Part shown: positions 1-38,785 of the stretch, in pieces
Layout: every line of letters begins with the position of its first letter
Numbering within the stretch: the first letter of the stretch is position 1
Virus record (IMG/VR): IMGVR_UViG_3300045988_184596
Coordinates: 1-38,785 of that record
Length of the DNA stretch: 38,785 bases
Source of the DNA: a virus
Strand: one strand, 5' to 3'
Program-made: the position numbers and the translations under genes
The notes under the pieces: model-generated
Database searches by the model: none
What the model was told of the DNA's origin: nothing
Seen by the model: the letters and a program-made list of their open reading frames with translations, nothing else

Positions 1-432
1 CTAATCCAATAATTCTAGCCCATACTCCATCAAATACTCATTGGTTTCATATACACTCTTATGATTTTCAATACAATAAATCAATAATGCATCTCTTTTT
101 GCTTTTGGATACAACATGCCATTATTAGATAAAGACAATAAGTTGTTTGTCATACGTAAATCTAAGCCTAATCCTAAACTTAACTGAATCACCTTATCTT
201 TATTAGGAACCTTGGATCCATCAAATATTTGATACCCATAATTCCTTTGAATCGTTGTCTTCGATAAAACTTGTGCCTTAGTTACATGTTTAATTTCTAA
301 TATGTGATTTAAATACTGTGAAAAAGTTAAATTATCTAGACTTTCCATTAAAGTATTTAAACCATCACTCTTTGTTTCTTGAATTGTTTTTAATAATTGA
401 TTTGTCTCTGCCATAATACTTATAATATACAC
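1..432 (-). CDS. XRE-family helix-turn-helix regulator (start uncertain; ATG at 412-414 plausible)
   Basis: ORF closed by TAG at 1-3. Segment TKAQVLSKTTIQRNYGYQIFDGSKVPNKDKVIQLSLGL fits the HTH_XRE pattern. May lie outside the prophage. Confidence 0.5.
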   Translation of the reverse strand: MYIISIMAETNQLLKTIQETKSDGLNTLMESLDNLTFSQYLNHILEIKHVTKAQVLSKTTIQRNYGYQIFDGSKVPNKDKVIQLSLGLGLDLRMTNNLLSLSNNGMLYPKAKRDALLIYCIENHKSVYETNEYLMEYGLELLD

Positions 433-537
433 ATTTTAAAGAATAATGTTTCCATGTGTTGTTGTGTATTATCTCGTGTCGCTACATGCCTTTTTATGAT
501 GATATTTTTAATTTAAAATATGCCAAAAAATATGCCA

Positions 538-566
538 ATAAAAAAGCGTACTTCATTTGTACGCTT
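538..566 (-). terminator. rho-independent terminator after 565..744
   Basis: Minus strand reads AAGCGTAC-AAATGAA-GTACGCTT followed by TTTTTTAT. Confidence 0.6.
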
Positions 567-744
567 ATTTCATTCTTGTTAACAATTCTTTTTTTACCAT
601 TTTCAATTCTGCTTCGTTTAGTTCTGTGGGATTTGTAATACTTTTACGATTTAACCCACTGTGAATGATTACTATCTCTTTATTGCCCATTTTCTTAATA
701 TTTCTTTCAAAGTTTTTTAATTTTTCCATTTCTTGTTTTGTCAT
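565..744 (-). CDS. hypothetical 59-aa protein
   Basis: AGGAGGAAACAAGAA then ATG at 742-744. The ORF-track start at 804 lies inside the promoter repeat. Confidence 0.5.
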   Translation of the reverse strand: MTKQEMEKLKNFERNIKKMGNKEIVIIHSGLNRKSITNPTELNEAELKMVKKELLTRMK

Positions 745-772
745 TTCTTGTTTCCTCCTGTGTACCTTAAGT

Positions 773-811
773 ACATATATAGTATAGCATACACGTATAT
801 ACATGTAAAGA
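773..811 (-). promoter_or_regulatory. sigma-A type promoter, copy A of a 39-bp repeat
   Basis: Minus strand TTTACA (804-809), 17-nt spacer, TATACT (781-786). 38/39 identical to 1548-1586. Confidence 0.6.
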
Positions 812-829
812 GTTTTTAAAGAAAACAGA

Positions 830-1012
830 CTATTTTTTTTTAGTCTGCATATCTTTTCGTATCAATTCCTTAATATATCCCATCTTGGAATCAACCTCAT
901 CCAATCTTTTGATAATGTCTGCGTCCGTGTTGTAGCTTAAACGAACACAAATCATCTTTGTATTAATCTTGTTCGATTTACTGTTAGCTCTAAGCTTTGC
1001 TTCTGAAGCCAT
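830..1012 (-). CDS. small ribbon-helix-helix-like protein
   Basis: 60 aa. ICVRLSYNTDADIIKRLDEV..GYIKELIRKD resembles an Arc/CopG beta-strand plus two helices. SD GGAGGTATC before the ATG. Confidence 0.4.
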   Translation of the reverse strand: MASEAKLRANSKSNKINTKMICVRLSYNTDADIIKRLDEVDSKMGYIKELIRKDMQTKKK

Positions 1013-1020
1013 GATACCTC

Positions 1021-1224
1021 CTATTCGCTATACATAAATGCGAAACTATCACTAATCTTTTCTTTTCTTTCAATGTAACCAATCAAGAAATCCCATTGTC
1101 TGCAAGATATTACATCATCCTTGTAATATCTGTTTACGATACCTTTCAATTCTTCTTCACTGATTACATCCATCTTTTCATTTACTTCTTTACATACTTT
1201 TTGCAATTGCTTTAAATTTGTCAT
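1021..1224 (-). CDS. hypothetical protein
   Basis: 67-aa ORF with AGGAGGAAACAGAA then ATG. Confidence 0.5.
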   Translation of the reverse strand: MTNLKQLQKVCKEVNEKMDVISEEELKGIVNRYYKDDVISCRQWDFLIGYIERKEKISDSFAFMYSE

Positions 1225-1247
1225 TTCTGTTTCCTCCTATATATGTA

Positions 1248-1337
1248 TTACTTAATAAGCCAAACAACTAACAATGCAATTCCTAATACAATTACAATTA
1301 CATCTAGAATCGTTTTTACTTTCTGCAATCTTTCCAT
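1248..1337 (-). CDS. 29-aa single-TM hydrophobic peptide
   Basis: My translation: MERLQKVKTILDVIVIVLGIALLVVWLIK. AAAGGAGGAACAAGAA precedes the ATG at 1335-1337. Confidence 0.45.
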   Translation of the reverse strand: MERLQKVKTILDVIVIVLGIALLVVWLIK

Positions 1338-1385
1338 TTCTTGTTCCTCCTTTTATGTGGTACAATGAAGTAAAGAGTTAGGGAA

Positions 1386-1508
1386 TCAGTTCCCCAAGCT
1401 CTTTATAATTGTTATTGCGAATGCGAGAATTTCAATAACATTTTTAGCAATCTCTAAGTAGATATTCACGGTTTCTGCTTTGCGATTGCTTTTTTTCTTT
1501 GTTTTCAT
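1386..1508 (-). CDS. 40-aa basic N-terminus / hydrophobic C-terminus peptide
   Basis: My translation: MKTKKKSNRKAETVNIYLEIAKNVIEILAFAITIIKSLGN. AGGAGGTTAAAT precedes the ATG at 1506-1508. Lies downstream of promoter copy B. Confidence 0.45.
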   Translation of the reverse strand: MKTKKKSNRKAETVNIYLEIAKNVIEILAFAITIIKSLGN

Positions 1509-1547
1509 ATTTAACCTCCTAAAACAAATATCCTTGTCTTTCTGACC

Positions 1548-1586
1548 ACATATATAGTATAACATACACGTATATACATGTAAAGA
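1548..1586 (-). promoter_or_regulatory. sigma-A type promoter, copy B of the 39-bp repeat
   Basis: Same TTTACA-17-TATACT architecture as 773-811. Confidence 0.6.
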
Positions 1587-1674
1587 ACTTTTTTAGGAAA
1601 AATAAAAAAAGCCCTGTATAAACAGAACTCCCTTAAATTAATATCAAAATGAATATTAACCTCAAAGCCATATA

Positions 1675-1692
1675 AATTATAGCACATAAAAG
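1675..1692 (-). promoter_or_regulatory. extended -10 element (TGTGCTATAAT), copy 1 of an 18-bp direct repeat
   Basis: AATTATAGCACATAAAAG is identical to 2544-2561. Minus strand reads CTTTTATGTGCTATAATT. Confidence 0.45.
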
Positions 1693-1695
1693 CAA

Positions 1696-1719
1696 AGACC
1701 GTACAGAATTATACGGTCT
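1696..1719 (-). terminator. terminator downstream of the endolysin
   Basis: Minus strand AGACCGTA-TAATTCTG-TACGGTCT followed by TTGCTTTTAT. Confidence 0.6.
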
Positions 1720-1756
1720 AATATACGAAAAATAAGTTGAAGGTTTTATATGTAAT

Positions 1757-2518
1757 TTATGCTACTTCAATTAATGGACCACAATTTACCCAAATTCCAC
1801 CGATTTTCGCAAGGTTCTTTTGTGCGTTGACTTCATCAACACGAATTCTTGTAACGTAGACAACGGCATTTGTGGTATGCAATACGTTATCATTATATCC
1901 ATCAGAGTAGCGAACTTTGTCAACCATACGAATTGGAAACCAACCACCTAATTGTGCAAGGTATGCGCATAAATCGCCATTGATTTGTTTCAATCCTTGA
2001 TTGCCAATCTTCATTTGAACTGATGTTACGTAGCTTCCTGCGTGCAAGATTTGGTCAATTGCTTCTACAGGTTGTGGAATGCTTGGTTTAACTGCTCCTG
2101 TGTTTGCGAAACATTTAGGTCTAAACGCAGTATCAAATGTTGCATAATAAGGCAATTTAATTAAATTGAATGCTCCACCTTTTCCACCTTGATTTTGACC
2201 CAAGAACCATCCTTGCTTTCCGTCAATATCAGAATCAAAGATTGCGATATGTGAGTATGGAGTCCATCCTGCTACTTCTTTAAATACCGCAATGTCTCCC
2301 GGTTGCATAATTGAGACTTCATTACAGTAATTCAAGATACCATTTGTTTTTCGATTGTTCCAAATGTCTTTTACAAATTTGCTTGTTGTACAATGGATAG
2401 CCTTATATCCTAAATCAATCATGTACTTTGTGAATCCGTCCCAACACTGCGCACCATAATATCCGTCAATGTCGAATGCTTTGCCTAATACGGCTTCTTT
2501 AAAACTTTGATAATTTAT
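1757..2518 (-). CDS. CHAP-domain endolysin with C-terminal wall-binding region; proposed ATA start at 2516-2518
   Basis: The frame is open upstream of the ORF-track ATG (2420-2422). It encodes INYQSFKEAVLGKAFDIDGYYGAQCWDGFTKY, carrying the CHAP catalytic Cys. His motif is in YSHIAIFD. AAAGGAGGA lies 10 nt before the ATA. Confidence 0.85.
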   Translation of the reverse strand: MNYQSFKEAVLGKAFDIDGYYGAQCWDGFTKYMIDLGYKAIHCTTSKFVKDIWNNRKTNGILNYCNEVSIMQPGDIAVFKEVAGWTPYSHIAIFDSDIDGKQGWFLGQNQGGKGGAFNLIKLPYYATFDTAFRPKCFANTGAVKPSIPQPVEAIDQILHAGSYVTSVQMKIGNQGLKQINGDLCAYLAQLGGWFPIRMVDKVRYSDGYNDNVLHTTNAVVYVTRIRVDEVNAQKNLAKIGGIWVNCGPLIEVA

Positions 2519-2543
2519 TAAAAAAAATCCTCCTTTATGTACT

Positions 2544-2561
2544 AATTATAGCACATAAAAG
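2544..2561 (-). promoter_or_regulatory. extended -10 promoter for the endolysin, copy 2 of the 18-bp repeat
   Basis: Minus strand TGTGCTATAAT about 25 nt upstream of the endolysin SD. Confidence 0.5.
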
Positions 2562-2571
2562 AGGTTTTTTA

Positions 2572-3009
2572 TCACTGATATACAGAGAACATTTCTCTTA
2601 ATTTATCTCTTACCATTTCTCTTTCTTCTTGAAAGTCGCTAGACGTTTTCATTTCTTCTAAGATTCCATACATAGCGCTCAAAAAAGCTTCTAACTCACG
2701 AATAGATGTTCGTTTATCAATTTCATTGTTATCTTTTCGATATTCTTTTTTTGCTTCTATGTATTTTCTAAAATGGCTATTCATCAATGCAATATTATCA
2801 TCAATTTCTGTCCCTTCAATATCCGTATCATTTGTTTTCAATGCGTTTATAGCAGTTCTTCCATCACTCATAGCCAATATTGTATCAATGTCTTTGATGT
2901 TGTCTAAGGCTTGGCTCATGACTTTAAAATCTAAATCATTGTATCCTCTTTCTAGTCCTCTCATTGCTTCCGTTAAGAGGTCTAGATTCCTTTTTCTAAC
3001 CTCTTGCAT
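2572..3009 (-). CDS. hypothetical all-helical acidic protein (cargo)
   Basis: 145-aa ORF. ATG preceded by TAGGTG. Confidence 0.6.
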   Translation of the reverse strand: MQEVRKRNLDLLTEAMRGLERGYNDLDFKVMSQALDNIKDIDTILAMSDGRTAINALKTNDTDIEGTEIDDNIALMNSHFRKYIEAKKEYRKDNNEIDKRTSIRELEAFLSAMYGILEEMKTSSDFQEEREMVRDKLREMFSVYQ

Positions 3010-3016
3010 GATACAC

Positions 3017-3436
3017 CTACGCTAATTTCTTAATGATGATATTTGCATTCTGAACAGATAAATCTAAGCCACTGTTATTTCCTAATGTAATTGTGTAAGA
3101 AGCTCCACAAGGTACTTGAATCAATGTAGCCCCACTTACATTTCCGTATGCACTTGCAGTAGCTACATTATATAAAGATTGTGTTCCGCCTACAATTTCT
3201 CCATTCTGTTCTAACTCTAAAGAAGCGACTCCTACTGTTGCACTTGTGATGTCTGCCGTATATTCTACTTCATAAATTCCTTGTTTTGTTAATGTAAATA
3301 GTCCACTACCTACATCATGAGCAAGCCAACCTTTACATGCACATTGGCAGGATTTAGTTCTTACTCTGTCCGTTGGAAATAATACATTTTGTCCGTTTGC
3401 TACTGTCTGTACTGCCGTTGCTATACTATTAATCAT
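3017..3436 (-). CDS. BclA C-terminal-domain-like (TNF/C1q-type jelly-roll) protein
   Basis: GLFTLTKQGIYEVEYTADITSATVG..LELEQNGEIVGG...NANIIIKKLA parallels, from my recollection, the BclA CTD (..ETGFYKITV..IQVNGVPV..SASIIIEKVA). No collagen repeats. AGGAGGAAAAGAAAA precedes the ATG. Confidence 0.5.
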   Translation of the reverse strand: MINSIATAVQTVANGQNVLFPTDRVRTKSCQCACKGWLAHDVGSGLFTLTKQGIYEVEYTADITSATVGVASLELEQNGEIVGGTQSLYNVATASAYGNVSGATLIQVPCGASYTITLGNNSGLDLSVQNANIIIKKLA

Positions 3437-3462
3437 TTTTCTTTTCCTCCTATAAAATAAAT

Positions 3463-3482
3463 GGGTAGCCTTTCGACTACCC
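3463..3482 (-). terminator. intra-cargo terminator
   Basis: Minus strand GGGTAG-TCGAAAGG-CTACCC followed by ATTTATTTTAT. Confidence 0.5.
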
Positions 3483-3517
3483 TATAATCCAAAGGCTATT
3501 GCCTAATCTCTTTCGAG

Positions 3518-4129
3518 CTAGATTTGGTTACATCCACAACCTGTCATATTATACGCATAATAAGGTGAGCAAGTAAGATATGCAGGTTTTGGCGTTGGTT
3601 GCAATGTGTTAATGATATTAGCAGATTGTGCCTGTTGACTTAATTGGAAGTTTGCAGTCAATAAATCTCGGTCTCTGTCTGCTAATTTATCACGCAACTC
3701 TTGCATTGTGTTAGCATTAATCAATGCTCTTGTTGCTTCGCCTTCTGAGTGAATCGCAGTGGTAATATCACACGTATTCTTGAAGCTCTGTGTATTTACA
3801 CCATCAATCGCTCTTTGAGTCGCACAACAACATTCTTGGTTCTGTTGACCTAGATTCTGCAAACCTAATTGTGTCGTGTATCGGCTTTCTAAAATGTCTC
3901 TTGAATTTTGGAAACCTTGGCTAGATACATTCTGATTTGTGTTGAATAAATCACGCTTAATAAATTCTTGATTCATTAATTCATCATTCTGCAAGTTGCC
4001 ATTGTTACCCCAATTTCCACCAAAAAGTAAGAATAAAAGGATAATCCAAATCCAATATCCTCCACCAAATTCATTGTTGTTTCTGTCTGCTAAATCGTAC
4101 ATTGGTTGAATACCATTCATGCTTTCCAT
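3518..4129 (-). CDS. single-pass membrane protein with Q/N-rich ectodomain and Cys clusters (CCC, CGC)
   Basis: 203 aa. TM segment GGGYWIWIILLFLLFGG. Motifs QECCCATQ and TGCGCNQI. AAAGGAGGAAATATAA precedes the ATG. Confidence 0.6.
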   Translation of the reverse strand: MESMNGIQPMYDLADRNNNEFGGGYWIWIILLFLLFGGNWGNNGNLQNDELMNQEFIKRDLFNTNQNVSSQGFQNSRDILESRYTTQLGLQNLGQQNQECCCATQRAIDGVNTQSFKNTCDITTAIHSEGEATRALINANTMQELRDKLADRDRDLLTANFQLSQQAQSANIINTLQPTPKPAYLTCSPYYAYNMTGCGCNQI

Positions 4130-4153
4130 TTATATTTCCTCCTTTCAACGCAA

Positions 4154-4363
4154 TTAGCGTTTTAGCCCATATTGACTAGCCACATTTTCAAACTGTTGCT
4201 TCTGTTGTGGCGTTAAATTCCCCATCATATTACTTAGCAATACTTGGGGATTCTGCCCACTCTGCATTAATTGTTGTAATTGATTAAATGCTTGTGGGTT
4301 TCTTTGTTGCAACATACCCATCAACATTTGTTGAGGGTTCATCATATTCATTAAAGGATTCAC
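4154..4363 (-). CDS. small Q/M/N-rich protein
   Basis: 69 aa. AAAGGAGC, 7 nt, then GTG start overlapping the upstream stop (GTGA). Confidence 0.55.
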   Translation of the reverse strand: MNPLMNMMNPQQMLMGMLQQRNPQAFNQLQQLMQSGQNPQVLLSNMMGNLTPQQKQQFENVASQYGLKR

Positions 4364-4785
4364 GCTTTAAGCTCCTTTCTAGGCGTTTCTTTCTCTGCCT
4401 TTGTATTTATATTACTTCCGTTTGTTAGACCTAATATCATAGCTTCTAGCTTGTCTAAGCGTTGTTCTATGTTGTCTTTCTTTGGCTCTGTTTCTTCTTG
4501 GAATCTGTATTTTTTGAAACTGCCGTCTAAAGACTTCATATAGAATACTGAATCATTTCTATCTAGCATAATACTAGGCAAACTATTCACCATCATATTC
4601 CTTGCTTCTTGTTCATTATTGACCCACTTACCATTAAAATCATTTAATCCCACGTTAGGCGTGATTTGGTTGTTAATATTAATAGGCGGAATATTTGCTA
4701 ACTGTTGAATGTTTTGTAACTGTGATTCAATCATTTGCTTTTGATTCATTAAATTGTTAATTCTGTCATTAATTGGATTATACAT
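4360..4785 (-). CDS. hypothetical protein with coiled-coil N-terminus (cargo)
   Basis: AAGAGGTGAGCGAA then ATG at 4783-4785. GTG at 4792-4794 is an alternative start. Confidence 0.55.
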   Translation of the reverse strand: MYNPINDRINNLMNQKQMIESQLQNIQQLANIPPININNQITPNVGLNDFNGKWVNNEQEARNMMVNSLPSIMLDRNDSVFYMKSLDGSFKKYRFQEETEPKKDNIEQRLDKLEAMILGLTNGSNINTKAEKETPRKELKA

Positions 4786-4809
4786 TTCGCTCACCTCTTT
4801 ACACTCCTA

Positions 4810-4815
4810 ATTATA
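4810..4815 (-). promoter_or_regulatory. candidate -10 (TATAAT) for the cargo operon
   Basis: Perfect TATAAT on the minus strand between terminator 4864-4889 and the cargo SD. No convincing -35. Confidence 0.3.
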
Positions 4816-4863
4816 TTCATAGGCAGTCTCAGTTTGTTTTCACATTAATATCAGATAAATGTC

Positions 4864-4889
4864 AAAAAAAAGAGGCTTTTCAACCTCTT
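4864..4889 (-). terminator. strong terminator ending the late operon
   Basis: Minus strand AAGAGG-TTGAAAAG-CCTCTT followed by eight T. Overlaps the stop of 4888..5154. Confidence 0.7.
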
Positions 4890-5154
4890 AATTCTTATCT
4901 AGATACATTTCTTTTTCACTGCTTTTTCTTGGTGGTAGGACTGCGCTATACTTCTCTACTTCATCATACTTGTTCTTTATTCTTTTGATGATTCTATTCA
5001 CACTAGAAACACTCATATTCAATCTATCGGCTTGTTCTCTGACTGTCCATCCGTATATTCTAGTTCTTAAAATCATTTCTTCATCTTTAGTTAATAAAGC
5101 TAGATTAATAAATTCTTCAAGAATAATCTTATTCCAGGGTACTTGATTCGTCAT
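4888..5154 (-). CDS. sigma-70 region-4-like / LuxR-type HTH small regulator
   Basis: 88 aa. LLTKDEEMILRTRIYGWTVREQADRLNMSVSSVNRIIKRIKNK fits the region 4 HTH pattern. Confidence 0.5.
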   Translation of the reverse strand: MTNQVPWNKIILEEFINLALLTKDEEMILRTRIYGWTVREQADRLNMSVSSVNRIIKRIKNKYDEVEKYSAVLPPRKSSEKEMYLDKN

Positions 5155-5635
5155 TTTCTTGTTCTTCGTTAACGAGTTTATCTGCTACTTCTAATCCTTT
5201 AGTTAATGCTTTTGGTACATTGTAACCACATTGTAATAAATTCTCCATAACGCTACGAGATTCATTAATACATAGCGAAGCTAACACAAACCAACCTAGC
5301 AATGTAGATACATGGAAATCAATTCCTAGAATTTCTCCTACTTCTACTAGAAACGCACTGAATGTGAACGCAACCACAATCATAATCCAATAGCCTAACT
5401 TTTTTAAAACACCTGTCCAACCTTTGTTGCTATTGATTTTATGAGCGATAGCCGATTTCATGCATCCTGTAATATAATCCACTACATTCATAAATAAGAA
5501 GAATGCGAATAAATACCAATGTTCACCTAATACGTATGTTAATACGGCTACGGCAACACCACACATTGCATTAATCTTATCTAGAAAAAACATACTTCTT
5601 GCTATTTGTTTAAATCCTCCATTTTTCTTTTCTAT
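5129..5635 (-). CDS. holin (TcdE / Holin_4_1-like family); proposed ATA start at 5633-5635
   Basis: Several TM segments. KGWTGVLKKLGYW and CINESRSVMENL motifs. TAAGGAG overlaps the ORF-track GTG; an in-frame ATA lies 8 nt after AAGGAG. Confidence 0.75.
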   Translation of the reverse strand: MEKKNGGFKQIARSMFFLDKINAMCGVAVAVLTYVLGEHWYLFAFFLFMNVVDYITGCMKSAIAHKINSNKGWTGVLKKLGYWIMIVVAFTFSAFLVEVGEILGIDFHVSTLLGWFVLASLCINESRSVMENLLQCGYNVPKALTKGLEVADKLVNEEQENDESSTLE

Positions 5636-5647
5636 TAAATTCACTCC

Positions 5648-6661
5648 TTACATGATTTTTAAATTATCAACCTCTAATTCTAAGGTTCTATATCCACTTT
5701 TAATGACTTCAAATATATTTCTAATTCTCGCAGTCATTACTAGTCCAATATCTGCTACTATAACATCAACTTTATCACCTAAATCAAAATCAACCTTGTA
5801 TTCGTATGAATCAGTATTCAATCCAAAATTCACATTTTCTTGAATTTGACAATCCGCTAGTTTTTCAATTCCTTTCTGAATAAGCACCTTTTTATATTCA
5901 TCAAGTGTCACATCATCCATCATACGCTCAGAACGTGCGTCTACGAATAACTTTTTGATTCTTTCATTCTTATCTATTCTAGCGTCATATTCAACGTATA
6001 TACGCTCTTCTGACTGTCCTTCGCCACAAATGATTGCATAGTTCTTGTATTTACTTGAGTCAATCATTACATCCGGTTCTTCAATGTTTCCAAACTCTGT
6101 AGAGAATGTAACAAAGTTGTTTCCATCTACATTGTTCTGAGTTAAATCACGCCCTCGATACAACACGAATGTGAACGTACTTGATACATAGTCATATTCT
6201 ATACGGAAAGACAATTCTAACGGATAGAGTAACTCATATAACTTCTTATCTAGGTTCTCTCCTGTTTCTTGAAAGTCTACTCTATCTGTGATGGATTCAT
6301 CATATCTATATCCCATTTTCCATGAGCAATACTTGTCTAATAGCTTTTTGACCACATCAACAATTTTTCCGCTACTTGAGAATGTAGGATAAATACAATC
6401 ATCTGCTAGAATCTTTTCAAAGAAAGAACCTTTTAATAGCATTTGTTTCGTGTTGTTTGAAACGGAATAATGCGGTATTTCTACAATTCCTAACTCTTTA
6501 TCCTCAGTTGAATAAATATATTTGATATTGCTCGAATACTGCCCTATATCAATATAAATCTCGAAATCTCCTGTTTCATAATATCGCCGATTCCACTGCA
6601 CATTATAAGGTGCTAGATGTGTAACGATATTGAAATCTTTATCTAATCCAAAATAAGACAT
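5648..6661 (-). CDS. tail-tip/baseplate protein (Sipho_Gp37 / Tal N-terminal-like)
   Basis: Position directly after Dit. N-terminus ...YNVQWNRRYYETGDFEIYI... is typical of this family. Only 337 aa, with no C-terminal extension. Confidence 0.6.
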   Translation of the reverse strand: MSYFGLDKDFNIVTHLAPYNVQWNRRYYETGDFEIYIDIGQYSSNIKYIYSTEDKELGIVEIPHYSVSNNTKQMLLKGSFFEKILADDCIYPTFSSSGKIVDVVKKLLDKYCSWKMGYRYDESITDRVDFQETGENLDKKLYELLYPLELSFRIEYDYVSSTFTFVLYRGRDLTQNNVDGNNFVTFSTEFGNIEEPDVMIDSSKYKNYAIICGEGQSEERIYVEYDARIDKNERIKKLFVDARSERMMDDVTLDEYKKVLIQKGIEKLADCQIQENVNFGLNTDSYEYKVDFDLGDKVDVIVADIGLVMTARIRNIFEVIKSGYRTLELEVDNLKIM

Positions 6662-6662
6662 A

Positions 6663-7532
6663 CTATAAACCTAAATACCTTTCATTGTAGTAAACCGTAC
6701 AAGCTAGGTTCGTATCTCCATTGTCTGCCGTATATCCTATGATATTCTCACCCAACTGAATCGTCATATCATTGAATGATGATGTTCTATCAACTTTTCC
6801 GATACAATTCACACCATTCTTTTTGATTGATATAGGCTCAGAAACTAAATCAATTTCTAACACATCACCATTGTGTAGCGTATCTAATACACGAATATAT
6901 TTATCTTTGTTGAATAGTTTCGGATTTGTAACATCTCCAAACGCTTCAATAACGGCTCTGCAATATGTTTCTGTGTCGCCTTGATTATCAATATAGATTT
7001 CTCTAGCGAATGTAAATGTTCCAAAGTTTACGCCTGTTTCCGGTATTTCAAAATTGAACGCTAAACCTTCACCAATTTCTGCGATATTCCTTGCGAAATC
7101 ATCAAATGAAAGCAATAAAGGTTGTGTGCATAGAATTGTAAAGTTAAGCTCTAAATCTTTGTAGATGTTAACTGTAGGCAAGCTATACGCATATAAACGA
7201 CCTCTACAATATTTCTTTTCTCTCATGTACTCAACTATCACATCAAATATATGAGAATATTGGAAGAAGCGCCGTAGCTTCTCCCTTTCTTCTCTTTTTT
7301 CTTCTAGTGAACCTTTAAAGGTAGATTTCACGCTTCTTTCTTTCGTTGGAATACGTGAACCGATTAATCTAGCACCATTTCCGAATGCATTGTCTTGGGT
7401 AGTATACGAAGGTGCTACATAATCAAATCCATCTAATCCGTCACTAGATGGTATTCTCCATCTTTTGTTGTCGATTTCAAATTCTTTGCCATCATCCCTA
7501 CGGACAATAACTCTTACTTTATTGATATCTAT
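6663..7532 (-). CDS. distal tail protein (Dit); proposed ATA start at 7530-7532
   Basis: Frame open for 67 codons upstream of the ORF-track GTG with no ATG/GTG/TTG. GGAGGTG, 7 nt, then ATA overlapping the tape-measure stop (ATAG). Confidence 0.75.
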   Translation of the reverse strand: MDINKVRVIVRRDDGKEFEIDNKRWRIPSSDGLDGFDYVAPSYTTQDNAFGNGARLIGSRIPTKERSVKSTFKGSLEEKREEREKLRRFFQYSHIFDVIVEYMREKKYCRGRLYAYSLPTVNIYKDLELNFTILCTQPLLLSFDDFARNIAEIGEGLAFNFEIPETGVNFGTFTFAREIYIDNQGDTETYCRAVIEAFGDVTNPKLFNKDKYIRVLDTLHNGDVLEIDLVSEPISIKKNGVNCIGKVDRTSSFNDMTIQLGENIIGYTADNGDTNLACTVYYNERYLGL

Positions 7533-10108
7533 TGAACTACACCTCCATATCCATATCTTGCTTGCATTCGTAACATTCTAGCGATTTCATCCGGACTTTG
7601 CGCTTTATTGTAGAAGTTGATAGTTTGTCCATTGTTATTTGTCGTTACGCTTGGCATGATTTGAGCCATATCTTTAGCTACGGCACGAATCCACGCTTTA
7701 TTTTTTTCTAAAGGTACGACTGCTTCTGCCCCATTACCTTCTAATAAACCGATTTGACCACGCTTCAATACACCACCACGTTCTAATCTTGGAATCCTTC
7801 CAATGTGCACTCCGGGAATCTTATTGATGATACCGATTGCGCCGTTAATGCCACCGATAACTCCATTTACCATTCCTTTTACACTTCCAACTAATGAACT
7901 AACTGCTCCTTCAATTCCGCCAAATACACCACCTACAAATCCTTTTAAACCGCTCCATGCATTTTGTATGCCTTGTAGGACATTTGAAATTTTATTCCCT
8001 ACATTATCCATTACGCCTTGAACTTTAGACCAAATGCCATTAAATACATCAGAAACAGTACTCTTAACATTATTGAAATATTTATTGATATTATCAATAA
8101 CACCTTGAACCTTGTCTCTTACCTTGTTCATGGAATCTTGAATCTTACTCCAAATATTGTTTATGATGTCCGAAACCGTCTTAAATAAATTGCTTACGAA
8201 TCCAATAATAGCAGTAACTACTTCGCTAACTTTGCTCCAAATATTCTGAGCAACCGTTAATATTACAGACCAAATATTCGCTACAATTGTAGCTACAATT
8301 TGAACAATAGGCATGATAAAGCCTAGTATTGTTGCAATTGCAGTTCCGACATACGTCACAACCGTATTTATGAATGAAATGATTCCACTTACCACACTTC
8401 CCACAATTTGAAGGATAGATGTTATTACAGGAATCATGCCGATAACTGTTTGAATAATCTTCTTAATAATTGCTAGAATTGGTGGTCCTACTACGCTAAG
8501 AACCTTTTGAGCTTGGTTTACTACATTTTGAATTGCACTGCCTATCTTGCTTAAAATTTCTTTTGCAATAGGTTCAAGTGCAACTTTCATTTCATCAATC
8601 GCTTTTCTGACCTCATCAAAAGCAGGAGCTAACACCTCTGAAACTTGACTTGTCAATTCTGTAATTCCACTTGTATCAATCTTGCTTAATACATTTGAAA
8701 TTACATCACCAACTTTAGCAAATCCTTGTTGAATACCTTGTATAGCTACTGTAATTAATCCGATGATACCTGCAAGAATAGGGGTAATAAGTTCGCCTAT
8801 TGGAGTAAATGAATCAAGAAATGCACGTCCTAAGCCACTTAAAGCATTCTTTAAGCCACCATTTGCAATTTCTTTAACTTTATCCATTGCACCTTCTACA
8901 TCTTTATATTTATTCCCTACTGTCGTTAAGGACTGAATGAATCCGGCGTTGAAATCTTCTCCCATTGTACCGAAAGCCGTTGCCGATTTATTCAACTTTT
9001 CTTGTTCATTTGTAGTCTTTGAAATATCTTCTACAATCGCATTTACAACATCTTTTTGAGTTGCTCTTCCTTCTTGCCAAGCCTTAAAAACATCTTGCGT
9101 CTTGGTATCAAAACTATCCAACGCTCCTTCAATAGTTCCATCAACTAATCTTGTTGTAACTTCGTTAATTGCGTCGTTCACTTTGTCAAGGTTATAAGCT
9201 CCACCGTCTAAACCATTCTGCATTAATTGGAAATATTCATCTGCCGAATATCCTGCTTGTGCGAATTTACCGGAGTATTCTGAAATGTTGTCGCCTAACT
9301 CATCCGACTTATTCAAACCATTCTGAGCACCTGTAGCCATAAGGTCAAACGCTTCTTTAGAAGTGATTCCGAACTGCTTCATTAATTGTTGAGCACCTCT
9401 AAGAGTTTCATTCTCATCCATATCGAATGTGTCTCTTAAAGTTAATAAATCCTCGGTCACGTTCTTTAGGTCAACATCACTTATGCCTTGCATTTGTTGC
9501 TTGACTCTGCCCATCATATCGGCAACATCTGAAACATCTTCACCGAAATTATTTGACCAAACATCACGAGCAATGTTTTTAAATTTGCTCATTTCATTGC
9601 TTGAAGCACCTGTTTGAGCTTGAAATTTAGCCATAGCGTCATCTAATTCAGTAGCTTGATTTACACCTGTCTTAATTGCTAATGCCATTCCACCGATAGC
9701 TCCTGCTACGGCAGTAACACCAACAACACCTCCTACGCCTAATCCTGTTAGGGTTTCAGTGATTGCAGTAGCTTCCGGACTAATATTCTGAATCTTTCCT
9801 AATAGTCCATCAAATCCACCTTGAATTGATTCTAAGGCACTGTTTCCTACTTGTTTAAATACATCAAATTTAGAACCTGTTTCTTGCGTTTCTGTTTGTG
9901 TATTCTTTTGCTCTTCGTTTAAATCTTTAAGTTTATCTTTAATCTTTGGTGGTGCTTTTGAACCATCAGAACCTAGCTTGTCGATTGCTTTTGAAGTTTC
10001 TTTGATAGCATTTGTAGCTCCACTTGTGACTTCATGAACGGATTTCAGTCCATTCTCTAGACCACTTGTATCAATCTTTGTATCAAACTTTAATGTTCCG
10101 TCTGATAT
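7529..10108 (-). CDS. tail tape measure protein; proposed ATA start at 10106-10108
   Basis: Long helical/hydrophobic protein with NIWSK repeats. Frame open for 140 codons upstream of the ORF-track ATG, beginning ISDGTLKFDTKIDTSGLENG. AAAAGGAGGTG lies upstream. Confidence 0.85.
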   Translation of the reverse strand: MSDGTLKFDTKIDTSGLENGLKSVHEVTSGATNAIKETSKAIDKLGSDGSKAPPKIKDKLKDLNEEQKNTQTETQETGSKFDVFKQVGNSALESIQGGFDGLLGKIQNISPEATAITETLTGLGVGGVVGVTAVAGAIGGMALAIKTGVNQATELDDAMAKFQAQTGASSNEMSKFKNIARDVWSNNFGEDVSDVADMMGRVKQQMQGISDVDLKNVTEDLLTLRDTFDMDENETLRGAQQLMKQFGITSKEAFDLMATGAQNGLNKSDELGDNISEYSGKFAQAGYSADEYFQLMQNGLDGGAYNLDKVNDAINEVTTRLVDGTIEGALDSFDTKTQDVFKAWQEGRATQKDVVNAIVEDISKTTNEQEKLNKSATAFGTMGEDFNAGFIQSLTTVGNKYKDVEGAMDKVKEIANGGLKNALSGLGRAFLDSFTPIGELITPILAGIIGLITVAIQGIQQGFAKVGDVISNVLSKIDTSGITELTSQVSEVLAPAFDEVRKAIDEMKVALEPIAKEILSKIGSAIQNVVNQAQKVLSVVGPPILAIIKKIIQTVIGMIPVITSILQIVGSVVSGIISFINTVVTYVGTAIATILGFIMPIVQIVATIVANIWSVILTVAQNIWSKVSEVVTAIIGFVSNLFKTVSDIINNIWSKIQDSMNKVRDKVQGVIDNINKYFNNVKSTVSDVFNGIWSKVQGVMDNVGNKISNVLQGIQNAWSGLKGFVGGVFGGIEGAVSSLVGSVKGMVNGVIGGINGAIGIINKIPGVHIGRIPRLERGGVLKRGQIGLLEGNGAEAVVPLEKNKAWIRAVAKDMAQIMPSVTTNNNGQTINFYNKAQSPDEIARMLRMQARYGYGGVVQ

Positions 10109-10128
10109 TCAATTTGCCACCTCCTTTT

Positions 10129-10692
10129 CTAAACATCAAAATATGAATCGAATTCATCTTTCATTTCTTGCTCCTCTATTGTTAACTCGATTGGGAAAGA
10201 CCACGCTTCTTTTGCTCTTTGATATGCTTTATCTTGTGTATCATTTTTTGAAGGCTTTTCATATCCTCTAACACTCTTTGCATATCCCCACAATGTAGAA
10301 TCACCAACAATATTATTTGCTAATGCTAGAAACTTATGCCAATGCATATCACATTCAGTTAAATCAATGCCGTAAAGTTGCATAAATGCCGAATAAATAT
10401 ATTCCCCATCTTGCACATAGTCTAATGTCTTAACGCCTGTAGAATCACTTCTAGGCGTACTAGAAGGGTTATATAGGAATCGTTCTAACTCTTTTAAAAT
10501 ATGCTCATCTATGATAGGTGGTTCATCTGCGAATAAATAAGAACAATCCACTTCATCAATGATATGATTATTAAATCTTTCTAGTTCTTCATAGAATCTT
10601 ATCCACAACCGAAAGTCTGTATTTAATAAAATAGGCTCGCCATCTAGCGATTGTATGCTATTTGGCAAGCCTTTTATGCGTAAATCAATCAT
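10129..10692 (-). CDS. tail assembly protein (Gp15-like by position)
   Basis: 187-aa ORF between the chaperone and the tape measure. ATGA overlap with the upstream gene. Confidence 0.5.
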   Translation of the reverse strand: MIDLRIKGLPNSIQSLDGEPILLNTDFRLWIRFYEELERFNNHIIDEVDCSYLFADEPPIIDEHILKELERFLYNPSSTPRSDSTGVKTLDYVQDGEYIYSAFMQLYGIDLTECDMHWHKFLALANNIVGDSTLWGYAKSVRGYEKPSKNDTQDKAYQRAKEAWSFPIELTIEEQEMKDEFDSYFDV

Positions 10693-11051
10693 TTCTTCGC
10701 CGAAATGCTAGAAACAGTTTTGCTTGCGTCAAGAAATTGCTTCATTCCATTTGTTCCGAATGTTGTTTTTAATTTCTTTTCTAACTGTTCAACCGTTTTC
10801 TTTGAATATTCATCATCAATCAAATTGACAATATACAATACTTCCATCAAATCAACTTGTTCAAAGTCTGCACTTCCTAACATGCTTTCAATTTGTTCAT
10901 CTGTTAATACTGTTTTCAGATAGTCGAATTTTGCTCGATATGCTTCTTCATGCGTATTGTGAAATGCATTACAAGCGTCCTCTGCTTTTAATACTTCAAT
11001 TGTTTTAGGTGGGATTTCATACTGTTTCCCTTCATACGTGATTTTATTCAT
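10689..11051 (-). CDS. tail assembly chaperone (by position)
   Basis: 120-aa acidic ORF directly after the major tail gene. GAGGTAAATC precedes the ATG. Confidence 0.5.
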   Translation of the reverse strand: MNKITYEGKQYEIPPKTIEVLKAEDACNAFHNTHEEAYRAKFDYLKTVLTDEQIESMLGSADFEQVDLMEVLYIVNLIDDEYSKKTVEQLEKKLKTTFGTNGMKQFLDASKTVSSISAKK

Positions 11052-11069
11052 GATTTACCTCTTCTTTCT

Positions 11070-11576
11070 TTATACTTCTGATGTGCCTTCTGTAAATGTT
11101 ACTGCTCCATCTGCTACCCTTGCAGTACCGACACGAATGTCGCTTGCAAAGTTAATGTTGAAGTTGATTTTTGAATCAACACCACTTAATGTGTCGAAAA
11201 TTAATTTAGCGTCAACTTCCCACGCTTTATAGCCTTTAGTTTTGTCTCCGTCAAACATAAATACAAGTAAAGCTTTTGTATTTACTTCTTCGTTGTTTGG
11301 TACGGATTTCATCATTTGTTCGTAAATGTATTCAAAATCATCTTCGCCTTTAATCATTGTTAAATCTTGCGAAATCTGAGGTGAATAACTCTTTAATGAT
11401 TCTGTTGGGTTCTTATCTGCGATAAAGTCATACGTTTCAGTTTCACTATTGAATGAAATATCTAAAGTTGTAGACTTTTTAATTCGCTTGTAACCTTCTC
11501 CCATTTGTAAGAACAATCCAATCATATACTTCTTGACTGTTTGTCCTGTAGTTACTTCAGTTCCTTGAGTTGCTAT
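11070..11576 (-). CDS. major tail protein; proposed ATA start at 11574-11576
   Basis: Position and size. Frame open for 17 codons upstream of the ATG, encoding IATQGTEVTTGQTVKKY. AAAGGAG, 8 nt, then ATA GCA overlapping the upstream TAA. Confidence 0.7.
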   Translation of the reverse strand: MATQGTEVTTGQTVKKYMIGLFLQMGEGYKRIKKSTTLDISFNSETETYDFIADKNPTESLKSYSPQISQDLTMIKGEDDFEYIYEQMMKSVPNNEEVNTKALLVFMFDGDKTKGYKAWEVDAKLIFDTLSGVDSKINFNINFASDIRVGTARVADGAVTFTEGTSEV

Positions 11577-11995
11577 TAATTAAGCTCCTTTCTGTATTTA
11601 ATTTGAATAGTCAATGCATATACTGCTTGATTATCCTCATTTGTGTATAGATATAAACCACTTGAAACGGAAACATCATCACAATGTCTGTTTCCGTCTA
11701 GTTGTGGTAATTCTCCGCTTAAATTCTTTTCGTCAATCCAATTTTCTAATTCTTCTAGAAAAACATTGTTATCTTGTCTTTCTGATTCAATTTGTGTATT
11801 CCTGCGTGCTAAAAACGTGTAGTATTCAGTACGCATTTGAGAACCATCAATGTATGTATTTACAATTGCGTTAGGTTCTTTATACAACGCATAAGAGATA
11901 GCTTGTTGCGCTAAAACATCCGTTTCAATACGTTCATCTATCTGTATATTTCCGTAGCCATATAGCCATTGAATCAACGCTTTTGATACTGTCAT
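11576..11995 (-). CDS. head-tail joining / tail terminator-like protein
   Basis: Position in the connector block. ATGA overlap. Confidence 0.45.
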   Translation of the reverse strand: MTVSKALIQWLYGYGNIQIDERIETDVLAQQAISYALYKEPNAIVNTYIDGSQMRTEYYTFLARRNTQIESERQDNNVFLEELENWIDEKNLSGELPQLDGNRHCDDVSVSSGLYLYTNEDNQAVYALTIQIKYRKELN

Positions 11996-12348
11996 TCACT
12001 ACCTCCTATCATTTTTTGCGCTTTCTTTAAGAGTGTCTCTGTTCCACCATTTCGCATAGCTTTTTTAAACCAATGGTCTGATTTACCACCAACGAAATGA
12101 GCATTCTCTTTGTTGTAATACCAACGTCTTGCATAAGGGGCGCTTGGTCCACCTTGTTTTACTAATCCACTACCAATTTGTGTTAATCGTGTAGCAGAGT
12201 TAATCAATGCTCCTGTGTCTCTAGGCGTATAGGTGGTCATAAGCCTAATGACTTCAGAATCAATCATTTGTTGAACTCGTCCACGTTCTTCAAGTCCTCT
12301 TGATTGCTTAATTTGGGGAATTGATTCAACATCAAGTTTGACTTTCAT
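11992..12348 (-). CDS. head-tail connector (minor capsid / gp10-like)
   Basis: ATG at 12346-12348 just after the upstream stop. ..TGALINSATRL..SAPYARRWYY.. Confidence 0.45.
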   Translation of the reverse strand: MKVKLDVESIPQIKQSRGLEERGRVQQMIDSEVIRLMTTYTPRDTGALINSATRLTQIGSGLVKQGGPSAPYARRWYYNKENAHFVGGKSDHWFKKAMRNGGTETLLKKAQKMIGGSE

Positions 12349-12350
12349 TC

Positions 12351-12770
12351 CTATTGACCGACAACCTCCCAATGCTTCAACATATCGACATTCGTACAAT
12401 CTGTTACGCTTTGAATCGTTGTCCATTTGTATTTCTTTTTAGCTTCATTTATTGCCTTGATGTTAGATAAATCTTCTTTGACCTCTCCAAAGAATACAAA
12501 ATCTGTTTTATCTGTATTTAATGTGAAGTGCTTTTGTTTATCATCATTTGAAAGCTTTGCATATGCGTACGGTTCAACATATCCATCACGATATAGAATG
12601 GTAATATTTGTGGATGTGGCTATGCTAAGAATATTACCATTTGCAGTTCTAACAGTAGATTGTCTCCACATACATTTATCAAGTATAGAAGCTTGAAATC
12701 TATCTTCTCTTGTCAATGTGTCATAGTAGTGATTTACAAGCGTGATTGAATCTTCAAAGAATCCTATCAT
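12351..12770 (-). CDS. head-tail connector protein
   Basis: ATGA overlap with 12767..13114. Confidence 0.45.
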   Translation of the reverse strand: MIGFFEDSITLVNHYYDTLTREDRFQASILDKCMWRQSTVRTANGNILSIATSTNITILYRDGYVEPYAYAKLSNDDKQKHFTLNTDKTDFVFFGEVKEDLSNIKAINEAKKKYKWTTIQSVTDCTNVDMLKHWEVVGQ

Positions 12771-13114
12771 AATGCAATCCATCTTTCTTTCATTAAATCT
12801 GTATCACCTAACCAAAAGGCTATGATATCCTCAAGCATGTTCCTTTTATCCGAGTGTGTAGTGTTTATAAAACTTTTGGAATATCCACCATTTGAGATAC
12901 TTGATACGCCATCAATTGAATCTTGAAAGATTACATTGTTTAATACATCGCAAATACAATCTTTTAAAGTATCTTCGTTCTGTTCGTTAATAGAATCAAC
13001 ATTCACATACTTCAATACCATTGCTTCTGCTTTGTAAGAATACTGATTGAATTGGCTTTCATCAAATTTAGGAAAATGGGAATTGTAATATTCCCAATCT
13101 AAAATGTTGTTCAT
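12767..13114 (-). CDS. head-tail connector (gp6-like by position)
   Basis: AAAGGGGGTTGTAAA then ATG. First gene after the capsid. Confidence 0.45.
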   Translation of the reverse strand: MNNILDWEYYNSHFPKFDESQFNQYSYKAEAMVLKYVNVDSINEQNEDTLKDCICDVLNNVIFQDSIDGVSSISNGGYSKSFINTTHSDKRNMLEDIIAFWLGDTDLMKERWIAL

Positions 13115-13134
13115 TTTACAACCCCCTTTTTATG

Positions 13135-13239
13135 CTATTTTTCTTTTTGAGGTTTAGCTTCCTCTTTTTTTGTTTGAGGTTTACCTTTTTTAGGCTTTTC
13201 AACTTTAGAAGGATAACCCCATCCGATTTCTTTCGCCAT
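13135..13239 (-). CDS. 34-aa lysine-rich peptide
   Basis: My translation: MAKEIGWGYPSKVEKPKKGKPQTKKEEAKPQKEK. TAATG overlap with the capsid stop. Confidence 0.3.
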   Translation of the reverse strand: MAKEIGWGYPSKVEKPKKGKPQTKKEEAKPQKEK

Positions 13240-14108
13240 TACTTAGCACTAGCAGATAAGTAAATACCTGCTACCTTATTTTGGTATACATCGACGATTC
13301 CATATTTACGATATTTTAATACATCTGAATCTGATTCAATGTTATTTCTTGCCGGAATTACATTTGAAACGGTGTGTTTATCCCATTTCATGACGGCAGG
13401 TTTATGAACAATCAAGAAGTTGATTACGTGTCCATCCTCCGCTTTTTCGTATCCGCCATCTAACTCTGTATCTTTTCCACTCAACAATTTGATTTTTGTG
13501 TAAAAACGACTTGCGGGTACAGGAACAACTTTTGCAAATCCTTGTAAAGCTTCACGAGATTTGTAAGTGTCCAACGCCTTAACGCTATTTAATAATGTTG
13601 GTGTTGAATACAAGATACGTTGTTCGCTAGGAACTTCATCCTCATCCATTTTAGTGATAGCCGTTAATAATGCGCTCAAGAACTCTTCTGCACCTGTATA
13701 ATCTTCTGAAACCTTTGTGATTCCTGTTGTTCCGGCAATCTTAGCGAATGTGTAAGCGTCTGCTTCCGGTGCAACCTTTGTACGCATTAACTCCGCTCCT
13801 GCCATGCCAAACGCAATATTCATTGATTCTGCGTTATCTTGTGTATCAACTGAGATTTTAGTTCCTCGGTCATAGTCGAATGTAGCAGTTTTCCATTCTA
13901 ACTTAACTGAGTTACCTGTATAACCACTGTTTCTATCGTAGTTTCCTAAACCTTTAACAGAAATTTGTGGATAAATGATTTCTTTTGCGTTTGCTCCTGC
14001 TCGTACCATTGTAGCGTCTGCGTTTAAATCACCTGTAACTGAAGCTAACTTATATACCTCATCCAAATTTGAGACATACGTTTTAGCTAATGCAATTTCA
14101 TTTGGTAT
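13239..14108 (-). CDS. major capsid protein; proposed ATA start at 14106-14108
   Basis: Position after the scaffold. The N-terminus IPNEIALAKTYVSNLDEVYKLAS is coded upstream of the ORF-track TTG. AAGGAGGA, 8-9 nt, then ATA. Confidence 0.8.
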   Translation of the reverse strand: MPNEIALAKTYVSNLDEVYKLASVTGDLNADATMVRAGANAKEIIYPQISVKGLGNYDRNSGYTGNSVKLEWKTATFDYDRGTKISVDTQDNAESMNIAFGMAGAELMRTKVAPEADAYTFAKIAGTTGITKVSEDYTGAEEFLSALLTAITKMDEDEVPSEQRILYSTPTLLNSVKALDTYKSREALQGFAKVVPVPASRFYTKIKLLSGKDTELDGGYEKAEDGHVINFLIVHKPAVMKWDKHTVSNVIPARNNIESDSDVLKYRKYGIVDVYQNKVAGIYLSASAK

Positions 14109-14122
14109 TAATTAAATCCTCC

Positions 14123-14707
14123 TTATTTCTTTTCTGTAGTTAAACCCATTGCTTGTCGTAACAATAAATCTTCGGCGTTTGGGTTTTCTCCTTGCCCACT
14201 GCTTCCAACGATATTTCCTGTTGCAGTAGGTCCTTTCTGTTCTTCTCCAAATAAGATTGGCTTATTCTCTTTCAAAGTTTTGAAAGCTTTGTCAATGTCA
14301 TTTGTTTGGTCTTTTGAATTTAGTAAATCATCATAGTTGAATTGTGATTTTGCTAAATCGAAATCTTTACATCCGTATTCTTTAGCTTTTGCGCTTAATA
14401 CAGAATCAAGATTCATTTTGCTAATCTGAGTTTCGTATGTAGTCTTTTGAGTATCAATATCATTCGTCAATGTATTGATTTTATTTTTTAACTCTTCTAC
14501 ATCAACCCCATCATAGCTTTTCTTGAAATTATCAAACTTTGTTTGAATTTCCTTTGCGTTGTTCTCTGCTAAAGATAGCTTTTCTTTTTGCTTGTCGAAC
14601 TCTGCAATCGTCTTGTAGTTGTCATTTACTAGCTTTGTAATCGATTCCTCTTGTTCCTTGGTTAATTCAATGTTTGATTCTTTTAAAATTTCAATAATGT
14701 TTTTCAT
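14123..14707 (-). CDS. scaffolding protein
   Basis: Highly helical, charged 194-aa protein directly upstream of the capsid gene. AGGAGGGCAAA precedes the ATG. Confidence 0.65.
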   Translation of the reverse strand: MKNIIEILKESNIELTKEQEESITKLVNDNYKTIAEFDKQKEKLSLAENNAKEIQTKFDNFKKSYDGVDVEELKNKINTLTNDIDTQKTTYETQISKMNLDSVLSAKAKEYGCKDFDLAKSQFNYDDLLNSKDQTNDIDKAFKTLKENKPILFGEEQKGPTATGNIVGSSGQGENPNAEDLLLRQAMGLTTEKK

Positions 14708-14785
14708 TTTGCCCTCCTAAAGTCTTTTATAAACCGAATCTTCTCCGGTATGGTTTTGGCTAACTATATTTTATATTGAATAATA

Positions 14786-14806
14786 GCTCACAATGTGAGC
14801 GTTTTT
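14786..14806. terminator. hairpin GCTCACAATGTGAGC plus T-run (plus-strand orientation)
   Basis: Same 15-mer as 25920-25934 but inverted. Lies 5 nt downstream of the minor capsid gene's stop. Confidence 0.35.
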
Positions 14807-15989
14807 AGCCGATTCTAAGCCTATCGTTGTGAACTCTGTCTCCCATTTCAGAACTGAAAGCTTTATACATTGCATTTGCGTGTTTTAGCTTGATTTTGGA
14901 TTCTGTACTGCTTAATCCTTGATTGTCCAATAAGATTACTTCCCTCTTTAATGCTCTGATGTTTCTTTCTAATTCTCTTTGATACTGCCTAGCTTCATAT
15001 CCTTCATATTTTTTCCCTTGGAATGTGAAAGGCTTTGTATCAATATTCTTTAACTGCTCTTTTGTGTAGGCATAAGGCATATCAACATCCCATACAGGTT
15101 GTGCAAAGTGTCTACATCCATAATCTTTTTCTTCTCCATGCGTCAACTGAAACAAGCTAGGATATAGTTTCCCTTGCGTATCATATCGCTTCCCTTGCCA
15201 CTTCTTATGAGTGGGTCTTGCGTTTGCGTGAGCGTCAAACTCAAATACAGTAACTCCCAAATCTTTAGCACATTTATTGTTAATTTCTTGTGATGATTCC
15301 TTTTCTGCGTACTGCATTTGTTGCCTTACCCACACATCCACATTTCGCTTTACGCCTGTATCATATTCAACAATCTTTACGCCACTATTTGCCAATTTAG
15401 AAATTGCTTTTCTACATGAATCATCAATTGTGCATTTACCACCTACTACATTTTTAACTTCTTCTTGAACTACCTTTGTAAAGAATACCGGTAGTTTATC
15501 TTTACCGATTGCATACGTGTTTGCGTTTGATTTGATATATTTCTTCCAACGCTTTGCAGTGTCCTTTTGTGGATTCACATACGCAATATGTTTTGCAAGG
15601 CTTCCATCCATCTTTTTTTTAGTTGATTCTTGAATTAATTCTAATGTTCCATTCTTATTTTCTTCAAAATCCTTTTTAGATTCATTGATTACATCTTTTT
15701 TTAGGCTTTTTGATTCTTTTTTCGTAAATTTACGCAAATCTACGAGTGATTTTGCCAATATCTCATTAAATTTTGCGTTTTCTTCGGTGGCTTTTTCTAA
15801 AACTTCACGAATTTTATTAGATACGAATATCATCATTCCTAATTCAAATACACTAGCACGCTTTACACTTTTTCTTTCTCTTTCTTCAAGCTTTCTTCTT
15901 TTCTCAATTTGCTTTTGTAAGCGTTCTTGTTTCCTCTGCTCTTGCCTTTTTTCACGTTTTTGTTCCCTTTGTTCTTCTTCGCTTAACAT
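14805..15989 (-). CDS. minor capsid / head morphogenesis protein (phage minor capsid protein 2 / SPP1 gp7-like)
   Basis: FDAHANARPTHKKWQGKRY and a C-terminal YEARQYQRELERNIRALKRE pattern. GGGGGTG, 7 nt, then ATG. Confidence 0.65.
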   Translation of the reverse strand: MLSEEEQREQKREKRQEQRKQERLQKQIEKRRKLEERERKSVKRASVFELGMMIFVSNKIREVLEKATEENAKFNEILAKSLVDLRKFTKKESKSLKKDVINESKKDFEENKNGTLELIQESTKKKMDGSLAKHIAYVNPQKDTAKRWKKYIKSNANTYAIGKDKLPVFFTKVVQEEVKNVVGGKCTIDDSCRKAISKLANSGVKIVEYDTGVKRNVDVWVRQQMQYAEKESSQEINNKCAKDLGVTVFEFDAHANARPTHKKWQGKRYDTQGKLYPSLFQLTHGEEKDYGCRHFAQPVWDVDMPYAYTKEQLKNIDTKPFTFQGKKYEGYEARQYQRELERNIRALKREVILLDNQGLSSTESKIKLKHANAMYKAFSSEMGDRVHNDRLRIG

Positions 15990-16007
15990 TTATATACACC
16001 CCCTATA

Positions 16008-16030
16008 GAAAAAGGGCTTAAATGCCCTTT
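16008..16030 (-). terminator. terminator closing the fibre module
   Basis: Minus strand AAAGGGC-ATTTAA-GCCCTTT followed by TTCT. Confidence 0.55.
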
Positions 16031-16046
16031 AAAACGCTTTTAATGC

Positions 16047-16166
16047 CTATTTAATTAGTTCTTTTCTCTGAGCTTCTGTAATCCAACCGATAGAAGCAAA
16101 CATTTCTAAATCGCTCTTTGTAAATAAGCCTAATTCATAATACGATTTGATTAATTCATAACTCAT
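16047..16166 (-). CDS. xkdX: XkdX-family small protein
   Basis: My translation: MSYELIKSYYELGLFTKSDLEMFASIGWITEAQRKELIK, matching the XkdX pattern (YY..G..t...l..fv..g.IT.e...e.). Confidence 0.65.
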   Translation of the reverse strand: MSYELIKSYYELGLFTKSDLEMFASIGWITEAQRKELIK

Positions 16167-16167
16167 A

Positions 16168-16509
16168 CTACTTCACCCCATTCATCTGAGCTTTTAATTG
16201 AGCGATTTGTAACATTAATTGTGCGTTAATCTTTTCTTGCTCAGTCGGTACTGCTTTTGGTTCTTCAATTGTAGGTTTGTCTCCTTCTGCAACCTCAATC
16301 ACTTTACCTTCTACATATTTGTAGTTATATCTTCCGTATTTATCAACTAATCCGTTTTCTAGATATAGACCTTGAGCATGGGCATATTTATCTCCTTGCC
16401 CTTTGTCAATCTCTGTCATAGTTGACATTTCTTCTTCTGATAAGAAGATTTCTGAATTAATAGATGTAATGTTATTTTCTGAATCTTTATTAATATATAC
16501 TTTTACCAT
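16168..16509 (-). CDS. XkdW-like fibre-associated protein
   Basis: 113 aa directly upstream of the xkdX-like gene. AGGAG, 8 nt, then ATG. Confidence 0.4.
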   Translation of the reverse strand: MVKVYINKDSENNITSINSEIFLSEEEMSTMTEIDKGQGDKYAHAQGLYLENGLVDKYGRYNYKYVEGKVIEVAEGDKPTIEEPKAVPTEQEKINAQLMLQIAQLKAQMNGVK

Positions 16510-16520
16510 GTCTATTACTC

Positions 16521-17519
16521 CTATTCATCATCATAAATTTCTGCGTCTAGATTAATTCCACCGCCTACTTTAATTACATAACTAATAGTCGACCCTCCAC
16601 GTTGAGTTAATTTACTTAGCAATGCGCTTGAAGGTGTTAATGCTAACTCTTTGTAACTGTCTACGCTTGCATTAGTAATATCTTGACGTTCTAAATTGAT
16701 AGCGTCTGTGCTTGCTCCTGTATAAATCCATCCTTCTAAAGTTATATTACTTGAATCTACGGATGGTTTGGAAATTCTCATTGAATTAGCCTCCGGAATA
16801 TTAAGGTAAATTTTACTGTCTGAAAAAAAACCACTTCTAGCTCCGGTAATTGGTTGAAAATACCACATACATTTTTGATATTCTTCACTATAGATTGGAT
16901 GGATAAAAGCAGTAGCGTGTTTACCTTTTTCCAATTTAACCCATTCAATTGTACAAGCTCCATTCTGTGATGTAGTACCAAATCTGATGATACTTAATGG
17001 TGCATTTGAACCGTCAAGCGTTAACGTATGGATTCCATTTGTTGTGATTTCTTTTTTCCCAATGAGAGCGTCTTTACCATGAAGACTATCTCCTCCTTCT
17101 TTCATAGCTTCAAGTCTAAACGAACCTACAATAGAAGATACCTTTATCGAAATTGTAAATTCCTCATTTAATTCAGTCTCCAAGATTTGGCTTATATAAT
17201 TCTCTAAATTTCCTAGAGAGTTAGTTGTTGCGCTTCCACCTTTATAGCTTATCCCATTATCTAATTGCTTTACTGTTGTATTATAAATTTTCCATCTATC
17301 AAATGAATAATTATTTTCACTGTACGTTGTAAACCCACGTTGATTTACTTTAAAATCCGGATTAATCAATAAATTCGGATTGCTAAATTTAGTTCCTAGA
17401 TACTCTACAAGTTTTGATAATAAACCTTTTTTTAATCCTGCGCCATTGTGTACAGGCAATAGGCTATTATCTGTAAAGCTAGGCAATGCGTCTAATTCTG
17501 TTACTTGTTTTCCTGCCAT
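16521..17519 (-). CDS. receptor-binding / tail fibre distal protein
   Basis: AGGAGGAATAAC then ATG at 17517-17519 (MAGKQVTELDALP). The ..NLLINPDFKVNQRG.. start of a beta-rich domain is typical of fibre tips. Confidence 0.55.
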   Translation of the reverse strand: MAGKQVTELDALPSFTDNSLLPVHNGAGLKKGLLSKLVEYLGTKFSNPNLLINPDFKVNQRGFTTYSENNYSFDRWKIYNTTVKQLDNGISYKGGSATTNSLGNLENYISQILETELNEEFTISIKVSSIVGSFRLEAMKEGGDSLHGKDALIGKKEITTNGIHTLTLDGSNAPLSIIRFGTTSQNGACTIEWVKLEKGKHATAFIHPIYSEEYQKCMWYFQPITGARSGFFSDSKIYLNIPEANSMRISKPSVDSSNITLEGWIYTGASTDAINLERQDITNASVDSYKELALTPSSALLSKLTQRGGSTISYVIKVGGGINLDAEIYDDE

Positions 17520-17520
17520 G

Positions 17521-17766
17521 TTATTCCTCCTTGATTTTATATTTCCAATCCTTACCGACTTCTCCACTTGCGACCTCGTAAGACCAATCGGCTAGGATTG
17601 TATTTCCCTTTTCATCAACCAAATCTTGAGTGCTTGTTGCGTTCAAATTCGTGGTAAAGTGATTATTCATCACCATTTGATTCAATGCGTTATGTGATGT
17701 GGTTACAGACTTTATTTTCGAGACAAGCCACTGAATAGAAGCTTTGTCTTTGAATACGAAGGACAT
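17521..17766 (-). CDS. small fibre-module protein sharing a C-terminal domain with 19012..19821
   Basis: C-terminus NHFTT..LVDEKGNTILADWSYEVASGEVGKDWKYKIK is paralogous to the C-terminus of the 269-aa protein. Confidence 0.5.
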   Translation of the reverse strand: MSFVFKDKASIQWLVSKIKSVTTSHNALNQMVMNNHFTTNLNATSTQDLVDEKGNTILADWSYEVASGEVGKDWKYKIKEE

Positions 17767-17769
17767 ATG

Positions 17770-18378
17770 CTAACCCCACATTGTGTTTAAATCGTTTGTT
17801 GTAATCGCCGTTAATTCTGATTTCTTAACATACGCAGATAAATCAATGTCTGTATTACCAATCTTTTCATATGTCTTTGTCTCTGAAAGCCAAATATACT
17901 CATCATAAATATCTTGCGTGCCGTGTGAATGTGCTACCAAATAAATCACACCATTTGAACCTGTAGAAGGTAAGCTAGTTACCTTTTCATATCTAATAGA
18001 TGTAATGTTACCGACTGCCGAATTAATCAATGATTGTACTTGTGATTGCGTTTGATATCCTTTACCTGTAACAATCGAGTCTACATTTGCTTTTGTCTGA
18101 TATCCACTATCGTTTGTAAGTTGTGAAGTTTTTGTAGGTACTGAAATATCTACGGCTTTTGAGCTTGGCGTTAATTTCGTACCATTTACCTTTACAGACT
18201 CAATCACATTCGCTTGAGCACCACTTGCGATACCACTTAACTTTTGCTTTTCTGCGCTTGTGTAGTCATTTGTTGATAAGCCTTTACCACTTACAACATC
18301 AACTTTCCCACCCAATGCAGATTTAATTTTGCTAATCAAGAGCGTTAGTCCACTCTTATCTAAATATTCAATAGCTAT
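17770..18378 (-). CDS. tail fibre protein; proposed ATA start at 18376-18378
   Basis: IAIEYLDKSGLTLLISKIKSAL plus the GKGLSTNDYTSAEKQKLSGI fibre-repeat motif. TAGGAGG, 7 nt, then ATA GCT. 13 conserved codons precede the ORF-track TTG. Confidence 0.7.
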   Translation of the reverse strand: MAIEYLDKSGLTLLISKIKSALGGKVDVVSGKGLSTNDYTSAEKQKLSGIASGAQANVIESVKVNGTKLTPSSKAVDISVPTKTSQLTNDSGYQTKANVDSIVTGKGYQTQSQVQSLINSAVGNITSIRYEKVTSLPSTGSNGVIYLVAHSHGTQDIYDEYIWLSETKTYEKIGNTDIDLSAYVKKSELTAITTNDLNTMWG

Positions 18379-18389
18379 TCTTTTTCCTC

Positions 18390-18719
18390 CTATAGACTAT
18401 TCCATAATTCATCTAGTTCGGTTGTTGATACAGATGTCACAGAACCTTCTGCCATAGCTCCAATATCTTCCGGAGTATATACCGGTCTTGTTTCTGCTTT
18501 AGCCCACGTTGGAACTGTTGGGTCTATTTCTTCAACCTCTCCAATGATTTCATTACCATTTAATTTAGGCTTGTTCTTTAGCTTGTTGTAATCACTTGTA
18601 CCTTCAACAAACTTCTCATCTAAGCCTAAAGTTAATGTTTCTTTATCTTCATTGATTTCAATTTGAAGCTTGTCTGATTCATCCTCTATATTCATTTGAA
18701 TATCTTTCATTAGAATCAT
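18390..18719 (-). CDS. hypothetical fibre-module protein
   Basis: 109-aa ORF. ATGA overlap. Confidence 0.5.
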   Translation of the reverse strand: MILMKDIQMNIEDESDKLQIEINEDKETLTLGLDEKFVEGTSDYNKLKNKPKLNGNEIIGEVEEIDPTVPTWAKAETRPVYTPEDIGAMAEGSVTSVSTTELDELWNSL

Positions 18720-19015
18720 GTAATCACTTCCTTATTCAATACTCTATATACCTTTGTTGTCTTGATAGGAGAAGCAATAGCAACTCCGCCTTTTGTAATC
18801 ATTCTTAATTGAATGTTACAAGTTCCCTCTTTGAAATTGAGCGTTTCTTCTTGGCTTAACAACACTGAAATAGTATTTCCTTCAATGTCTAAATCACTTG
18901 ATTCTTTTTTCAAGATATATCCGTTCTGTTCAAATACCACATAGATATTCTGCATTTCATTTAAATCAATATCATTTATTGTGATTTGAATTGTTGGCGT
19001 AGTTCCTTGTCTCAT
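18716..19015 (-). CDS. hypothetical beta-rich fibre-module protein
   Basis: AAGGTGAAATC then ATG at 19013-19015 (ATGA overlap). MRQGTTPTIQITINDIDL.. Confidence 0.5.
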   Translation of the reverse strand: MRQGTTPTIQITINDIDLNEMQNIYVVFEQNGYILKKESSDLDIEGNTISVLLSQEETLNFKEGTCNIQLRMITKGGVAIASPIKTTKVYRVLNKEVIT

Positions 19016-19821
19016 GATTTCACCTTGTAAGTCCAATCTTTACCTACTTCACCTTTATCAACTTCATACGCCCAATCTGCTAGAATCTCATGACCATTCT
19101 CATCCACTAATGTTCCATCTTCTGTTAATAGAATTGTAGTGAAATGATTCTCCATAATCATCTTTTCAATATTGGAAATTCTGTTCGATAGCTTTCCTGC
19201 CGTATTTGCGTCTAACGTATCTTTTACAGTTTCAAACCAATCATTGAACTCTGTTCTATTCGCATTCATTTCAGATTCATTCTGAGTTTTAATTTCTTTG
19301 AATAACTCAGTAACTTGAGTGAATAAATCCAACGATTGTACGCTCTTAATAGCGCTTGTAACTGCTCCACAACGTGTAGAATCTAATCTTGTATCAGTAA
19401 TATCTGAACCTTTAACTTCGCTTGCGTTTCCTGTCACCGTTACCGTAGCTAATACTAAATCGTAAATAGAATCACTTCTTGTGATTCCATCATTAATATC
19501 ACTTGCTACTAAGGTAATGTTTCTGTATGCGTCATTATCATTCAATCTAAGAATAATATTGTAGCTTTTAGTAGCGCTATTCTTTTCTAGTGTGATGGTT
19601 TCGTCATCTTTCTGCCAATAGAACGCTCCATTAATATTTGCTCGTCCTGCCTTAACTGTAAGTGTTAAGCCTTGAGCTTTCTCAACTCTTAAATGGTCTG
19701 AACTAGAATCATCTACGAATACGCCATTTGTAAAGTAGCTTGAGAATAATCTTCTAAAAGCGTAATATAATACTAATCTATCGCCATTTCTTGATACAAA
19801 TGGAAAATATGTAGTTGCTAT
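19012..19821 (-). CDS. virion structural / fibre-anchor protein; proposed ATA start at 19819-19821
   Basis: Frame open for 92 codons upstream of the ORF-track TTG, encoding IATTYFPFVSRNGDRLVLYYAFRRLFSSYFTNGVFV... ATA GCA overlaps the portal stop (ATAG). Confidence 0.7.
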   Translation of the reverse strand: MATTYFPFVSRNGDRLVLYYAFRRLFSSYFTNGVFVDDSSSDHLRVEKAQGLTLTVKAGRANINGAFYWQKDDETITLEKNSATKSYNIILRLNDNDAYRNITLVASDINDGITRSDSIYDLVLATVTVTGNASEVKGSDITDTRLDSTRCGAVTSAIKSVQSLDLFTQVTELFKEIKTQNESEMNANRTEFNDWFETVKDTLDANTAGKLSNRISNIEKMIMENHFTTILLTEDGTLVDENGHEILADWAYEVDKGEVGKDWTYKVKS

Positions 19822-21221
19822 TCTTCGTCATCCCCCTCTCCATCATCTTGAATTTCTTCATTTAATAACTCCGTTGCTTCTTCTTCAGTAAAGCCGTATT
19901 GTTTCATGAAGTACATGATTTTTAATCTTGGAATATCAAATGTTAATGCGTCATTTCTTAACGCTTGTGCGGTACTTTGTTTATCCTCGATATATGTATC
20001 GTCATAATCAATTGCAATATCTAATGAATTGATATTAAGCTTTCTGCCTTGTGTTAATTCATAGAAGTATGCTATTGCTTGAATGATATCTTGAATATAT
20101 GCAGTAGATTCTTTACGTTGTGAATTTACTTCTTTCATTGCGTCTTGATTTTCGCCGATATATTCTGTAGCCGTTACGATTCTTCCACTTTCAAACGTGT
20201 ATTTTTTTGTACCGAATCCAAACATCATTGATAAGATACTTAACGCAGTTTCTAACGATTGCACAACCTCTTGAGTTCTAACTGTTGGATTGTATTCTTG
20301 CCATAAAGCTTTTTCTTCCGGAAGCTTATCTCTACCTAACTGAACGAATATCTTTTTCATTTGTGGATTCATCTTAATCTTTCCATTCTCGTCTTTCTGC
20401 ATTAATGCTTCATTCACAAGAACGATTTTATCTGATTTCAACAAATCACGATTCCACATTGTCATTGTTAAATCGATTGTTTTCAATGGAGCAATTGCGC
20501 TCCAAATCTTCGGCAAGCCGTAACCTTGCATTTGTAAGTTGTTTACCTTTGCGTTTCTCATAATTGCAAACGGCTTTACAACATCTAATTGAACAATCTG
20601 AGCACGGTCTTTTATTTCTTCGCCTGTATCTTTGAAGTAATGTGTTTCTGCAATGTATCTTTCGTCTTGTCCTTTTAAGAACATGACCATCACATATACT
20701 TTTTTTAACTTCTCATAATTTACTCCAACGAAAGCAACTTCCACAATTTCATCATTGATAACAGTTAATGGAAGGATATTCATTGAATCACAATAGTTGA
20801 TTCTGATTTCTCCTCCACTGAATGTACCATCTTCATAAATCTCGGCATTTGATACCGTCACATAAGCTCCTACCGTACCATTTGCAGACATTTGCTCAAC
20901 TTGTTTCCTGTACATTACATCAAATCTATTCTTCGTTAGAATGTCTGAGATAATGTCATTTGTAACGCTATCCTCTGTAGCGTTTATATCTAGGATTTCA
21001 ATTAAGTTTGCGTCATCCTCGCATAAACGCTTTGCGAAGTCTGTTTTGTCTAGCGTGTATTCCTCATTGTTCAAGGTATATGCCGTATGAAATTCTGTTT
21101 CGGTATTTGTGTACCACTTGTTACACAATTCAATAATCTCAATTGCGTTAGTATCTACATAATACCCTCTTTCGTTAAGGTAGTTTTGAAACCACGGTCT
21201 ACGTGTGTTAGATGTTTCTAT
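19818..21221 (-). CDS. portal protein; proposed ATA start at 21219-21221
   Basis: Size and position after TerL. Frame open for 31 codons upstream of the ORF-track TTG. AAGGAGGT, 5 nt, then ATA immediately after the TerL stop. Confidence 0.8.
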   Translation of the reverse strand: METSNTRRPWFQNYLNERGYYVDTNAIEIIELCNKWYTNTETEFHTAYTLNNEEYTLDKTDFAKRLCEDDANLIEILDINATEDSVTNDIISDILTKNRFDVMYRKQVEQMSANGTVGAYVTVSNAEIYEDGTFSGGEIRINYCDSMNILPLTVINDEIVEVAFVGVNYEKLKKVYVMVMFLKGQDERYIAETHYFKDTGEEIKDRAQIVQLDVVKPFAIMRNAKVNNLQMQGYGLPKIWSAIAPLKTIDLTMTMWNRDLLKSDKIVLVNEALMQKDENGKIKMNPQMKKIFVQLGRDKLPEEKALWQEYNPTVRTQEVVQSLETALSILSMMFGFGTKKYTFESGRIVTATEYIGENQDAMKEVNSQRKESTAYIQDIIQAIAYFYELTQGRKLNINSLDIAIDYDDTYIEDKQSTAQALRNDALTFDIPRLKIMYFMKQYGFTEEEATELLNEEIQDDGEGDDEE

Positions 21222-21224
21222 TTC

Positions 21225-22562
21225 TTACCTCCTTAAATCTATATATCCACTATGTGTGATAAATGTATAGCAGAACGAATCCCAATCATCATTGATATTG
21301 TTTACGTTCTCATCTTTTGGAATGTCTTTCTTTTCATCCCATACTAATTCGCTCAATACGTTTATTAAATTCTTACAATGTTCCTCTATCTTTAACCTTC
21401 CCGTAACAAGTAAGCTATCAACTGTTATAGGACGGTCTGTAAGCTCATTCTTCTTAACTGGTGCAATTATACTTCCGTCTAATCCTTCGGCGTAAAAATA
21501 AGCTCTAAGCGTGTTTATCAACGTATTAGAAGCACTGTCCGGAAATATCCATTCTACATATCCGTAACATTCAATACAACGCTTATAGAATCTTACAAAT
21601 GCTTTGCAGAACTTTGTTGCGTCTATTGCATTTGACTTTGCCATGTCGCCTTCATCAAGTGCCCACATATAATCCCAATCATTTGTGAACCCTGTTAAAT
21701 GCCATGAATACTTTGAGCCATTGTCTCCAAAGTCAACACCTATGATTAAATGACTAAACCTTTTTCCTTTTTCTTTCATCTTTTCTTTTAGACTCTGATA
21801 TTTGAATAGGTAAGGTTTGCAGTCATTTGCAAAATAAGGGAATACAAGTCCTTCGGCAACCATTCTTTCACCTAGAATATCTCGCTTGTACCATACTGAA
21901 TTCATATCATATTTGTTTTGGATTTCTTCGATTCTTTCTTGGCTCATTGTAGCATTGTCAAAAATGTTGAAGTGCTCATATCTGTACCAATCTAACCCCA
22001 TGAATTTATCTATGTAATTCTTATAAATGTCTGCGTTTGGGTTTGATGGGTTTAAATCCCATAATGTAAATGGATGTACACTTGCAATCTGTCTTGCCAT
22101 TGCTACCTTGATAAAGCTTGTTCTAGAATCCTCACAATCGTAATGCTCATTTATTTCGGTGGCAATCCATCCTCCATATGAGTTACCTAATATGCTCTTA
22201 TATGAATCAGACTTCCCACCACCTGTGAATATAACAATCTTTTCGCCTGTCTTTGTTTGAATAAATAGTGCTTCGTTTGATTTGTATTTACCCCAACGAC
22301 AACGTCCACGAAAGATATGCTCTAAGCCGAAACCATTGCAATCACCTATATTTAATTTCGCATTTGGTAAGCTTGAACCACTCGCTAAATGTATTTTATC
22401 TTCACATGTTTCTAAATACATTGAAAAGATTATGCAGTGGTCAATCGTTTTACCACTTCGTACCGCTCCTTCTGCTACACTTTGTTTGTAATTTAGGGCG
22501 GTCTTAATATAGTTCTTGTGTTTATCTGAAAATTTCCCCCAAGGAATCGTTCTAGTCATCAT
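21225..22562 (-). CDS. terL: terminase large subunit
   Basis: Walker A GAVRSGKT. 445 aa. ATG coupled to the TerS stop. Confidence 0.9.
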   Translation of the reverse strand: MMTRTIPWGKFSDKHKNYIKTALNYKQSVAEGAVRSGKTIDHCIIFSMYLETCEDKIHLASGSSLPNAKLNIGDCNGFGLEHIFRGRCRWGKYKSNEALFIQTKTGEKIVIFTGGGKSDSYKSILGNSYGGWIATEINEHYDCEDSRTSFIKVAMARQIASVHPFTLWDLNPSNPNADIYKNYIDKFMGLDWYRYEHFNIFDNATMSQERIEEIQNKYDMNSVWYKRDILGERMVAEGLVFPYFANDCKPYLFKYQSLKEKMKEKGKRFSHLIIGVDFGDNGSKYSWHLTGFTNDWDYMWALDEGDMAKSNAIDATKFCKAFVRFYKRCIECYGYVEWIFPDSASNTLINTLRAYFYAEGLDGSIIAPVKKNELTDRPITVDSLLVTGRLKIEEHCKNLINVLSELVWDEKKDIPKDENVNNINDDWDSFCYTFITHSGYIDLRR

Positions 22563-22900
22563 TTTAATAAATCTGCCAAAGGTGTTAAATCCTCAATCTC
22601 ATGTGTCATTGTTTGCTCAACCTTTTCGGTCTGTCCAAGCATTTGTTTACCTAACCAAATAAGCATGGTCGTATTCCCTTTTGAAGCTTTGTCAAATTGC
22701 ATACGTCTTAAACTTCTTTTTGAGTGGCTTATACCTTTTTTATATGTCTGACAAAACTTTCTATTTCTTAATAATGTTCTTACCGAACATCCTAGGAAAT
22801 CTGCAATTTCTTCTTGAGTACATCCAATAGAAGCAAGCTTTTCAACTGCTTCATAATCAATCTTTATTCTTGGGCGTCCTCCTGCGTGTTTCTCTGCTAT
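22559..22900 (-). CDS. terS: terminase small subunit; proposed ATA start at 22898-22900 (ORF-track ATG at 22922-22924 lacks an SD)
   Basis: AEKHAGGRPRIKIDYEAVEKLASIGCTQEEIADFLG HTH. GGGGGT, 6 nt, then ATA GCA, starting 1 nt after the stop of 22902..23051. Confidence 0.7.
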   Translation of the reverse strand: MAEKHAGGRPRIKIDYEAVEKLASIGCTQEEIADFLGCSVRTLLRNRKFCQTYKKGISHSKRSLRRMQFDKASKGNTTMLIWLGKQMLGQTEKVEQTMTHEIEDLTPLADLLK

Positions 22901-22901
22901 T

Positions 22902-23051
22902 TTAATACCCCCTATAACAATCATATTGATTCAATTGCTTTTTAAGCCTTTGTAATCTTTTTCTTAAGTCTCTTTTTCTATATTCTGATGTAGTGTTTTC
23001 TAATTCTTCTTCAACGCTTTTCATTTGGCGTAAATGTTCTTCTCTAGACAT
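22902..23051 (-). CDS. 49-aa coiled-coil protein
   Basis: My translation: MSREEHLRQMKSVEEELENTTSEYRKRDLRKRLQRLKKQLNQYDCYRGY. The ATG overlaps the end of the radical SAM gene. Confidence 0.4.
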   Translation of the reverse strand: MSREEHLRQMKSVEEELENTTSEYRKRDLRKRLQRLKKQLNQYDCYRGY

Positions 23052-24351
23052 GTCTTGCTTCTTCTGTTTCAAGTTCTGTAATCTCCTCTGTTCTTTTTAA
23101 GAATGTTACTGAATTATCATATTCGTAAATGATGTCATTATTTTCATCAAATCCTACAGGCTTTAGAACCTTTTCAAAAATCTTATAAGGTGATTGTCCT
23201 GCTTTTGGTGAATTCCATAAATAATGCAGATAATCTTTCATTGTCATTCCTGCATATTTCGCCCTAGCTTCTGATGTATTTGTATTGAAACCAACCGCTT
23301 TGTTACGCTCAAAGTCTAAGAAGTACATATCCTTTTCAATATCTTTCCAATGTACTCTTCCATGTTTCTTTGCAATTTGTAAAGCTCCACTAAAGTTTCC
23401 TCTTGAGTAATCCCAATTCTTATTTAATGCACAACAACAACAATTATTTGAGCATTCTTTAAAGTGTGCGTCTGATACATAGAATCGCATACCTAATTCA
23501 TCACATAGCTCTTTCATCTTTTGAATGTATTTAGCCTTTACTTTTCTGTTAAGTCTTAAATATCCACTTCCATTTGAATGTTTTCTATAGAAATCTACAA
23601 TATCAAACCCTGCACATTCACTAATCACATCATAATGCTCCTTAGCTTGTTTAATAGAGCGCATTTCTAAGCAAAAGAACTCTGTAGTAACCGCAGTAGC
23701 TCCTGCCTTTTTGGCTTCTCTAATTAAATCTAGATAGGTTTTATCTGATACTCCTACAATAAACGGACGCAATCTTAAAGTTGCACCACCTTTTGATAGT
23801 TCAGTATATTTTTTCATTGCTTCAAGTCTTTTTCTTGGACTTGGAACACCTACTTCGATTTTTCTCGCGTCCTCTTCATCTAGTGTGATGATACTAAACT
23901 TAACATTCCAATTGTCTGCACCTTTGAATAATTCTTGATATTTAGGGTCGTTAAATACCCATGCCGATTTCGTACTAAAACAGATAGGATAGTTAATAGA
24001 TTTCAAATATTTTAGCATTTCATAGGTTTTACCATATTTCTTTTCATATCCGTCGAATTGGTCTGATAAACCACCATATTGAATAGGACGTCTGTCTTTA
24101 ATGTATTTATAGAATTGCGATTTTGTATCTTCTCCACTGAAAATCTTTTTGCATTTCTCAACATTGATACATTTCACATCTTTATTAAGATATGCTTCTT
24201 TACTTGCACCAATACCTCTTTGATATTGGCTAAAACAATAAACACATCCAAATGAACAGTTGGAATATGTATCAAATGTTACCGGTAATGAGCAATCCGC
24301 AATTTCTCCTGTCCATCTTGGTGATTGATATGTCTCACTGATTTTATTCAC
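23044..24351 (-). CDS. radical SAM protein (SplB / COG1533 DNA-photolyase-like fold) with a C-terminal Cys cluster
   Basis: CSFGCVYC = CxxxCxxC near the N-terminus. Later CSNNCCCC. GGAGGA, 6 nt, then GTG. Confidence 0.7.
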   Translation of the reverse strand: MNKISETYQSPRWTGEIADCSLPVTFDTYSNCSFGCVYCFSQYQRGIGASKEAYLNKDVKCINVEKCKKIFSGEDTKSQFYKYIKDRRPIQYGGLSDQFDGYEKKYGKTYEMLKYLKSINYPICFSTKSAWVFNDPKYQELFKGADNWNVKFSIITLDEEDARKIEVGVPSPRKRLEAMKKYTELSKGGATLRLRPFIVGVSDKTYLDLIREAKKAGATAVTTEFFCLEMRSIKQAKEHYDVISECAGFDIVDFYRKHSNGSGYLRLNRKVKAKYIQKMKELCDELGMRFYVSDAHFKECSNNCCCCALNKNWDYSRGNFSGALQIAKKHGRVHWKDIEKDMYFLDFERNKAVGFNTNTSEARAKYAGMTMKDYLHYLWNSPKAGQSPYKIFEKVLKPVGFDENNDIIYEYDNSVTFLKRTEEITELETEEARHV

Positions 24352-24352
24352 C

Positions 24353-25120
24353 TTATATCCTCCATTTTCTTTTAATAATTAAGTTATTTCCTCTAATTGT
24401 TACCATGTCATCATATTTTCTTTTCAATAAATTTAGATATTGCTTTTGTAGGTTTGTAGTTTTATATATTTCATAATATCCACCTTTTTCTTTTCCCATT
24501 CTTGCTTTATTTGCAATAATGGTGTTATTGCGTGCTATAATTTGTCCTTGCCTTATTAATCTAAGACATAACTCATAATCATCTAAGATTTTCATTTTTT
24601 CATCATATGCAATCTTGTTATTTTTTATAATGAAATTAAATCCGCCTTGTAAAAGCGTGTTATATGAATATTGTTCACCTGTCCTATTTAGCTTTGAAAT
24701 GTTCATTTTATTATCGGTTGATATTACACCGGCATAATTGATTCCGTTTTTTTGCATAAAATCAAATATCTTTTTAACTTCACGCTCAAAGTTATTTGTC
24801 AAATTTATTAAACGCCCACATTTAGTTTCTGAACATTCATGCCATTTTTGAAAGCTCCTTATATCATCATCTAACAATAGTATTTTTGAACCATCTTCAA
24901 ATTGATTTAGGCATGTATTCCTATTGAATGATACATACATACCTTCTCTTAAAATGATTCTCGCTCGGCTTCCTAAATTCTGCCTGTAAGCTTTATAATC
25001 ATTTGAATCATTTAAACATACAACGATTCTTTCATCTTCAATCCCACATTCTTTTAGTGCGTGATATGTTTTACATTTTGGTCTATGGTAACTAGCTATT
25101 GCATAATAGATGTTATTCAT
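24353..25120 (-). CDS. GT-A-like (DXD) nucleotide-sugar transferase-like protein
   Basis: N-terminal YAIASYHRP resembles the GT2 IPxYNR motif. ILLLDDDI is a DXD motif. Confidence 0.4.
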   Translation of the reverse strand: MNNIYYAIASYHRPKCKTYHALKECGIEDERIVVCLNDSNDYKAYRQNLGSRARIILREGMYVSFNRNTCLNQFEDGSKILLLDDDIRSFQKWHECSETKCGRLINLTNNFEREVKKIFDFMQKNGINYAGVISTDNKMNISKLNRTGEQYSYNTLLQGGFNFIIKNNKIAYDEKMKILDDYELCLRLIRQGQIIARNNTIIANKARMGKEKGGYYEIYKTTNLQKQYLNLLKRKYDDMVTIRGNNLIIKRKWRI

Positions 25121-25694
25121 GCATTAATTCCTTGATGTCGTAGCACACTTTTAATTCAGTTACCTGCAAGAGTTTCTCTAAGAATAGTTGCTCTTCCTCT
25201 GTTTCATATGTAATGATTACACGTTGCTTTTTTAACATATCTTCAGAATGCTCACTAAACATATCCATAAGCTCGTTATCATATCCTTCTGCTTCCATAT
25301 CCTCAGTTAATGCACTAATCTCAAAATCGCCGAATCCGAAATCTCTCATATCGATTCCGTCAATCTCTTCAAGCTCTTCCATTTCTGTTTTTAATGCGTC
25401 TAAATCCCACGAAGCTTTTTCTGCCGTTTTATTATCTGCAATTCTAAATGCTTTTACTTGCTCATCTGTTAAATCATCTGCAACCACACAAGGAACAGTT
25501 TCTAAGCCTAATTCTTGACTAGCTTTATATCGTGTATGACCTGCAACAATAACTCCATCTTTATCAATAACAATAGGAACTTTGAAACCGAATTCCTCAA
25601 TAGAATTTTTAACAAATTTCACCGCTCCATCATTGATTCTAGGGTTATTCTCATAAGGTTTTAGCTCATTTAATCTTTTTTCAACAATATTCAT
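25113..25694 (-). CDS. ParB N-terminal-domain (ParB/Srx fold) protein lacking the usual methyltransferase fusion
   Basis: AAGGAGGAGAAT then ATG at 25692-25694. LKPYENNPR...IVAGHTRYKASQELGLETVPCVV..FRIADNK. Confidence 0.7.
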   Translation of the reverse strand: MNIVEKRLNELKPYENNPRINDGAVKFVKNSIEEFGFKVPIVIDKDGVIVAGHTRYKASQELGLETVPCVVADDLTDEQVKAFRIADNKTAEKASWDLDALKTEMEELEEIDGIDMRDFGFGDFEISALTEDMEAEGYDNELMDMFSEHSEDMLKKQRVIITYETEEEQLFLEKLLQVTELKVCYDIKELMHE

Positions 25695-25712
25695 ATTCTC
25701 CTCCTTATTATT

Positions 25713-25737
25713 AAAAGAACCGAGACAAACGCTCGGT
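25713..25737 (-). terminator. terminator downstream of the tRNA
   Basis: Minus strand ACCGAG-CGTTTGT-CTCGGT followed by TCTTTT. Confidence 0.6.
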
Positions 25738-25819
25738 AATATATCAAAGCCTACTTGTATGCAATTGTTGGTATTTAACATCTAATTTGGGAAGGACTTA
25801 CTGATAGGCTTTGTAATCA

Positions 25820-25895
25820 TGGTTGCAGGAGAAGGATTTGCACCATTCGACCTCTAGCTAATAAGACTAGTGAGCTACTACTGCTCTATCCTGCT
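25820..25895 (-). tRNA. initiator-like tRNA with anticodon UAU (reads AUA), CCA encoded
   Basis: Hand-folded cloverleaf: AGCAGGA-TA-GAGC-AGTAGTA-GCTC-A-CTAGT-CTTATTA-GCTAG-AGGTC-GAA(T)GG-TGCAAAT-CCTTC-TCCTGCA-A-CCA. See findings for its initiator-like and atypical features. Confidence 0.7.
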
Positions 25896-25901
25896 AAAAC
25901 A

Positions 25902-25910
25902 ATTATTACA
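25902..25910 (-). promoter_or_regulatory. candidate extended -10 (TGTAATAAT) for the tRNA
   Basis: Hexamer AATAAT ends 6 nt upstream of tRNA position 1. Confidence 0.35.
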
Positions 25911-25912
25911 TG

Positions 25913-25934
25913 AAAAAATGCTCACATTGTGAGC
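25913..25934 (-). terminator. terminator at the end of the early operon
   Basis: Minus strand GCTCAC-AAT-GTGAGC followed by ATTTTTT. Overlaps the stop of 25922..26248. Confidence 0.55.
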
Positions 25935-26248
25935 ACTTTCTTTAAGCTCTTATTTATTTTTCTTGGAATCTCTTCTCGAGCATAACCTACAATATTAGAT
26001 GTCTTTTCTGCACTGAATCCCTTTATATATCTATACTCAATCATTGTACGAGTTGTATCATCAAGTTGGCTTAATTTATCTTTTACATAATTCATTCTTC
26101 TTGCATAATCTGCATGAGCCAAGAATAGCTCGGCTTTTAAAGGATAAATAGCTTCATCCCTTTGTAGCTCTGCTATCTTTTGCTCATAATATGTGTATGA
26201 TTGACATTCGCACAAAAAGTGTCTCTTAATATCTTCATATGTGCTCAT
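25922..26248 (-). CDS. ArpU/RinA-like late-gene transcriptional regulator (sigma region-4-like)
   Basis: 108 aa. TRTMIEYRYIKGFSAEKTSNIVGYAREEIPRKINKSLKK. Last gene of the early block. Confidence 0.5.
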   Translation of the reverse strand: MSTYEDIKRHFLCECQSYTYYEQKIAELQRDEAIYPLKAELFLAHADYARRMNYVKDKLSQLDDTTRTMIEYRYIKGFSAEKTSNIVGYAREEIPRKINKSLKKVLTM

Positions 26249-26448
26249 GATGTATACATCCTTATTAATCTATCTTCTAATTCGCCAACTTTATTCTTTA
26301 ATTTATTAATTTCATGTGTTTGATTATTAATTGTTTCATTTCTTTCTTTTAAAATCTGATTAAGCTTAATATTCGCCCTTCCAAGTCTATTGTTTTTAGA
26401 AATTAACTCTTTAATCCTTTCTTCATAATTCATTTCTATTAAAACCAC
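26245..26448 (-). CDS. hypothetical coiled-coil protein (start ambiguous: GTG 26446, ATA 26437, ATG 26431)
   Basis: GGAGGTG overlaps the GTG. The ATA is 6 nt and the ATG 12 nt after the SD. Confidence 0.5.
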   Translation of the reverse strand: MVLIEMNYEERIKELISKNNRLGRANIKLNQILKERNETINNQTHEINKLKNKVGELEDRLIRMYTS

Positions 26449-26451
26449 CTC

Positions 26452-26934
26452 CTAAAATGGTAAATCATCTGAAGCAATATCTAAATCACTTCCATCATTA
26501 TATTCTTGTTGCGCAATTTGTTGTGTTAAGCTTGGTTGCGTATATGTGTTTTGAACGCCGTAAGTGTTGTTATTCACTTGATATGGTTGTTGGTATGTAT
26601 TTACATTAGGATTGTAATTCTGCCCATTAGAAGCGTTTTTAGGTGGCAATTGCACGTTATAAGCTACAATCTCAGTAATGTAAACTTTTTGCCCTTGTTG
26701 ATTCTCATAATTTCTAACACTGATTCTTCCTTCTACTGTAACTAAATCACCTTTCTTGCAATACATATTTACAATATCGGCTAATTTATTCCATGCTACG
26801 CAATTAATAAAATCTGTATTATCATTGATTCCATTTACTGCTACTGTAAATTTTGCTACGCTATTTCCTTTTTGTGTTTTAGACAACTCAATATCTTTAG
26901 TTAAGTGTCCTGCTATTACTGCTACATTAATCAT
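26452..26934 (-). CDS. ssb: single-stranded DNA-binding protein
   Basis: OB-fold N-terminus MINVAVIAGHLTKDIEL, Q/N/Y-rich linker, C-terminal DDLPF tip. Confidence 0.9.
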   Translation of the reverse strand: MINVAVIAGHLTKDIELSKTQKGNSVAKFTVAVNGINDNTDFINCVAWNKLADIVNMYCKKGDLVTVEGRISVRNYENQQGQKVYITEIVAYNVQLPPKNASNGQNYNPNVNTYQQPYQVNNNTYGVQNTYTQPSLTQQIAQQEYNDGSDLDIASDDLPF

Positions 26935-26948
26935 TTTCTACCTCTTTT

Positions 26949-27560
26949 CTATCTTTTAATTACCTCGCAATTGTCTAAGATTTCACGAATTGGAATATTT
27001 GTATCAACGTCTTTAAAATATCCCTTTTCACGCATTTTAAACAAATGTGTTTGATTTGCAATGTTATTATACGTTTTATAATCTTTATGCACGCTTAACA
27101 AATCATACTCAAATTGAGTTAGCTTATATTTTGGCTTTTCATATGGTTTGTTTAACCATTCTTTAATCTTTTCACTGCATCCATATCCTGTACTAAATCC
27201 ACACTCTCTACAACTAACATCACTGCATTGACAAGGCTTTCCGTCGACTAGTGCAAAAGAGTAGCCGGAATTTTCTATGATTTCATCCTTGTAATGCTCG
27301 AAATTAGTTTCTTGCTTTTCATCTTCTAACCAACCTAATTCTTCCATTTGCTTTTGAACTGCTTCGAACTCATCTAGTGTAATACTATGAGCCGTTGACT
27401 GAAAACTTGGGGAAAAACAATATCTTGAGTAAAATCTCTTTGTCTCAATAAGAAAATAGAAATCTATATGACCACAATCTTCTTTTGAATACTCTATGGA
27501 ATCATTGTGTTCCACTTTTAATGAATAACCTAATTCTTCAAACATTTCTCTAGCGTTCAT
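26949..27560 (-). CDS. hypothetical protein, paralogous N-terminal domain plus a Cys-rich region
   Basis: GGGGTGGATATA then ATG at 27558-27560. MNAREMFEELGY..., CQCSDVSCRECGFSTGYGC. Confidence 0.55.
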   Translation of the reverse strand: MNAREMFEELGYSLKVEHNDSIEYSKEDCGHIDFYFLIETKRFYSRYCFSPSFQSTAHSITLDEFEAVQKQMEELGWLEDEKQETNFEHYKDEIIENSGYSFALVDGKPCQCSDVSCRECGFSTGYGCSEKIKEWLNKPYEKPKYKLTQFEYDLLSVHKDYKTYNNIANQTHLFKMREKGYFKDVDTNIPIREILDNCEVIKR

Positions 27561-27793
27561 TATATCCACCCCAATTCTTCAACCTGTTTGTTAACTGCTT
27601 TTAATGTATCTATATCAAACTCGTAAGGAGCAGTAAACGGATAATCTCCGTATTTTGAATCAAAATATCTAAACATTATTGAAAATGTAATAATTTTATC
27701 AATACCATCATCGGCTTTTTTATACTTAATAAAATAGCCGTCATTTCTTATTTGCTCAAACCCTAACTCTTTGAACATTTCTCTAGCGTTCAT
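27560..27793 (-). CDS. hypothetical protein, paralogue of the 26949..27560 N-terminal domain
   Basis: MNAREMFKELGF... and ...LKAVNKQVEELGW match MNAREMFEELGY... and ...FEAVQKQMEELGW. Confidence 0.55.
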   Translation of the reverse strand: MNAREMFKELGFEQIRNDGYFIKYKKADDGIDKIITFSIMFRYFDSKYGDYPFTAPYEFDIDTLKAVNKQVEELGWI

Positions 27794-28088
27794 CTTCATT
27801 CTCTCCTTCTAACTTCTGCCCACAGAATGGACAACGAGGGTAATATTTGTTTCCATTATAAGTTGGAATAGGCACAACTCCATGCTCGCAATTTGGACAA
27901 CATAACATCAAATCACCGCATGGACCAATTTCAATATCTATTGGTTTCTTTGGTGTTTCTTTATCCGTGAGATTCTCCAACAATCGAAAATATAACTTGG
28001 CACGGTCAGTCTCTTCTATCCCTGCTACATCACATGTAACTTGATATTCTTTTTCAAGAACTTGCAACACTTTTTGATATTCATTCAT
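27783..28088 (-). CDS. zinc-ribbon protein
   Basis: CCPNC ... CPFC pairs. Confidence 0.5.
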   Translation of the reverse strand: MNEYQKVLQVLEKEYQVTCDVAGIEETDRAKLYFRLLENLTDKETPKKPIDIEIGPCGDLMLCCPNCEHGVVPIPTYNGNKYYPRCPFCGQKLEGENEDER

Positions 28089-28347
28089 ACGCTTTTATCT
28101 CCCTCTTTAATTCGTCAATAGCTTTCTTAACATCCTTTAAATCCATATCAAAGTTGCTAACTAAATCTGCCATACGATTGTTAGAATAGCTCTGTAAAGC
28201 CGATTCTAGCGTTGTATGGTATGAGATAGGCTTTTGTACGTCTATCTCATTTCCTTCTTTATCCTTACCATTTACGAACGTTACAAGGGCGAATGAACCA
28301 CTGCTAGAAGTGATTGCATAATTGTTTTGTAATCTAATCATTTTCAT
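28081..28347 (-). CDS. hypothetical protein
   Basis: Tiles with neighbours on the early strand. AAAAGGAGA before the ATG. Confidence 0.5.
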   Translation of the reverse strand: MKMIRLQNNYAITSSSGSFALVTFVNGKDKEGNEIDVQKPISYHTTLESALQSYSNNRMADLVSNFDMDLKDVKKAIDELKREIKAYE

Positions 28348-28354
28348 TCTCCTT

Positions 28355-28654
28355 TTAACTCATTAATTTATTTTTGTAACGATTATCCAATTCTTCCATA
28401 ACATGCTTTCCACCATATAGTTTCGATGCGTAAACAATATAGTCTAATTCATCTAGCATACTGTTCATCAAATCTTTATTGGTACAGACAAATTTAATAT
28501 TCTTTTGCAAAGATAAATAAGTTTGCTCAATTTGTTTATCGATTTCAGAAGCACTGCTTTTATCTAATCTGATAAAAGTATTTATTTTTATAGTATCTTC
28601 TCTTTGCTTTTTTCTTTCCTTTTCTAAGTTTTTTTTCAATTCTTTATTATTCAT
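28355..28654 (-). CDS. hypothetical protein
   Basis: Tiles with neighbours. ATGA overlap upstream. Confidence 0.5.
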   Translation of the reverse strand: MNNKELKKNLEKERKKQREDTIKINTFIRLDKSSASEIDKQIEQTYLSLQKNIKFVCTNKDLMNSMLDELDYIVYASKLYGGKHVMEELDNRYKNKLMS

Positions 28655-28893
28655 TTTCTTTCTCCTGTCTTTGCGTATTCTAGAAATTTAATAAATGATT
28701 CATACATTTCTATTTCATCATCAAAGCTTAAAATACATCTAGCATATTTTTCGATAAAAATGTTTGAATTTCCATTAAGCTCTCCAATTAAACTGCGCTT
28801 ATAGCCTTCTTTTTCTCCTTTACACCAATTTATTTTGCGATTATATAATTTAATCAGTTCATCAATTCTTTCTTCAATCCTTGTTTTAATCAT
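28651..28893 (-). CDS. hypothetical protein
   Basis: Tiles with neighbours. ATGA overlap. Confidence 0.5.
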   Translation of the reverse strand: MIKTRIEERIDELIKLYNRKINWCKGEKEGYKRSLIGELNGNSNIFIEKYARCILSFDDEIEMYESFIKFLEYAKTGERK

Positions 28894-29177
28894 TGTTCTT
28901 GCTCCTTTAGTTTTTTAACAAATTCATCAGTTTCTTTTTTGATTTGTACCATTTTCTTTAGTTTCCTCAAGCTTGCGTTTTGCTTTTTTCTTAGCTCTTT
29001 TTCGATTTTTTCTTGTTCTTTTTTTGAATCATCCTCAAATATTTGATTCCATACCTCATTAATCTTTTTTTCGTATTCTTCTTTTGATACGTACTTAATC
29101 GGCTTACCATTAAATGCACTTGGACGCAATGTGAATCCGTACTTTTGTTTTATTTCTTCTAAATCTTTATCTGTCAT
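28890..29177 (-). CDS. hypothetical lysine-rich protein
   Basis: Tiles with neighbours. Confidence 0.5.
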   Translation of the reverse strand: MTDKDLEEIKQKYGFTLRPSAFNGKPIKYVSKEEYEKKINEVWNQIFEDDSKKEQEKIEKELRKKQNASLRKLKKMVQIKKETDEFVKKLKEQEQ

Positions 29178-29382
29178 TTTTATTCTTTATCCTTTCATCA
29201 ACTTTTTCTAAGCAATATTCCGTACAATTATCGTATTTTAAACATTTGCCAAGCTTATACGCTACACATTTATTTTGTAAGCATTTATGGAGTACTGGTC
29301 TTGTGAAATTTCCTTGACCATATACAATTGGCACAACTTCTTCTTTTGAAGTTAAATCAGGACAAAATTTAATCATCTTCAT
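29167..29382 (-). CDS. hypothetical Cys-rich small protein
   Basis: 71 aa with seven Cys. Confidence 0.45.
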   Translation of the reverse strand: MKMIKFCPDLTSKEEVVPIVYGQGNFTRPVLHKCLQNKCVAYKLGKCLKYDNCTEYCLEKVDERIKNKNDR

Positions 29383-29743
29383 CTTTTCTTTCTTTCTCTT
29401 TTACTAATTCTTCATATTTATCGAGTATAAATGCATCCATTTCTTGCTTTGTGAAACCTAGTTTTAATAATTCATCTTTACAATTCATTCCATAATTCCA
29501 TATATCATCACTCAATAATTCCTCTAGTGAATCATTATTAACATCTATATATTTACATCTGTATTCTAAGATGTATTGTTTATACTGCTCTATTTTTTCT
29601 GCCAAATCATTTATTTCTTTTTTGGCTTGTGCAACATCTTCACTATGTGATTCTTGCTCATCTTTTAGTTCTCTTTTTAAGTGCTCACTATTAAATTTCA
29701 ATATGTCATATTCTCTCAATGACATTTGCACAAAACTTTCCAT
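29369..29743 (-). CDS. hypothetical acidic protein
   Basis: Tiles with neighbours. TAATG overlap with 29743..29913. Confidence 0.5.
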   Translation of the reverse strand: MESFVQMSLREYDILKFNSEHLKRELKDEQESHSEDVAQAKKEINDLAEKIEQYKQYILEYRCKYIDVNNDSLEELLSDDIWNYGMNCKDELLKLGFTKQEMDAFILDKYEELVKEKERKDEDD

Positions 29744-29913
29744 TAAAAGTCATCCTCCTTTGGCGGTAAGCATCTAACTACTAAACCACTTTGAAGAAAA
29801 TCTCTAATCATGTCTTCGTATTCTTCTTTTGTAAATTTATTCAAATCAATATCAAATGGCATAATTTTACATCCATATTTCCTATTTATTTCATGATATT
29901 CTTCAAATGTCAT
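29743..29913 (-). CDS. hypothetical 56-aa protein
   Basis: My translation: MTFEEYHEINRKYGCKIMPFDIDLNKFTKEEYEDMIRDFLQSGLVVRCLPPKEDDF. ATGA overlap with 29910..30149. Confidence 0.45.
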   Translation of the reverse strand: MTFEEYHEINRKYGCKIMPFDIDLNKFTKEEYEDMIRDFLQSGLVVRCLPPKEDDF

Positions 29914-30149
29914 ACCTCAACATCCTCATCTTGTGGCATTTGGAATGTTTCACCGTATGAACATTCGTACCATTCTTGAATATCGTTTAAAACTGATAAA
30001 GCTTTATATTTAGCAGTATATGTACCTAAACTAACGCTTATACCACTTTTGCCACTTAATGTAATCACTGCATATTTAACGCCGTGTTCTTCAATTGCGA
30101 AAAAGTCGCAATCCATTAAAATTTTTCCATCTTGGCTTCTAATCCACAT
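29910..30149 (-). CDS. hypothetical protein
   Basis: 79-aa ORF filling the gap. Confidence 0.5.
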   Translation of the reverse strand: MWIRSQDGKILMDCDFFAIEEHGVKYAVITLSGKSGISVSLGTYTAKYKALSVLNDIQEWYECSYGETFQMPQDEDVEV

Positions 30150-30151
30150 GC

Positions 30152-30667
30152 CTAGTACCCACTTTCTAGTCTTTGATAGTTGATTTTATTCTTTTCGCAA
30201 TAAGCTTCATATACTTGTTCAATTGTGAATCCAATATATTCAGTGATTGCGATTAATGGTTCTGCTTTCCACAACGAAAAACTTGCTAAATCTGCTAATT
30301 TTATAACAATACCATTTCTACATCCTTCGATTGACCACCGATTTTCGTCAACTTTTTTCATTGTTTGTTCACATGTTAGCAATCCTTCTTTACCACCATT
30401 AAAGTTGTTTTGCCAACTTAATACAAAATGCCAAATATCAACTAACTCACCTAAAACTTTTTTATCGTCAACAGGTGCTTGAGTCTTTTTCCACCAACAC
30501 CAATTCCCTTTAAGCTCGTGTGTTAACTCTCCTACTTCATCAAGGATTGCGAAACTCAACTTCTCTTCATCAATTTCAGTTAATCCATATTCGCTCATGA
30601 TTGATTTATCTAATTCTGCTTGCTTATGTAACATTTCTTTAATCAATTCAAATTCTTTACTTGTCAT
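30152..30667 (-). CDS. dimeric (all-alpha) dUTPase / MazG-like NTP pyrophosphohydrolase
   Basis: LDEVGELTHELKGNWCWWKK ... ELVDIWHFVLS matches the dUTPase_2 motif pattern. Confidence 0.6.
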   Translation of the reverse strand: MTSKEFELIKEMLHKQAELDKSIMSEYGLTEIDEEKLSFAILDEVGELTHELKGNWCWWKKTQAPVDDKKVLGELVDIWHFVLSWQNNFNGGKEGLLTCEQTMKKVDENRWSIEGCRNGIVIKLADLASFSLWKAEPLIAITEYIGFTIEQVYEAYCEKNKINYQRLESGY

Positions 30668-30680
30668 TTGTTATCTCCTT

Positions 30681-30938
30681 TTATAATTCAATATTTTCAA
30701 TCAATGCTCTTTTTTCGAGGATTGATAAATATAATCCCATGTACCTTTTCTGCTCCCTTAGTAATTCAAGTGGGCAATCATGCTTAGTTACTTCTTTCCC
30801 AAGCATTTCTTCAACTTCAATTTTGTTGCAGAAATTCTTCAATTTCTCATATCTGATTTTTACTTGGCGATATTCTGCTACAAATCTTTCTTTGTAATCG
30901 CTTGAACACATTAATTCAATTGTTTCTTTTAATTCCAT
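30681..30938 (-). CDS. hypothetical protein
   Basis: AAAAAGGAGAAAAACAAC then ATG. Confidence 0.5.
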   Translation of the reverse strand: MELKETIELMCSSDYKERFVAEYRQVKIRYEKLKNFCNKIEVEEMLGKEVTKHDCPLELLREQKRYMGLYLSILEKRALIENIEL

Positions 30939-30975
30939 GTTGTTTTTCTCCTTTTTCTAACATCATTTAATCCAT

Positions 30976-31233
30976 TTATTTCACTTCATCAAAGTCCGAA
31001 TAATATTCAACGCTTACGACTTCACCGTGCTTTGTCTGTAATTCTATGATTCTTTTTTCTAGCTCTTTGTTTTGATATTCAAGTGTTCTGATTCTTCTTC
31101 TGTATTCTTCGTATTTAAAAATACATTTACAAGCTTTGTCTTGTTCTTCTTGAATCCTTTTTCCTACCATTAGGCTATATAGAAGAAGTGTTGCACCACT
31201 TCCACATATAGCTCCACAAATCCAATTAATCAT
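30976..31233 (-). CDS. small N-terminally membrane-anchored coiled-coil protein
   Basis: WICGAICGSGATLLLYSLMV TM segment. GAGAGGTGAATAA before the ATG. Confidence 0.5.
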   Translation of the reverse strand: MINWICGAICGSGATLLLYSLMVGKRIQEEQDKACKCIFKYEEYRRRIRTLEYQNKELEKRIIELQTKHGEVVSVEYYSDFDEVK

Positions 31234-31245
31234 TTATTCACCTCT

Positions 31246-31977
31246 CTACGCTCTTAATATTTCTTTCCTTACTCGTTCCATTTCTTTCTGTACATCTGCA
31301 TACGATTGATTGCTTTCTTGTGCATAGAATTTAGAATCAAGTTTAACAGGATTGTTCTTATTTCTTTTCATCCATTCATCATGTACCCACTTTTGAATCA
31401 CTAGTGAATGGTTCTTATATTTCTTTCCACTCGTTTCAATATATTCATCTAATATCTTTATATGCTCATCTAATGAATCACCATATAAATCTAATAGGTG
31501 TGTGTGTTCTTTATCTGTAAGTAACACGTGTTGAAATTCTCCGTATTTATGTTTGTGCGTACATACATTAATATTATTTTTATTTAATTCATTTTTAGTT
31601 GAATTATTATTTAATTTAATAGGGTTTAGATTTTCTAATTTTAGATTTTCTATTTTTAGATTTTCTATTTTTAGATTTTCTAAATTCCGAGGATTGTCTA
31701 TTAATGTATATTGCCAATCAACAATTAAATTACCTTCTCTAATAGGTTCACGAATTAAATATCCTTTATTCATTAATTCTTTTAAACCGGAACGAACACT
31801 TGATATTCCATCTGTAGCTAATGCTTTAATACTGTTTTCCTTAAAGTCCCAATTATCCGGAAGGCTTAACATTTGGCAAAACAAGCCTTTTGCTTTATAG
31901 GATAGTTCTCTATCGTGAAATATTTCATTGTTAACGTGTGTATACCCACTTTGTAGGCTTTTCTTTAGTTCTGCTAT
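31246..31977 (-). CDS. replication initiator / replisome organiser (DnaD-like winged helix N-terminus); proposed ATA start at 31975-31977
   Basis: N-terminus ..GYTHVNNEIFHDRELSYKAKGLFCQMLSLPDNWDF.. is typical. GGGGGTG overlaps the ORF-track GTG. ATA GCA lies 6 nt after the SD and 1 nt after the RusA stop. Confidence 0.65.
   Translation of the reverse strand: MAELKKSLQSGYTHVNNEIFHDRELSYKAKGLFCQMLSLPDNWDFKENSIKALATDGISSVRSGLKELMNKGYLIREPIREGNLIVDWQYTLIDNPRNLENLKIENLKIENLKLENLNPIKLNNNSTKNELNKNNINVCTHKHKYGEFQHVLLTDKEHTHLLDLYGDSLDEHIKILDEYIETSGKKYKNHSLVIQKWVHDEWMKRNKNNPVKLDSKFYAQESNQSYADVQKEMERVRKEILRA
31626..31685. repeat. four tandem 15-bp iterons (TTAGATTTTCTAWWT) inside the initiator gene; candidate origin
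   Basis: Direct reading. Translated as ENLKIENLKIENLKLENL. Flanked by an AT-rich stretch at 31561-31625. Confidence 0.75.
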
Positions 31978-31978
31978 T

Positions 31979-32356
31979 CTAATCACCCCCTAGAATTTCT
32001 ACCTCTATTCTTGGATTTTGTTTATCTGTAAATACTGAATGATTCACTTGATTAATGTATTTCCTTGAATCATCCTCAAGTATTCCTGTTCTAACTAATG
32101 AATCTTGAATGAATTTAGTTGCAAATGTTACGTTATCAACATCACGCCTTGAATTCGGTTCATACCAATTAATATTTAATTTAATTGGGTATTTTTTTAC
32201 TTCGTAAACCTCGCCAAAGTTTACTGCCTGTAAGATATAAGCCATAACTAATCGCTCATTCTTTTTCTTCATTTCTGCTCCTTTGTAACGATTTGTTCTG
32301 CAAGCATTAATATATTCATTCAATCCATCTAGTTTTCCTTTAATTACAAATTTTAT
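31979..32356 (-). CDS. rusA: RusA-family Holliday junction resolvase; proposed ATA start at 32354-32356
   Basis: ..LNEYINACRTNRYKGAEMKKK.. and ..RRDVDNV...ILEDDSRKY.. motifs. The conserved first strand KFVIKGKLDG lies upstream of the ORF-track TTG. AAGGTGGA, 5 nt, then ATA. Confidence 0.7.
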   Translation of the reverse strand: MKFVIKGKLDGLNEYINACRTNRYKGAEMKKKNERLVMAYILQAVNFGEVYEVKKYPIKLNINWYEPNSRRDVDNVTFATKFIQDSLVRTGILEDDSRKYINQVNHSVFTDKQNPRIEVEILGGD

Positions 32357-32891
32357 TTTCTTCCACCTTGATTCCTTTATCTAAATAGTATTGAGTGTTG
32401 ATTCCTAATTGTTCTGCATAATCTAGTATGCAATCAATTAACACTCCCATTTGTTTTGTGTCCATTTGTGATGAGCCTAGAAACAATCTACAATTCACAA
32501 ACTCATTTCCATTGTCTCTAACCTCAGTACCCAATATTTGAACTGCTCTAACTCCATGAGCTTGAGCCAACGAATCAACACCATCTTTCAAAACTGAAAC
32601 ATATGTATACTTTTGCTTTGCCATTCTCAAGAACTCGCAGTACATATCCCATGTATCGTTATAACTTGCGTTTTCATTACTGCATATTTCCTTTATTAAA
32701 TGCCACATAAGCCGATTTTGTTCGTTTGTGCGTAAATGTTTAACCGAATCTATAATCACGCTATATGCTCCTTTTTCAAGGGTCTGAGCGTATGATTCGT
32801 ATATTGGCTCAGTTAATTCAAATGTTATTTCTAGGTTTCCATCTTCATTTCTTGATTTTCGGATGAAGTTGCCTATCAATTTTGTTTTCAA
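32340..32891 (-). CDS. NinB/Orf-like recombination mediator
   Basis: RTNEQNRLMWHLIKEI parallels lambda NinB RSLDQNRKLWACLGDV. GSSQMDTKQMGVLIDCILDYAEQLGI parallels the NinB C-terminus. Both comparisons are from memory. Confidence 0.5.
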   Translation of the reverse strand: MKTKLIGNFIRKSRNEDGNLEITFELTEPIYESYAQTLEKGAYSVIIDSVKHLRTNEQNRLMWHLIKEICSNENASYNDTWDMYCEFLRMAKQKYTYVSVLKDGVDSLAQAHGVRAVQILGTEVRDNGNEFVNCRLFLGSSQMDTKQMGVLIDCILDYAEQLGINTQYYLDKGIKVEENKICN

Positions 32892-33118
32892 AATCTCATT
32901 TGCTCCATTTCTTCAAATTTTTGAATTCTGAAAAGTTCCATTTGCTCTTCTGTAATTCCTAGCTCTTTCATTCTATTAACATCCGTCCATGAATCTTGAT
33001 ACGGATTGAAATTCTCATCCATGATGTAATTTTCTAAATCCTCAATCCTTTTAGCTTGAGAATAATAGATTTCTCTAGGATATGATTCTTGATTCGTGAT
33101 AACATTGTATGAATGCAT
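32888..33118 (-). CDS. hypothetical protein
   Basis: TAGGAGGTAAAT then ATG. Confidence 0.55.
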   Translation of the reverse strand: MHSYNVITNQESYPREIYYSQAKRIEDLENYIMDENFNPYQDSWTDVNRMKELGITEEQMELFRIQKFEEMEQMRF

Positions 33119-33127
33119 ATTTACCTC

Positions 33128-33424
33128 CTATAGATAGTTTTTATGAAATATCTTCATAAATTCATTTCTTGTGTGTACTTCTTCAAATGCCTTTTGGCAT
33201 TCCTTTTTAAGTTTCATGTCTAATTTGTGATTGAAATGTACTCCTTCACTGCTCATGTTATGGTGCTTTGCACACAATCTTACATAACACCCATGCTCAA
33301 TTGATTTCTTTCTGTTAGCAGTGCCGAAATAAATTTCATGTGTATGTAAATTTAAAGTTGAACCACATACATAACATTTAGACATATCTTTTTGTAAGAT
33401 TGACTTATCTCGTTTTATTTCCAA
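33128..33424 (-). CDS. zinc-binding HNH-like small protein (start uncertain)
   Basis: CYVCGS...HTHEIYFG...CAKHHN pattern. Confidence 0.45.
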   Translation of the reverse strand: MEIKRDKSILQKDMSKCYVCGSTLNLHTHEIYFGTANRKKSIEHGCYVRLCAKHHNMSSEGVHFNHKLDMKLKKECQKAFEEVHTRNEFMKIFHKNYL

Positions 33425-33720
33425 GTTACCCTTACGCTTCCTTTGACCGGTGTTTCCTTAGATAATTGATGTGTTAGTCCTAATTCTTCTACTAGCTTTG
33501 TATCAATTACAGTACGTGTAGAAGGTGCAGTATATGTGATTTTAACCACGTCATTTTCAAATTGTTTGATTCCGTTTTCTTCCATAGCGGTTAGGATGTT
33601 CTTTTTAACTTCCTTTTCCAATTTGTCCATCTCTTTTTTGTACTCATTGAATGATTTCAATTTGTTCAGTGCTTCTTTTTGAATTTCAATTTGTCCATTT
33701 GTTACGTTTACTAATTCCAT
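33415..33720 (-). CDS. hypothetical recombination-module protein
   Basis: AAGGAGGAAAGAAAA then ATG at 33718-33720 (MELVNVTNGQ). Confidence 0.5.
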   Translation of the reverse strand: MELVNVTNGQIEIQKEALNKLKSFNEYKKEMDKLEKEVKKNILTAMEENGIKQFENDVVKITYTAPSTRTVIDTKLVEELGLTHQLSKETPVKGSVRVTWK

Positions 33721-33733
33721 TTTTCTTTCCTCC

Positions 33734-34393
33734 TTATGCTTTTGCGTTTTTCTTGTAAATATCACCGTATGCCTTGAGTAATCCAACTAGATTGTTTCCA
33801 TTTAGATTTGCAATGTCTTGTGATGTGATTTTATATTCGGCTTTCAAATGCTCACAAAATTCTTCTGAATGTGTATCGATACCTAGTTTTTGAAGTGTAT
33901 TTTGTGCCTTAAAACATCTCATTTTGATTTCTTCAAGCTTCTTTTCTACCGCTTGTTCTTTTTCCTTTTTCTGTTGTTCAATCTTTTCTTCTTCCGGTAA
34001 ATCTTCACCCGCATAGATGTATAAACCTAAACCATGACGAGCGATTGCTTTTGTCAAGCTTCTTTGAATTGCTTTATTCACATCAAATGAAGTTAATTTA
34101 TCAAGTATAATTGATTTGTTCTTGTAATCCATAACAGGTAATTCTTCAATATGTTCTAATCCTTCAATTGTTACACTTGTCTTAACCCAAGCAGTGTGAC
34201 CATCTGTGAAATAGTTAATAGGACCATAATCTGTACCACGTTCATAAATCTTATATTGTGCATTTGGATATTTCTTTTTAACTTCACCCCACGCATAAGC
34301 CCACGATAAATAACTTAATCCATTTTTAGATTCCACTTTGTCTTGAACATTAATACTATTCAATGTTTCAAATACTGATTTTTTTTCTTCCAT
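33734..34393 (-). CDS. Sak / DUF1071 Rad52-like single-strand annealing protein
   Basis: KNGLSYLSWAYAWGEVKKKYP...WVKTSV..AIQRSLTKAIARHGLGLYIYAGEDLP. Confidence 0.75.
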   Translation of the reverse strand: MEEKKSVFETLNSINVQDKVESKNGLSYLSWAYAWGEVKKKYPNAQYKIYERGTDYGPINYFTDGHTAWVKTSVTIEGLEHIEELPVMDYKNKSIILDKLTSFDVNKAIQRSLTKAIARHGLGLYIYAGEDLPEEEKIEQQKKEKEQAVEKKLEEIKMRCFKAQNTLQKLGIDTHSEEFCEHLKAEYKITSQDIANLNGNNLVGLLKAYGDIYKKNAKA

Positions 34394-34414
34394 CTTTTGT
34401 TTCTCCTTTTAATC

Positions 34415-34423
34415 TGCTATAAT
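34415..34423 (+). promoter_or_regulatory. plus-strand extended -10 (TGCTATAAT)
   Basis: Direct reading. Antisense to the early operon. Confidence 0.4.
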
Positions 34424-34429
34424 GTAAGT

Positions 34430-34493
34430 GTTCTTAAATTAAGAACGTCATTTCTTGTGTGTGCGTGCTTTGTCGAGTGCGCACCTCTTTTTT
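34430..34493 (+). ncRNA. candidate small RNA of about 65 nt
   Basis: Bounded by the plus-strand promoter and a plus-strand-specific terminator. The 5' end forms the 17-bp palindrome GTTCTTAAATTAAGAAC. Confidence 0.35.
34461..34493 (+). terminator. plus-strand rho-independent terminator
   Basis: GTGCGTGC-TTTGTCGA-GTGCGCAC, then CTC and six T. No T-run on the minus strand. Confidence 0.55.
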
Positions 34494-34722
34494 ATAGAAA
34501 TAACATTGCATACGACTTACCCAAACAAGCTATTGAAATAAGTAGAATCACGATTGTTGCGAATAACATAATGTTTATTCCTGTTGTGATTCTTTTTTGA
34601 TACCTTTGTTCCCTTAACAGTTCCTTTTCTTCTTTGCTTAAATGTATTCGCTTTGGATTAAATGGATAAATGCTCAACTCCATCTCATCATCCTGTATTG
34701 CATTCATTCTTATATCTTGCAT
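34492..34722 (-). CDS. small C-terminally membrane-anchored protein
   Basis: INIMLFATIVILLISIACLG TM segment. Confidence 0.45.
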   Translation of the reverse strand: MQDIRMNAIQDDEMELSIYPFNPKRIHLSKEEKELLREQRYQKRITTGINIMLFATIVILLISIACLGKSYAMLFL

Positions 34723-34724
34723 AA

Positions 34725-34979
34725 CTAACTCCTTCTAAATGACTTTCTAGCTTCAGGGCAACACTTCAAGAAATATTCTGTTGGGATTACATTCTGATTA
34801 ACATTTCTATATACAAATGTGTCTTCCCAAGCAGTACCTGTTTCTTCTTTATAGAACTCTCTAACTGATTTCATAATCTTGCTTGATTGGTGTCTTTGTC
34901 GGTCTTTTGACAATTCGGTCATATCAAACACCTTTACCAAATCGTCTTTATTTAAATATGATTTGTAATCAATTATCAT
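34725..34979 (-). CDS. hypothetical protein
   Basis: 84-aa ORF tiling with its neighbours. Confidence 0.5.
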   Translation of the reverse strand: MIIDYKSYLNKDDLVKVFDMTELSKDRQRHQSSKIMKSVREFYKEETGTAWEDTFVYRNVNQNVIPTEYFLKCCPEARKSFRRS

Positions 34980-35148
34980 ATTCGTTCACCTCCATTCTAG
35001 ATTCACATGTATTGATTTTATTCACTTCTTGCAAATCTCTAACATTCAATTGATTTGCAATTTCTTTTGCTTCTGCACTGTCATGTGCTTCAACCTCGAA
35101 TGTGACATTTGCAGTCACATCGAAGGTTACAAAATACGTTCTAGTCAT
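34969..35148 (-). CDS. hypothetical protein
   Basis: AAGAGGTG, 6 nt, then ATG at 35146-35148 (MTRTYFVTF). Confidence 0.5.
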   Translation of the reverse strand: MTRTYFVTFDVTANVTFEVEAHDSAEAKEIANQLNVRDLQEVNKINTCESRMEVNEYDN

Positions 35149-35153
35149 TTCAT

Positions 35154-35306
35154 TCACCTCTTTTCTTCTTTTTTGGATTCGTTAAGGATACAAGCGATAT
35201 ACCCTTTATCGAATTCAGATAGCTCATAGCCTTTCTTTTCAAGTAAGCCTAAAGCTTCGAAAATTCTTGCATCTATTATTGTTTCACCTCCATAACCTGT
35301 CATCAT
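35154..35306 (-). CDS. hypothetical small protein (start ambiguous)
   Basis: ATG ATG at 35301-35306 has no SD. An internal GGAGGTG is followed by in-frame ATA ATA at 35274-35279. Confidence 0.3.
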   Translation of the reverse strand: MMTGYGGETIIDARIFEALGLLEKKGYELSEFDKGYIACILNESKKEEKR

Positions 35307-35355
35307 CAGTGCTAGTAGGTCATCTCTAGCAGATAAGCCTTTCGGCTTATTTCGA

Positions 35356-35640
35356 CTAATTCATTAATTGTGGTTTGCCTTTGGTTTCAATTCTTTCAAC
35401 TTGGTCTAGCTTAAATAAGAAAGCTTTTGCTAAGAAGAAATTGTTTTCTTCAGTTTCTTTTCCATCAACTGATTCAACTTTCTTTGATTTGCGTTTCCAA
35501 AGTTTTGTGCAAACTGTAGCATGCTCACCTTTTTTAACTTTGAATCCCATTTCTTTCCATTTAGCGAATGTGTGCAATGGTTCAAATTCTCCCATGCCTA
35601 ATAACTTCTTTTCATTTTGTATGATTTGTTCGTTTGTCAT
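35356..35640 (-). CDS. hypothetical protein
   Basis: AAGGAGGACACAAGAA then ATG. HTFAKWKEMGFKVKKGEHA weakly recalls the ArdC N-terminal ssDNA-binding motif. Confidence 0.5.
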   Translation of the reverse strand: MTNEQIIQNEKKLLGMGEFEPLHTFAKWKEMGFKVKKGEHATVCTKLWKRKSKKVESVDGKETEENNFFLAKAFLFKLDQVERIETKGKPQLMN

Positions 35641-35657
35641 TTCTTGTGTCCTCCTTA

Positions 35658-35909
35658 TTAATCTTCTTTTAAGTTATTTCTTAATAGACTTAATGTATTT
35701 TTTGATTCTTTAACAATCGTGTCTAATCTGTTCAAACAATAGTTGTAATGACCGATTTTATTGAATTGATTGTTGTTAATTGCTTCAATTAATTCTTGCT
35801 TCAATTCTTCAATTTCATTTTCTGCTTGTTTGATTTTTGTTTCGTGTACCCAAATGAAATTATCAATTCCTTTTTCTGTTGGTTTTGTATTGTAATCAAT
35901 TTTGTTCAT
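35658..35909 (-). CDS. hypothetical coiled-coil protein
   Basis: AAGGAGGAACAAAAA then ATG. Confidence 0.5.
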   Translation of the reverse strand: MNKIDYNTKPTEKGIDNFIWVHETKIKQAENEIEELKQELIEAINNNQFNKIGHYNYCLNRLDTIVKESKNTLSLLRNNLKED

Positions 35910-35922
35910 TTTTTGTTCCTCC

Positions 35923-36075
35923 TTATTGATTAGCTTTTAATCTTTCTATTTCTTTTCTAAGCATTTGATTTTGCTTTTGAAGTATGATTTTTCTTGTAAA
36001 TTCATTACTAAATTTATTGAACATTTTGTCTTTATATTCTTGTTGTCTTTTTCTAATTTCTTCTTGTGATTTCAT
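35923..36075 (-). CDS. hypothetical 50-aa protein
   Basis: My translation: MKSQEEIRKRQQEYKDKMFNKFSNEFTRKIILQKQNQMLRKEIERLKANQ. GGAGGA, 8 nt, then ATG. Confidence 0.45.
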   Translation of the reverse strand: MKSQEEIRKRQQEYKDKMFNKFSNEFTRKIILQKQNQMLRKEIERLKANQ

Positions 36076-36079
36076 TTTC

Positions 36080-36304
36080 TTAATCCTCCATTTTTAAGAT
36101 TCCTTCTAATGTGTATTTGTATGTCTCGTGAATCAACAATTCCTTTTCAAGTTGTTCGATTCTTTCGCAAGTTTGCTTTACATAATTTGTATTCAAATTT
36201 TGAGCTTCGTGAACTAAAGTTTCTTTTTCTTGTTTTAGCGAACGTTCTTTGCTTTCAATTTGCCAATTTACTCTTGCTAATAATTTTTCTAATTCCTTTT
36301 TCAT
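36080..36304 (-). CDS. first early-operon protein, coiled coil (no recognisable HTH)
   Basis: GGAGGA, 7 nt, then ATG at 36302-36304. Confidence 0.5.
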   Translation of the reverse strand: MKKELEKLLARVNWQIESKERSLKQEKETLVHEAQNLNTNYVKQTCERIEQLEKELLIHETYKYTLEGILKMED

Positions 36305-36359
36305 TTCTTGTTCCTCCATTTTTTGTGTTGTTTTGTGTTGTTTTGTACTTTACATGTAC

Positions 36360-36388
36360 ATTATAGTACTTTTGAATGACATTGTAAA
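36360..36388 (-). promoter_or_regulatory. early lytic promoter
   Basis: Minus strand TTTACA (36383-36388), 17 nt, TATAAT (36360-36365). Confidence 0.65.
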
Positions 36389-36407
36389 GCATTTTTTGTC
36401 CTTTTAA

Positions 36408-36435
36408 TTTACAAGTTTATTCTTTGTGATATTAT
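36408..36435 (+). promoter_or_regulatory. repressor promoter
   Basis: TTTACA (36408-36413), 16 nt containing TG, then TATTAT (36430-36435). Confidence 0.55.
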
Positions 36436-36457
36436 GAATGTAGAGGAGGTAAAAAAA

Positions 36458-36835
36458 TTGACTATAGGTGAAAGAATAAATGCGATTAGGTCTAACTTGA
36501 ACCTAAGCATGGAAAAGTTCGGAAAGAAGATTGGTATAACTCGAAGTAGTGTCAATTCACTCGAAAAAGGTGTAAACAATCCTAGTGACCAAACAATCAA
36601 ATTAATATGTAAAGAATATAATGTTGATTACTTTTGGTTAACTGAGGGTAAAGGCAATATGTTTCTAGAATTGCCGGATAACACTATTGATGAATTAATT
36701 GATGAATACCAAATAAATCCAAACCAAAAACCATTAATCAAGGCGTATCTAAAATCAAGTGAAGAAACAAAGGAAAGGCTATTAGATTTCATTTATGGAA
36801 TTATTAAGGAATTAGACAATGCGGAACAAAACTAA
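36458..36835 (+). CDS. cI-like XRE-family repressor (TTG start)
   Basis: GAGGAGGT, 7 A, then TTG at 36458-36460. TIGERINAIRSNLNLSMEKFGKKIGITRSSVNSLEKGVNNPSDQTIKLIC. The ORF-track ATG lies inside the -10 element. Confidence 0.8.
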   Translation: MTIGERINAIRSNLNLSMEKFGKKIGITRSSVNSLEKGVNNPSDQTIKLICKEYNVDYFWLTEGKGNMFLELPDNTIDELIDEYQINPNQKPLIKAYLKSSEETKERLLDFIYGIIKELDNAEQN

Positions 36836-37463
36836 AACGCCACCTATTCAACAAGGTGGAAGTAAGAAGAAAAAAATATTATTATGGTGTGCTATTGTCA
36901 TTGTTGCTTTTTATGCAGTTATTGCAATTATGCCTAGTGAACCACAAAAGAAGTTAACATATACTGAAGAAATAGCGGAAAATTGGGAAGTACCGGAAAA
37001 AGAAGTAAAATCTATTGTATCTGTTGCAAAAGAACTAGGAATTAAAAAATCAAAACTTCATATCACTCATTTAGATGAGGATTCTTGCACAATTAAATAT
37101 ATAGACACTGATATTACTTTTAATATTAAAGATGATACTGTAAGCACTGTTAAAAAGGATGAAACAGTATTCTATGAAAATGGTTCAGTTACTAGAATGC
37201 CTAGAACTGTTATTATGACACTAGCAGAAAAAGAAGCTTTATATGATTGGGTAAACATGGCAATCGCAATTCATTCAGATTTCAATATATCTGAATTAGA
37301 TAAAATCTCAAATTTCGATTGGATTAAACAAGATAATTCTTATGCAGTAAAAGGATACGCATATGTAGATGATAAGAAACTTGGATTTGTCATTACTTGT
37401 GATTGGACAGGAAACACTGATGAAGCACCAACATTTAAAGAAATTCAATGGTTTCCAAACTAA
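36819..37463 (+). CDS. N-terminally anchored membrane protein co-transcribed with the repressor (possible superinfection exclusion)
   Basis: KKKKILLWCAIVIVAFYAVIAIM TM segment. Lysogeny-operon position. Confidence 0.5.
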   Translation: MRNKTKTPPIQQGGSKKKKILLWCAIVIVAFYAVIAIMPSEPQKKLTYTEEIAENWEVPEKEVKSIVSVAKELGIKKSKLHITHLDEDSCTIKYIDTDITFNIKDDTVSTVKKDETVFYENGSVTRMPRTVIMTLAEKEALYDWVNMAIAIHSDFNISELDKISNFDWIKQDNSYAVKGYAYVDDKKLGFVITCDWTGNTDEAPTFKEIQWFPN

Positions 37464-37466
37464 AAA

Positions 37467-37490
37467 AGAGCGAAATTAATCGCTCTTTTC
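37467..37490 (+). terminator. terminator of the lysogeny operon
   Basis: AGAGCGA-AATTAA-TCGCTCT followed by TTTTC. Confidence 0.7.
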
Positions 37491-37687
37491 ATCTGTGGAA
37501 TTTATCCAAATCCGTTGAGTATACTCATAAACTCTTGCCACTTCTTTTTCTTCTAACTCTTCTAGCATTCTATTAATTAATACATACATTTCATACTTCG
37601 TCACGTGGCTTCCCCCTTTCTTTATAGTTTTTTAATACCTCTAAGGTTATTACGAATATAACTATATTTCAAGGGTAATTTTTAGTT

Positions 37688-38785
37688 CTAAAATTTGTCT
37701 TTCTCCATAAATTGTACAATACCTTTATCGGCTTGAGGTAGCCAATGAGCGTATACTGAAAGCACTGTATCGAGGTTATCTCCTAATCGTTTTGCAATGT
37801 CATACACTGAGAAATTCACTGTTCCATTTGTAACCATATTGTTAATCATGTAAGAAGCGCAGGAGTGTCTTAAATCGTGTATTCTGATAATAGGTATTTG
37901 CTCATTTCGTGGTAGCTTGATATTTGTTTTCTTAATAGTCTCATTCAGTTCTCTTCTAACCGAACTACGATAAAAAGGTACTGTCATACCAAATATATAA
38001 TCATTATCGTTTGCGTTCATGTTCTCTTTAAAAGCTTTATATTCATCAGATAGAAATTGTGGCATTGTAATTAATCTATAACTGTTATTTGTTTTAGGTG
38101 TTGTAGCTTTTCTTAGCATGTCTGCCCATGTTTTCTGTATGTTGATGGTATTATTAGTTAAATCAACATCTTTCCATTGTAAAGCTAATGTTTCACCTAT
38201 TCTCATTCCCATATAAAATTGATTCATAAATAATAAATGATATACAGGCTTATTTTCGTTCGCTATAAACTTGTTGAATTGCTCAACTGTCCAATACATC
38301 ATGTCTTTCTTCTTTTCGTTTGGGTCTTTCTTTAAATCAATATTATCGCACGGACTCACTTGAATATATCCTTGCCTTACTGCGTAATTCAATACTGCTC
38401 TAAATTTCGTATAATAGTTAAGTACTGAATTGAATGACATTGATTGCATTAATTTATTAATGAACTTTTCTATATTGTTTGATGTAAGCTTTTTAACCTC
38501 GCATTCACCTAGTTCATCTTCCCAATATTTTAGAATCGCTCTCTGCGTTAAGTATGAGCTTTCTTTAATTCTCTTTTCCGAGTATACTTGATATTGATAA
38601 GATAGTTCTTTAAATGTGATGGTTGCGTTTGGCTCTTTTAAATTCTCTTTAAATAGGATTTCGGCTTTTATAGCGTCCTTCTTTTTTTCAAAACCACGCT
38701 TCTTATATTGTTTGGTTTTTCCATTCAATTTATATGAACCGTAATACATCCATTTACCTGTTGCTTCATCTTTTTTAACTGCCAT
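37688..38785 (-). CDS. int: tyrosine recombinase / phage integrase
   Basis: RIHDLRHSCASY and VLSVYAHW catalytic motifs. N-terminal arm-binding-type domain (KWMYYGSYKLNGKTKQYKKRGF). ATG at the window edge. Confidence 0.9.
   Translation of the reverse strand: MAVKKDEATGKWMYYGSYKLNGKTKQYKKRGFEKKKDAIKAEILFKENLKEPNATITFKELSYQYQVYSEKRIKESSYLTQRAILKYWEDELGECEVKKLTSNNIEKFINKLMQSMSFNSVLNYYTKFRAVLNYAVRQGYIQVSPCDNIDLKKDPNEKKKDMMYWTVEQFNKFIANENKPVYHLLFMNQFYMGMRIGETLALQWKDVDLTNNTINIQKTWADMLRKATTPKTNNSYRLITMPQFLSDEYKAFKENMNANDNDYIFGMTVPFYRSSVRRELNETIKKTNIKLPRNEQIPIIRIHDLRHSCASYMINNMVTNGTVNFSVYDIAKRLGDNLDTVLSVYAHWLPQADKGIVQFMEKDKF

Follow-up and report, generated by a model that had tools for sequence, protein, structure and literature searches.

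ATA start codons and an initiator-derived tRNA(UAU) in a prophage of a gut bacterium: a putative private channel for translation initiation

The question raised by this locus is whether ATA can take the place of ATG as the start codon of key phage genes and, if so, what might decode it. The window, which is the whole stretch of DNA analysed here, comprises 38,785 nt (positions 1-38,785 of IMG/VR record IMGVR_UViG_3300045988_184596) and represents a gut-bacterium prophage with a Holdemanella-like host flank. An initial annotation had proposed ATA starts at twelve sites, all of which do read ATA on the minus (coding) strand, and the Shine-Dalgarno (SD) strings and spacings of 5-11 nt given for them also held. 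Equally confirmed were the lack, in nine genes (group 1), of any ATG, GTG or TTG from the preceding in-frame stop to the ATA, the presence in the other three (group 2: rep, terS and holin) of an upstream GTG or ATG that either lacks an SD or lies inside it, and the reading ATA GCx at five of the twelve sites. If the interpretation developed below is true, the prophage initiates protein synthesis by a private route, with ATA replacing ATG in around 13 key genes. These are listed here, all quoted positions being plus-strand coordinates of minus-strand codons.

31979..32356, minus strand: RusA-like resolvase; ATA at 32354-32356; Pfam RusA and PHROG matches from residue 2
31246..31977, minus strand: replication initiation protein; ATA at 31975-31977; PHROG match of residues 4-152 to profile positions 5-153
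22559..22900, minus strand: small terminase; ATA at 22898-22900; identified by PHROG profile search
19818..21221, minus strand: portal; ATA at 21219-21221; PHROG portal match of residues 22-462 to profile positions 27-482
19012..19821, minus strand: head protein; ATA at 19819-19821, forming ATAG with the portal stop; PHROG match of residues 3-224 to profile positions 8-248
17770..18378, minus strand: 202-aa virion-region protein of unknown function; ATA at 18376-18378, swapping with ATG in relatives
13239..14108, minus strand: major head protein; ATA at 14106-14108; PHROG_422 match of residues 3-288 to profile positions 3-294 of 297
11992..12354, minus strand: minor head protein-like (PHROG); probable ATA at 12352-12354, in an ATAG overlap
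11070..11576, minus strand: major tail protein candidate (PHROG_3099); ATA at 11574-11576, in a TAATA overlap with the upstream stop
7529..10108, minus strand: tape measure; ATA at 10106-10108, the first codon after an in-frame stop; PHROG matches from residue 7
6663..7532, minus strand: Dit (distal tail protein); ATA at 7530-7532, forming ATAG with the tape-measure stop; profile matches
5129..5635, minus strand: holin (PHROG holin profile); SD-ATA at 5633-5635 and a second SD-ATA at 5603-5605
1757..2518, minus strand: CHAP-domain endolysin; ATA at 2516-2518; Pfam CHAP from residue 18; PHROG match of residues 2-78 to profile positions 5-86

Two sites are additions to the original twelve: the probable thirteenth start at 12354 and the second SD-ATA of the holin at 5605. 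Three assignments required revision. The 'fibre-anchor' label of the 19821 gene failed, as its product matches head-protein families; the 'tail fibre' label of the 18378 gene was not upheld, and no function is assigned in its place; and the true large terminase is located at 21225-22562, with an ATG start. All functional modules are represented among the genes with ATA starts: replication by RusA and the replication initiator, packaging by the small terminase and the portal, the head by two head proteins, the major capsid and a minor head protein, the tail by the major tail protein, tape measure and Dit, and lysis by the holin and endolysin. Most phage genes are still ATG-started. The rusA and rep genes are early or middle genes, yet are ATA-started.

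In group 1, 11-140 codons separate the ATA from the first canonical codon 3' of it, whose SD is weak or absent; use of that codon would cost 140 aa of the tape measure (ATG) and 92 aa of the 19821 head protein (TTG), and the first ATG of the endolysin, at residue 33, is 3' of the QCW cysteine motif. In group 2, the SD duplex energies at the upstream codons (rep -7.2, terS -0.7 and holin +0.8 kcal/mol) compare with -13.6, -10.7 and -8.3 kcal/mol, respectively, at the ATA. ATG-started terS homologues begin at about the same residue as the ATA, other family terS alleles also have an ATA start, and two further rep alleles in relatives likewise begin SD-ATA-GCA. In distant homologues of RusA (L015 and L019), an ATG aligns with the ATA of the window. 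A dual start is possible for the holin, the profile for which fits the second ATA slightly better. At 12354 an ATG two codons 3' of the ATA remains a possible start; the orthologue in the diverged locus L114 has an unambiguous ATA directly after a stop.

The bias towards ATA is specific. SD-coupled non-canonical picks at the 5' ends of ORFs in the window number 13-15 for ATA, against two for ATT and one for ATC, whereas within genes ATA is the rarest isoleucine codon (173, against 507 ATT and 206 ATC), giving a binomial p of ~1e-7 to 1e-8 for the excess at starts. The ATAG overlaps with stops at 19821, 12354 and 7532, and the TAATA overlap at 11576, mirror the nine ATGA/GTGA and two TAATG overlaps of canonical starts in the window. 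Start codons also swap between relatives: over distinct sequence contexts the 18378 gene has eight ATA and three ATG starts (ATG being carried by L008 and L005), and the 17519 gene has ATG in the window and ATA in L013. ATT, ATC, GTG and TTG were not seen at swapped start sites in the relatives. The same ATA codons are identical across many independent assemblies (IMG/VR, ENA, Logan, JGI), which speaks against the systematic assembly error that the initial annotation had named as a refutation. Although N-terminal data are lacking, the SD-coupled ATA sites are real start codons, because family profiles align to the N-termini they define, their stop overlaps mirror canonical ones, relatives swap ATA with ATG and the codons recur across assemblies.

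The candidate for decoding these starts is a tRNA gene within the window, flanked by the following features.

25820..25895, minus strand: initiator-derived tRNA(UAU) whose gene encodes the CCA end; 48.8 bits with the Rfam tRNA model (25823-25895)
25902..25910, minus strand: inferred from the sequence as a possible extended -10 promoter element, TGTAATAAT, whose end lies 6 nt before tRNA base 1
25919..25935, minus strand: terminator-like hairpin and T-run at the 3' end of a sigma70_r4-like gene, directly 5' of the tRNA
25719..25737, minus strand: terminator-like hairpin 3' of the tRNA, just before the SD of the next gene; conserved in the family

The TGnNATAAT pattern upstream of the tRNA is kept in the family variants TGCGATAAT and TGCAATAAT, and L114 has TATAAT 17 nt 5' of its tRNA. 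The stem of the 25919..25935 hairpin is found again at 14786-14800.

This tRNA has an A1xA72 mismatch, G2:C71, C3:G70, A73, A11:U24, G30:C40, U31.G39 and U37, with the anticodon loop CUUAUUA, the T loop UGCAAAU and a single U bulged out of the T stem. A 1:72 mismatch, A73, G2:C71 and C3:G70 constitute the identity for formylation, which is independent of the esterified amino acid (PMC9976931); position 4:69 is A:U rather than the G:C that is a minor formylation determinant. The closest similarity (77% identity) is to the E. coli tRNA-Met genes of the metZWV initiator cluster between mltA and amiC; the closest E. coli matches are all annotated as tRNA-Met, none as tRNA-Ile, and the tRNA also aligns with a Listeria-type initiator. 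Across the variants of the family, 94.8% of cloverleaf cells are paired, none of the variants pairs 1:72, and G30:C40 is invariant while 27:43, 28:42 and 29:41 change compensatorily. The diverged lineage (L079/L114) carries the canonical C1xA72. The true elongator tRNA-Ile(UAU) of L244, unlike the phage tRNA, has a GCTC/GAGC D stem, a G1:C72 pair and A37. The tRNA(UAU) is thus a descendant of a bacterial initiator tRNA(fMet) in which the anticodon changed from CAU to UAU, with elongator features lost, an ancestry that the initial annotation had missed. ARAGORN found no tRNA in the window, rejecting this one because of its bulged T stem and the G at 55; the sister variants L099, L104 and L114 have a canonical T arm. 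Within genes, ATA makes up 14.7 of every 1000 codons in the phage and 13.2 in the host flank, which reveals no raised elongation demand for such a tRNA.

ATA starts and the tRNA co-occur in relatives, a point that the initial annotation had suggested surveying. In 17 tRNA-bearing loci, 117 SD-coupled starts are ATA and 232 canonical, in contrast to 25 and 338 in 31 tRNA-less relatives (Fisher p = 8e-20, which is descriptive only because the loci are related), and about half of these 25 have a canonical start no more than four codons away. Relatives sharing just a neighbouring gene have neither the tRNA nor ATA starts, and use ATG. No SD-coupled ATA start was detected in the host flank, where called genes are ATG-started. 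In L114, with terL, portal and major capsid only 73%, 62% and 54% identical to those of the window, the tRNA is kept and seven of 12 SD-coupled starts are ATA, including those of the portal, the major capsid, the 12354 orthologue and the gene that immediately precedes terL, in the terS position. No ATA starts were detectable near the initiator-like tRNA(UAU) genes, with A37, of several unrelated metagenome contigs.

In other phages, initiator-like tRNAs with the anticodons CCU, CAG and CUU occur alongside homologous portal and capsid genes that have AGG, CTG and AAG, respectively, as start codons; codon and anticodon match in each. The genes with these starts encode portal, terminase, protease and capsid proteins, and the capsid homologue itself, ATA-started in the window and L114, begins with CTG in L301. 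Portal and major capsid are the most consistently recoded genes over all four systems.

The most likely reading, at a probability of roughly 0.8, is that the phage encodes an orthogonal pair of initiator tRNA and start codon; this is inferred from sequence alone, as is the dependence of the ATA-started genes on the tRNA that the initial annotation had claimed, which several independent lines support. In this view, the phage tRNA would be charged, with isoleucine or methionine as candidates and the amino acid not established, formylated by the host formyltransferase and delivered to the P site by IF2, where its perfect pairing with AUA would pass IF3, the checker of codon-anticodon complementarity. 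The ATA genes would then be translated efficiently just when the phage tRNA is present, AUA being a poor near-cognate start for the host initiator alone. As at least one essential gene per module would need a phage-made factor, the pair may form a multi-point lock on leaky expression in the lysogen, or a device for timing or coupling. These purposes, of which silencing and timing had already been proposed, are no more than plausible, and inference likewise underlies formylation, use in the P site, the identity of the amino acid and the timing of expression. Against the reading as a whole stands the absence of experimental N-termini or of data on tRNA expression or charging. Also counting against it are the incomplete set of G:C pairs in the anticodon stem, with U.G at 31:39, the bulged T stem and G at 55 of the window variant, the A:U at 4:69, and the unrelated contigs in which an initiator-like tRNA(UAU) has no detectable ATA starts nearby. 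Since rusA and rep are not late genes, some of the ATA sites fall outside a simple model of late timing. The apparent promoter and bracketing terminator-like hairpins mean that the tRNA could be expressed in lysogens, which weakens the lock idea; given the promoter-like element, its expression state there cannot be read from the sequence. A tRNA with a UAU anticodon is charged poorly by typical MetRS, as by many IleRS enzymes, and the route by which the tRNA is charged is therefore unresolved.

Of the alternatives, the one that best survives retains the same mechanism and assigns it another purpose, which is possible. Phage translation might continue when the host initiator pool is attacked or limiting, as through VapC-type initiator-cleaving toxins or anticodon nucleases, or proteins that trigger defences (portal, terminase, capsid) might be kept silent until lytic commitment. 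In favour of this are the additional conserved changes in the anticodon stem-loop outside the anticodon (U31.G39, U37), present in two diverged lineages and in the sister CCU, CAG and CUU tRNAs, the known evasion of anticodon-loop nucleases by phage tRNAs through loop mutations (PMC10264068), and the consistent recoding of portal and capsid. However, most phage genes are ATG-started and need the host initiator, so translation as a whole would not be rescued; no toxin or nuclease partner was identified, and the defence-sensing version is without data.

It is very unlikely that the tRNA merely compensates for codon usage as an ordinary elongator tRNA-Ile(UAU), with the ATA codons serving as weak near-cognate starts for host tRNA(fMet) that lower translation, like the AUU of infC. 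The normal initiator can use AUA weakly (PMC5499595), ARAGORN calls the sister tRNAs plain tRNA-Ile(tat), and codon compensation is the usual explanation of phage tRNAs. Against this, no variant pairs 1:72, the initiator type is also seen in the D stem, variable loop and T loop, the best E. coli match is in the metZWV cluster, the real elongator of L244 differs and internal ATA usage is not raised. Furthermore, weak starts are implausible on proteins in such high demand as major capsid, portal and tape measure; the sites carry only ATA or ATG, never ATT or ATC; ATA starts are largely missing from tRNA-less relatives; and the start codon tracks the anticodon in the sister systems.

An artefact, whether sequencing, assembly or modification-induced miscalls of ATG (a single G-to-A change suffices) or true starts lying downstream of non-coding extensions (public-record gene callers do pick downstream starts), is all but excluded by the recurrence of the same ATA codons in dozens of assemblies made independently, in different studies and with different pipelines, by their presence in a lineage with only 54-62% protein identity, by other ATG starts remaining intact, often in the same A-rich context, and by the match of the extensions to family profiles, which takes in the CHAP catalytic region as well as 92-140 aa of the head and tape-measure proteins.

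No natural precedent for a phage-encoded private start codon and initiator tRNA was found in the literature searched. The preferred reading, that of an orthogonal initiator pair, can nevertheless be set beside known initiators. The anticodon stem of the window tRNA is au/GC/ug, without the full three G:C pairs; G30:C40, the middle pair and an essential one, is by itself enough for initiator function (PMC5389676); mycoplasmas have natural au/GC/gu initiator variants (PMC5389676), from which the window tRNA differs in having U.G rather than G.U at 31:39. Engineered initiators with changed anticodons initiate at the matching codon, and a phiX174 dependent on such an initiator has been built (bioRxiv 10.1101/2024.07.29.605542, 10.1101/2021.05.25.445580).

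The prophage that fills the window (38.8 kb, approximately 33% G+C) carries nearly all of its genes on the minus strand. The initial annotation had proposed that twelve of these genes begin with ATA, and all twelve positions held: every one is an ATA on the minus strand, with the Shine-Dalgarno (SD) string and spacing assigned to it. A start scan, in which every stop-to-stop frame was taken and the upstream region scored for pairing with the 3' end of 16S rRNA, also upheld the division of these genes into two groups. In the first, said to lack any alternative start, the nine genes have no ATG, GTG or TTG anywhere from the in-frame stop upstream to the ATA, which lies 0-9 codons past that stop and is preceded by a strong SD (-9 to -17 kcal/mol); a canonical codon is not reached until 11 to 140 codons further downstream, and its SD is weak or absent. 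In the second, comprising the replication initiator (rep), small terminase (terS) and holin genes, the upstream GTG or ATG had been discounted, and these codons are indeed either inside the SD or without one. A probable thirteenth ATA start was found at 12354 (genes are named here by the coordinate of their start). The holin gene has a second SD-coupled ATA at 5605, the two candidates (5603-5635, minus strand) being 30 nt apart; this resembles the dual-start arrangement of holin and antiholin, but with ATA at both starts.

Chance cannot explain this pattern. The SD-coupled non-canonical picks at the 5' ends of ORFs comprise 13-15 ATA against 2 ATT and 1 ATC, whereas inside genes ATA is the rarest isoleucine codon (173, against 507 ATT and 206 ATC); the excess of ATA at ORF 5' ends over this internal usage has a binomial p of approximately 1e-7 to 1e-8. 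Packaging, head, tail or lysis functions account for 11 of the 13 ATA genes, and none of the 13 is located in the integrase, repressor, early-left or cargo regions of the window. The ORFs of the window are intact under translation table 11, the altered codon being the start codon, with no readthrough of in-frame stops.

Two outcomes named in advance as refuting the ATA starts, namely extensions that are not conserved protein and systematic assembly error, were not borne out. Family profiles extend to the N-termini defined by ATA: residues 3-288 of the major head protein match positions 3-294 of a 297-position profile, residues 3-224 of head protein 19821 match 8-248, residues 2-78 of the endolysin match 5-86, residues 4-152 of the replication initiator match 5-153, residues 22-462 of the portal match 27-482, and the RusA match begins at residue 2. 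In the endolysin, no canonical start is found before residue 33, which already lies past the QCW cysteine motif of the CHAP domain. Where distant homologues have normal starts, their ATG is at, or a few residues from, the ATA (rusA, terS and portal). Three ATA starts (19821, 12354 and 7532) overlap the preceding stop as ATAG and one (11576) as TAATA, mirroring the nine ATGA or GTGA and two TAATG overlaps among the canonical starts of the window. Identical ATA codons are present in assemblies from IMG/VR, ENA, Logan and JGI, so an assembly artefact can be excluded.

The level of variation at these sites was studied in a population sample of 43 viral loci, retrieved using a neighbouring 435-aa protein as the probe. 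In 16-18 close relatives, ATA is found at the same positions as in the window. The gene at 18378 has ATG in two relatives (L008 and L005) where the others have ATA, giving 8 ATA and 3 ATG across distinct sequence contexts, while the gene at 17519 has ATG in the window and ATA in the relative L013. No ATT, ATC, GTG or TTG was seen at the ATA-start sites across the family relatives, only ATA and ATG. Non-orthologous alleles, representing three types of replication initiator and three types of small terminase, likewise have an SD-coupled ATA. Hence ATA is the real start codon of these genes, on evidence that is entirely computational.

The tRNA with anticodon UAU and its surroundings comprise the following features of the window:

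25922-26248, minus strand: small gene with a weak match to sigma-70 region 4 (sigma70_r4-like)
25920-25934: hairpin GCTCACA-N3-TGTGAGC, just upstream of the tRNA
25820-25895, minus strand: tRNA(UAU) gene
25858, minus strand: position 37 of the tRNA, a U
25740-25815, minus strand: conserved segment of approximately 80 nt, located between the tRNA and the terminator-like hairpin downstream
23044-25694, minus strand: gene cluster between the tRNA and the small terminase
23044-24351: gene for the 435-aa probe protein, with a GTG start
14786-14800: second copy of the hairpin, between the minor head gene and the scaffold gene, upstream of scaffold

ARAGORN reported no tRNA in the window, a failure ascribed to the bulged U in the T stem and the G55 of this variant; the gene is recognised by the Rfam tRNA model (25823-25895, minus strand, 48.8 bits), and the CCA end is encoded. 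The anticodon loop, CUUAUUA, gives the anticodon UAU and not the CAU of the bacterial initiator. When eight variants from related phages were aligned with two reference initiators (E. coli and Listeria-type), a single cloverleaf fitted all ten sequences, with 94.8% of cells paired. Positions 1 and 72 are paired in none of the ten, being A1xA72 in the window and its family and the canonical C1xA72 in a second lineage (L079 and the diverged relative L114), which has a normal T arm. The formylation determinants A73, G2:C71 and C3:G70 are invariant, although the minor determinant G4:C69 is not met, 4:69 being A:U. Formylation identity has been attributed to the 1:72 mismatch together with A73, G2:C71 and C3:G70, independently of the esterified amino acid (PMC9976931). 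The D stem, GAGC/GCUC, is that of both reference initiators, its A11:U24 meeting the purine11:pyrimidine24 criterion; the variable loop of the window tRNA is AGGUC, and the variants from L099 and L104 carry the initiator T loop UUCAAAU.

The three consecutive G:C pairs of the initiator anticodon stem (29:41, 30:40 and 31:39) are incomplete, reading A:U, G:C and U.G in the window and G:C, G:C and U.G in four other variants (B, F, G and H). G30:C40 is invariant, and compensatory changes are found at 27:43, 28:42 and 29:41. In E. coli, G30:C40 is necessary and can alone suffice for initiator function, and natural mycoplasma initiators include au/GC/gu variants (PMC5389676). Most of the features defining a bacterial initiator are met, the exceptions being the anticodon and the full set of three G:C pairs.

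The ancestry of the tRNA points the same way. In a blastn search of 5,426 E. coli genomes, the family variant from L010 matched annotated tRNA-Met genes (median, four sites per genome), and the strongest match lay in a cluster of three tRNA-Met genes between mltA and amiC, which is metZWV, the initiator genes. Annotated matches in phage records are likewise tRNA-Met, and tRNA-Ile genes are not the closest relatives. Identity to the E. coli cluster gene and the Listeria-type initiator is 77-81% (77% for the E. coli genes), and the departures from tRNA(fMet), U34, U37 and U31.G39, cluster near the anticodon and are conserved in both lineages. The unpaired 1:72, A11:U24 and U37 also set the window tRNA apart from ordinary elongators. 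Initiator ancestry and selective maintenance are therefore established, and the tRNA is best named an initiator derivative, neither a member of tRNA(fMet) nor a tRNA-Ile; that it functions as an initiator is an inference.

Two further observations were made on related tRNAs. Contig L244, which bears an initiator-like tRNA(CCU), was found by chance also to encode a canonical elongator tRNA-Ile(UAU) (8230-8303, minus strand) with a GCUC/GAGC D stem, a G1:C72 pair and A37, providing a side-by-side contrast. Many phages have tRNAs with a CAU anticodon and the acceptor and T stems of the window tRNA (L170, L232, L176, L190, L196, L184 and L211), the first two also sharing its unusual D loop (AGUAGUA) and its UGCAA-type T loop; these are likely to be ancestors or siblings of the UAU version.

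The tRNA gene is positioned at the boundary between the early and replication genes and the packaging genes, directly after the sigma-70 region 4-like gene, whose product could conceivably act as a late-gene activator at this boundary. Terminator-like hairpins flank the tRNA on both sides, and upstream of it is a conserved TGnNATAAT element whose end is 6 nt short of the first tRNA base. The hairpin found twice in the window might be a terminator or a regulatory site; that it is an operator shared with the immunity region was rejected, as it is absent from that region. The conserved segment downstream of the tRNA has the potential for long-range pairing between AAAGCCTA and TAGGCTTT. The cluster between the tRNA and the small terminase encodes a ParB_N-domain protein, a TET-associated glycosyltransferase (TAGT) and the 435-aa protein, and is probably a DNA-modification cluster. 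Identification of the 435-aa protein as the large terminase was rejected, PHROG and Pfam searches indicating a radical-SAM-like protein.

The suggestion that ATA starts and the tRNA co-occur in related prophages was upheld. The tRNA is present in every close relative for which the fetched DNA spans the site, and pattern scans located it on many further viral and metagenome contigs. At 17 tRNA-bearing loci, 117 SD-coupled ATA starts were counted against 232 canonical starts, compared with 25 against 338 at 31 loci sharing only the probe gene (73-83% identity); of these 25, about half lie within four codons of a canonical start, and the remainder are mostly internal. Neither blastn nor ARAGORN detected the tRNA in the tRNA-less loci, and an Rfam check of seven of them was also negative. 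As the compared loci are related, these start-codon counts are descriptive. Among the loci examined, ATA starts are confined to tRNA-bearing genomes. A diverged relative, L114 (identity to the window of 73% for terL, 62% for portal, 54% for major capsid and 57% for the 12354 orthologue), has the C1xA72 version of the tRNA, and 7 of its 12 SD-coupled starts are ATA. The genes concerned include portal, capsid, the 12354 orthologue and the gene just upstream of terL, in the terS position, implying that the choice of ATA genes is conserved over deep divergence. Internal ATA codons occur at 14.7 per 1000 codons in the phage and 13.2 in the host flank; as this usage is not raised, nothing points to a need for the tRNA in elongation.

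Integrated copies adjoin an aro operon whose proteins fall in 90%-identity clusters with named members from Holdemanella and Solobacterium (Erysipelotrichaceae). In the loci L050-L054 (1-10000), a Ser/Thr kinase gene and the aro operon of a Holdemanella/Solobacterium-like bacterium border the prophage, and a Tn916-type Xis/Int pair is found a few kb away. It had been noted that the proposal would fail if the host itself commonly initiated at ATA. The host flank gives this no support, within a small sample: all 11 called genes start with ATG, most with an SD, and an unbiased scan found no SD-coupled ATA starts there. When GTDB was scanned with the 435-aa protein, the only hits were distant relatives on metagenome-assembled contigs of inconsistent taxonomy that are likely to be binned phage contigs, and the host did not emerge from them; no match to 15 kb of the window was found among cultured-phage records by megablast.

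Some initiator-like tRNAs do not fit. Near those with a UAU anticodon and A37 (L061, L109, L110, L132, L160, L162 and others), no SD-coupled ATA starts were found, hence these contigs give no support to the model and are unexplained. They are unrelated metagenome and viral contigs, some are GC-rich, and their tRNAs often have all three G:C pairs; further contigs of this kind are L148, L128, L150, L166 and L077 (listed as L109/L166 and L061/L077). Many ORFs in L160 lack a canonical start, which may mean that it uses another code, and one starts with ATA directly after TAG. Contigs with CAU-anticodon relatives mostly lack SD-led genes and are uninformative as controls. Matches to the pattern GCTC N5 TCTTATTAG N4 AGGTC in six loci (L097, L098 and L100-L103) were discarded, as they represent a conserved element that is not a tRNA, on contigs of approximately 43% GC.

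The argument that these tRNAs read start codons was extended by a scan of viral contigs in which any anticodon was allowed on an initiator-type body with U31.G39.

Anticodons of initiator-type bodies with U31.G39 (lower bounds)
CAU: at least 64 contigs
CCU: at least 28 contigs
CAG: at least 5 contigs
CUU: at least 2 contigs

Each non-CAU anticodon is one base away from CAU, and 1:72 is unpaired in all unique CCU, CAG and CUU sequences. Only initiator-like tRNAs with anticodons other than CAU have U37: across loci L060-L331, it is present in 13 of 28 UAU, 4 of 6 CCU and the single CAG and CUU sequences, and in none of 76 with CAU. ARAGORN labels the sister tRNAs tRNA-Arg(cct), tRNA-Leu(cag) and tRNA-Lys(ctt); the 'tRNA-Leu' is 76 nt and without the long variable arm. 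In the sister systems, too, the tRNA is located inside or beside the packaging and head module.

Sister tRNAs (anticodon CCU, CAG or CUU, 1:72 unpaired)
L244, 7352-7425, minus strand
L187, 8129-8202, minus strand
L301, 5863-5938, plus strand
L273, 13612-13688, minus strand
L234 and L256

The codon complementary to the anticodon is found at the apparent start of key genes in these contigs. AGG is so placed in the portal, head protease and major head protein genes of L244, and in the portal gene of L187, where the profile is matched from residue 2 onwards and no canonical codon occurs before codon 14. CTG is at the start position of the small terminase, large terminase, portal and major head protein genes of L301, the first canonical codon of the large terminase being at 109, and AAG at that of the portal and major head protein genes of L273. 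A first specificity matrix, based on the first SD-coupled candidate codon, was dropped because it was confounded by purine-rich spacer codons (AGA, AAG and AAA); a codon-blind tally was therefore adopted, recording the in-frame codon 5-11 nt past the SD where no canonical start is found there. ATA is top at the UAU loci (61), CTG at the CAG loci and AAG at the CUU loci; AGG is seen at the CCU loci along with the codons that follow it, and no codon stands out at the CAU loci.

Starts of homologous capsid proteins
Window: ATA, then PNEIALAKTYV
L114: ATA, then ANSIALSKNYV
L301: CTG, then PYNNQIELAKSYV

This correspondence between anticodon and start codon holds across the systems. That the start codon tracks the anticodon is the strongest argument that these tRNAs read starts, which is nevertheless an inference from computational evidence only.

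The rival explanation, in which the host initiator acts alone on interchangeable weak AUA, AUU and AUC starts, is very unlikely, as only ATA and ATG occupy these sites family-wide and ATA starts are limited to tRNA-bearing genomes. Under the preferred reading, initiation by the phage tRNA, established knowledge predicts that it would be charged, with isoleucine or methionine as candidates, and formylated, since the acceptor-stem determinants are intact. The 1:72 mismatch would exclude it from EF-Tu, IF2 would deliver it to the P site, and the complementarity of codon and anticodon would be expected to let it pass IF3. Initiators engineered to carry a changed anticodon act in this way (bioRxiv 10.1101/2021.05.25.445580, 10.1101/524249), and a phiX174 that depends on such a tRNA has been built (bioRxiv 10.1101/2024.07.29.605542). 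It can be inferred that at least one essential gene in each of the replication, packaging, head, tail and lysis modules would need the phage tRNA. As to purpose, the initial annotation had suggested silencing in the lysogen or timing of late proteins. The pattern is compatible with a multi-point lock on leaky lysogen expression or with a coupling device, both of which stay possibilities; silence of the tRNA in the lysogen cannot be read from sequence, and a purely late role is opposed by the ATA starts of rusA and rep. Purposes related to defence are also conceivable.

A bolder reading, which we consider likely, is that private start codons have arisen repeatedly in phages of gut Firmicutes through a single-base anticodon change in a copy of an initiator tRNA, with matching starts on portal, capsid, terminase and other key genes (UAU-AUA, CCU-AGG, CUU-AAG and CAG-CUG), the changed tRNAs often having U37 and U31.G39. 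Known cells and viruses are generally taken to begin their proteins with a single initiator tRNA, which reads AUG and its near-cognates. In the literature searched, which is incomplete such that a prior description is possible, no natural second initiator with a non-CAU anticodon was found in phages or elsewhere, only engineered ones. If true, this would be a natural orthogonal translation-initiation system, in which virion and lysis genes would be untranslatable unless the phage's own initiator were expressed, and a second natural initiator with a defined gene set would constitute a new layer of gene control. It would raise the questions of which amino acid begins these proteins, how aminoacyl-tRNA synthetases, formylase and IF3 handle the tRNA, and what U37 does, and might supply a natural part for phage containment and orthogonal expression. 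Gene callers truncate or miss genes of the ATA type, public calls at L050/L051 (16463-17540) giving rusA 114 or 97 aa instead of 125 aa and rep 208 or 246 aa, and tRNA finders overlook the tRNA or label it tRNA-Ile, Arg, Leu or Lys; consequently, gut-virome annotations of capsid, portal, tape-measure and lysin genes are systematically wrong for these phages.

With bacterial initiator tRNA(fMet), such as that of E. coli metZWV/metY, the phage tRNA shares its overall sequence (77% identity to the E. coli genes), the unpaired 1:72, G2:C71, C3:G70, A73, the A11:U24 D stem, the AGGUC variable loop, G30:C40, the encoded CCA and, in some variants, a UUCAAAU-type T loop. It differs in having UAU for CAU, U37 for A37, U31.G39 for G31:C39, A1 for C1 (in the main lineage) and a shorter D loop, in the 29:41 A:U, bulged T stem and G55 of the window variant, and in being encoded by a phage in which a set of genes starts with the matching ATA. 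An elongator tRNA-Ile(UAU), as known from Mycoplasma mobile, lactic acid bacteria and many phages (PMC9976931), shares the anticodon and the automatic name; unlike in the window tRNA, 1:72 is paired, the D stem is of the Y11:R24 type (GCUC/GAGC) and position 37 is A, and such elongators read internal AUA. Near-cognate initiation is known at the AUU of infC, and at AUA and AUU in mitochondria and mycoplasmas. These cases share an AUN-type start after an SD, but involve a single cellular initiator (CAU, sometimes modified) and are either weak or a genome-wide code change, whereas the window has a second, dedicated putative initiator and a codon limited to a defined subset of phage genes.

Phages are reported to recode stop codons with phage-encoded suppressor tRNAs (Ivanova et al. 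2014; Borges et al. 2022), and the proposed system would be the start-codon counterpart. Both have a phage-encoded tRNA cognate to the reassigned codon (here tRNA(UAU) and the ATA starts), a concentration of that codon in structural, packaging and lysis genes, and a proposed control of late or lytic translation; the recoding phages differ in using in-frame stops, elongation and suppressor tRNAs, in place of a start codon, an inferred P-site role and an initiator derivative. A further parallel is with engineered orthogonal initiators (the amber initiator, i-tRNA(AAC) and phiX174 with TAG starts), in which a changed anticodon likewise directs initiation at a complementary non-AUG start (bioRxiv 10.1101/2024.07.29.605542, 10.1101/2021.05.25.445580, 10.1101/524249), and in the phiX174 biocontainment system essential phage capsid genes likewise depend on the changed initiator (bioRxiv 10.1101/2024.07.29.605542). 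Those systems are man-made, with the tRNA supplied by the host strain, whereas the pair in the window is natural, phage-encoded and deeply conserved, and uses the sense codon AUA; if the reading is correct, it is the natural counterpart of the orthogonal initiation that synthetic biologists had to engineer.

Follow-up and report, generated by a model that had tools for sequence, protein, structure and literature searches.

A conserved ATA start codon in a phage endolysin gene and a phage tRNA related to bacterial initiators

Described systems and how the locus compares

The DNA considered here is a 38,785-nucleotide stretch of a viral genome (IMG/VR record IMGVR_UViG_3300045988_184596, positions 1 to 38,785; the window), which encodes an endolysin made up of a CHAP domain at its N-terminus and an uncharacterised domain at its C-terminus. 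In a tblastn comparison, the CHAP domains of Streptococcus phage lysins of the B30/PlyGBS type showed 57% identity to this endolysin over residues 3-147, the match beginning at query residue 3. The catalytic Cys and His occupy the same positions in both (C26 and H91 in B30), and the two N-termini agree to within one residue. These two residues of the B30 lysin were reportedly the subject of mutagenesis by Pritchard and colleagues in 2004. The B30 lysin has an ATG start and carries lysozyme and SH3b domains after its CHAP domain; the lysin of the window differs in its C-terminal domain, which is unannotated and common to lysins of Erysipelotrichaceae phages.

Initiation at AUA has been described for Staphylococcus aureus ccpN and citZ, both of which have AUA starts with strong extended Shine-Dalgarno (SD) sequences (PMC13009471). 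These two genes, and infC with its AUU or AUA start, resemble the phage genes described below in having an AUA start, a strong extended SD and a Firmicute context. However, infC, ccpN and citZ are single regulatory genes that are read by the host initiator and expressed at a low level, whereas the phage genes encode structural and lysis proteins made in bulk and are accompanied by a matching tRNA.

Initiator tRNAs with mutated anticodons have been engineered, such as an amber tRNA(CUA) and a tRNA(AAC) for orthogonal initiation (bioRxiv 10.1101/2021.05.25.445580). The logic is the same as that of the phage tRNA, in that an altered anticodon lets the matching non-AUG codons act as starts. The engineered initiators are laboratory constructs, whereas the phage tRNA is natural, is kept in diverged lineages and is linked with about 20% of the phage's genes. 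Phages with recoded stop codons are also alike in that their own tRNA changes codon reading, chiefly in late genes; here, however, initiation rather than termination is affected and there are no in-frame stops, so that the analogy is functional only. Elongator tRNA-Ile(UAU), known from Mycoplasma mobile and from tilS-bypass mutants of Bacillus subtilis (PMC3919564), is like the phage tRNA in that its UAU anticodon reads AUA, but it has a paired 1:72 position and a purine at position 37, neither of which is found in the phage tRNA. Within the limited literature searched, no natural initiator tRNA for a non-AUG codon and no ATA starts in phages were found; the cases encountered were engineered ones.

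The endolysin gene and its start

The endolysin frame lies on the minus strand and is open from 2545 to 1757, directly after an in-frame stop, TAA at 2548-2546. The first ATG, GTG or TTG in this frame is the ATG at 2422-2420, which is preceded by 41 open codons. A sequence-only reading of the window had proposed that translation begins upstream of this codon, at ATA 2518-2516, and the elements on which it relied were all recovered when the minus strand was read directly. An SD, AAAGGAGGA, is found at 2536-2528; it is followed by eight T residues (2527-2520) and A2519, which together form an A/T spacer of 9-10 nt and place an A at position -1 of the ATA. The SD and its spacer are kept in relatives. 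The 32 codons from the ATA to the codon before ATG 2422 encode INYQSFKEAVLGKAFDIDGYYGAQCWDGFTKY, and the one other in-frame codon ahead of that ATG that is start-like under table 11, ATT 2470, has no SD. As defined by frame reading and homology, the coding sequence (1757-2518, minus strand) comprises 253 codons and ends at the stop TAA 1759-1757.

The sequence-only reading had also named the Cys of QCWD as the CHAP nucleophile and the His of YSHIAIF as its partner, and had noted that the former precedes the first canonical start. With the ATA counted as codon 1, these are Cys25 (TGT, 2444-2446, minus strand), in the motif GAQCWD, and His90 (CAT, 2249-2251, minus strand). Both residues are invariant in an alignment with the B30 lysin and metagenomic homologues. 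Single-sequence comparisons with two solved CHAP structures, lysin L2 and LytN, put them opposite the Cys and His of those domains, His90 falling on the His of YGHTAI in each. A family profile, which matches solved CHAP domains with E=3e-6 to 1e-4, aligns the pair with LysK 4CSH and with 4OLK too. The nucleophile does lie 5' of the first canonical start, as proposed. PHROG endolysin families match the protein from residue 2. The Pfam CHAP family (PF05257) gives the single endolysin sequence 24.9 bits against a gathering cut-off of 26 bits, and precomputed PF05257 annotation is present on close homologues. Megablast of the endolysin region against 50,697 GenBank phages returned no match. Since Cys25 lies eight codons 5' of ATG 2422, a product begun at that codon (Met33) would be without the catalytic Cys.

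Comparison with homologues (726 in the database) bears directly on the position of the start. Many of them, 252-257 aa long and 65-84% identical, begin M-N/T-Y-E/Q-x-F, with Met located exactly at the Ile encoded by the ATA of the window; examples are P0003 (MNYEQFK..), P0005 and P0008-P0012, the last of which begins MTYQEFY... The B30 coding sequence opens three codons ahead of the aligned block, which puts Met1 of that lysin one residue N-terminal to the ATA position. The nearest relatives (81-96% identity) have no Met at the ATA position. Some public gene calls are too long and run through the SD from a fortuitous upstream TTG, GTG or ATG, as in P0001 (MVQKGGFLIDYQ), P0002 (MAYKGGFFLINYQ) and P0004 and P0006 (MYNWHIKEDFFLINYQ), while those of P0013 and P0027 are cut to an internal Met71. 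Public databases thus already contain 'dead' 183-residue lysins and N-termini translated from an SD. Two truncated homologues, P0053 and P0035, were considered as extra ATA cases and rejected, because their sequences are interrupted by scaffold Ns and by the end of a contig; in P0053 the start is ATG.

Initiation at ATG 2422, yielding an inactive protein without the Cys, or from a decaying pseudogene, would agree with that codon being the first canonical start and with the truncated public calls of P0013 and P0027. This reading is nevertheless highly improbable. Residues 1-32, including the invariant Cys, are conserved out to Streptococcus phage lysins, many independent assemblies keep the frame unbroken over its whole length, and ATG 2422 (2420-2422, minus strand) has no SD and encodes a residue that is L, C or Q in homologues.

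At the DNA level, five relatives (L001-L005) have the same SD, T-run, A and ATA. As these were assembled independently, the arrangement is not a chance feature. The ATA and an ATG differ by one base, and a sequencing or assembly error could in principle convert one to the other; however, the same ATA is present across samples and pipelines (ENA, Logan and IMG/VR) and nine other genes of the window show the same feature, which leaves an error a negligible probability. The relatives L217, L218 and L219, which are of the ATG type, have an ordinary AGAAAGGAG, a spacer and ATG.

The T-run that almost abuts the ATA might itself suggest that the N-terminus of the lysin comes from an upstream start through slippage on T8 or some other recoding. 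Its length varies, being T8 in the window, L001 and L003, T7 in L002 and T9 in P0006 (by back-reading of the protein). The upstream frame is therefore not conserved, and the sequence 5' of the ATA cannot be coding. These variants shift the upstream frame without harm, homologues begin at the exact residue of the ATA, and the interval from the upstream stop (2572) to the ATA holds only a four-codon ATG ORF, located inside a promoter-like box; recoding is thus scarcely plausible. Taken together, conservation across assemblies and the variable T-run exclude sequencing error, a pseudogene and slippage. The proposal that ATA 2518 is a genuine start has therefore been borne out by comparative evidence, namely Met1 of the homologues, the conserved ATA and the variable T-run, and translation of the functional lysin almost certainly begins there. 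For expression, the lysin should be cloned from ATA 2518 with this codon changed to ATG; a clone from the first ATG is predicted to be inactive.

The SD of the lysin forms the 3' arm of a 16-bp hairpin (2529-2564, minus strand) that is followed by U8 (2527-2520) and was identified by a terminator scan as having the form of an intrinsic terminator. The hairpin (2564-2529) has an MFE of -25.4 kcal/mol (z = -6.1) and is kept in L001-L003, where G.U to G-C changes in the stem were seen by eye. Its 5' arm and loop contain an extended -10 promoter-like box, TGCTATAAT (2545-2553, minus strand), which belongs to an 18-mer that recurs at 1692-1675. The same scan found another terminator-like hairpin 3' of the lysin stop (1696-1719, minus strand). 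The lysin may be transcribed by read-through of the upstream hairpin or from the box within it, if the box acts as a promoter. Read-through transcripts from upstream would terminate at the hairpin or conceal the SD; a transcript from the box, starting about 7 nt after it, near 2538, would leave the SD free.

ATA starts in other genes of the window

A stop-to-stop frame scan revealed ten genes, the endolysin included, in which ATA is the only plausible start, each ATA located 5-10 nt after a strong SD. The other nine are likewise on the minus strand. In the tail region these are Dit, the distal tail protein (289 aa, ATA at 7530-7532), the tape measure (859 aa, 10106-10108), in which no canonical start occurs until 140 codons further on, and a protein of phrog_3099 (168 aa, 11574-11576). 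They are followed by a minor head or connector protein (120 aa, 12352-12354), the major head protein (289 aa, 14106-14108), a structural-region protein, g18378 (202 aa, 18376-18378), a head protein (269 aa, 19819-19821) and the portal (467 aa, 21219-21221), whose start is kept in the distant lineage of L179. The last, a RusA-like resolvase (125 aa, 32354-32356), is alone in having its ATA start upstream of the tRNA gene. ATA starts are concentrated in the late genes, where 9 of 27 have one, compared with 1 of 22 among the early genes (p=0.014). About 20% of the genes in this phage group are cut short or wrongly lengthened by standard gene callers.

Each of these ATA starts is kept in up to 18 related IMG/VR loci. 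In three cases, the ATA is replaced by ATG at the exact start codon (the major head gene of L001 and g18378 in L012 and L023). Exchange of Ile and Met codons at the first position alone is the behaviour expected of a start codon.

The rate of orphan SD+ATA starts, at 14 per 100 kb in loci that bear the tRNA, compares with about 1 per 100 kb in loci without it; the latter were obtained in the same search, and their rate resembles those of ATT, ATC and AAT. Only these three codons are fair controls in the enrichment scan, because GAA, AAA, TTA and ACA, as neighbours of ATA at true starts, are inflated. L215 and L216, whose lysins are of the ATG type, have no orphan SD+ATA starts.

The presence of a dedicated UAU tRNA could also be taken to mean that ATA is reassigned throughout, for instance to Met as in mitochondria, the change being one of code and not a start device. 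This is very unlikely. About 100 internal ATA codons are found in the phage genes, and ATA accounts for 15% of phage Ile codons compared with 18% in the host flank, the latter figure coming from a small sample of five genes; moreover, the 1x72 mismatch of the tRNA speaks against a use in elongation. The 49 curated genes of the window have no in-frame stops under table 11.

The phage tRNA and its proposed role at AUA starts

A phage tRNA had been assumed in the sequence-only reading, and one was found by Rfam at 25895-25820 (25820-25895, minus strand; 48.8 bits). The match itself spans 25895-25823, and an encoded CCA runs to 25820. The tRNA has the anticodon loop CUUAUUA, with anticodon UAU and U37, an A1xA72 mismatch and A73. 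ARAGORN called no tRNA in the window; it rejects this copy because of a bulged T stem and the T loop UGCAAAU. Variants with stronger anticodon stems are labelled tRNA-Ile(tat) by the same program.

A BLAST search of 5,426 E. coli genomes with the phage tRNA matched only tRNA-Met, at about four places per genome. One such place was inspected (H31) and proved to be a three-gene tRNA-Met cluster between mltA and amiC. Both observations fit the four initiator genes of E. coli, metZWV at that map position and metY. Among GenBank phages, every annotated tRNA that was matched is also a tRNA-Met. Identity to E. coli tRNAfMet (metZWV/metY) is 78% over the full length, and the two have in common a 1x72 mismatch, G2:C71, C3:G70, A73, A11:U24, G30:C40, the variable loop AGGUC and the T-loop CAAAU. 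The 3' end of the phage tRNA, GCAACCA, is also initiator-like in the alignment. The phage tRNA is unlike tRNAfMet in having UAU rather than CAU, U rather than A at position 37, A1xA72 rather than C1xA72, a bulged T stem and an anticodon stem in which one or two G:C pairs, not three, are present; C1xA72 is retained in the L179 lineage.

The tRNA was recovered from 35 viral places and 28 metagenomic ones as seven sequence variants, which fit a cloverleaf with compensatory changes at six pairs. None of the seven pairs position 1 with 72 (A1xA72 in six, C1xA72 in the L179 type), and G2:C71, C3:G70, A73, A11:U24, G30:C40 and the D stem GAGC/GCUC are invariant. The A11:U24 pair in the D stem marks initiator tRNAs. 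A73, with G2:C71 and C3:G70, is counted among the formylase determinants (PMC5389676). The 1:72 mismatch, in combination with pairs 2:71 and 3:70, is a determinant of the formylase, and G30:C40 is the essential one of the three G:C pairs, au/GC/gu variants being natural in mycoplasmas (PMC5389676). In the phage tRNAs only G30:C40 is invariant among these three, 29:41 being A:U or G:C and 31:39 being U.G or C:G, and the anticodon is UAU in every copy instead of the CAU of initiators. Apart from the UAU anticodon, the features of an elongator tRNA-Ile(UAU) are likewise missing, since every variant has U37 and leaves 1:72 without a pair; nor is there a codon-supply need of the elongator type, phage ATA use being not above that of the host in the small sample of host genes. 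Judged by its sequence, the phage tRNA is thus to be regarded as initiator-derived and not as an ordinary tRNA-Ile.

A diverged version of the tRNA is found in a second lineage, that of L179 and L105, with C1xA72 and a normal T arm but an identical CUUAUUA loop. In this lineage, ATA starts are present at the orthologues of the portal, major head and connector genes, whose products are 54-62% identical to those of the window, and at the gene adjoining the tRNA; all of its ATA starts have A at -1. The tRNA and the ATA starts therefore occur together in two diverged lineages, and they are jointly absent from other phages.

In the window, A is found at -1 in 10 of 10 ATA starts and in 20 of 37 ATG starts (Fisher p=0.006, or p=0.001 when L179 is added), a statistic that is based on 10 sites (14 with L179) in an A-rich context. 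A high-throughput study of E. coli tRNAfMet has shown that position 37 pairs with mRNA position -1 and that A37U favours A(-1) (PMC10018350). The combination of U37 and A(-1) is suggestive of a four-base start signal, AAUA:UAUU.

The explanation that best accounts for these observations, and that we consider probable, is that a 253-residue CHAP endolysin is made from ATA 2518, that about ten genes of the phage start with ATA, and that these AUA starts are decoded by a phage-encoded, initiator-derived tRNA. The tRNA would descend from a bacterial initiator and would have retained, at its acceptor end, the features by which initiators are formylated and kept out of elongation. [quoted passage not shown] We infer that it is charged (with Ile or Met), formylated, used in the P site with four-base pairing, and has a role in timing, the ATA genes being translated efficiently only when it is present. 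Burial of the lysin SD in a hairpin of -25 kcal/mol counts against this explanation, as do the irregular T arm of the tRNA and its incomplete set of G:C pairs, although the pair reported as essential, G30:C40, is present.

An alternative is that the ATA starts are read inefficiently by host fMet-tRNA with the help of strong SDs, and that the phage tRNA is unrelated to them, being a spare tRNA-Ile, a decoy or a relic. AUA with an extended SD gives about 10-30% of AUG output with the host initiator in S. aureus (PMC13009471), and ARAGORN does call variants of the tRNA tRNA-Ile(tat). If the host uses AUA as S. aureus does, the ATA starts would not be silent without the phage tRNA. However, the 1x72 mismatch, A11:U24 and U37 are unfit for an elongator, ATA codons are used no more than in the host, and the tRNA and ATA starts are found together in two diverged lineages and are together absent elsewhere. 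In addition, attenuation would be an odd choice for proteins required in such quantity as the major head, portal and tape measure. Reading by the host initiator with an unrelated tRNA is therefore considered unlikely, although less so than the other alternatives discussed above.

Initiation at AUA by the phage tRNA may further amount to a natural case of orthogonal initiation, a proposal towards which we lean only slightly. Here an initiator would have been retargeted from AUG to AUA, U37 would have co-adapted to an obligatory A(-1), and about one-fifth of the genome would depend on it, the major head, portal, tape measure and endolysin genes among them, so that virion and lysis proteins would be made efficiently only after expression of the phage tRNA. 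If true, an initiator tRNA supplied by a virus for a non-AUG codon would represent a new way to separate late phage translation from that of the host, and a start-codon counterpart of stop-codon recoding. It would also bear on the co-evolution of start codons and initiator tRNAs, including the proposed pairing of position 37 with mRNA -1, and would make available, for use in Firmicutes, an orthogonal initiation pair already tested by evolution.

The initiator-like UAU/U37 pattern was absent from 185,579 species-representative genomes, and the host is thus indicated only by the flank of prophage L002, which shows 86-87% identity to Holdemanella ABC-F. The phage would be a temperate siphovirus of a Holdemanella-like Erysipelotrichaceae host, a gut bacterium. 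In other metagenomes, initiator-like tRNA(UAU) with A37 or C37 was encountered, and no SD+ATA starts were found in its flanks. One of the loci that bear a tRNA of this kind, L209, looks TAG-recoded.

Start of the lysin gene

The Shine-Dalgarno (SD) sequence of the CHAP endolysin gene, which begins at an ATA codon (2518-2516, minus strand), is provided by the 3' arm of a conserved, terminator-like 16-bp hairpin (window 2529-2564, minus strand; -25 kcal/mol). A run of eight U residues (T-run at 2520-2527, minus strand) follows this hairpin, within which lies a box, TGCTATAAT, that resembles an extended -10 element. The start of the lysin is wrong in public protein clusters P0001, P0002, P0004, P0006, P0013 and P0027. 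These entries are of two kinds: some are translated through the SD sequence (..KGGFFLINYQ), while others begin at the internal Met71 and therefore lack the catalytic Cys.

The UAU tRNA and its counterparts in metagenomes

An A precedes the start codon (position -1) at all ten ATA starts in the window, compared with 20 of the 37 ATG starts. The window tRNA (25895-25820, minus strand), the proposed reader of AUA starts, carries U at position 37 in place of the customary purine. This U37 could pair with the A at -1, which would extend the codon-anticodon interaction to four pairs. The elbow of this tRNA is also altered. Its D loop, AGUAGUA, is without the usual GG, its T loop reads UGCAAAU with G at position 55, and its T stem contains a one-base bulge, whereas the tRNA of the diverged L179 lineage has a normal GG and UUCGAUU.

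Several other metagenome loci (L201, L194/L209, L175/L213, L182, L173/L211 and L176/L180) encode initiator-shaped tRNAs with a UAU anticodon. Position 37 is A in these tRNAs, or C in L176/L180, and most of them have a C1xA72 or A1xA72 mismatch. The full stem of three G:C pairs is kept in several (L201, L194/L209, L186 and L203). No SD-preceded ATA starts were seen in the short flanks of the A37 and C37 tRNAs. In L209 (ERZ779669 NODE_22, a 95.8-kb contig), in-frame TAG codons before or within long ORFs at approximately 1200-9600 suggest a TAG-recoded phage. Adjoining the initiator-like tRNA(UAU) of this contig is a further tRNA, predicted by ARAGORN, whose anticodon is given as four bases ('tgaa').

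Neighbouring genes, repeats and lifestyle

Directly downstream of the window tRNA lies a minus-strand gene group (23044-25694) that may constitute a DNA-modification module. It encodes a ParB_N protein, a TET-associated glycosyltransferase (TAGT) and a protein that weakly matches radical-SAM enzymes.

A tyrosine integrase gene at the window's far end (37688-38749, minus strand) and the host CsoR/CopA genes adjoining the prophage relative, L002, mark the element as a temperate phage or prophage.

The 18-mer CTTTTATGTGCTATAATT recurs without mismatch directly past the lysin terminator (1675-1692, minus strand). Because a further terminator-like hairpin (1605-1634, minus strand) occurs approximately 40 nt beyond this copy, the two may form a small RNA unit of approximately 60 nt. 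On the minus strand, a 53-nt direct repeat (773-825 and 1548-1600; 89% identity between copies) has the form TTTACA-17-TATACT with TG upstream, and is a promoter-like element preceding small ORFs downstream of the lysin gene.

Follow-up and report, generated by a model that had tools for sequence, protein, structure and literature searches.

The DNA analysed here (the window, meaning the whole stretch of 38,785 nucleotides) comes from a prophage of a gut bacterium. On its minus strand it encodes a tRNA that is built like a bacterial initiator but carries the anticodon UAU. Is this tRNA dedicated to starting translation at AUA codons of the phage's own genes, is it an ordinary elongator, or is it a decaying remnant? 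We consider a dedicated, AUA-reading, phage-borne second initiator tRNA to be the likely answer. This answer is inferred from sequence alone: it rests on comparative analysis, with no expression, aminoacylation, formylation or N-terminal protein data behind it, and the dependence of the ATA-start genes on the tRNA is itself inferred. The original prediction had proposed a dedicated non-AUG initiator; each part of that proposal which can be tested on sequence is supported, while the whole is not demonstrated.

A phage tRNA maintained by selection

25820..25895, minus strand: initiator-like tRNA with anticodon UAU, supported by Rfam, our covariance model R1, covariation and similarity to initiators

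Read from 25895 to 25820, the 76-nt tRNA is AGCAGGAUAGAGCAGUAGUAGCUCACUAGUCUUAUUAGCUAGAGGUCGAAUGGUGCAAAUCCUUCUCCUGCAACCA. The only Rfam match in the whole window is a full-length match to RF00005 (Rfam tRNA) at 25895..25823, with 48.8 bits against a gathering score of 29, E = 1.3e-7 and model positions 1-71 of 71 spanned. Our own covariance model R1 scored the tRNA at 94.2 bits. The acceptor end has an A1xA72 mismatch, G2:C71, C3:G70, A73 and an encoded CCA. The D stem is GAGC/GCUC and includes A11:U24, the variable loop is AGGUC, and the T loop is UGCAAAU, G55 included, above a T stem with a single bulged U. The anticodon loop, CUUAUUA, contains the anticodon UAU and U37; in the anticodon stem G30:C40 is the sole G:C pair, accompanied by A29:U41 and U31.G39. 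The 76-nt minus-strand cloverleaf with encoded CCA, as originally folded by hand, was therefore upheld by the Rfam match, and all initiator features listed with it (the 1:72 position, G2:C71, C3:G70, A73, A11:U24, AGGTC and the T loop) as well as all listed deviations (one G:C pair in the anticodon stem, U37, the bulged U of the T stem and G55) were present.

Selection on the tRNA as a tRNA is shown by comparison of 13 distinct homologues. In these, 95.6% of cells were paired and 17 of 21 stem pairs had changes on both sides; none of 500 shuffles reached the observed pairing and covariation, and slid controls were only 39-55% paired. Each of the four stems carries compensatory changes between lineages. 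In the family of the window tRNA itself, the anticodon stem is found as CUAGU/GCUAG and as UCGGU/GCCGA, which amounts to three double changes. G2:C71, C3:G70, A73 and A11:U24 were invariant (13/13), G30:C40 was kept in 12/13, and 1:72 was unpaired (AxA or CxA) in 11/13, the two exceptions being A1:U72 in L146 and U1:A72 in L053. The tRNA of L147 has all three G:C pairs of the anticodon stem together with C1xA72, and variant A5 has two such pairs.

Could the gene nevertheless be a decaying relic, i.e. a captured host initiator gene or attachment-site remnant which has mutated and lost its function? Several observations speak for it. ARAGORN, one of the checks originally proposed, did not call the tRNA when run on the window. 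The elbow is non-canonical, with A18 and G55 instead of G18 and U55 in addition to the 1-nt T-stem bulge. Thermodynamic folding of the single sequence was no better than that of shuffles (z = -0.96, unremarkable), and degenerate UAU initiator copies do exist (L040a in a Collinsella MAG, 2 kb from the true initiator, and a 3' fragment in L057). Against it stand the compensatory changes in all four stems, the anticodon loop CUUAUU, which is identical in six lineages with differing stems, and the fixed position of the gene at the head of the late genes, with the tRNA present in 31/31 close relatives having at least 4.7 kb of upstream flank. The elbow changes are moreover paired (G18/U55 to A18/G55) and G19:C56 is kept. 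We regard the relic explanation as all but ruled out. As for the ARAGORN result, the odd T arm might be its cause; the sister copy in L005, which ARAGORN calls as tRNA-Ile(tat), differs from the window tRNA in the anticodon stem only and has an identical T arm. We did not count the miss against the tRNA, because the Rfam match and the covariation are clear. Given the elbow and the ARAGORN miss, some reduction of function in the window tRNA remains possible; the A18/G55 elbow is the commonest form and coexists with intact ATA starts.

Initiator or elongator

The tRNA is initiator-like rather than elongator-like. Identity to E. coli metY was 65-75%, versus 47-56% to elongator Met and Ile tRNAs (metT, ileV, ileX). 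For the window gene the values were 65.4% (metY), 70.5% (Collinsella initiator) and 51-53% (E. coli metT, ileV and ileX), so that the likeness to tRNA-fMet held on alignment. The nearest matches in the phage database were all annotated as tRNA-Met. With bacterial tRNA-fMet (E. coli metY/metZ) the phage tRNA shares the unpaired 1:72, G2:C71, C3:G70, A73, A11:U24 and G30:C40, the D arm GAGCAG..GUAGCUC, the variable loop AGGUC and a T loop ending in CAAAU. Unlike tRNA-fMet, it is phage-encoded and additional to the host initiator, it has UAU, U37 and U31.G39, the window copy has only one of the three G:C pairs, and in the window lineage its elbow is altered.

Judged by the hallmarks of an initiator, the window tRNA meets the unpaired 1:72 position, the purine11:pyrimidine24 pair (A11:U24) and, among the minor determinants of the formyltransferase, G2:C71, C3:G70 and A73; G4:C69 is missing, the pair 4:69 being A:U. 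It fails to meet two others, namely three consecutive G:C pairs (29:41, 30:40 and 31:39) and the CAU anticodon of tRNA-fMet. For action in the P site at start codons the support is indirect: SD-ATA starts accompany the tRNA and are missing where it is missing. The determinants of the formyltransferase are the elements conserved here, and formylation is independent of the attached side chain (PMC9976931). The single G:C pair of the anticodon stem is less serious than it might appear, because an E. coli initiator can function with G30:C40 alone, and mycoplasmas possess natural initiators of the au/GC/gu type (PMC5389676). Against an initiator speaks that, to our knowledge, no initiators with U37 have been described and that U31.G39 is a Y:R combination, unlike the R:Y of natural initiator variants.

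The marks of an elongator (paired 1:72, Y11:R24 and A37 with t6A) were not met; A1xA72, A11:U24 and U37 stand in their place. The first rival explanation is nevertheless an ordinary elongator tRNA-Ile(UAU), of the tRNA-Ile3 type, that supplements AUA decoding, while the ATA starts are read weakly by the host initiator. In its favour, a UAU anticodon would read AUA, sister copies are labelled tRNA-Ile by ARAGORN, the phage is AT-rich (29-36% G+C), and bacterial elongator tRNA-Ile(UAU) exists and is charged by the IleRS of lactic acid bacteria. Against it, the 1:72 mismatch is conserved; such a mismatch is an EF-Tu anti-determinant in E. coli. Elongators carry Y11:R24 where the phage tRNA has A11:U24 (in the same alignment E. 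coli metT, ileV and ileX all have C11:G24), U37 replaces A37, the carrier of t6A in ANN-reading tRNAs, and the identity to elongators is low, as given above. Codon usage does not support it either: among Ile codons, the share of AUA was 14.8% for late genes, 14.1% for host genes of the flank, 28.5% for early genes and 32% for L148, a relative without the tRNA. Late genes thus show no excess of internal AUA over host genes and lie below both early genes and L148, leaving the mundane alternative of AUA-Ile supplementation, which the original prediction had also named, without support from codon usage. Finally, an elongator fails to explain why ATA starts behind Shine-Dalgarno (SD) sequences occur only where the tRNA occurs (see below). 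This rival is therefore very unlikely.

Genes starting with ATA

We called a strong SD site orphan if no ATG, GTG or TTG was in range, if the ORF had 60 codons or more and if an in-frame stop came shortly before. In the window, 9 of 11 such sites are followed by an in-frame ATA at a spacing of 6-11; the rate expected by chance is about 12%, a rough estimate that was not calculated. Three further ATA starts were found by inspection. The claim that the phage has many genes with ATA as their only plausible start has held, since 11-12 window genes have a strong SD followed by ATA and lack a usable canonical start. The ORFs are intact under table 11. The genes are as follows.

31246..31977, minus strand: replication-initiator-like early gene; GGGGGTGA, 6 nt, probable ATA start
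26245..26439, minus strand: 64-aa gene; AGGAGG, 8 nt, ATA, with an in-frame GTG inside the SD and an ATG two codons downstream
22559..22900, minus strand: small terminase subunit (TerS, phrog_309); GGGGGT, 6 nt, probable ATA start, N-terminus IAEKHAGGRP
19818..21221, minus strand: portal protein, 467 aa (phrog_533); AAGGAGG, 6-7 nt, ATA
19012..19821, minus strand: head protein, 269 aa; ATA start, residues 3-224 matching phrog_1220 positions 8-248
17770..18378, minus strand: late protein, 202 aa; AGGAGG, 7 nt, ATA
13239..14108, minus strand: major head protein, 289 aa (phrog_422); AAGGAGG, 9-10 nt, ATA
11070..11576, minus strand: late (tail-region) protein, 168 aa (phrog_3099); ATA start
7529..10108, minus strand: tape measure protein, 859 aa; ATA directly after an in-frame TGA
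6663..7532, minus strand: distal tail protein (Dit), 289 aa; ATA overlapping the tape measure stop as ATAG
5129..5635, minus strand: holin-like protein, 168 aa; AGGAG, 8 nt, ATA, with an in-frame GTG inside the SD
1757..2518, minus strand: endolysin, 253 aa; AAGGAGG, 10-11 nt, ATA

That these starts are real and conserved is shown by homology and by comparison of relatives. Only if translation begins at ATA can the major head, head, endolysin and tail proteins be aligned to their profiles from residue 2-10 onwards. Residues 3-288 of the major head protein align to positions 3-294 of 297 of phrog_422, residues 10-167 of the tail-region protein to positions 4-169 of 171 of phrog_3099, and residues 2-78 of the endolysin to positions 5-86 of phrog_291, where an ATG start would remove 32 residues of the catalytic domain. 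In the 269-aa head protein, the sole canonical start (TTG) would cost 92 residues. The tape measure gene has no in-frame ATG, GTG or TTG among its first 140 codons, and Dit homologues have 279-288 aa, whereas the canonical GTG start would yield only 222 aa.

The portal gene provides the most detailed case. Its ATA lies one codon past an in-frame stop, no canonical start occurs until 31 codons further on, and the start is ATA in 22/22 relatives. The conserved N-terminal motif FQNYLNERGY precedes any canonical start. In the lineage B portal, ATA occupies the exact position of Met1 of homologues (IENCIRNFLQKQGY compared with MENCVKAFL..GY). In relatives of the 202-aa gene, the same codon behind the same SD is ATA in nine cases and ATG in two. 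As for TerS, an ATG at 22924, upstream of its ATA, has no SD, and the start is clearly ATA in L020/L063, L145 and L147. The ATA at 22867, which lies inside terS, was rejected as a start, as it alternates with GTA in relatives.

Of the 12 ATA starts, ten belong to packaging, head, tail and lysis genes downstream of the tRNA, and nine of these ten are confident. The other two possible starts (31977 and 26439) are upstream of it, in the early/middle region, and both have an in-frame GTG inside the SD. For the gene at 31246..31977 we lean towards ATA, although the embedded GTG leaves the matter ambiguous; the ATA of the 64-aa gene is conserved in 29/29 relatives despite a variable spacer. With two or three ATA-start genes preceding the tRNA, a gate acting strictly on late genes fits poorly, although the GTG inside the SD offers both 31977 and 26439 an alternative start.

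We also recorded the base at position -1. In 85 unique ATA-start contexts it was A in 95% and G in 5%, never C or T; for ATG starts of the same loci the values were A 61%, T 25%, C 8% and G 6%.

Co-occurrence of the tRNA and ATA starts

Five further lineages, i.e. A' (L056, L070, L091 and L094), B (L063), L145, L146 and L147, have the tRNA just upstream of their late genes together with SD-ATA starts of TerS, portal, head protein or tape measure. One of them, L145, is the genome of an isolate, Amedibacillus sp. YH-ame6. All six lineages with ATA starts retain U37. In the related phages L148 and L149, which have 50-52% identical portals and a similar G+C content, there is no such tRNA, the portal starts with ATG, and no SD-ATA orphans were found. 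L150 has an initiator-like tRNA with CAU and uses ATG starts. In about 10 kb of host flank, SD-ATA orphans were likewise absent. Co-occurrence of the tRNA and ATA starts across lineages is thereby shown, and it is strict in every lineage with enough sequence.

In lineages C (L053) and D (L059/L097), which have low G+C and A37, the short loci available contained no convincing ATA starts. A scan of genome contigs with the tRNA pattern gave only three matches, all of high G+C (Thermoleophilia, Terracidiphilus and Collinsella). Neither these initiator-like UAU tRNAs nor those of the viral contigs L002/L018 were counted as the same system, as no SD-ATA starts were found in the short sequence available; in Collinsella, the gene resembles a damaged duplicate of the true initiator. 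When the locus and 25 kb of the window were compared by Megablast with 50,697 phage records, no match was returned, which leaves that collection without a cultured relative.

A further rival sees no connection between the tRNA and the ATA starts: AUA would be tolerated by the host with its own tRNA-fMet, and the phage tRNA would have another role, for instance to replace, in nuclease-resistant form, an initiator tRNA attacked by host anticodon-loop nucleases, or to act as its decoy. The host in question belongs to Erysipelotrichaceae, relatives of Mollicutes. In support of this rival, it has been suggested that altered anticodon loops help phage tRNAs to escape defences that target tRNAs (PMC10264068), canonical initiators differ from the phage tRNA in the anticodon loop and the 31:39 pair, and ATA is used in only part of the gene set, so that the host initiator is still needed. 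However, a replacement initiator would be expected to retain CAU, as the L150 tRNA does, and the change of C34 to U makes sense only with matching codons. The absence of SD-ATA orphans from the host flank and from the low-G+C relatives L148 and L149, as well as the strict co-occurrence, also speak against it. We consider independence very unlikely.

Surroundings of the tRNA gene

25922..26248, minus strand: 108-aa ORF directly upstream of the tRNA, with weak similarity to phrog_1740 and phrog_36 (PHROG, E about 4e-4)
25919..25935, no strand assigned: G+C-rich palindromic hairpin followed by a minus-strand T-run, GUGCUCACAAUGUGAGCAUUUUUU, terminator-like
25902..25910, minus strand: -10-like box TGTAATAAT, ending 6 nt before position 1 of the tRNA
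25719..25737, minus strand: intrinsic-terminator-like hairpin ACCGAGCGUUUGUCUCGGU followed by UCUUUU, between the tRNA and the first downstream gene

The 108-aa ORF is weakly similar to sigma-factor and phage transcriptional regulators and might be a late-gene activator, a candidate at most. The hairpin at 25919..25935 separates this upstream regulator gene from the tRNA, and the same hairpin occurs upstream of the tRNA in L054. Our scan found no full sigma-70 promoter near the tRNA, and there is no -35 box. The box at 25902..25910 could possibly represent an activator-dependent promoter of the tRNA, which is again read from sequence alone; in L145, L146, L020 and L053, comparable TATAAT-like boxes precede the tRNA by 6-8 nt. 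Hairpins with a T-run, analogous to that at 25719..25737, follow the tRNA in L020, L145 and L147.

A proposed pathway

In the pathway we propose for a dedicated AUA initiator, the tRNA would derive from a bacterial tRNA-fMet whose anticodon was altered from CAU to UAU, and it would be transcribed from the front of the gene block for packaging, morphogenesis and lysis; both expression and its timing are inferred. A host synthetase would charge it, most likely IleRS, which reads A35, U36 and A73, whereas MetRS is disfavoured by the loss of C34. The amino acid is thus an inference. The existence of elongator tRNA-Ile(UAU) species shows that a UAU anticodon is acceptable to the IleRS of some Bacillota. 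Identity elements of E. coli IleRS include C4:G69, U12:A23, C29:G41 and t6A37; because these are absent from the phage tRNA, charging by IleRS is uncertain.

The host methionyl-tRNA formyltransferase would then formylate the tRNA, whose retained identity set (unpaired 1:72, G2:C71, C3:G70, A73 and A11:U24) is the basis of this inference. IF2 would bring it to the P site of the 30S subunit, where it would pair with AUA 6-11 nt past strong SD sequences, G30:C40 acting as the minimal anticodon-stem signal for passage to the 70S ribosome. The conserved U37 would probably pair with the mRNA purine at position -1 as well, adding a fourth pair. The native initiator of E. coli reads AUA at 0.1-1% of the level of AUG; initiators with a mutated anticodon do start translation at the codons that match it (PMC11744186). 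If the host initiator reads AUA as poorly, the ATA-start genes would be efficiently translated only with the phage tRNA. The phage would thereby own a private start codon, by which translation of its virion and lysis genes is gated; this regulatory purpose is inferred.

A bolder reading is natural orthogonal initiation in Erysipelotrichaceae phages, with an Ile-charged, formylated tRNA reading a four-base R(-1)AUA through U34 to U37. If so, virion and lysis proteins would begin with (formyl-)Ile and their synthesis would have to wait for expression of the phage tRNA; the system would lock the lytic programme and form a start-codon counterpart of stop-codon recoding. Taken as a whole, this reading goes further than we would be inclined to bet on.

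Comparison with known systems

No bacterial or phage systems are known to us to have an initiator other than one CAU species; non-AUG starts are read by mismatch. The nearest parallels are engineered initiators such as the amber tRNA-fMet(CUA) and i-tRNA(AAC), in which an anticodon change likewise shifts initiation to the matching non-AUG codon behind a Shine-Dalgarno sequence. They are charged by whichever synthetase reads the new anticodon and are still formylated (PMC11744186). However, these are laboratory constructs without U37 and U31.G39, whereas the phage tRNA is natural, is conserved in several phage lineages and would serve a dozen native genes.

Phage suppressor tRNAs are reported to recode stop codons (Borges et al. 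2022). Similarly, the tRNA described here would change the reading of one codon that is concentrated in structural and lysis genes, which suggests a translational gate on the late programme. A definition of recoding that asks for a phage tRNA and an unusual use of its cognate codon, chiefly in structural and lysis genes, is satisfied; one that demands a stop codon is not. The difference is that a start codon, the P site and an initiator-type tRNA would be involved, in place of a stop codon, the A site and an elongator-type suppressor, and that the meaning of internal AUA is unchanged.

Two natural systems read AUA with a cognate tRNA. Elongator tRNA-Ile(UAU) of Mycoplasma mobile, Bifidobacterium, Neorickettsia and Lactobacillus uses UAU to read AUA without lysidine, but has the paired 1:72, Y11:R24 and A37 where the phage tRNA has the initiator versions. 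In mammalian mitochondria, tRNA-Met (f5C34) reads AUA both as a start and as a Met codon; PMC11775629 mentions mitochondrial starts other than AUG. Here too a natural AUA initiation codon is read by a tRNA with cognate pairing, yet by a single tRNA with modified CAU that serves both initiation and elongation in a changed genetic code, not by an extra dedicated initiator with an encoded UAU. Our search of the open-access literature yielded engineered non-AUG initiators as well as elongator tRNA-Ile(UAU), but no natural AUA initiator of a phage; most subscription journals were outside this search, and absence from it is no proof.

If true, this would be the first natural example of orthogonal initiation as built by synthetic biologists, and a new layer of phage gene control, acting at the start codon. 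It would open experimentally tractable questions about the real requirements of IF3, IF2 and the formyltransferase, about position 37 extending the codon-anticodon helix, and about non-Met N-termini of virion proteins. Amedibacillus sp. YH-ame6 (GCA_053848845.1) is a cultured carrier available for experiments. The ATA starts also explain a systematic annotation error: the portal protein of this family is stored as a truncated product of 436 aa, in a cluster of 1406 sequences, and head, tail, lysis and terminase genes are similarly truncated in annotation.

The tRNA locus and its prophage context

The window corresponds to a temperate siphovirus-type prophage of roughly 38.8 kb with 29-36% G+C. 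Almost all of its genes lie on the minus strand, and their order runs from the integrase through the early and replication region, a 108-aa ORF, the tRNA and a three-gene module to the terminase, portal, head, tail and lysis genes.

Features around the tRNA
37688-38785: integrase
26452-26934: SSB, within the early and replication region
25922-26248: 108-aa ORF weakly similar to sigma or regulator proteins, directly preceding the tRNA in gene order
25820-25895, minus strand: 76-nt initiator-like tRNA with UAU anticodon
23044-25694, minus strand: three genes between the tRNA and terS (small terminase subunit, TerS), encoding a protein with a ParB_N domain, a TET-associated glycosyltransferase (TAGT, PF20691) and a 435-aa product weakly similar to radical-SAM proteins

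Terminator-like hairpins flank the tRNA (25919-25935 and 25737-25719) and a TGTAATAAT box stops 6 nt short of its 5' end; a full sigma-70 promoter was not found at the tRNA. Judged by sequence only, the three genes downstream look like a DNA-modification module. A related phage, L148, carries ParB_N, TAGT and a UDP-glucose dehydrogenase-like gene at the same place. Identical phage proteins occur on human-gut metagenome contigs, where the prophage adjoins aroB, aroC, aroA and tyrA; exact-sequence clusters of these host proteins were named Holdemanella sp. and Solobacterium sp. (Erysipelotrichaceae).

An initiator-derived tRNA with a UAU anticodon

The Rfam tRNA model gave a full-length match on the minus strand at 25895..25820 (48.8 bits against a gathering score of 29), the sole Rfam match in the window. 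ARAGORN called no tRNA at this site, while it called a sister copy (locus L005) tRNA-Ile(tat); the two copies differ only in the anticodon stem, their T arms being identical. The folding energy of the window tRNA alone is unremarkable (z = -0.96). Every feature listed for this tRNA in the original prediction was found in the sequence.

Structure of the window tRNA
Acceptor: A1xA72, G2:C71, C3:G70, A73, CCA encoded
D arm: GAGC-AGUAGUA-GCUC, with A11:U24
Anticodon arm: CUAGU-CUUAUUA-GCUAG, with UAU and U37; G30:C40 is the sole G:C pair
Variable loop: AGGUC
T arm: GAA(U)GG-UGCAAAU-CCUUC, with bulged U and G55

Pattern scans of viral and metagenome contigs, together with contigs reached via truncated portal gene calls, yielded more than 100 loci, comprising 13 distinct sequences in several lineages.

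Lineages of the tRNA (L-numbers denote loci or contigs)
A (window type): altered elbow with A18, G55 and T-stem bulge
A' (L054/L091; L056 and others): acceptor stem as in A; canonical GG D loop, UUCAAAU T loop, no bulge
B (L020/L063): C1xA72
Amedibacillus lineage (L145, isolate genome of Amedibacillus sp. YH-ame6): A1xA72
L146: A1:U72 paired
L147: C1xA72; three G:C pairs complete; loop CUUAUUU
C (L053): A37
D (L059/L097): A37

In the alignment of the 13 sequences the cloverleaf was 95.6% paired, with both-side changes at 17 of 21 pairs; none of 500 shuffles was as good, and slid partners gave only 39-55% pairing. The window's own family has the anticodon stem either as CUAGU/GCUAG or as UCGGU/GCCGA, a difference of three compensatory pairs. 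G2:C71, C3:G70, A73 and A11:U24 are present in all 13 sequences, the 1:72 mismatch in 11, G30:C40 in 12 and U31.G39 in 10, and the loop CUUAU is invariant or nearly so. These conserved elements are the determinants of methionyl-tRNA formyltransferase plus the R11:Y24 initiator mark of bacteria (PMC9976931). Aligned together with annotated E. coli genes, the window tRNA shares 65.4% identity with the initiator metY and 70.5% with a Collinsella initiator, as against 51-53% with the elongators metT, ileV and ileX; sister lineages reach 74-75% identity to metY. We conclude that the tRNA is under selection and combines a UAU anticodon with the acceptor and D-stem identity of an initiator.

In its inferred mode of action the molecule resembles an initiator tRNA. 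It passes most tests for membership in that class but fails on two defining traits, a CAU anticodon and the full set of three G:C pairs, and is therefore best described as a variant derived from an initiator. The loss of G:C pairs is less serious than it seems: the middle pair G30:C40 is enough for initiator function in E. coli, and natural au/GC/gu initiators exist in mycoplasmas (PMC5389676). Compared with its canonical-elbow sister (window 25820-25895 versus L054:7948-8002), lineage A shows a coupled change of G18/U55 into A18/G55 with G19:C56 retained, and, in addition, a T-stem bulge of 1 nt that varies in base and position (U, C, or shifted A). This looks more like tolerated drift than decay, and adaptive change is also conceivable.

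Other initiator-type sequences were encountered. Loci L057 (3523-3577) and L067 contain 3' fragments with a UAU anticodon, possibly attachment-site-like remnants; the matching 5' half is absent in L057. A Collinsella MAG (L040:93-171 and 2004-2080) carries a near-identical second initiator tRNA copy 2 kb from the first, with C34 changed to U and the 5' acceptor strand disrupted, which we consider a pseudogene or assembly artefact.

ATA start codons

We searched the window for strong Shine-Dalgarno (SD) sequences lacking ATG, GTG or TTG at a spacing of 3-11 and opening an ORF of at least 60 codons, with an in-frame stop no more than 12 codons upstream. An in-frame ATA followed at 9 of these 11 orphan sites; by our estimate, which was not computed, composition alone would give about 12%. 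Inspection added the head protein (19821), the distal tail protein Dit (7532) and a probable TerS start (22900).

Profile matches of proteins read from ATA
Major head, phrog_422: residues 3-288 versus profile 3-294 of 297
Head protein, phrog_1220: residues 3-224 versus profile 8-248
Endolysin, phrog_291: residues 2-78 versus profile 5-86
Tail-region protein, phrog_3099: residues 10-167 versus profile 4-169 of 171

Homology confirms the N-termini of these proteins, as inferred at the sequence level. Dit has 289 aa from ATA versus 279-288 aa in homologues, and 222 aa from the first GTG. In the tape measure ORF a TGA directly precedes ATA in frame, and the first canonical start appears only after 140 codons. 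The portal of lineage B, read from ATA as IENCIRNFLQKQGY, matches MENCVKAFL..GY of ATG-start homologues position for position. At two sites ATA is kept in 29/29 and 22/22 relatives despite varying spacers; at 18378, ATA and ATG alternate among relatives behind an unchanged SD. From sequence alone, then, a set of mostly late genes uses AUA as start codon, and the observation of such a tRNA beside ATA-start genes is confirmed.

Gene callers overlook these starts, the portal being stored as 436 aa, not 467 aa (protein cluster P0031, 1406 members). In public gene calls for this family, N-terminal truncation is systematic and extends to head, tail, lysis and terminase proteins. Some ATA starts overlap the stop of the preceding gene as ATAG or ATAA (7529-7532, tape measure/Dit; 19818-19821), the ATA analogue of the ATGA coupling overlap.

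Co-occurrence of the tRNA and ATA starts

In lineages A', B, L145, L146 and L147 the tRNA lies just ahead of terS or the late genes, and every one of them also starts TerS, portal, head protein or tape measure with SD-ATA. The tRNA was present in all 31 close portal relatives whose upstream flank reached 4.7 kb or more; the 7 without a match had shorter flanks. The related phages L148 and L149 are similar in G+C (0.33 and 0.32), with portals 50-52% identical, and the ParB_N-TAGT module is even found in L148. Both lack such a tRNA and any SD-ATA orphan, and both start the portal with SD-ATG. A higher-G+C relative, L150, encodes an initiator-like tRNA with normal CAU between its minor-capsid and scaffold genes (7652-7728; three G:C pairs, C1xA72, CCA not encoded), uses ATG and has no ATA starts. 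Host flanks and four unrelated gut phage records gave zero or one doubtful SD-ATA orphan. As far as sequence can show, the tRNA and ATA starts are linked in strict co-occurrence.

The original prediction also named a mundane alternative, namely that the tRNA merely supplements AUA-Ile decoding in an AT-rich genome. On that account internal AUA should be frequent in late genes, but its share of Ile codons there (14.8%) is close to that in host genes (14.1%) and below that in early genes (28.5%) and in the tRNA-less L148 (32%). The elongator reading, against which the 1:72 mismatch, A11:U24 and U37 also speak, is unlikely, and the alternative failed on codon usage.

A probable dedicated AUA-reading initiator

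A dedicated AUA-reading initiator tRNA is the likely explanation. This interpretation, already offered in the original prediction, is supported by several independent comparative lines; charging, formylation and P-site function are only inferred. The native E. coli initiator reads AUA at only 0.1-1% of AUG, and anticodon-mutant initiators start at matching codons with the amino acid set by the new anticodon (PMC11744186). Formylation is determined by the tRNA, not the side chain (PMC9976931). The tRNA would be charged, probably by IleRS, since MetRS depends on C34 and some Bacillota IleRS enzymes accept UAU (references in PMC9976931); it would then be formylated, brought by IF2 and paired with AUA in the P site. 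The system would be a natural parallel to engineered orthogonal initiators and, at the level of the start codon, to the recoding done by phage suppressor tRNAs. The full-text literature searched, whose coverage was incomplete, contained no description of a naturally occurring initiator, phage or bacterial, whose anticodon is other than CAU, so that novelty is not proven.

We compiled 85 unique ATA-start contexts from about 20 gene families, many orthologous and so not independent. At position -1, 95% of them have A and 5% have G, and none has a pyrimidine; among ATG starts of the same loci, A accounts for 61%, T for 25%, C for 8% and G for 6%. U37, kept in all six lineages with ATA starts, may pair with this purine as a fourth pair, offsetting three weak A-U pairs. 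The bias and the conserved U37 support a specialised decoding mode, as inferred from sequence alone. The +4 base is G in 76% of ATA-start contexts versus 28% of ATG starts, for which we offer no explanation.

As to its role, the ATA starts cluster in genes for packaging, the virion and lysis, and the tRNA heads that block behind a candidate late activator; our best guess, held tentatively, is therefore a translational gate on the lytic late programme. However, upstream of the tRNA there are two or three further possible ATA starts, among them 26439 and 31977 (replication initiator). These do not fit a strictly late-only gate, although 26439 and 31977 both have an in-frame GTG embedded in the SD. 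Such GTGs lie at 26448, 31986 and 5644, each 9 nt upstream of an ATA start and inside an extended SD of GGAGGTG or GGAGTG; they have no SD of their own and are chosen as starts by ORF finders.
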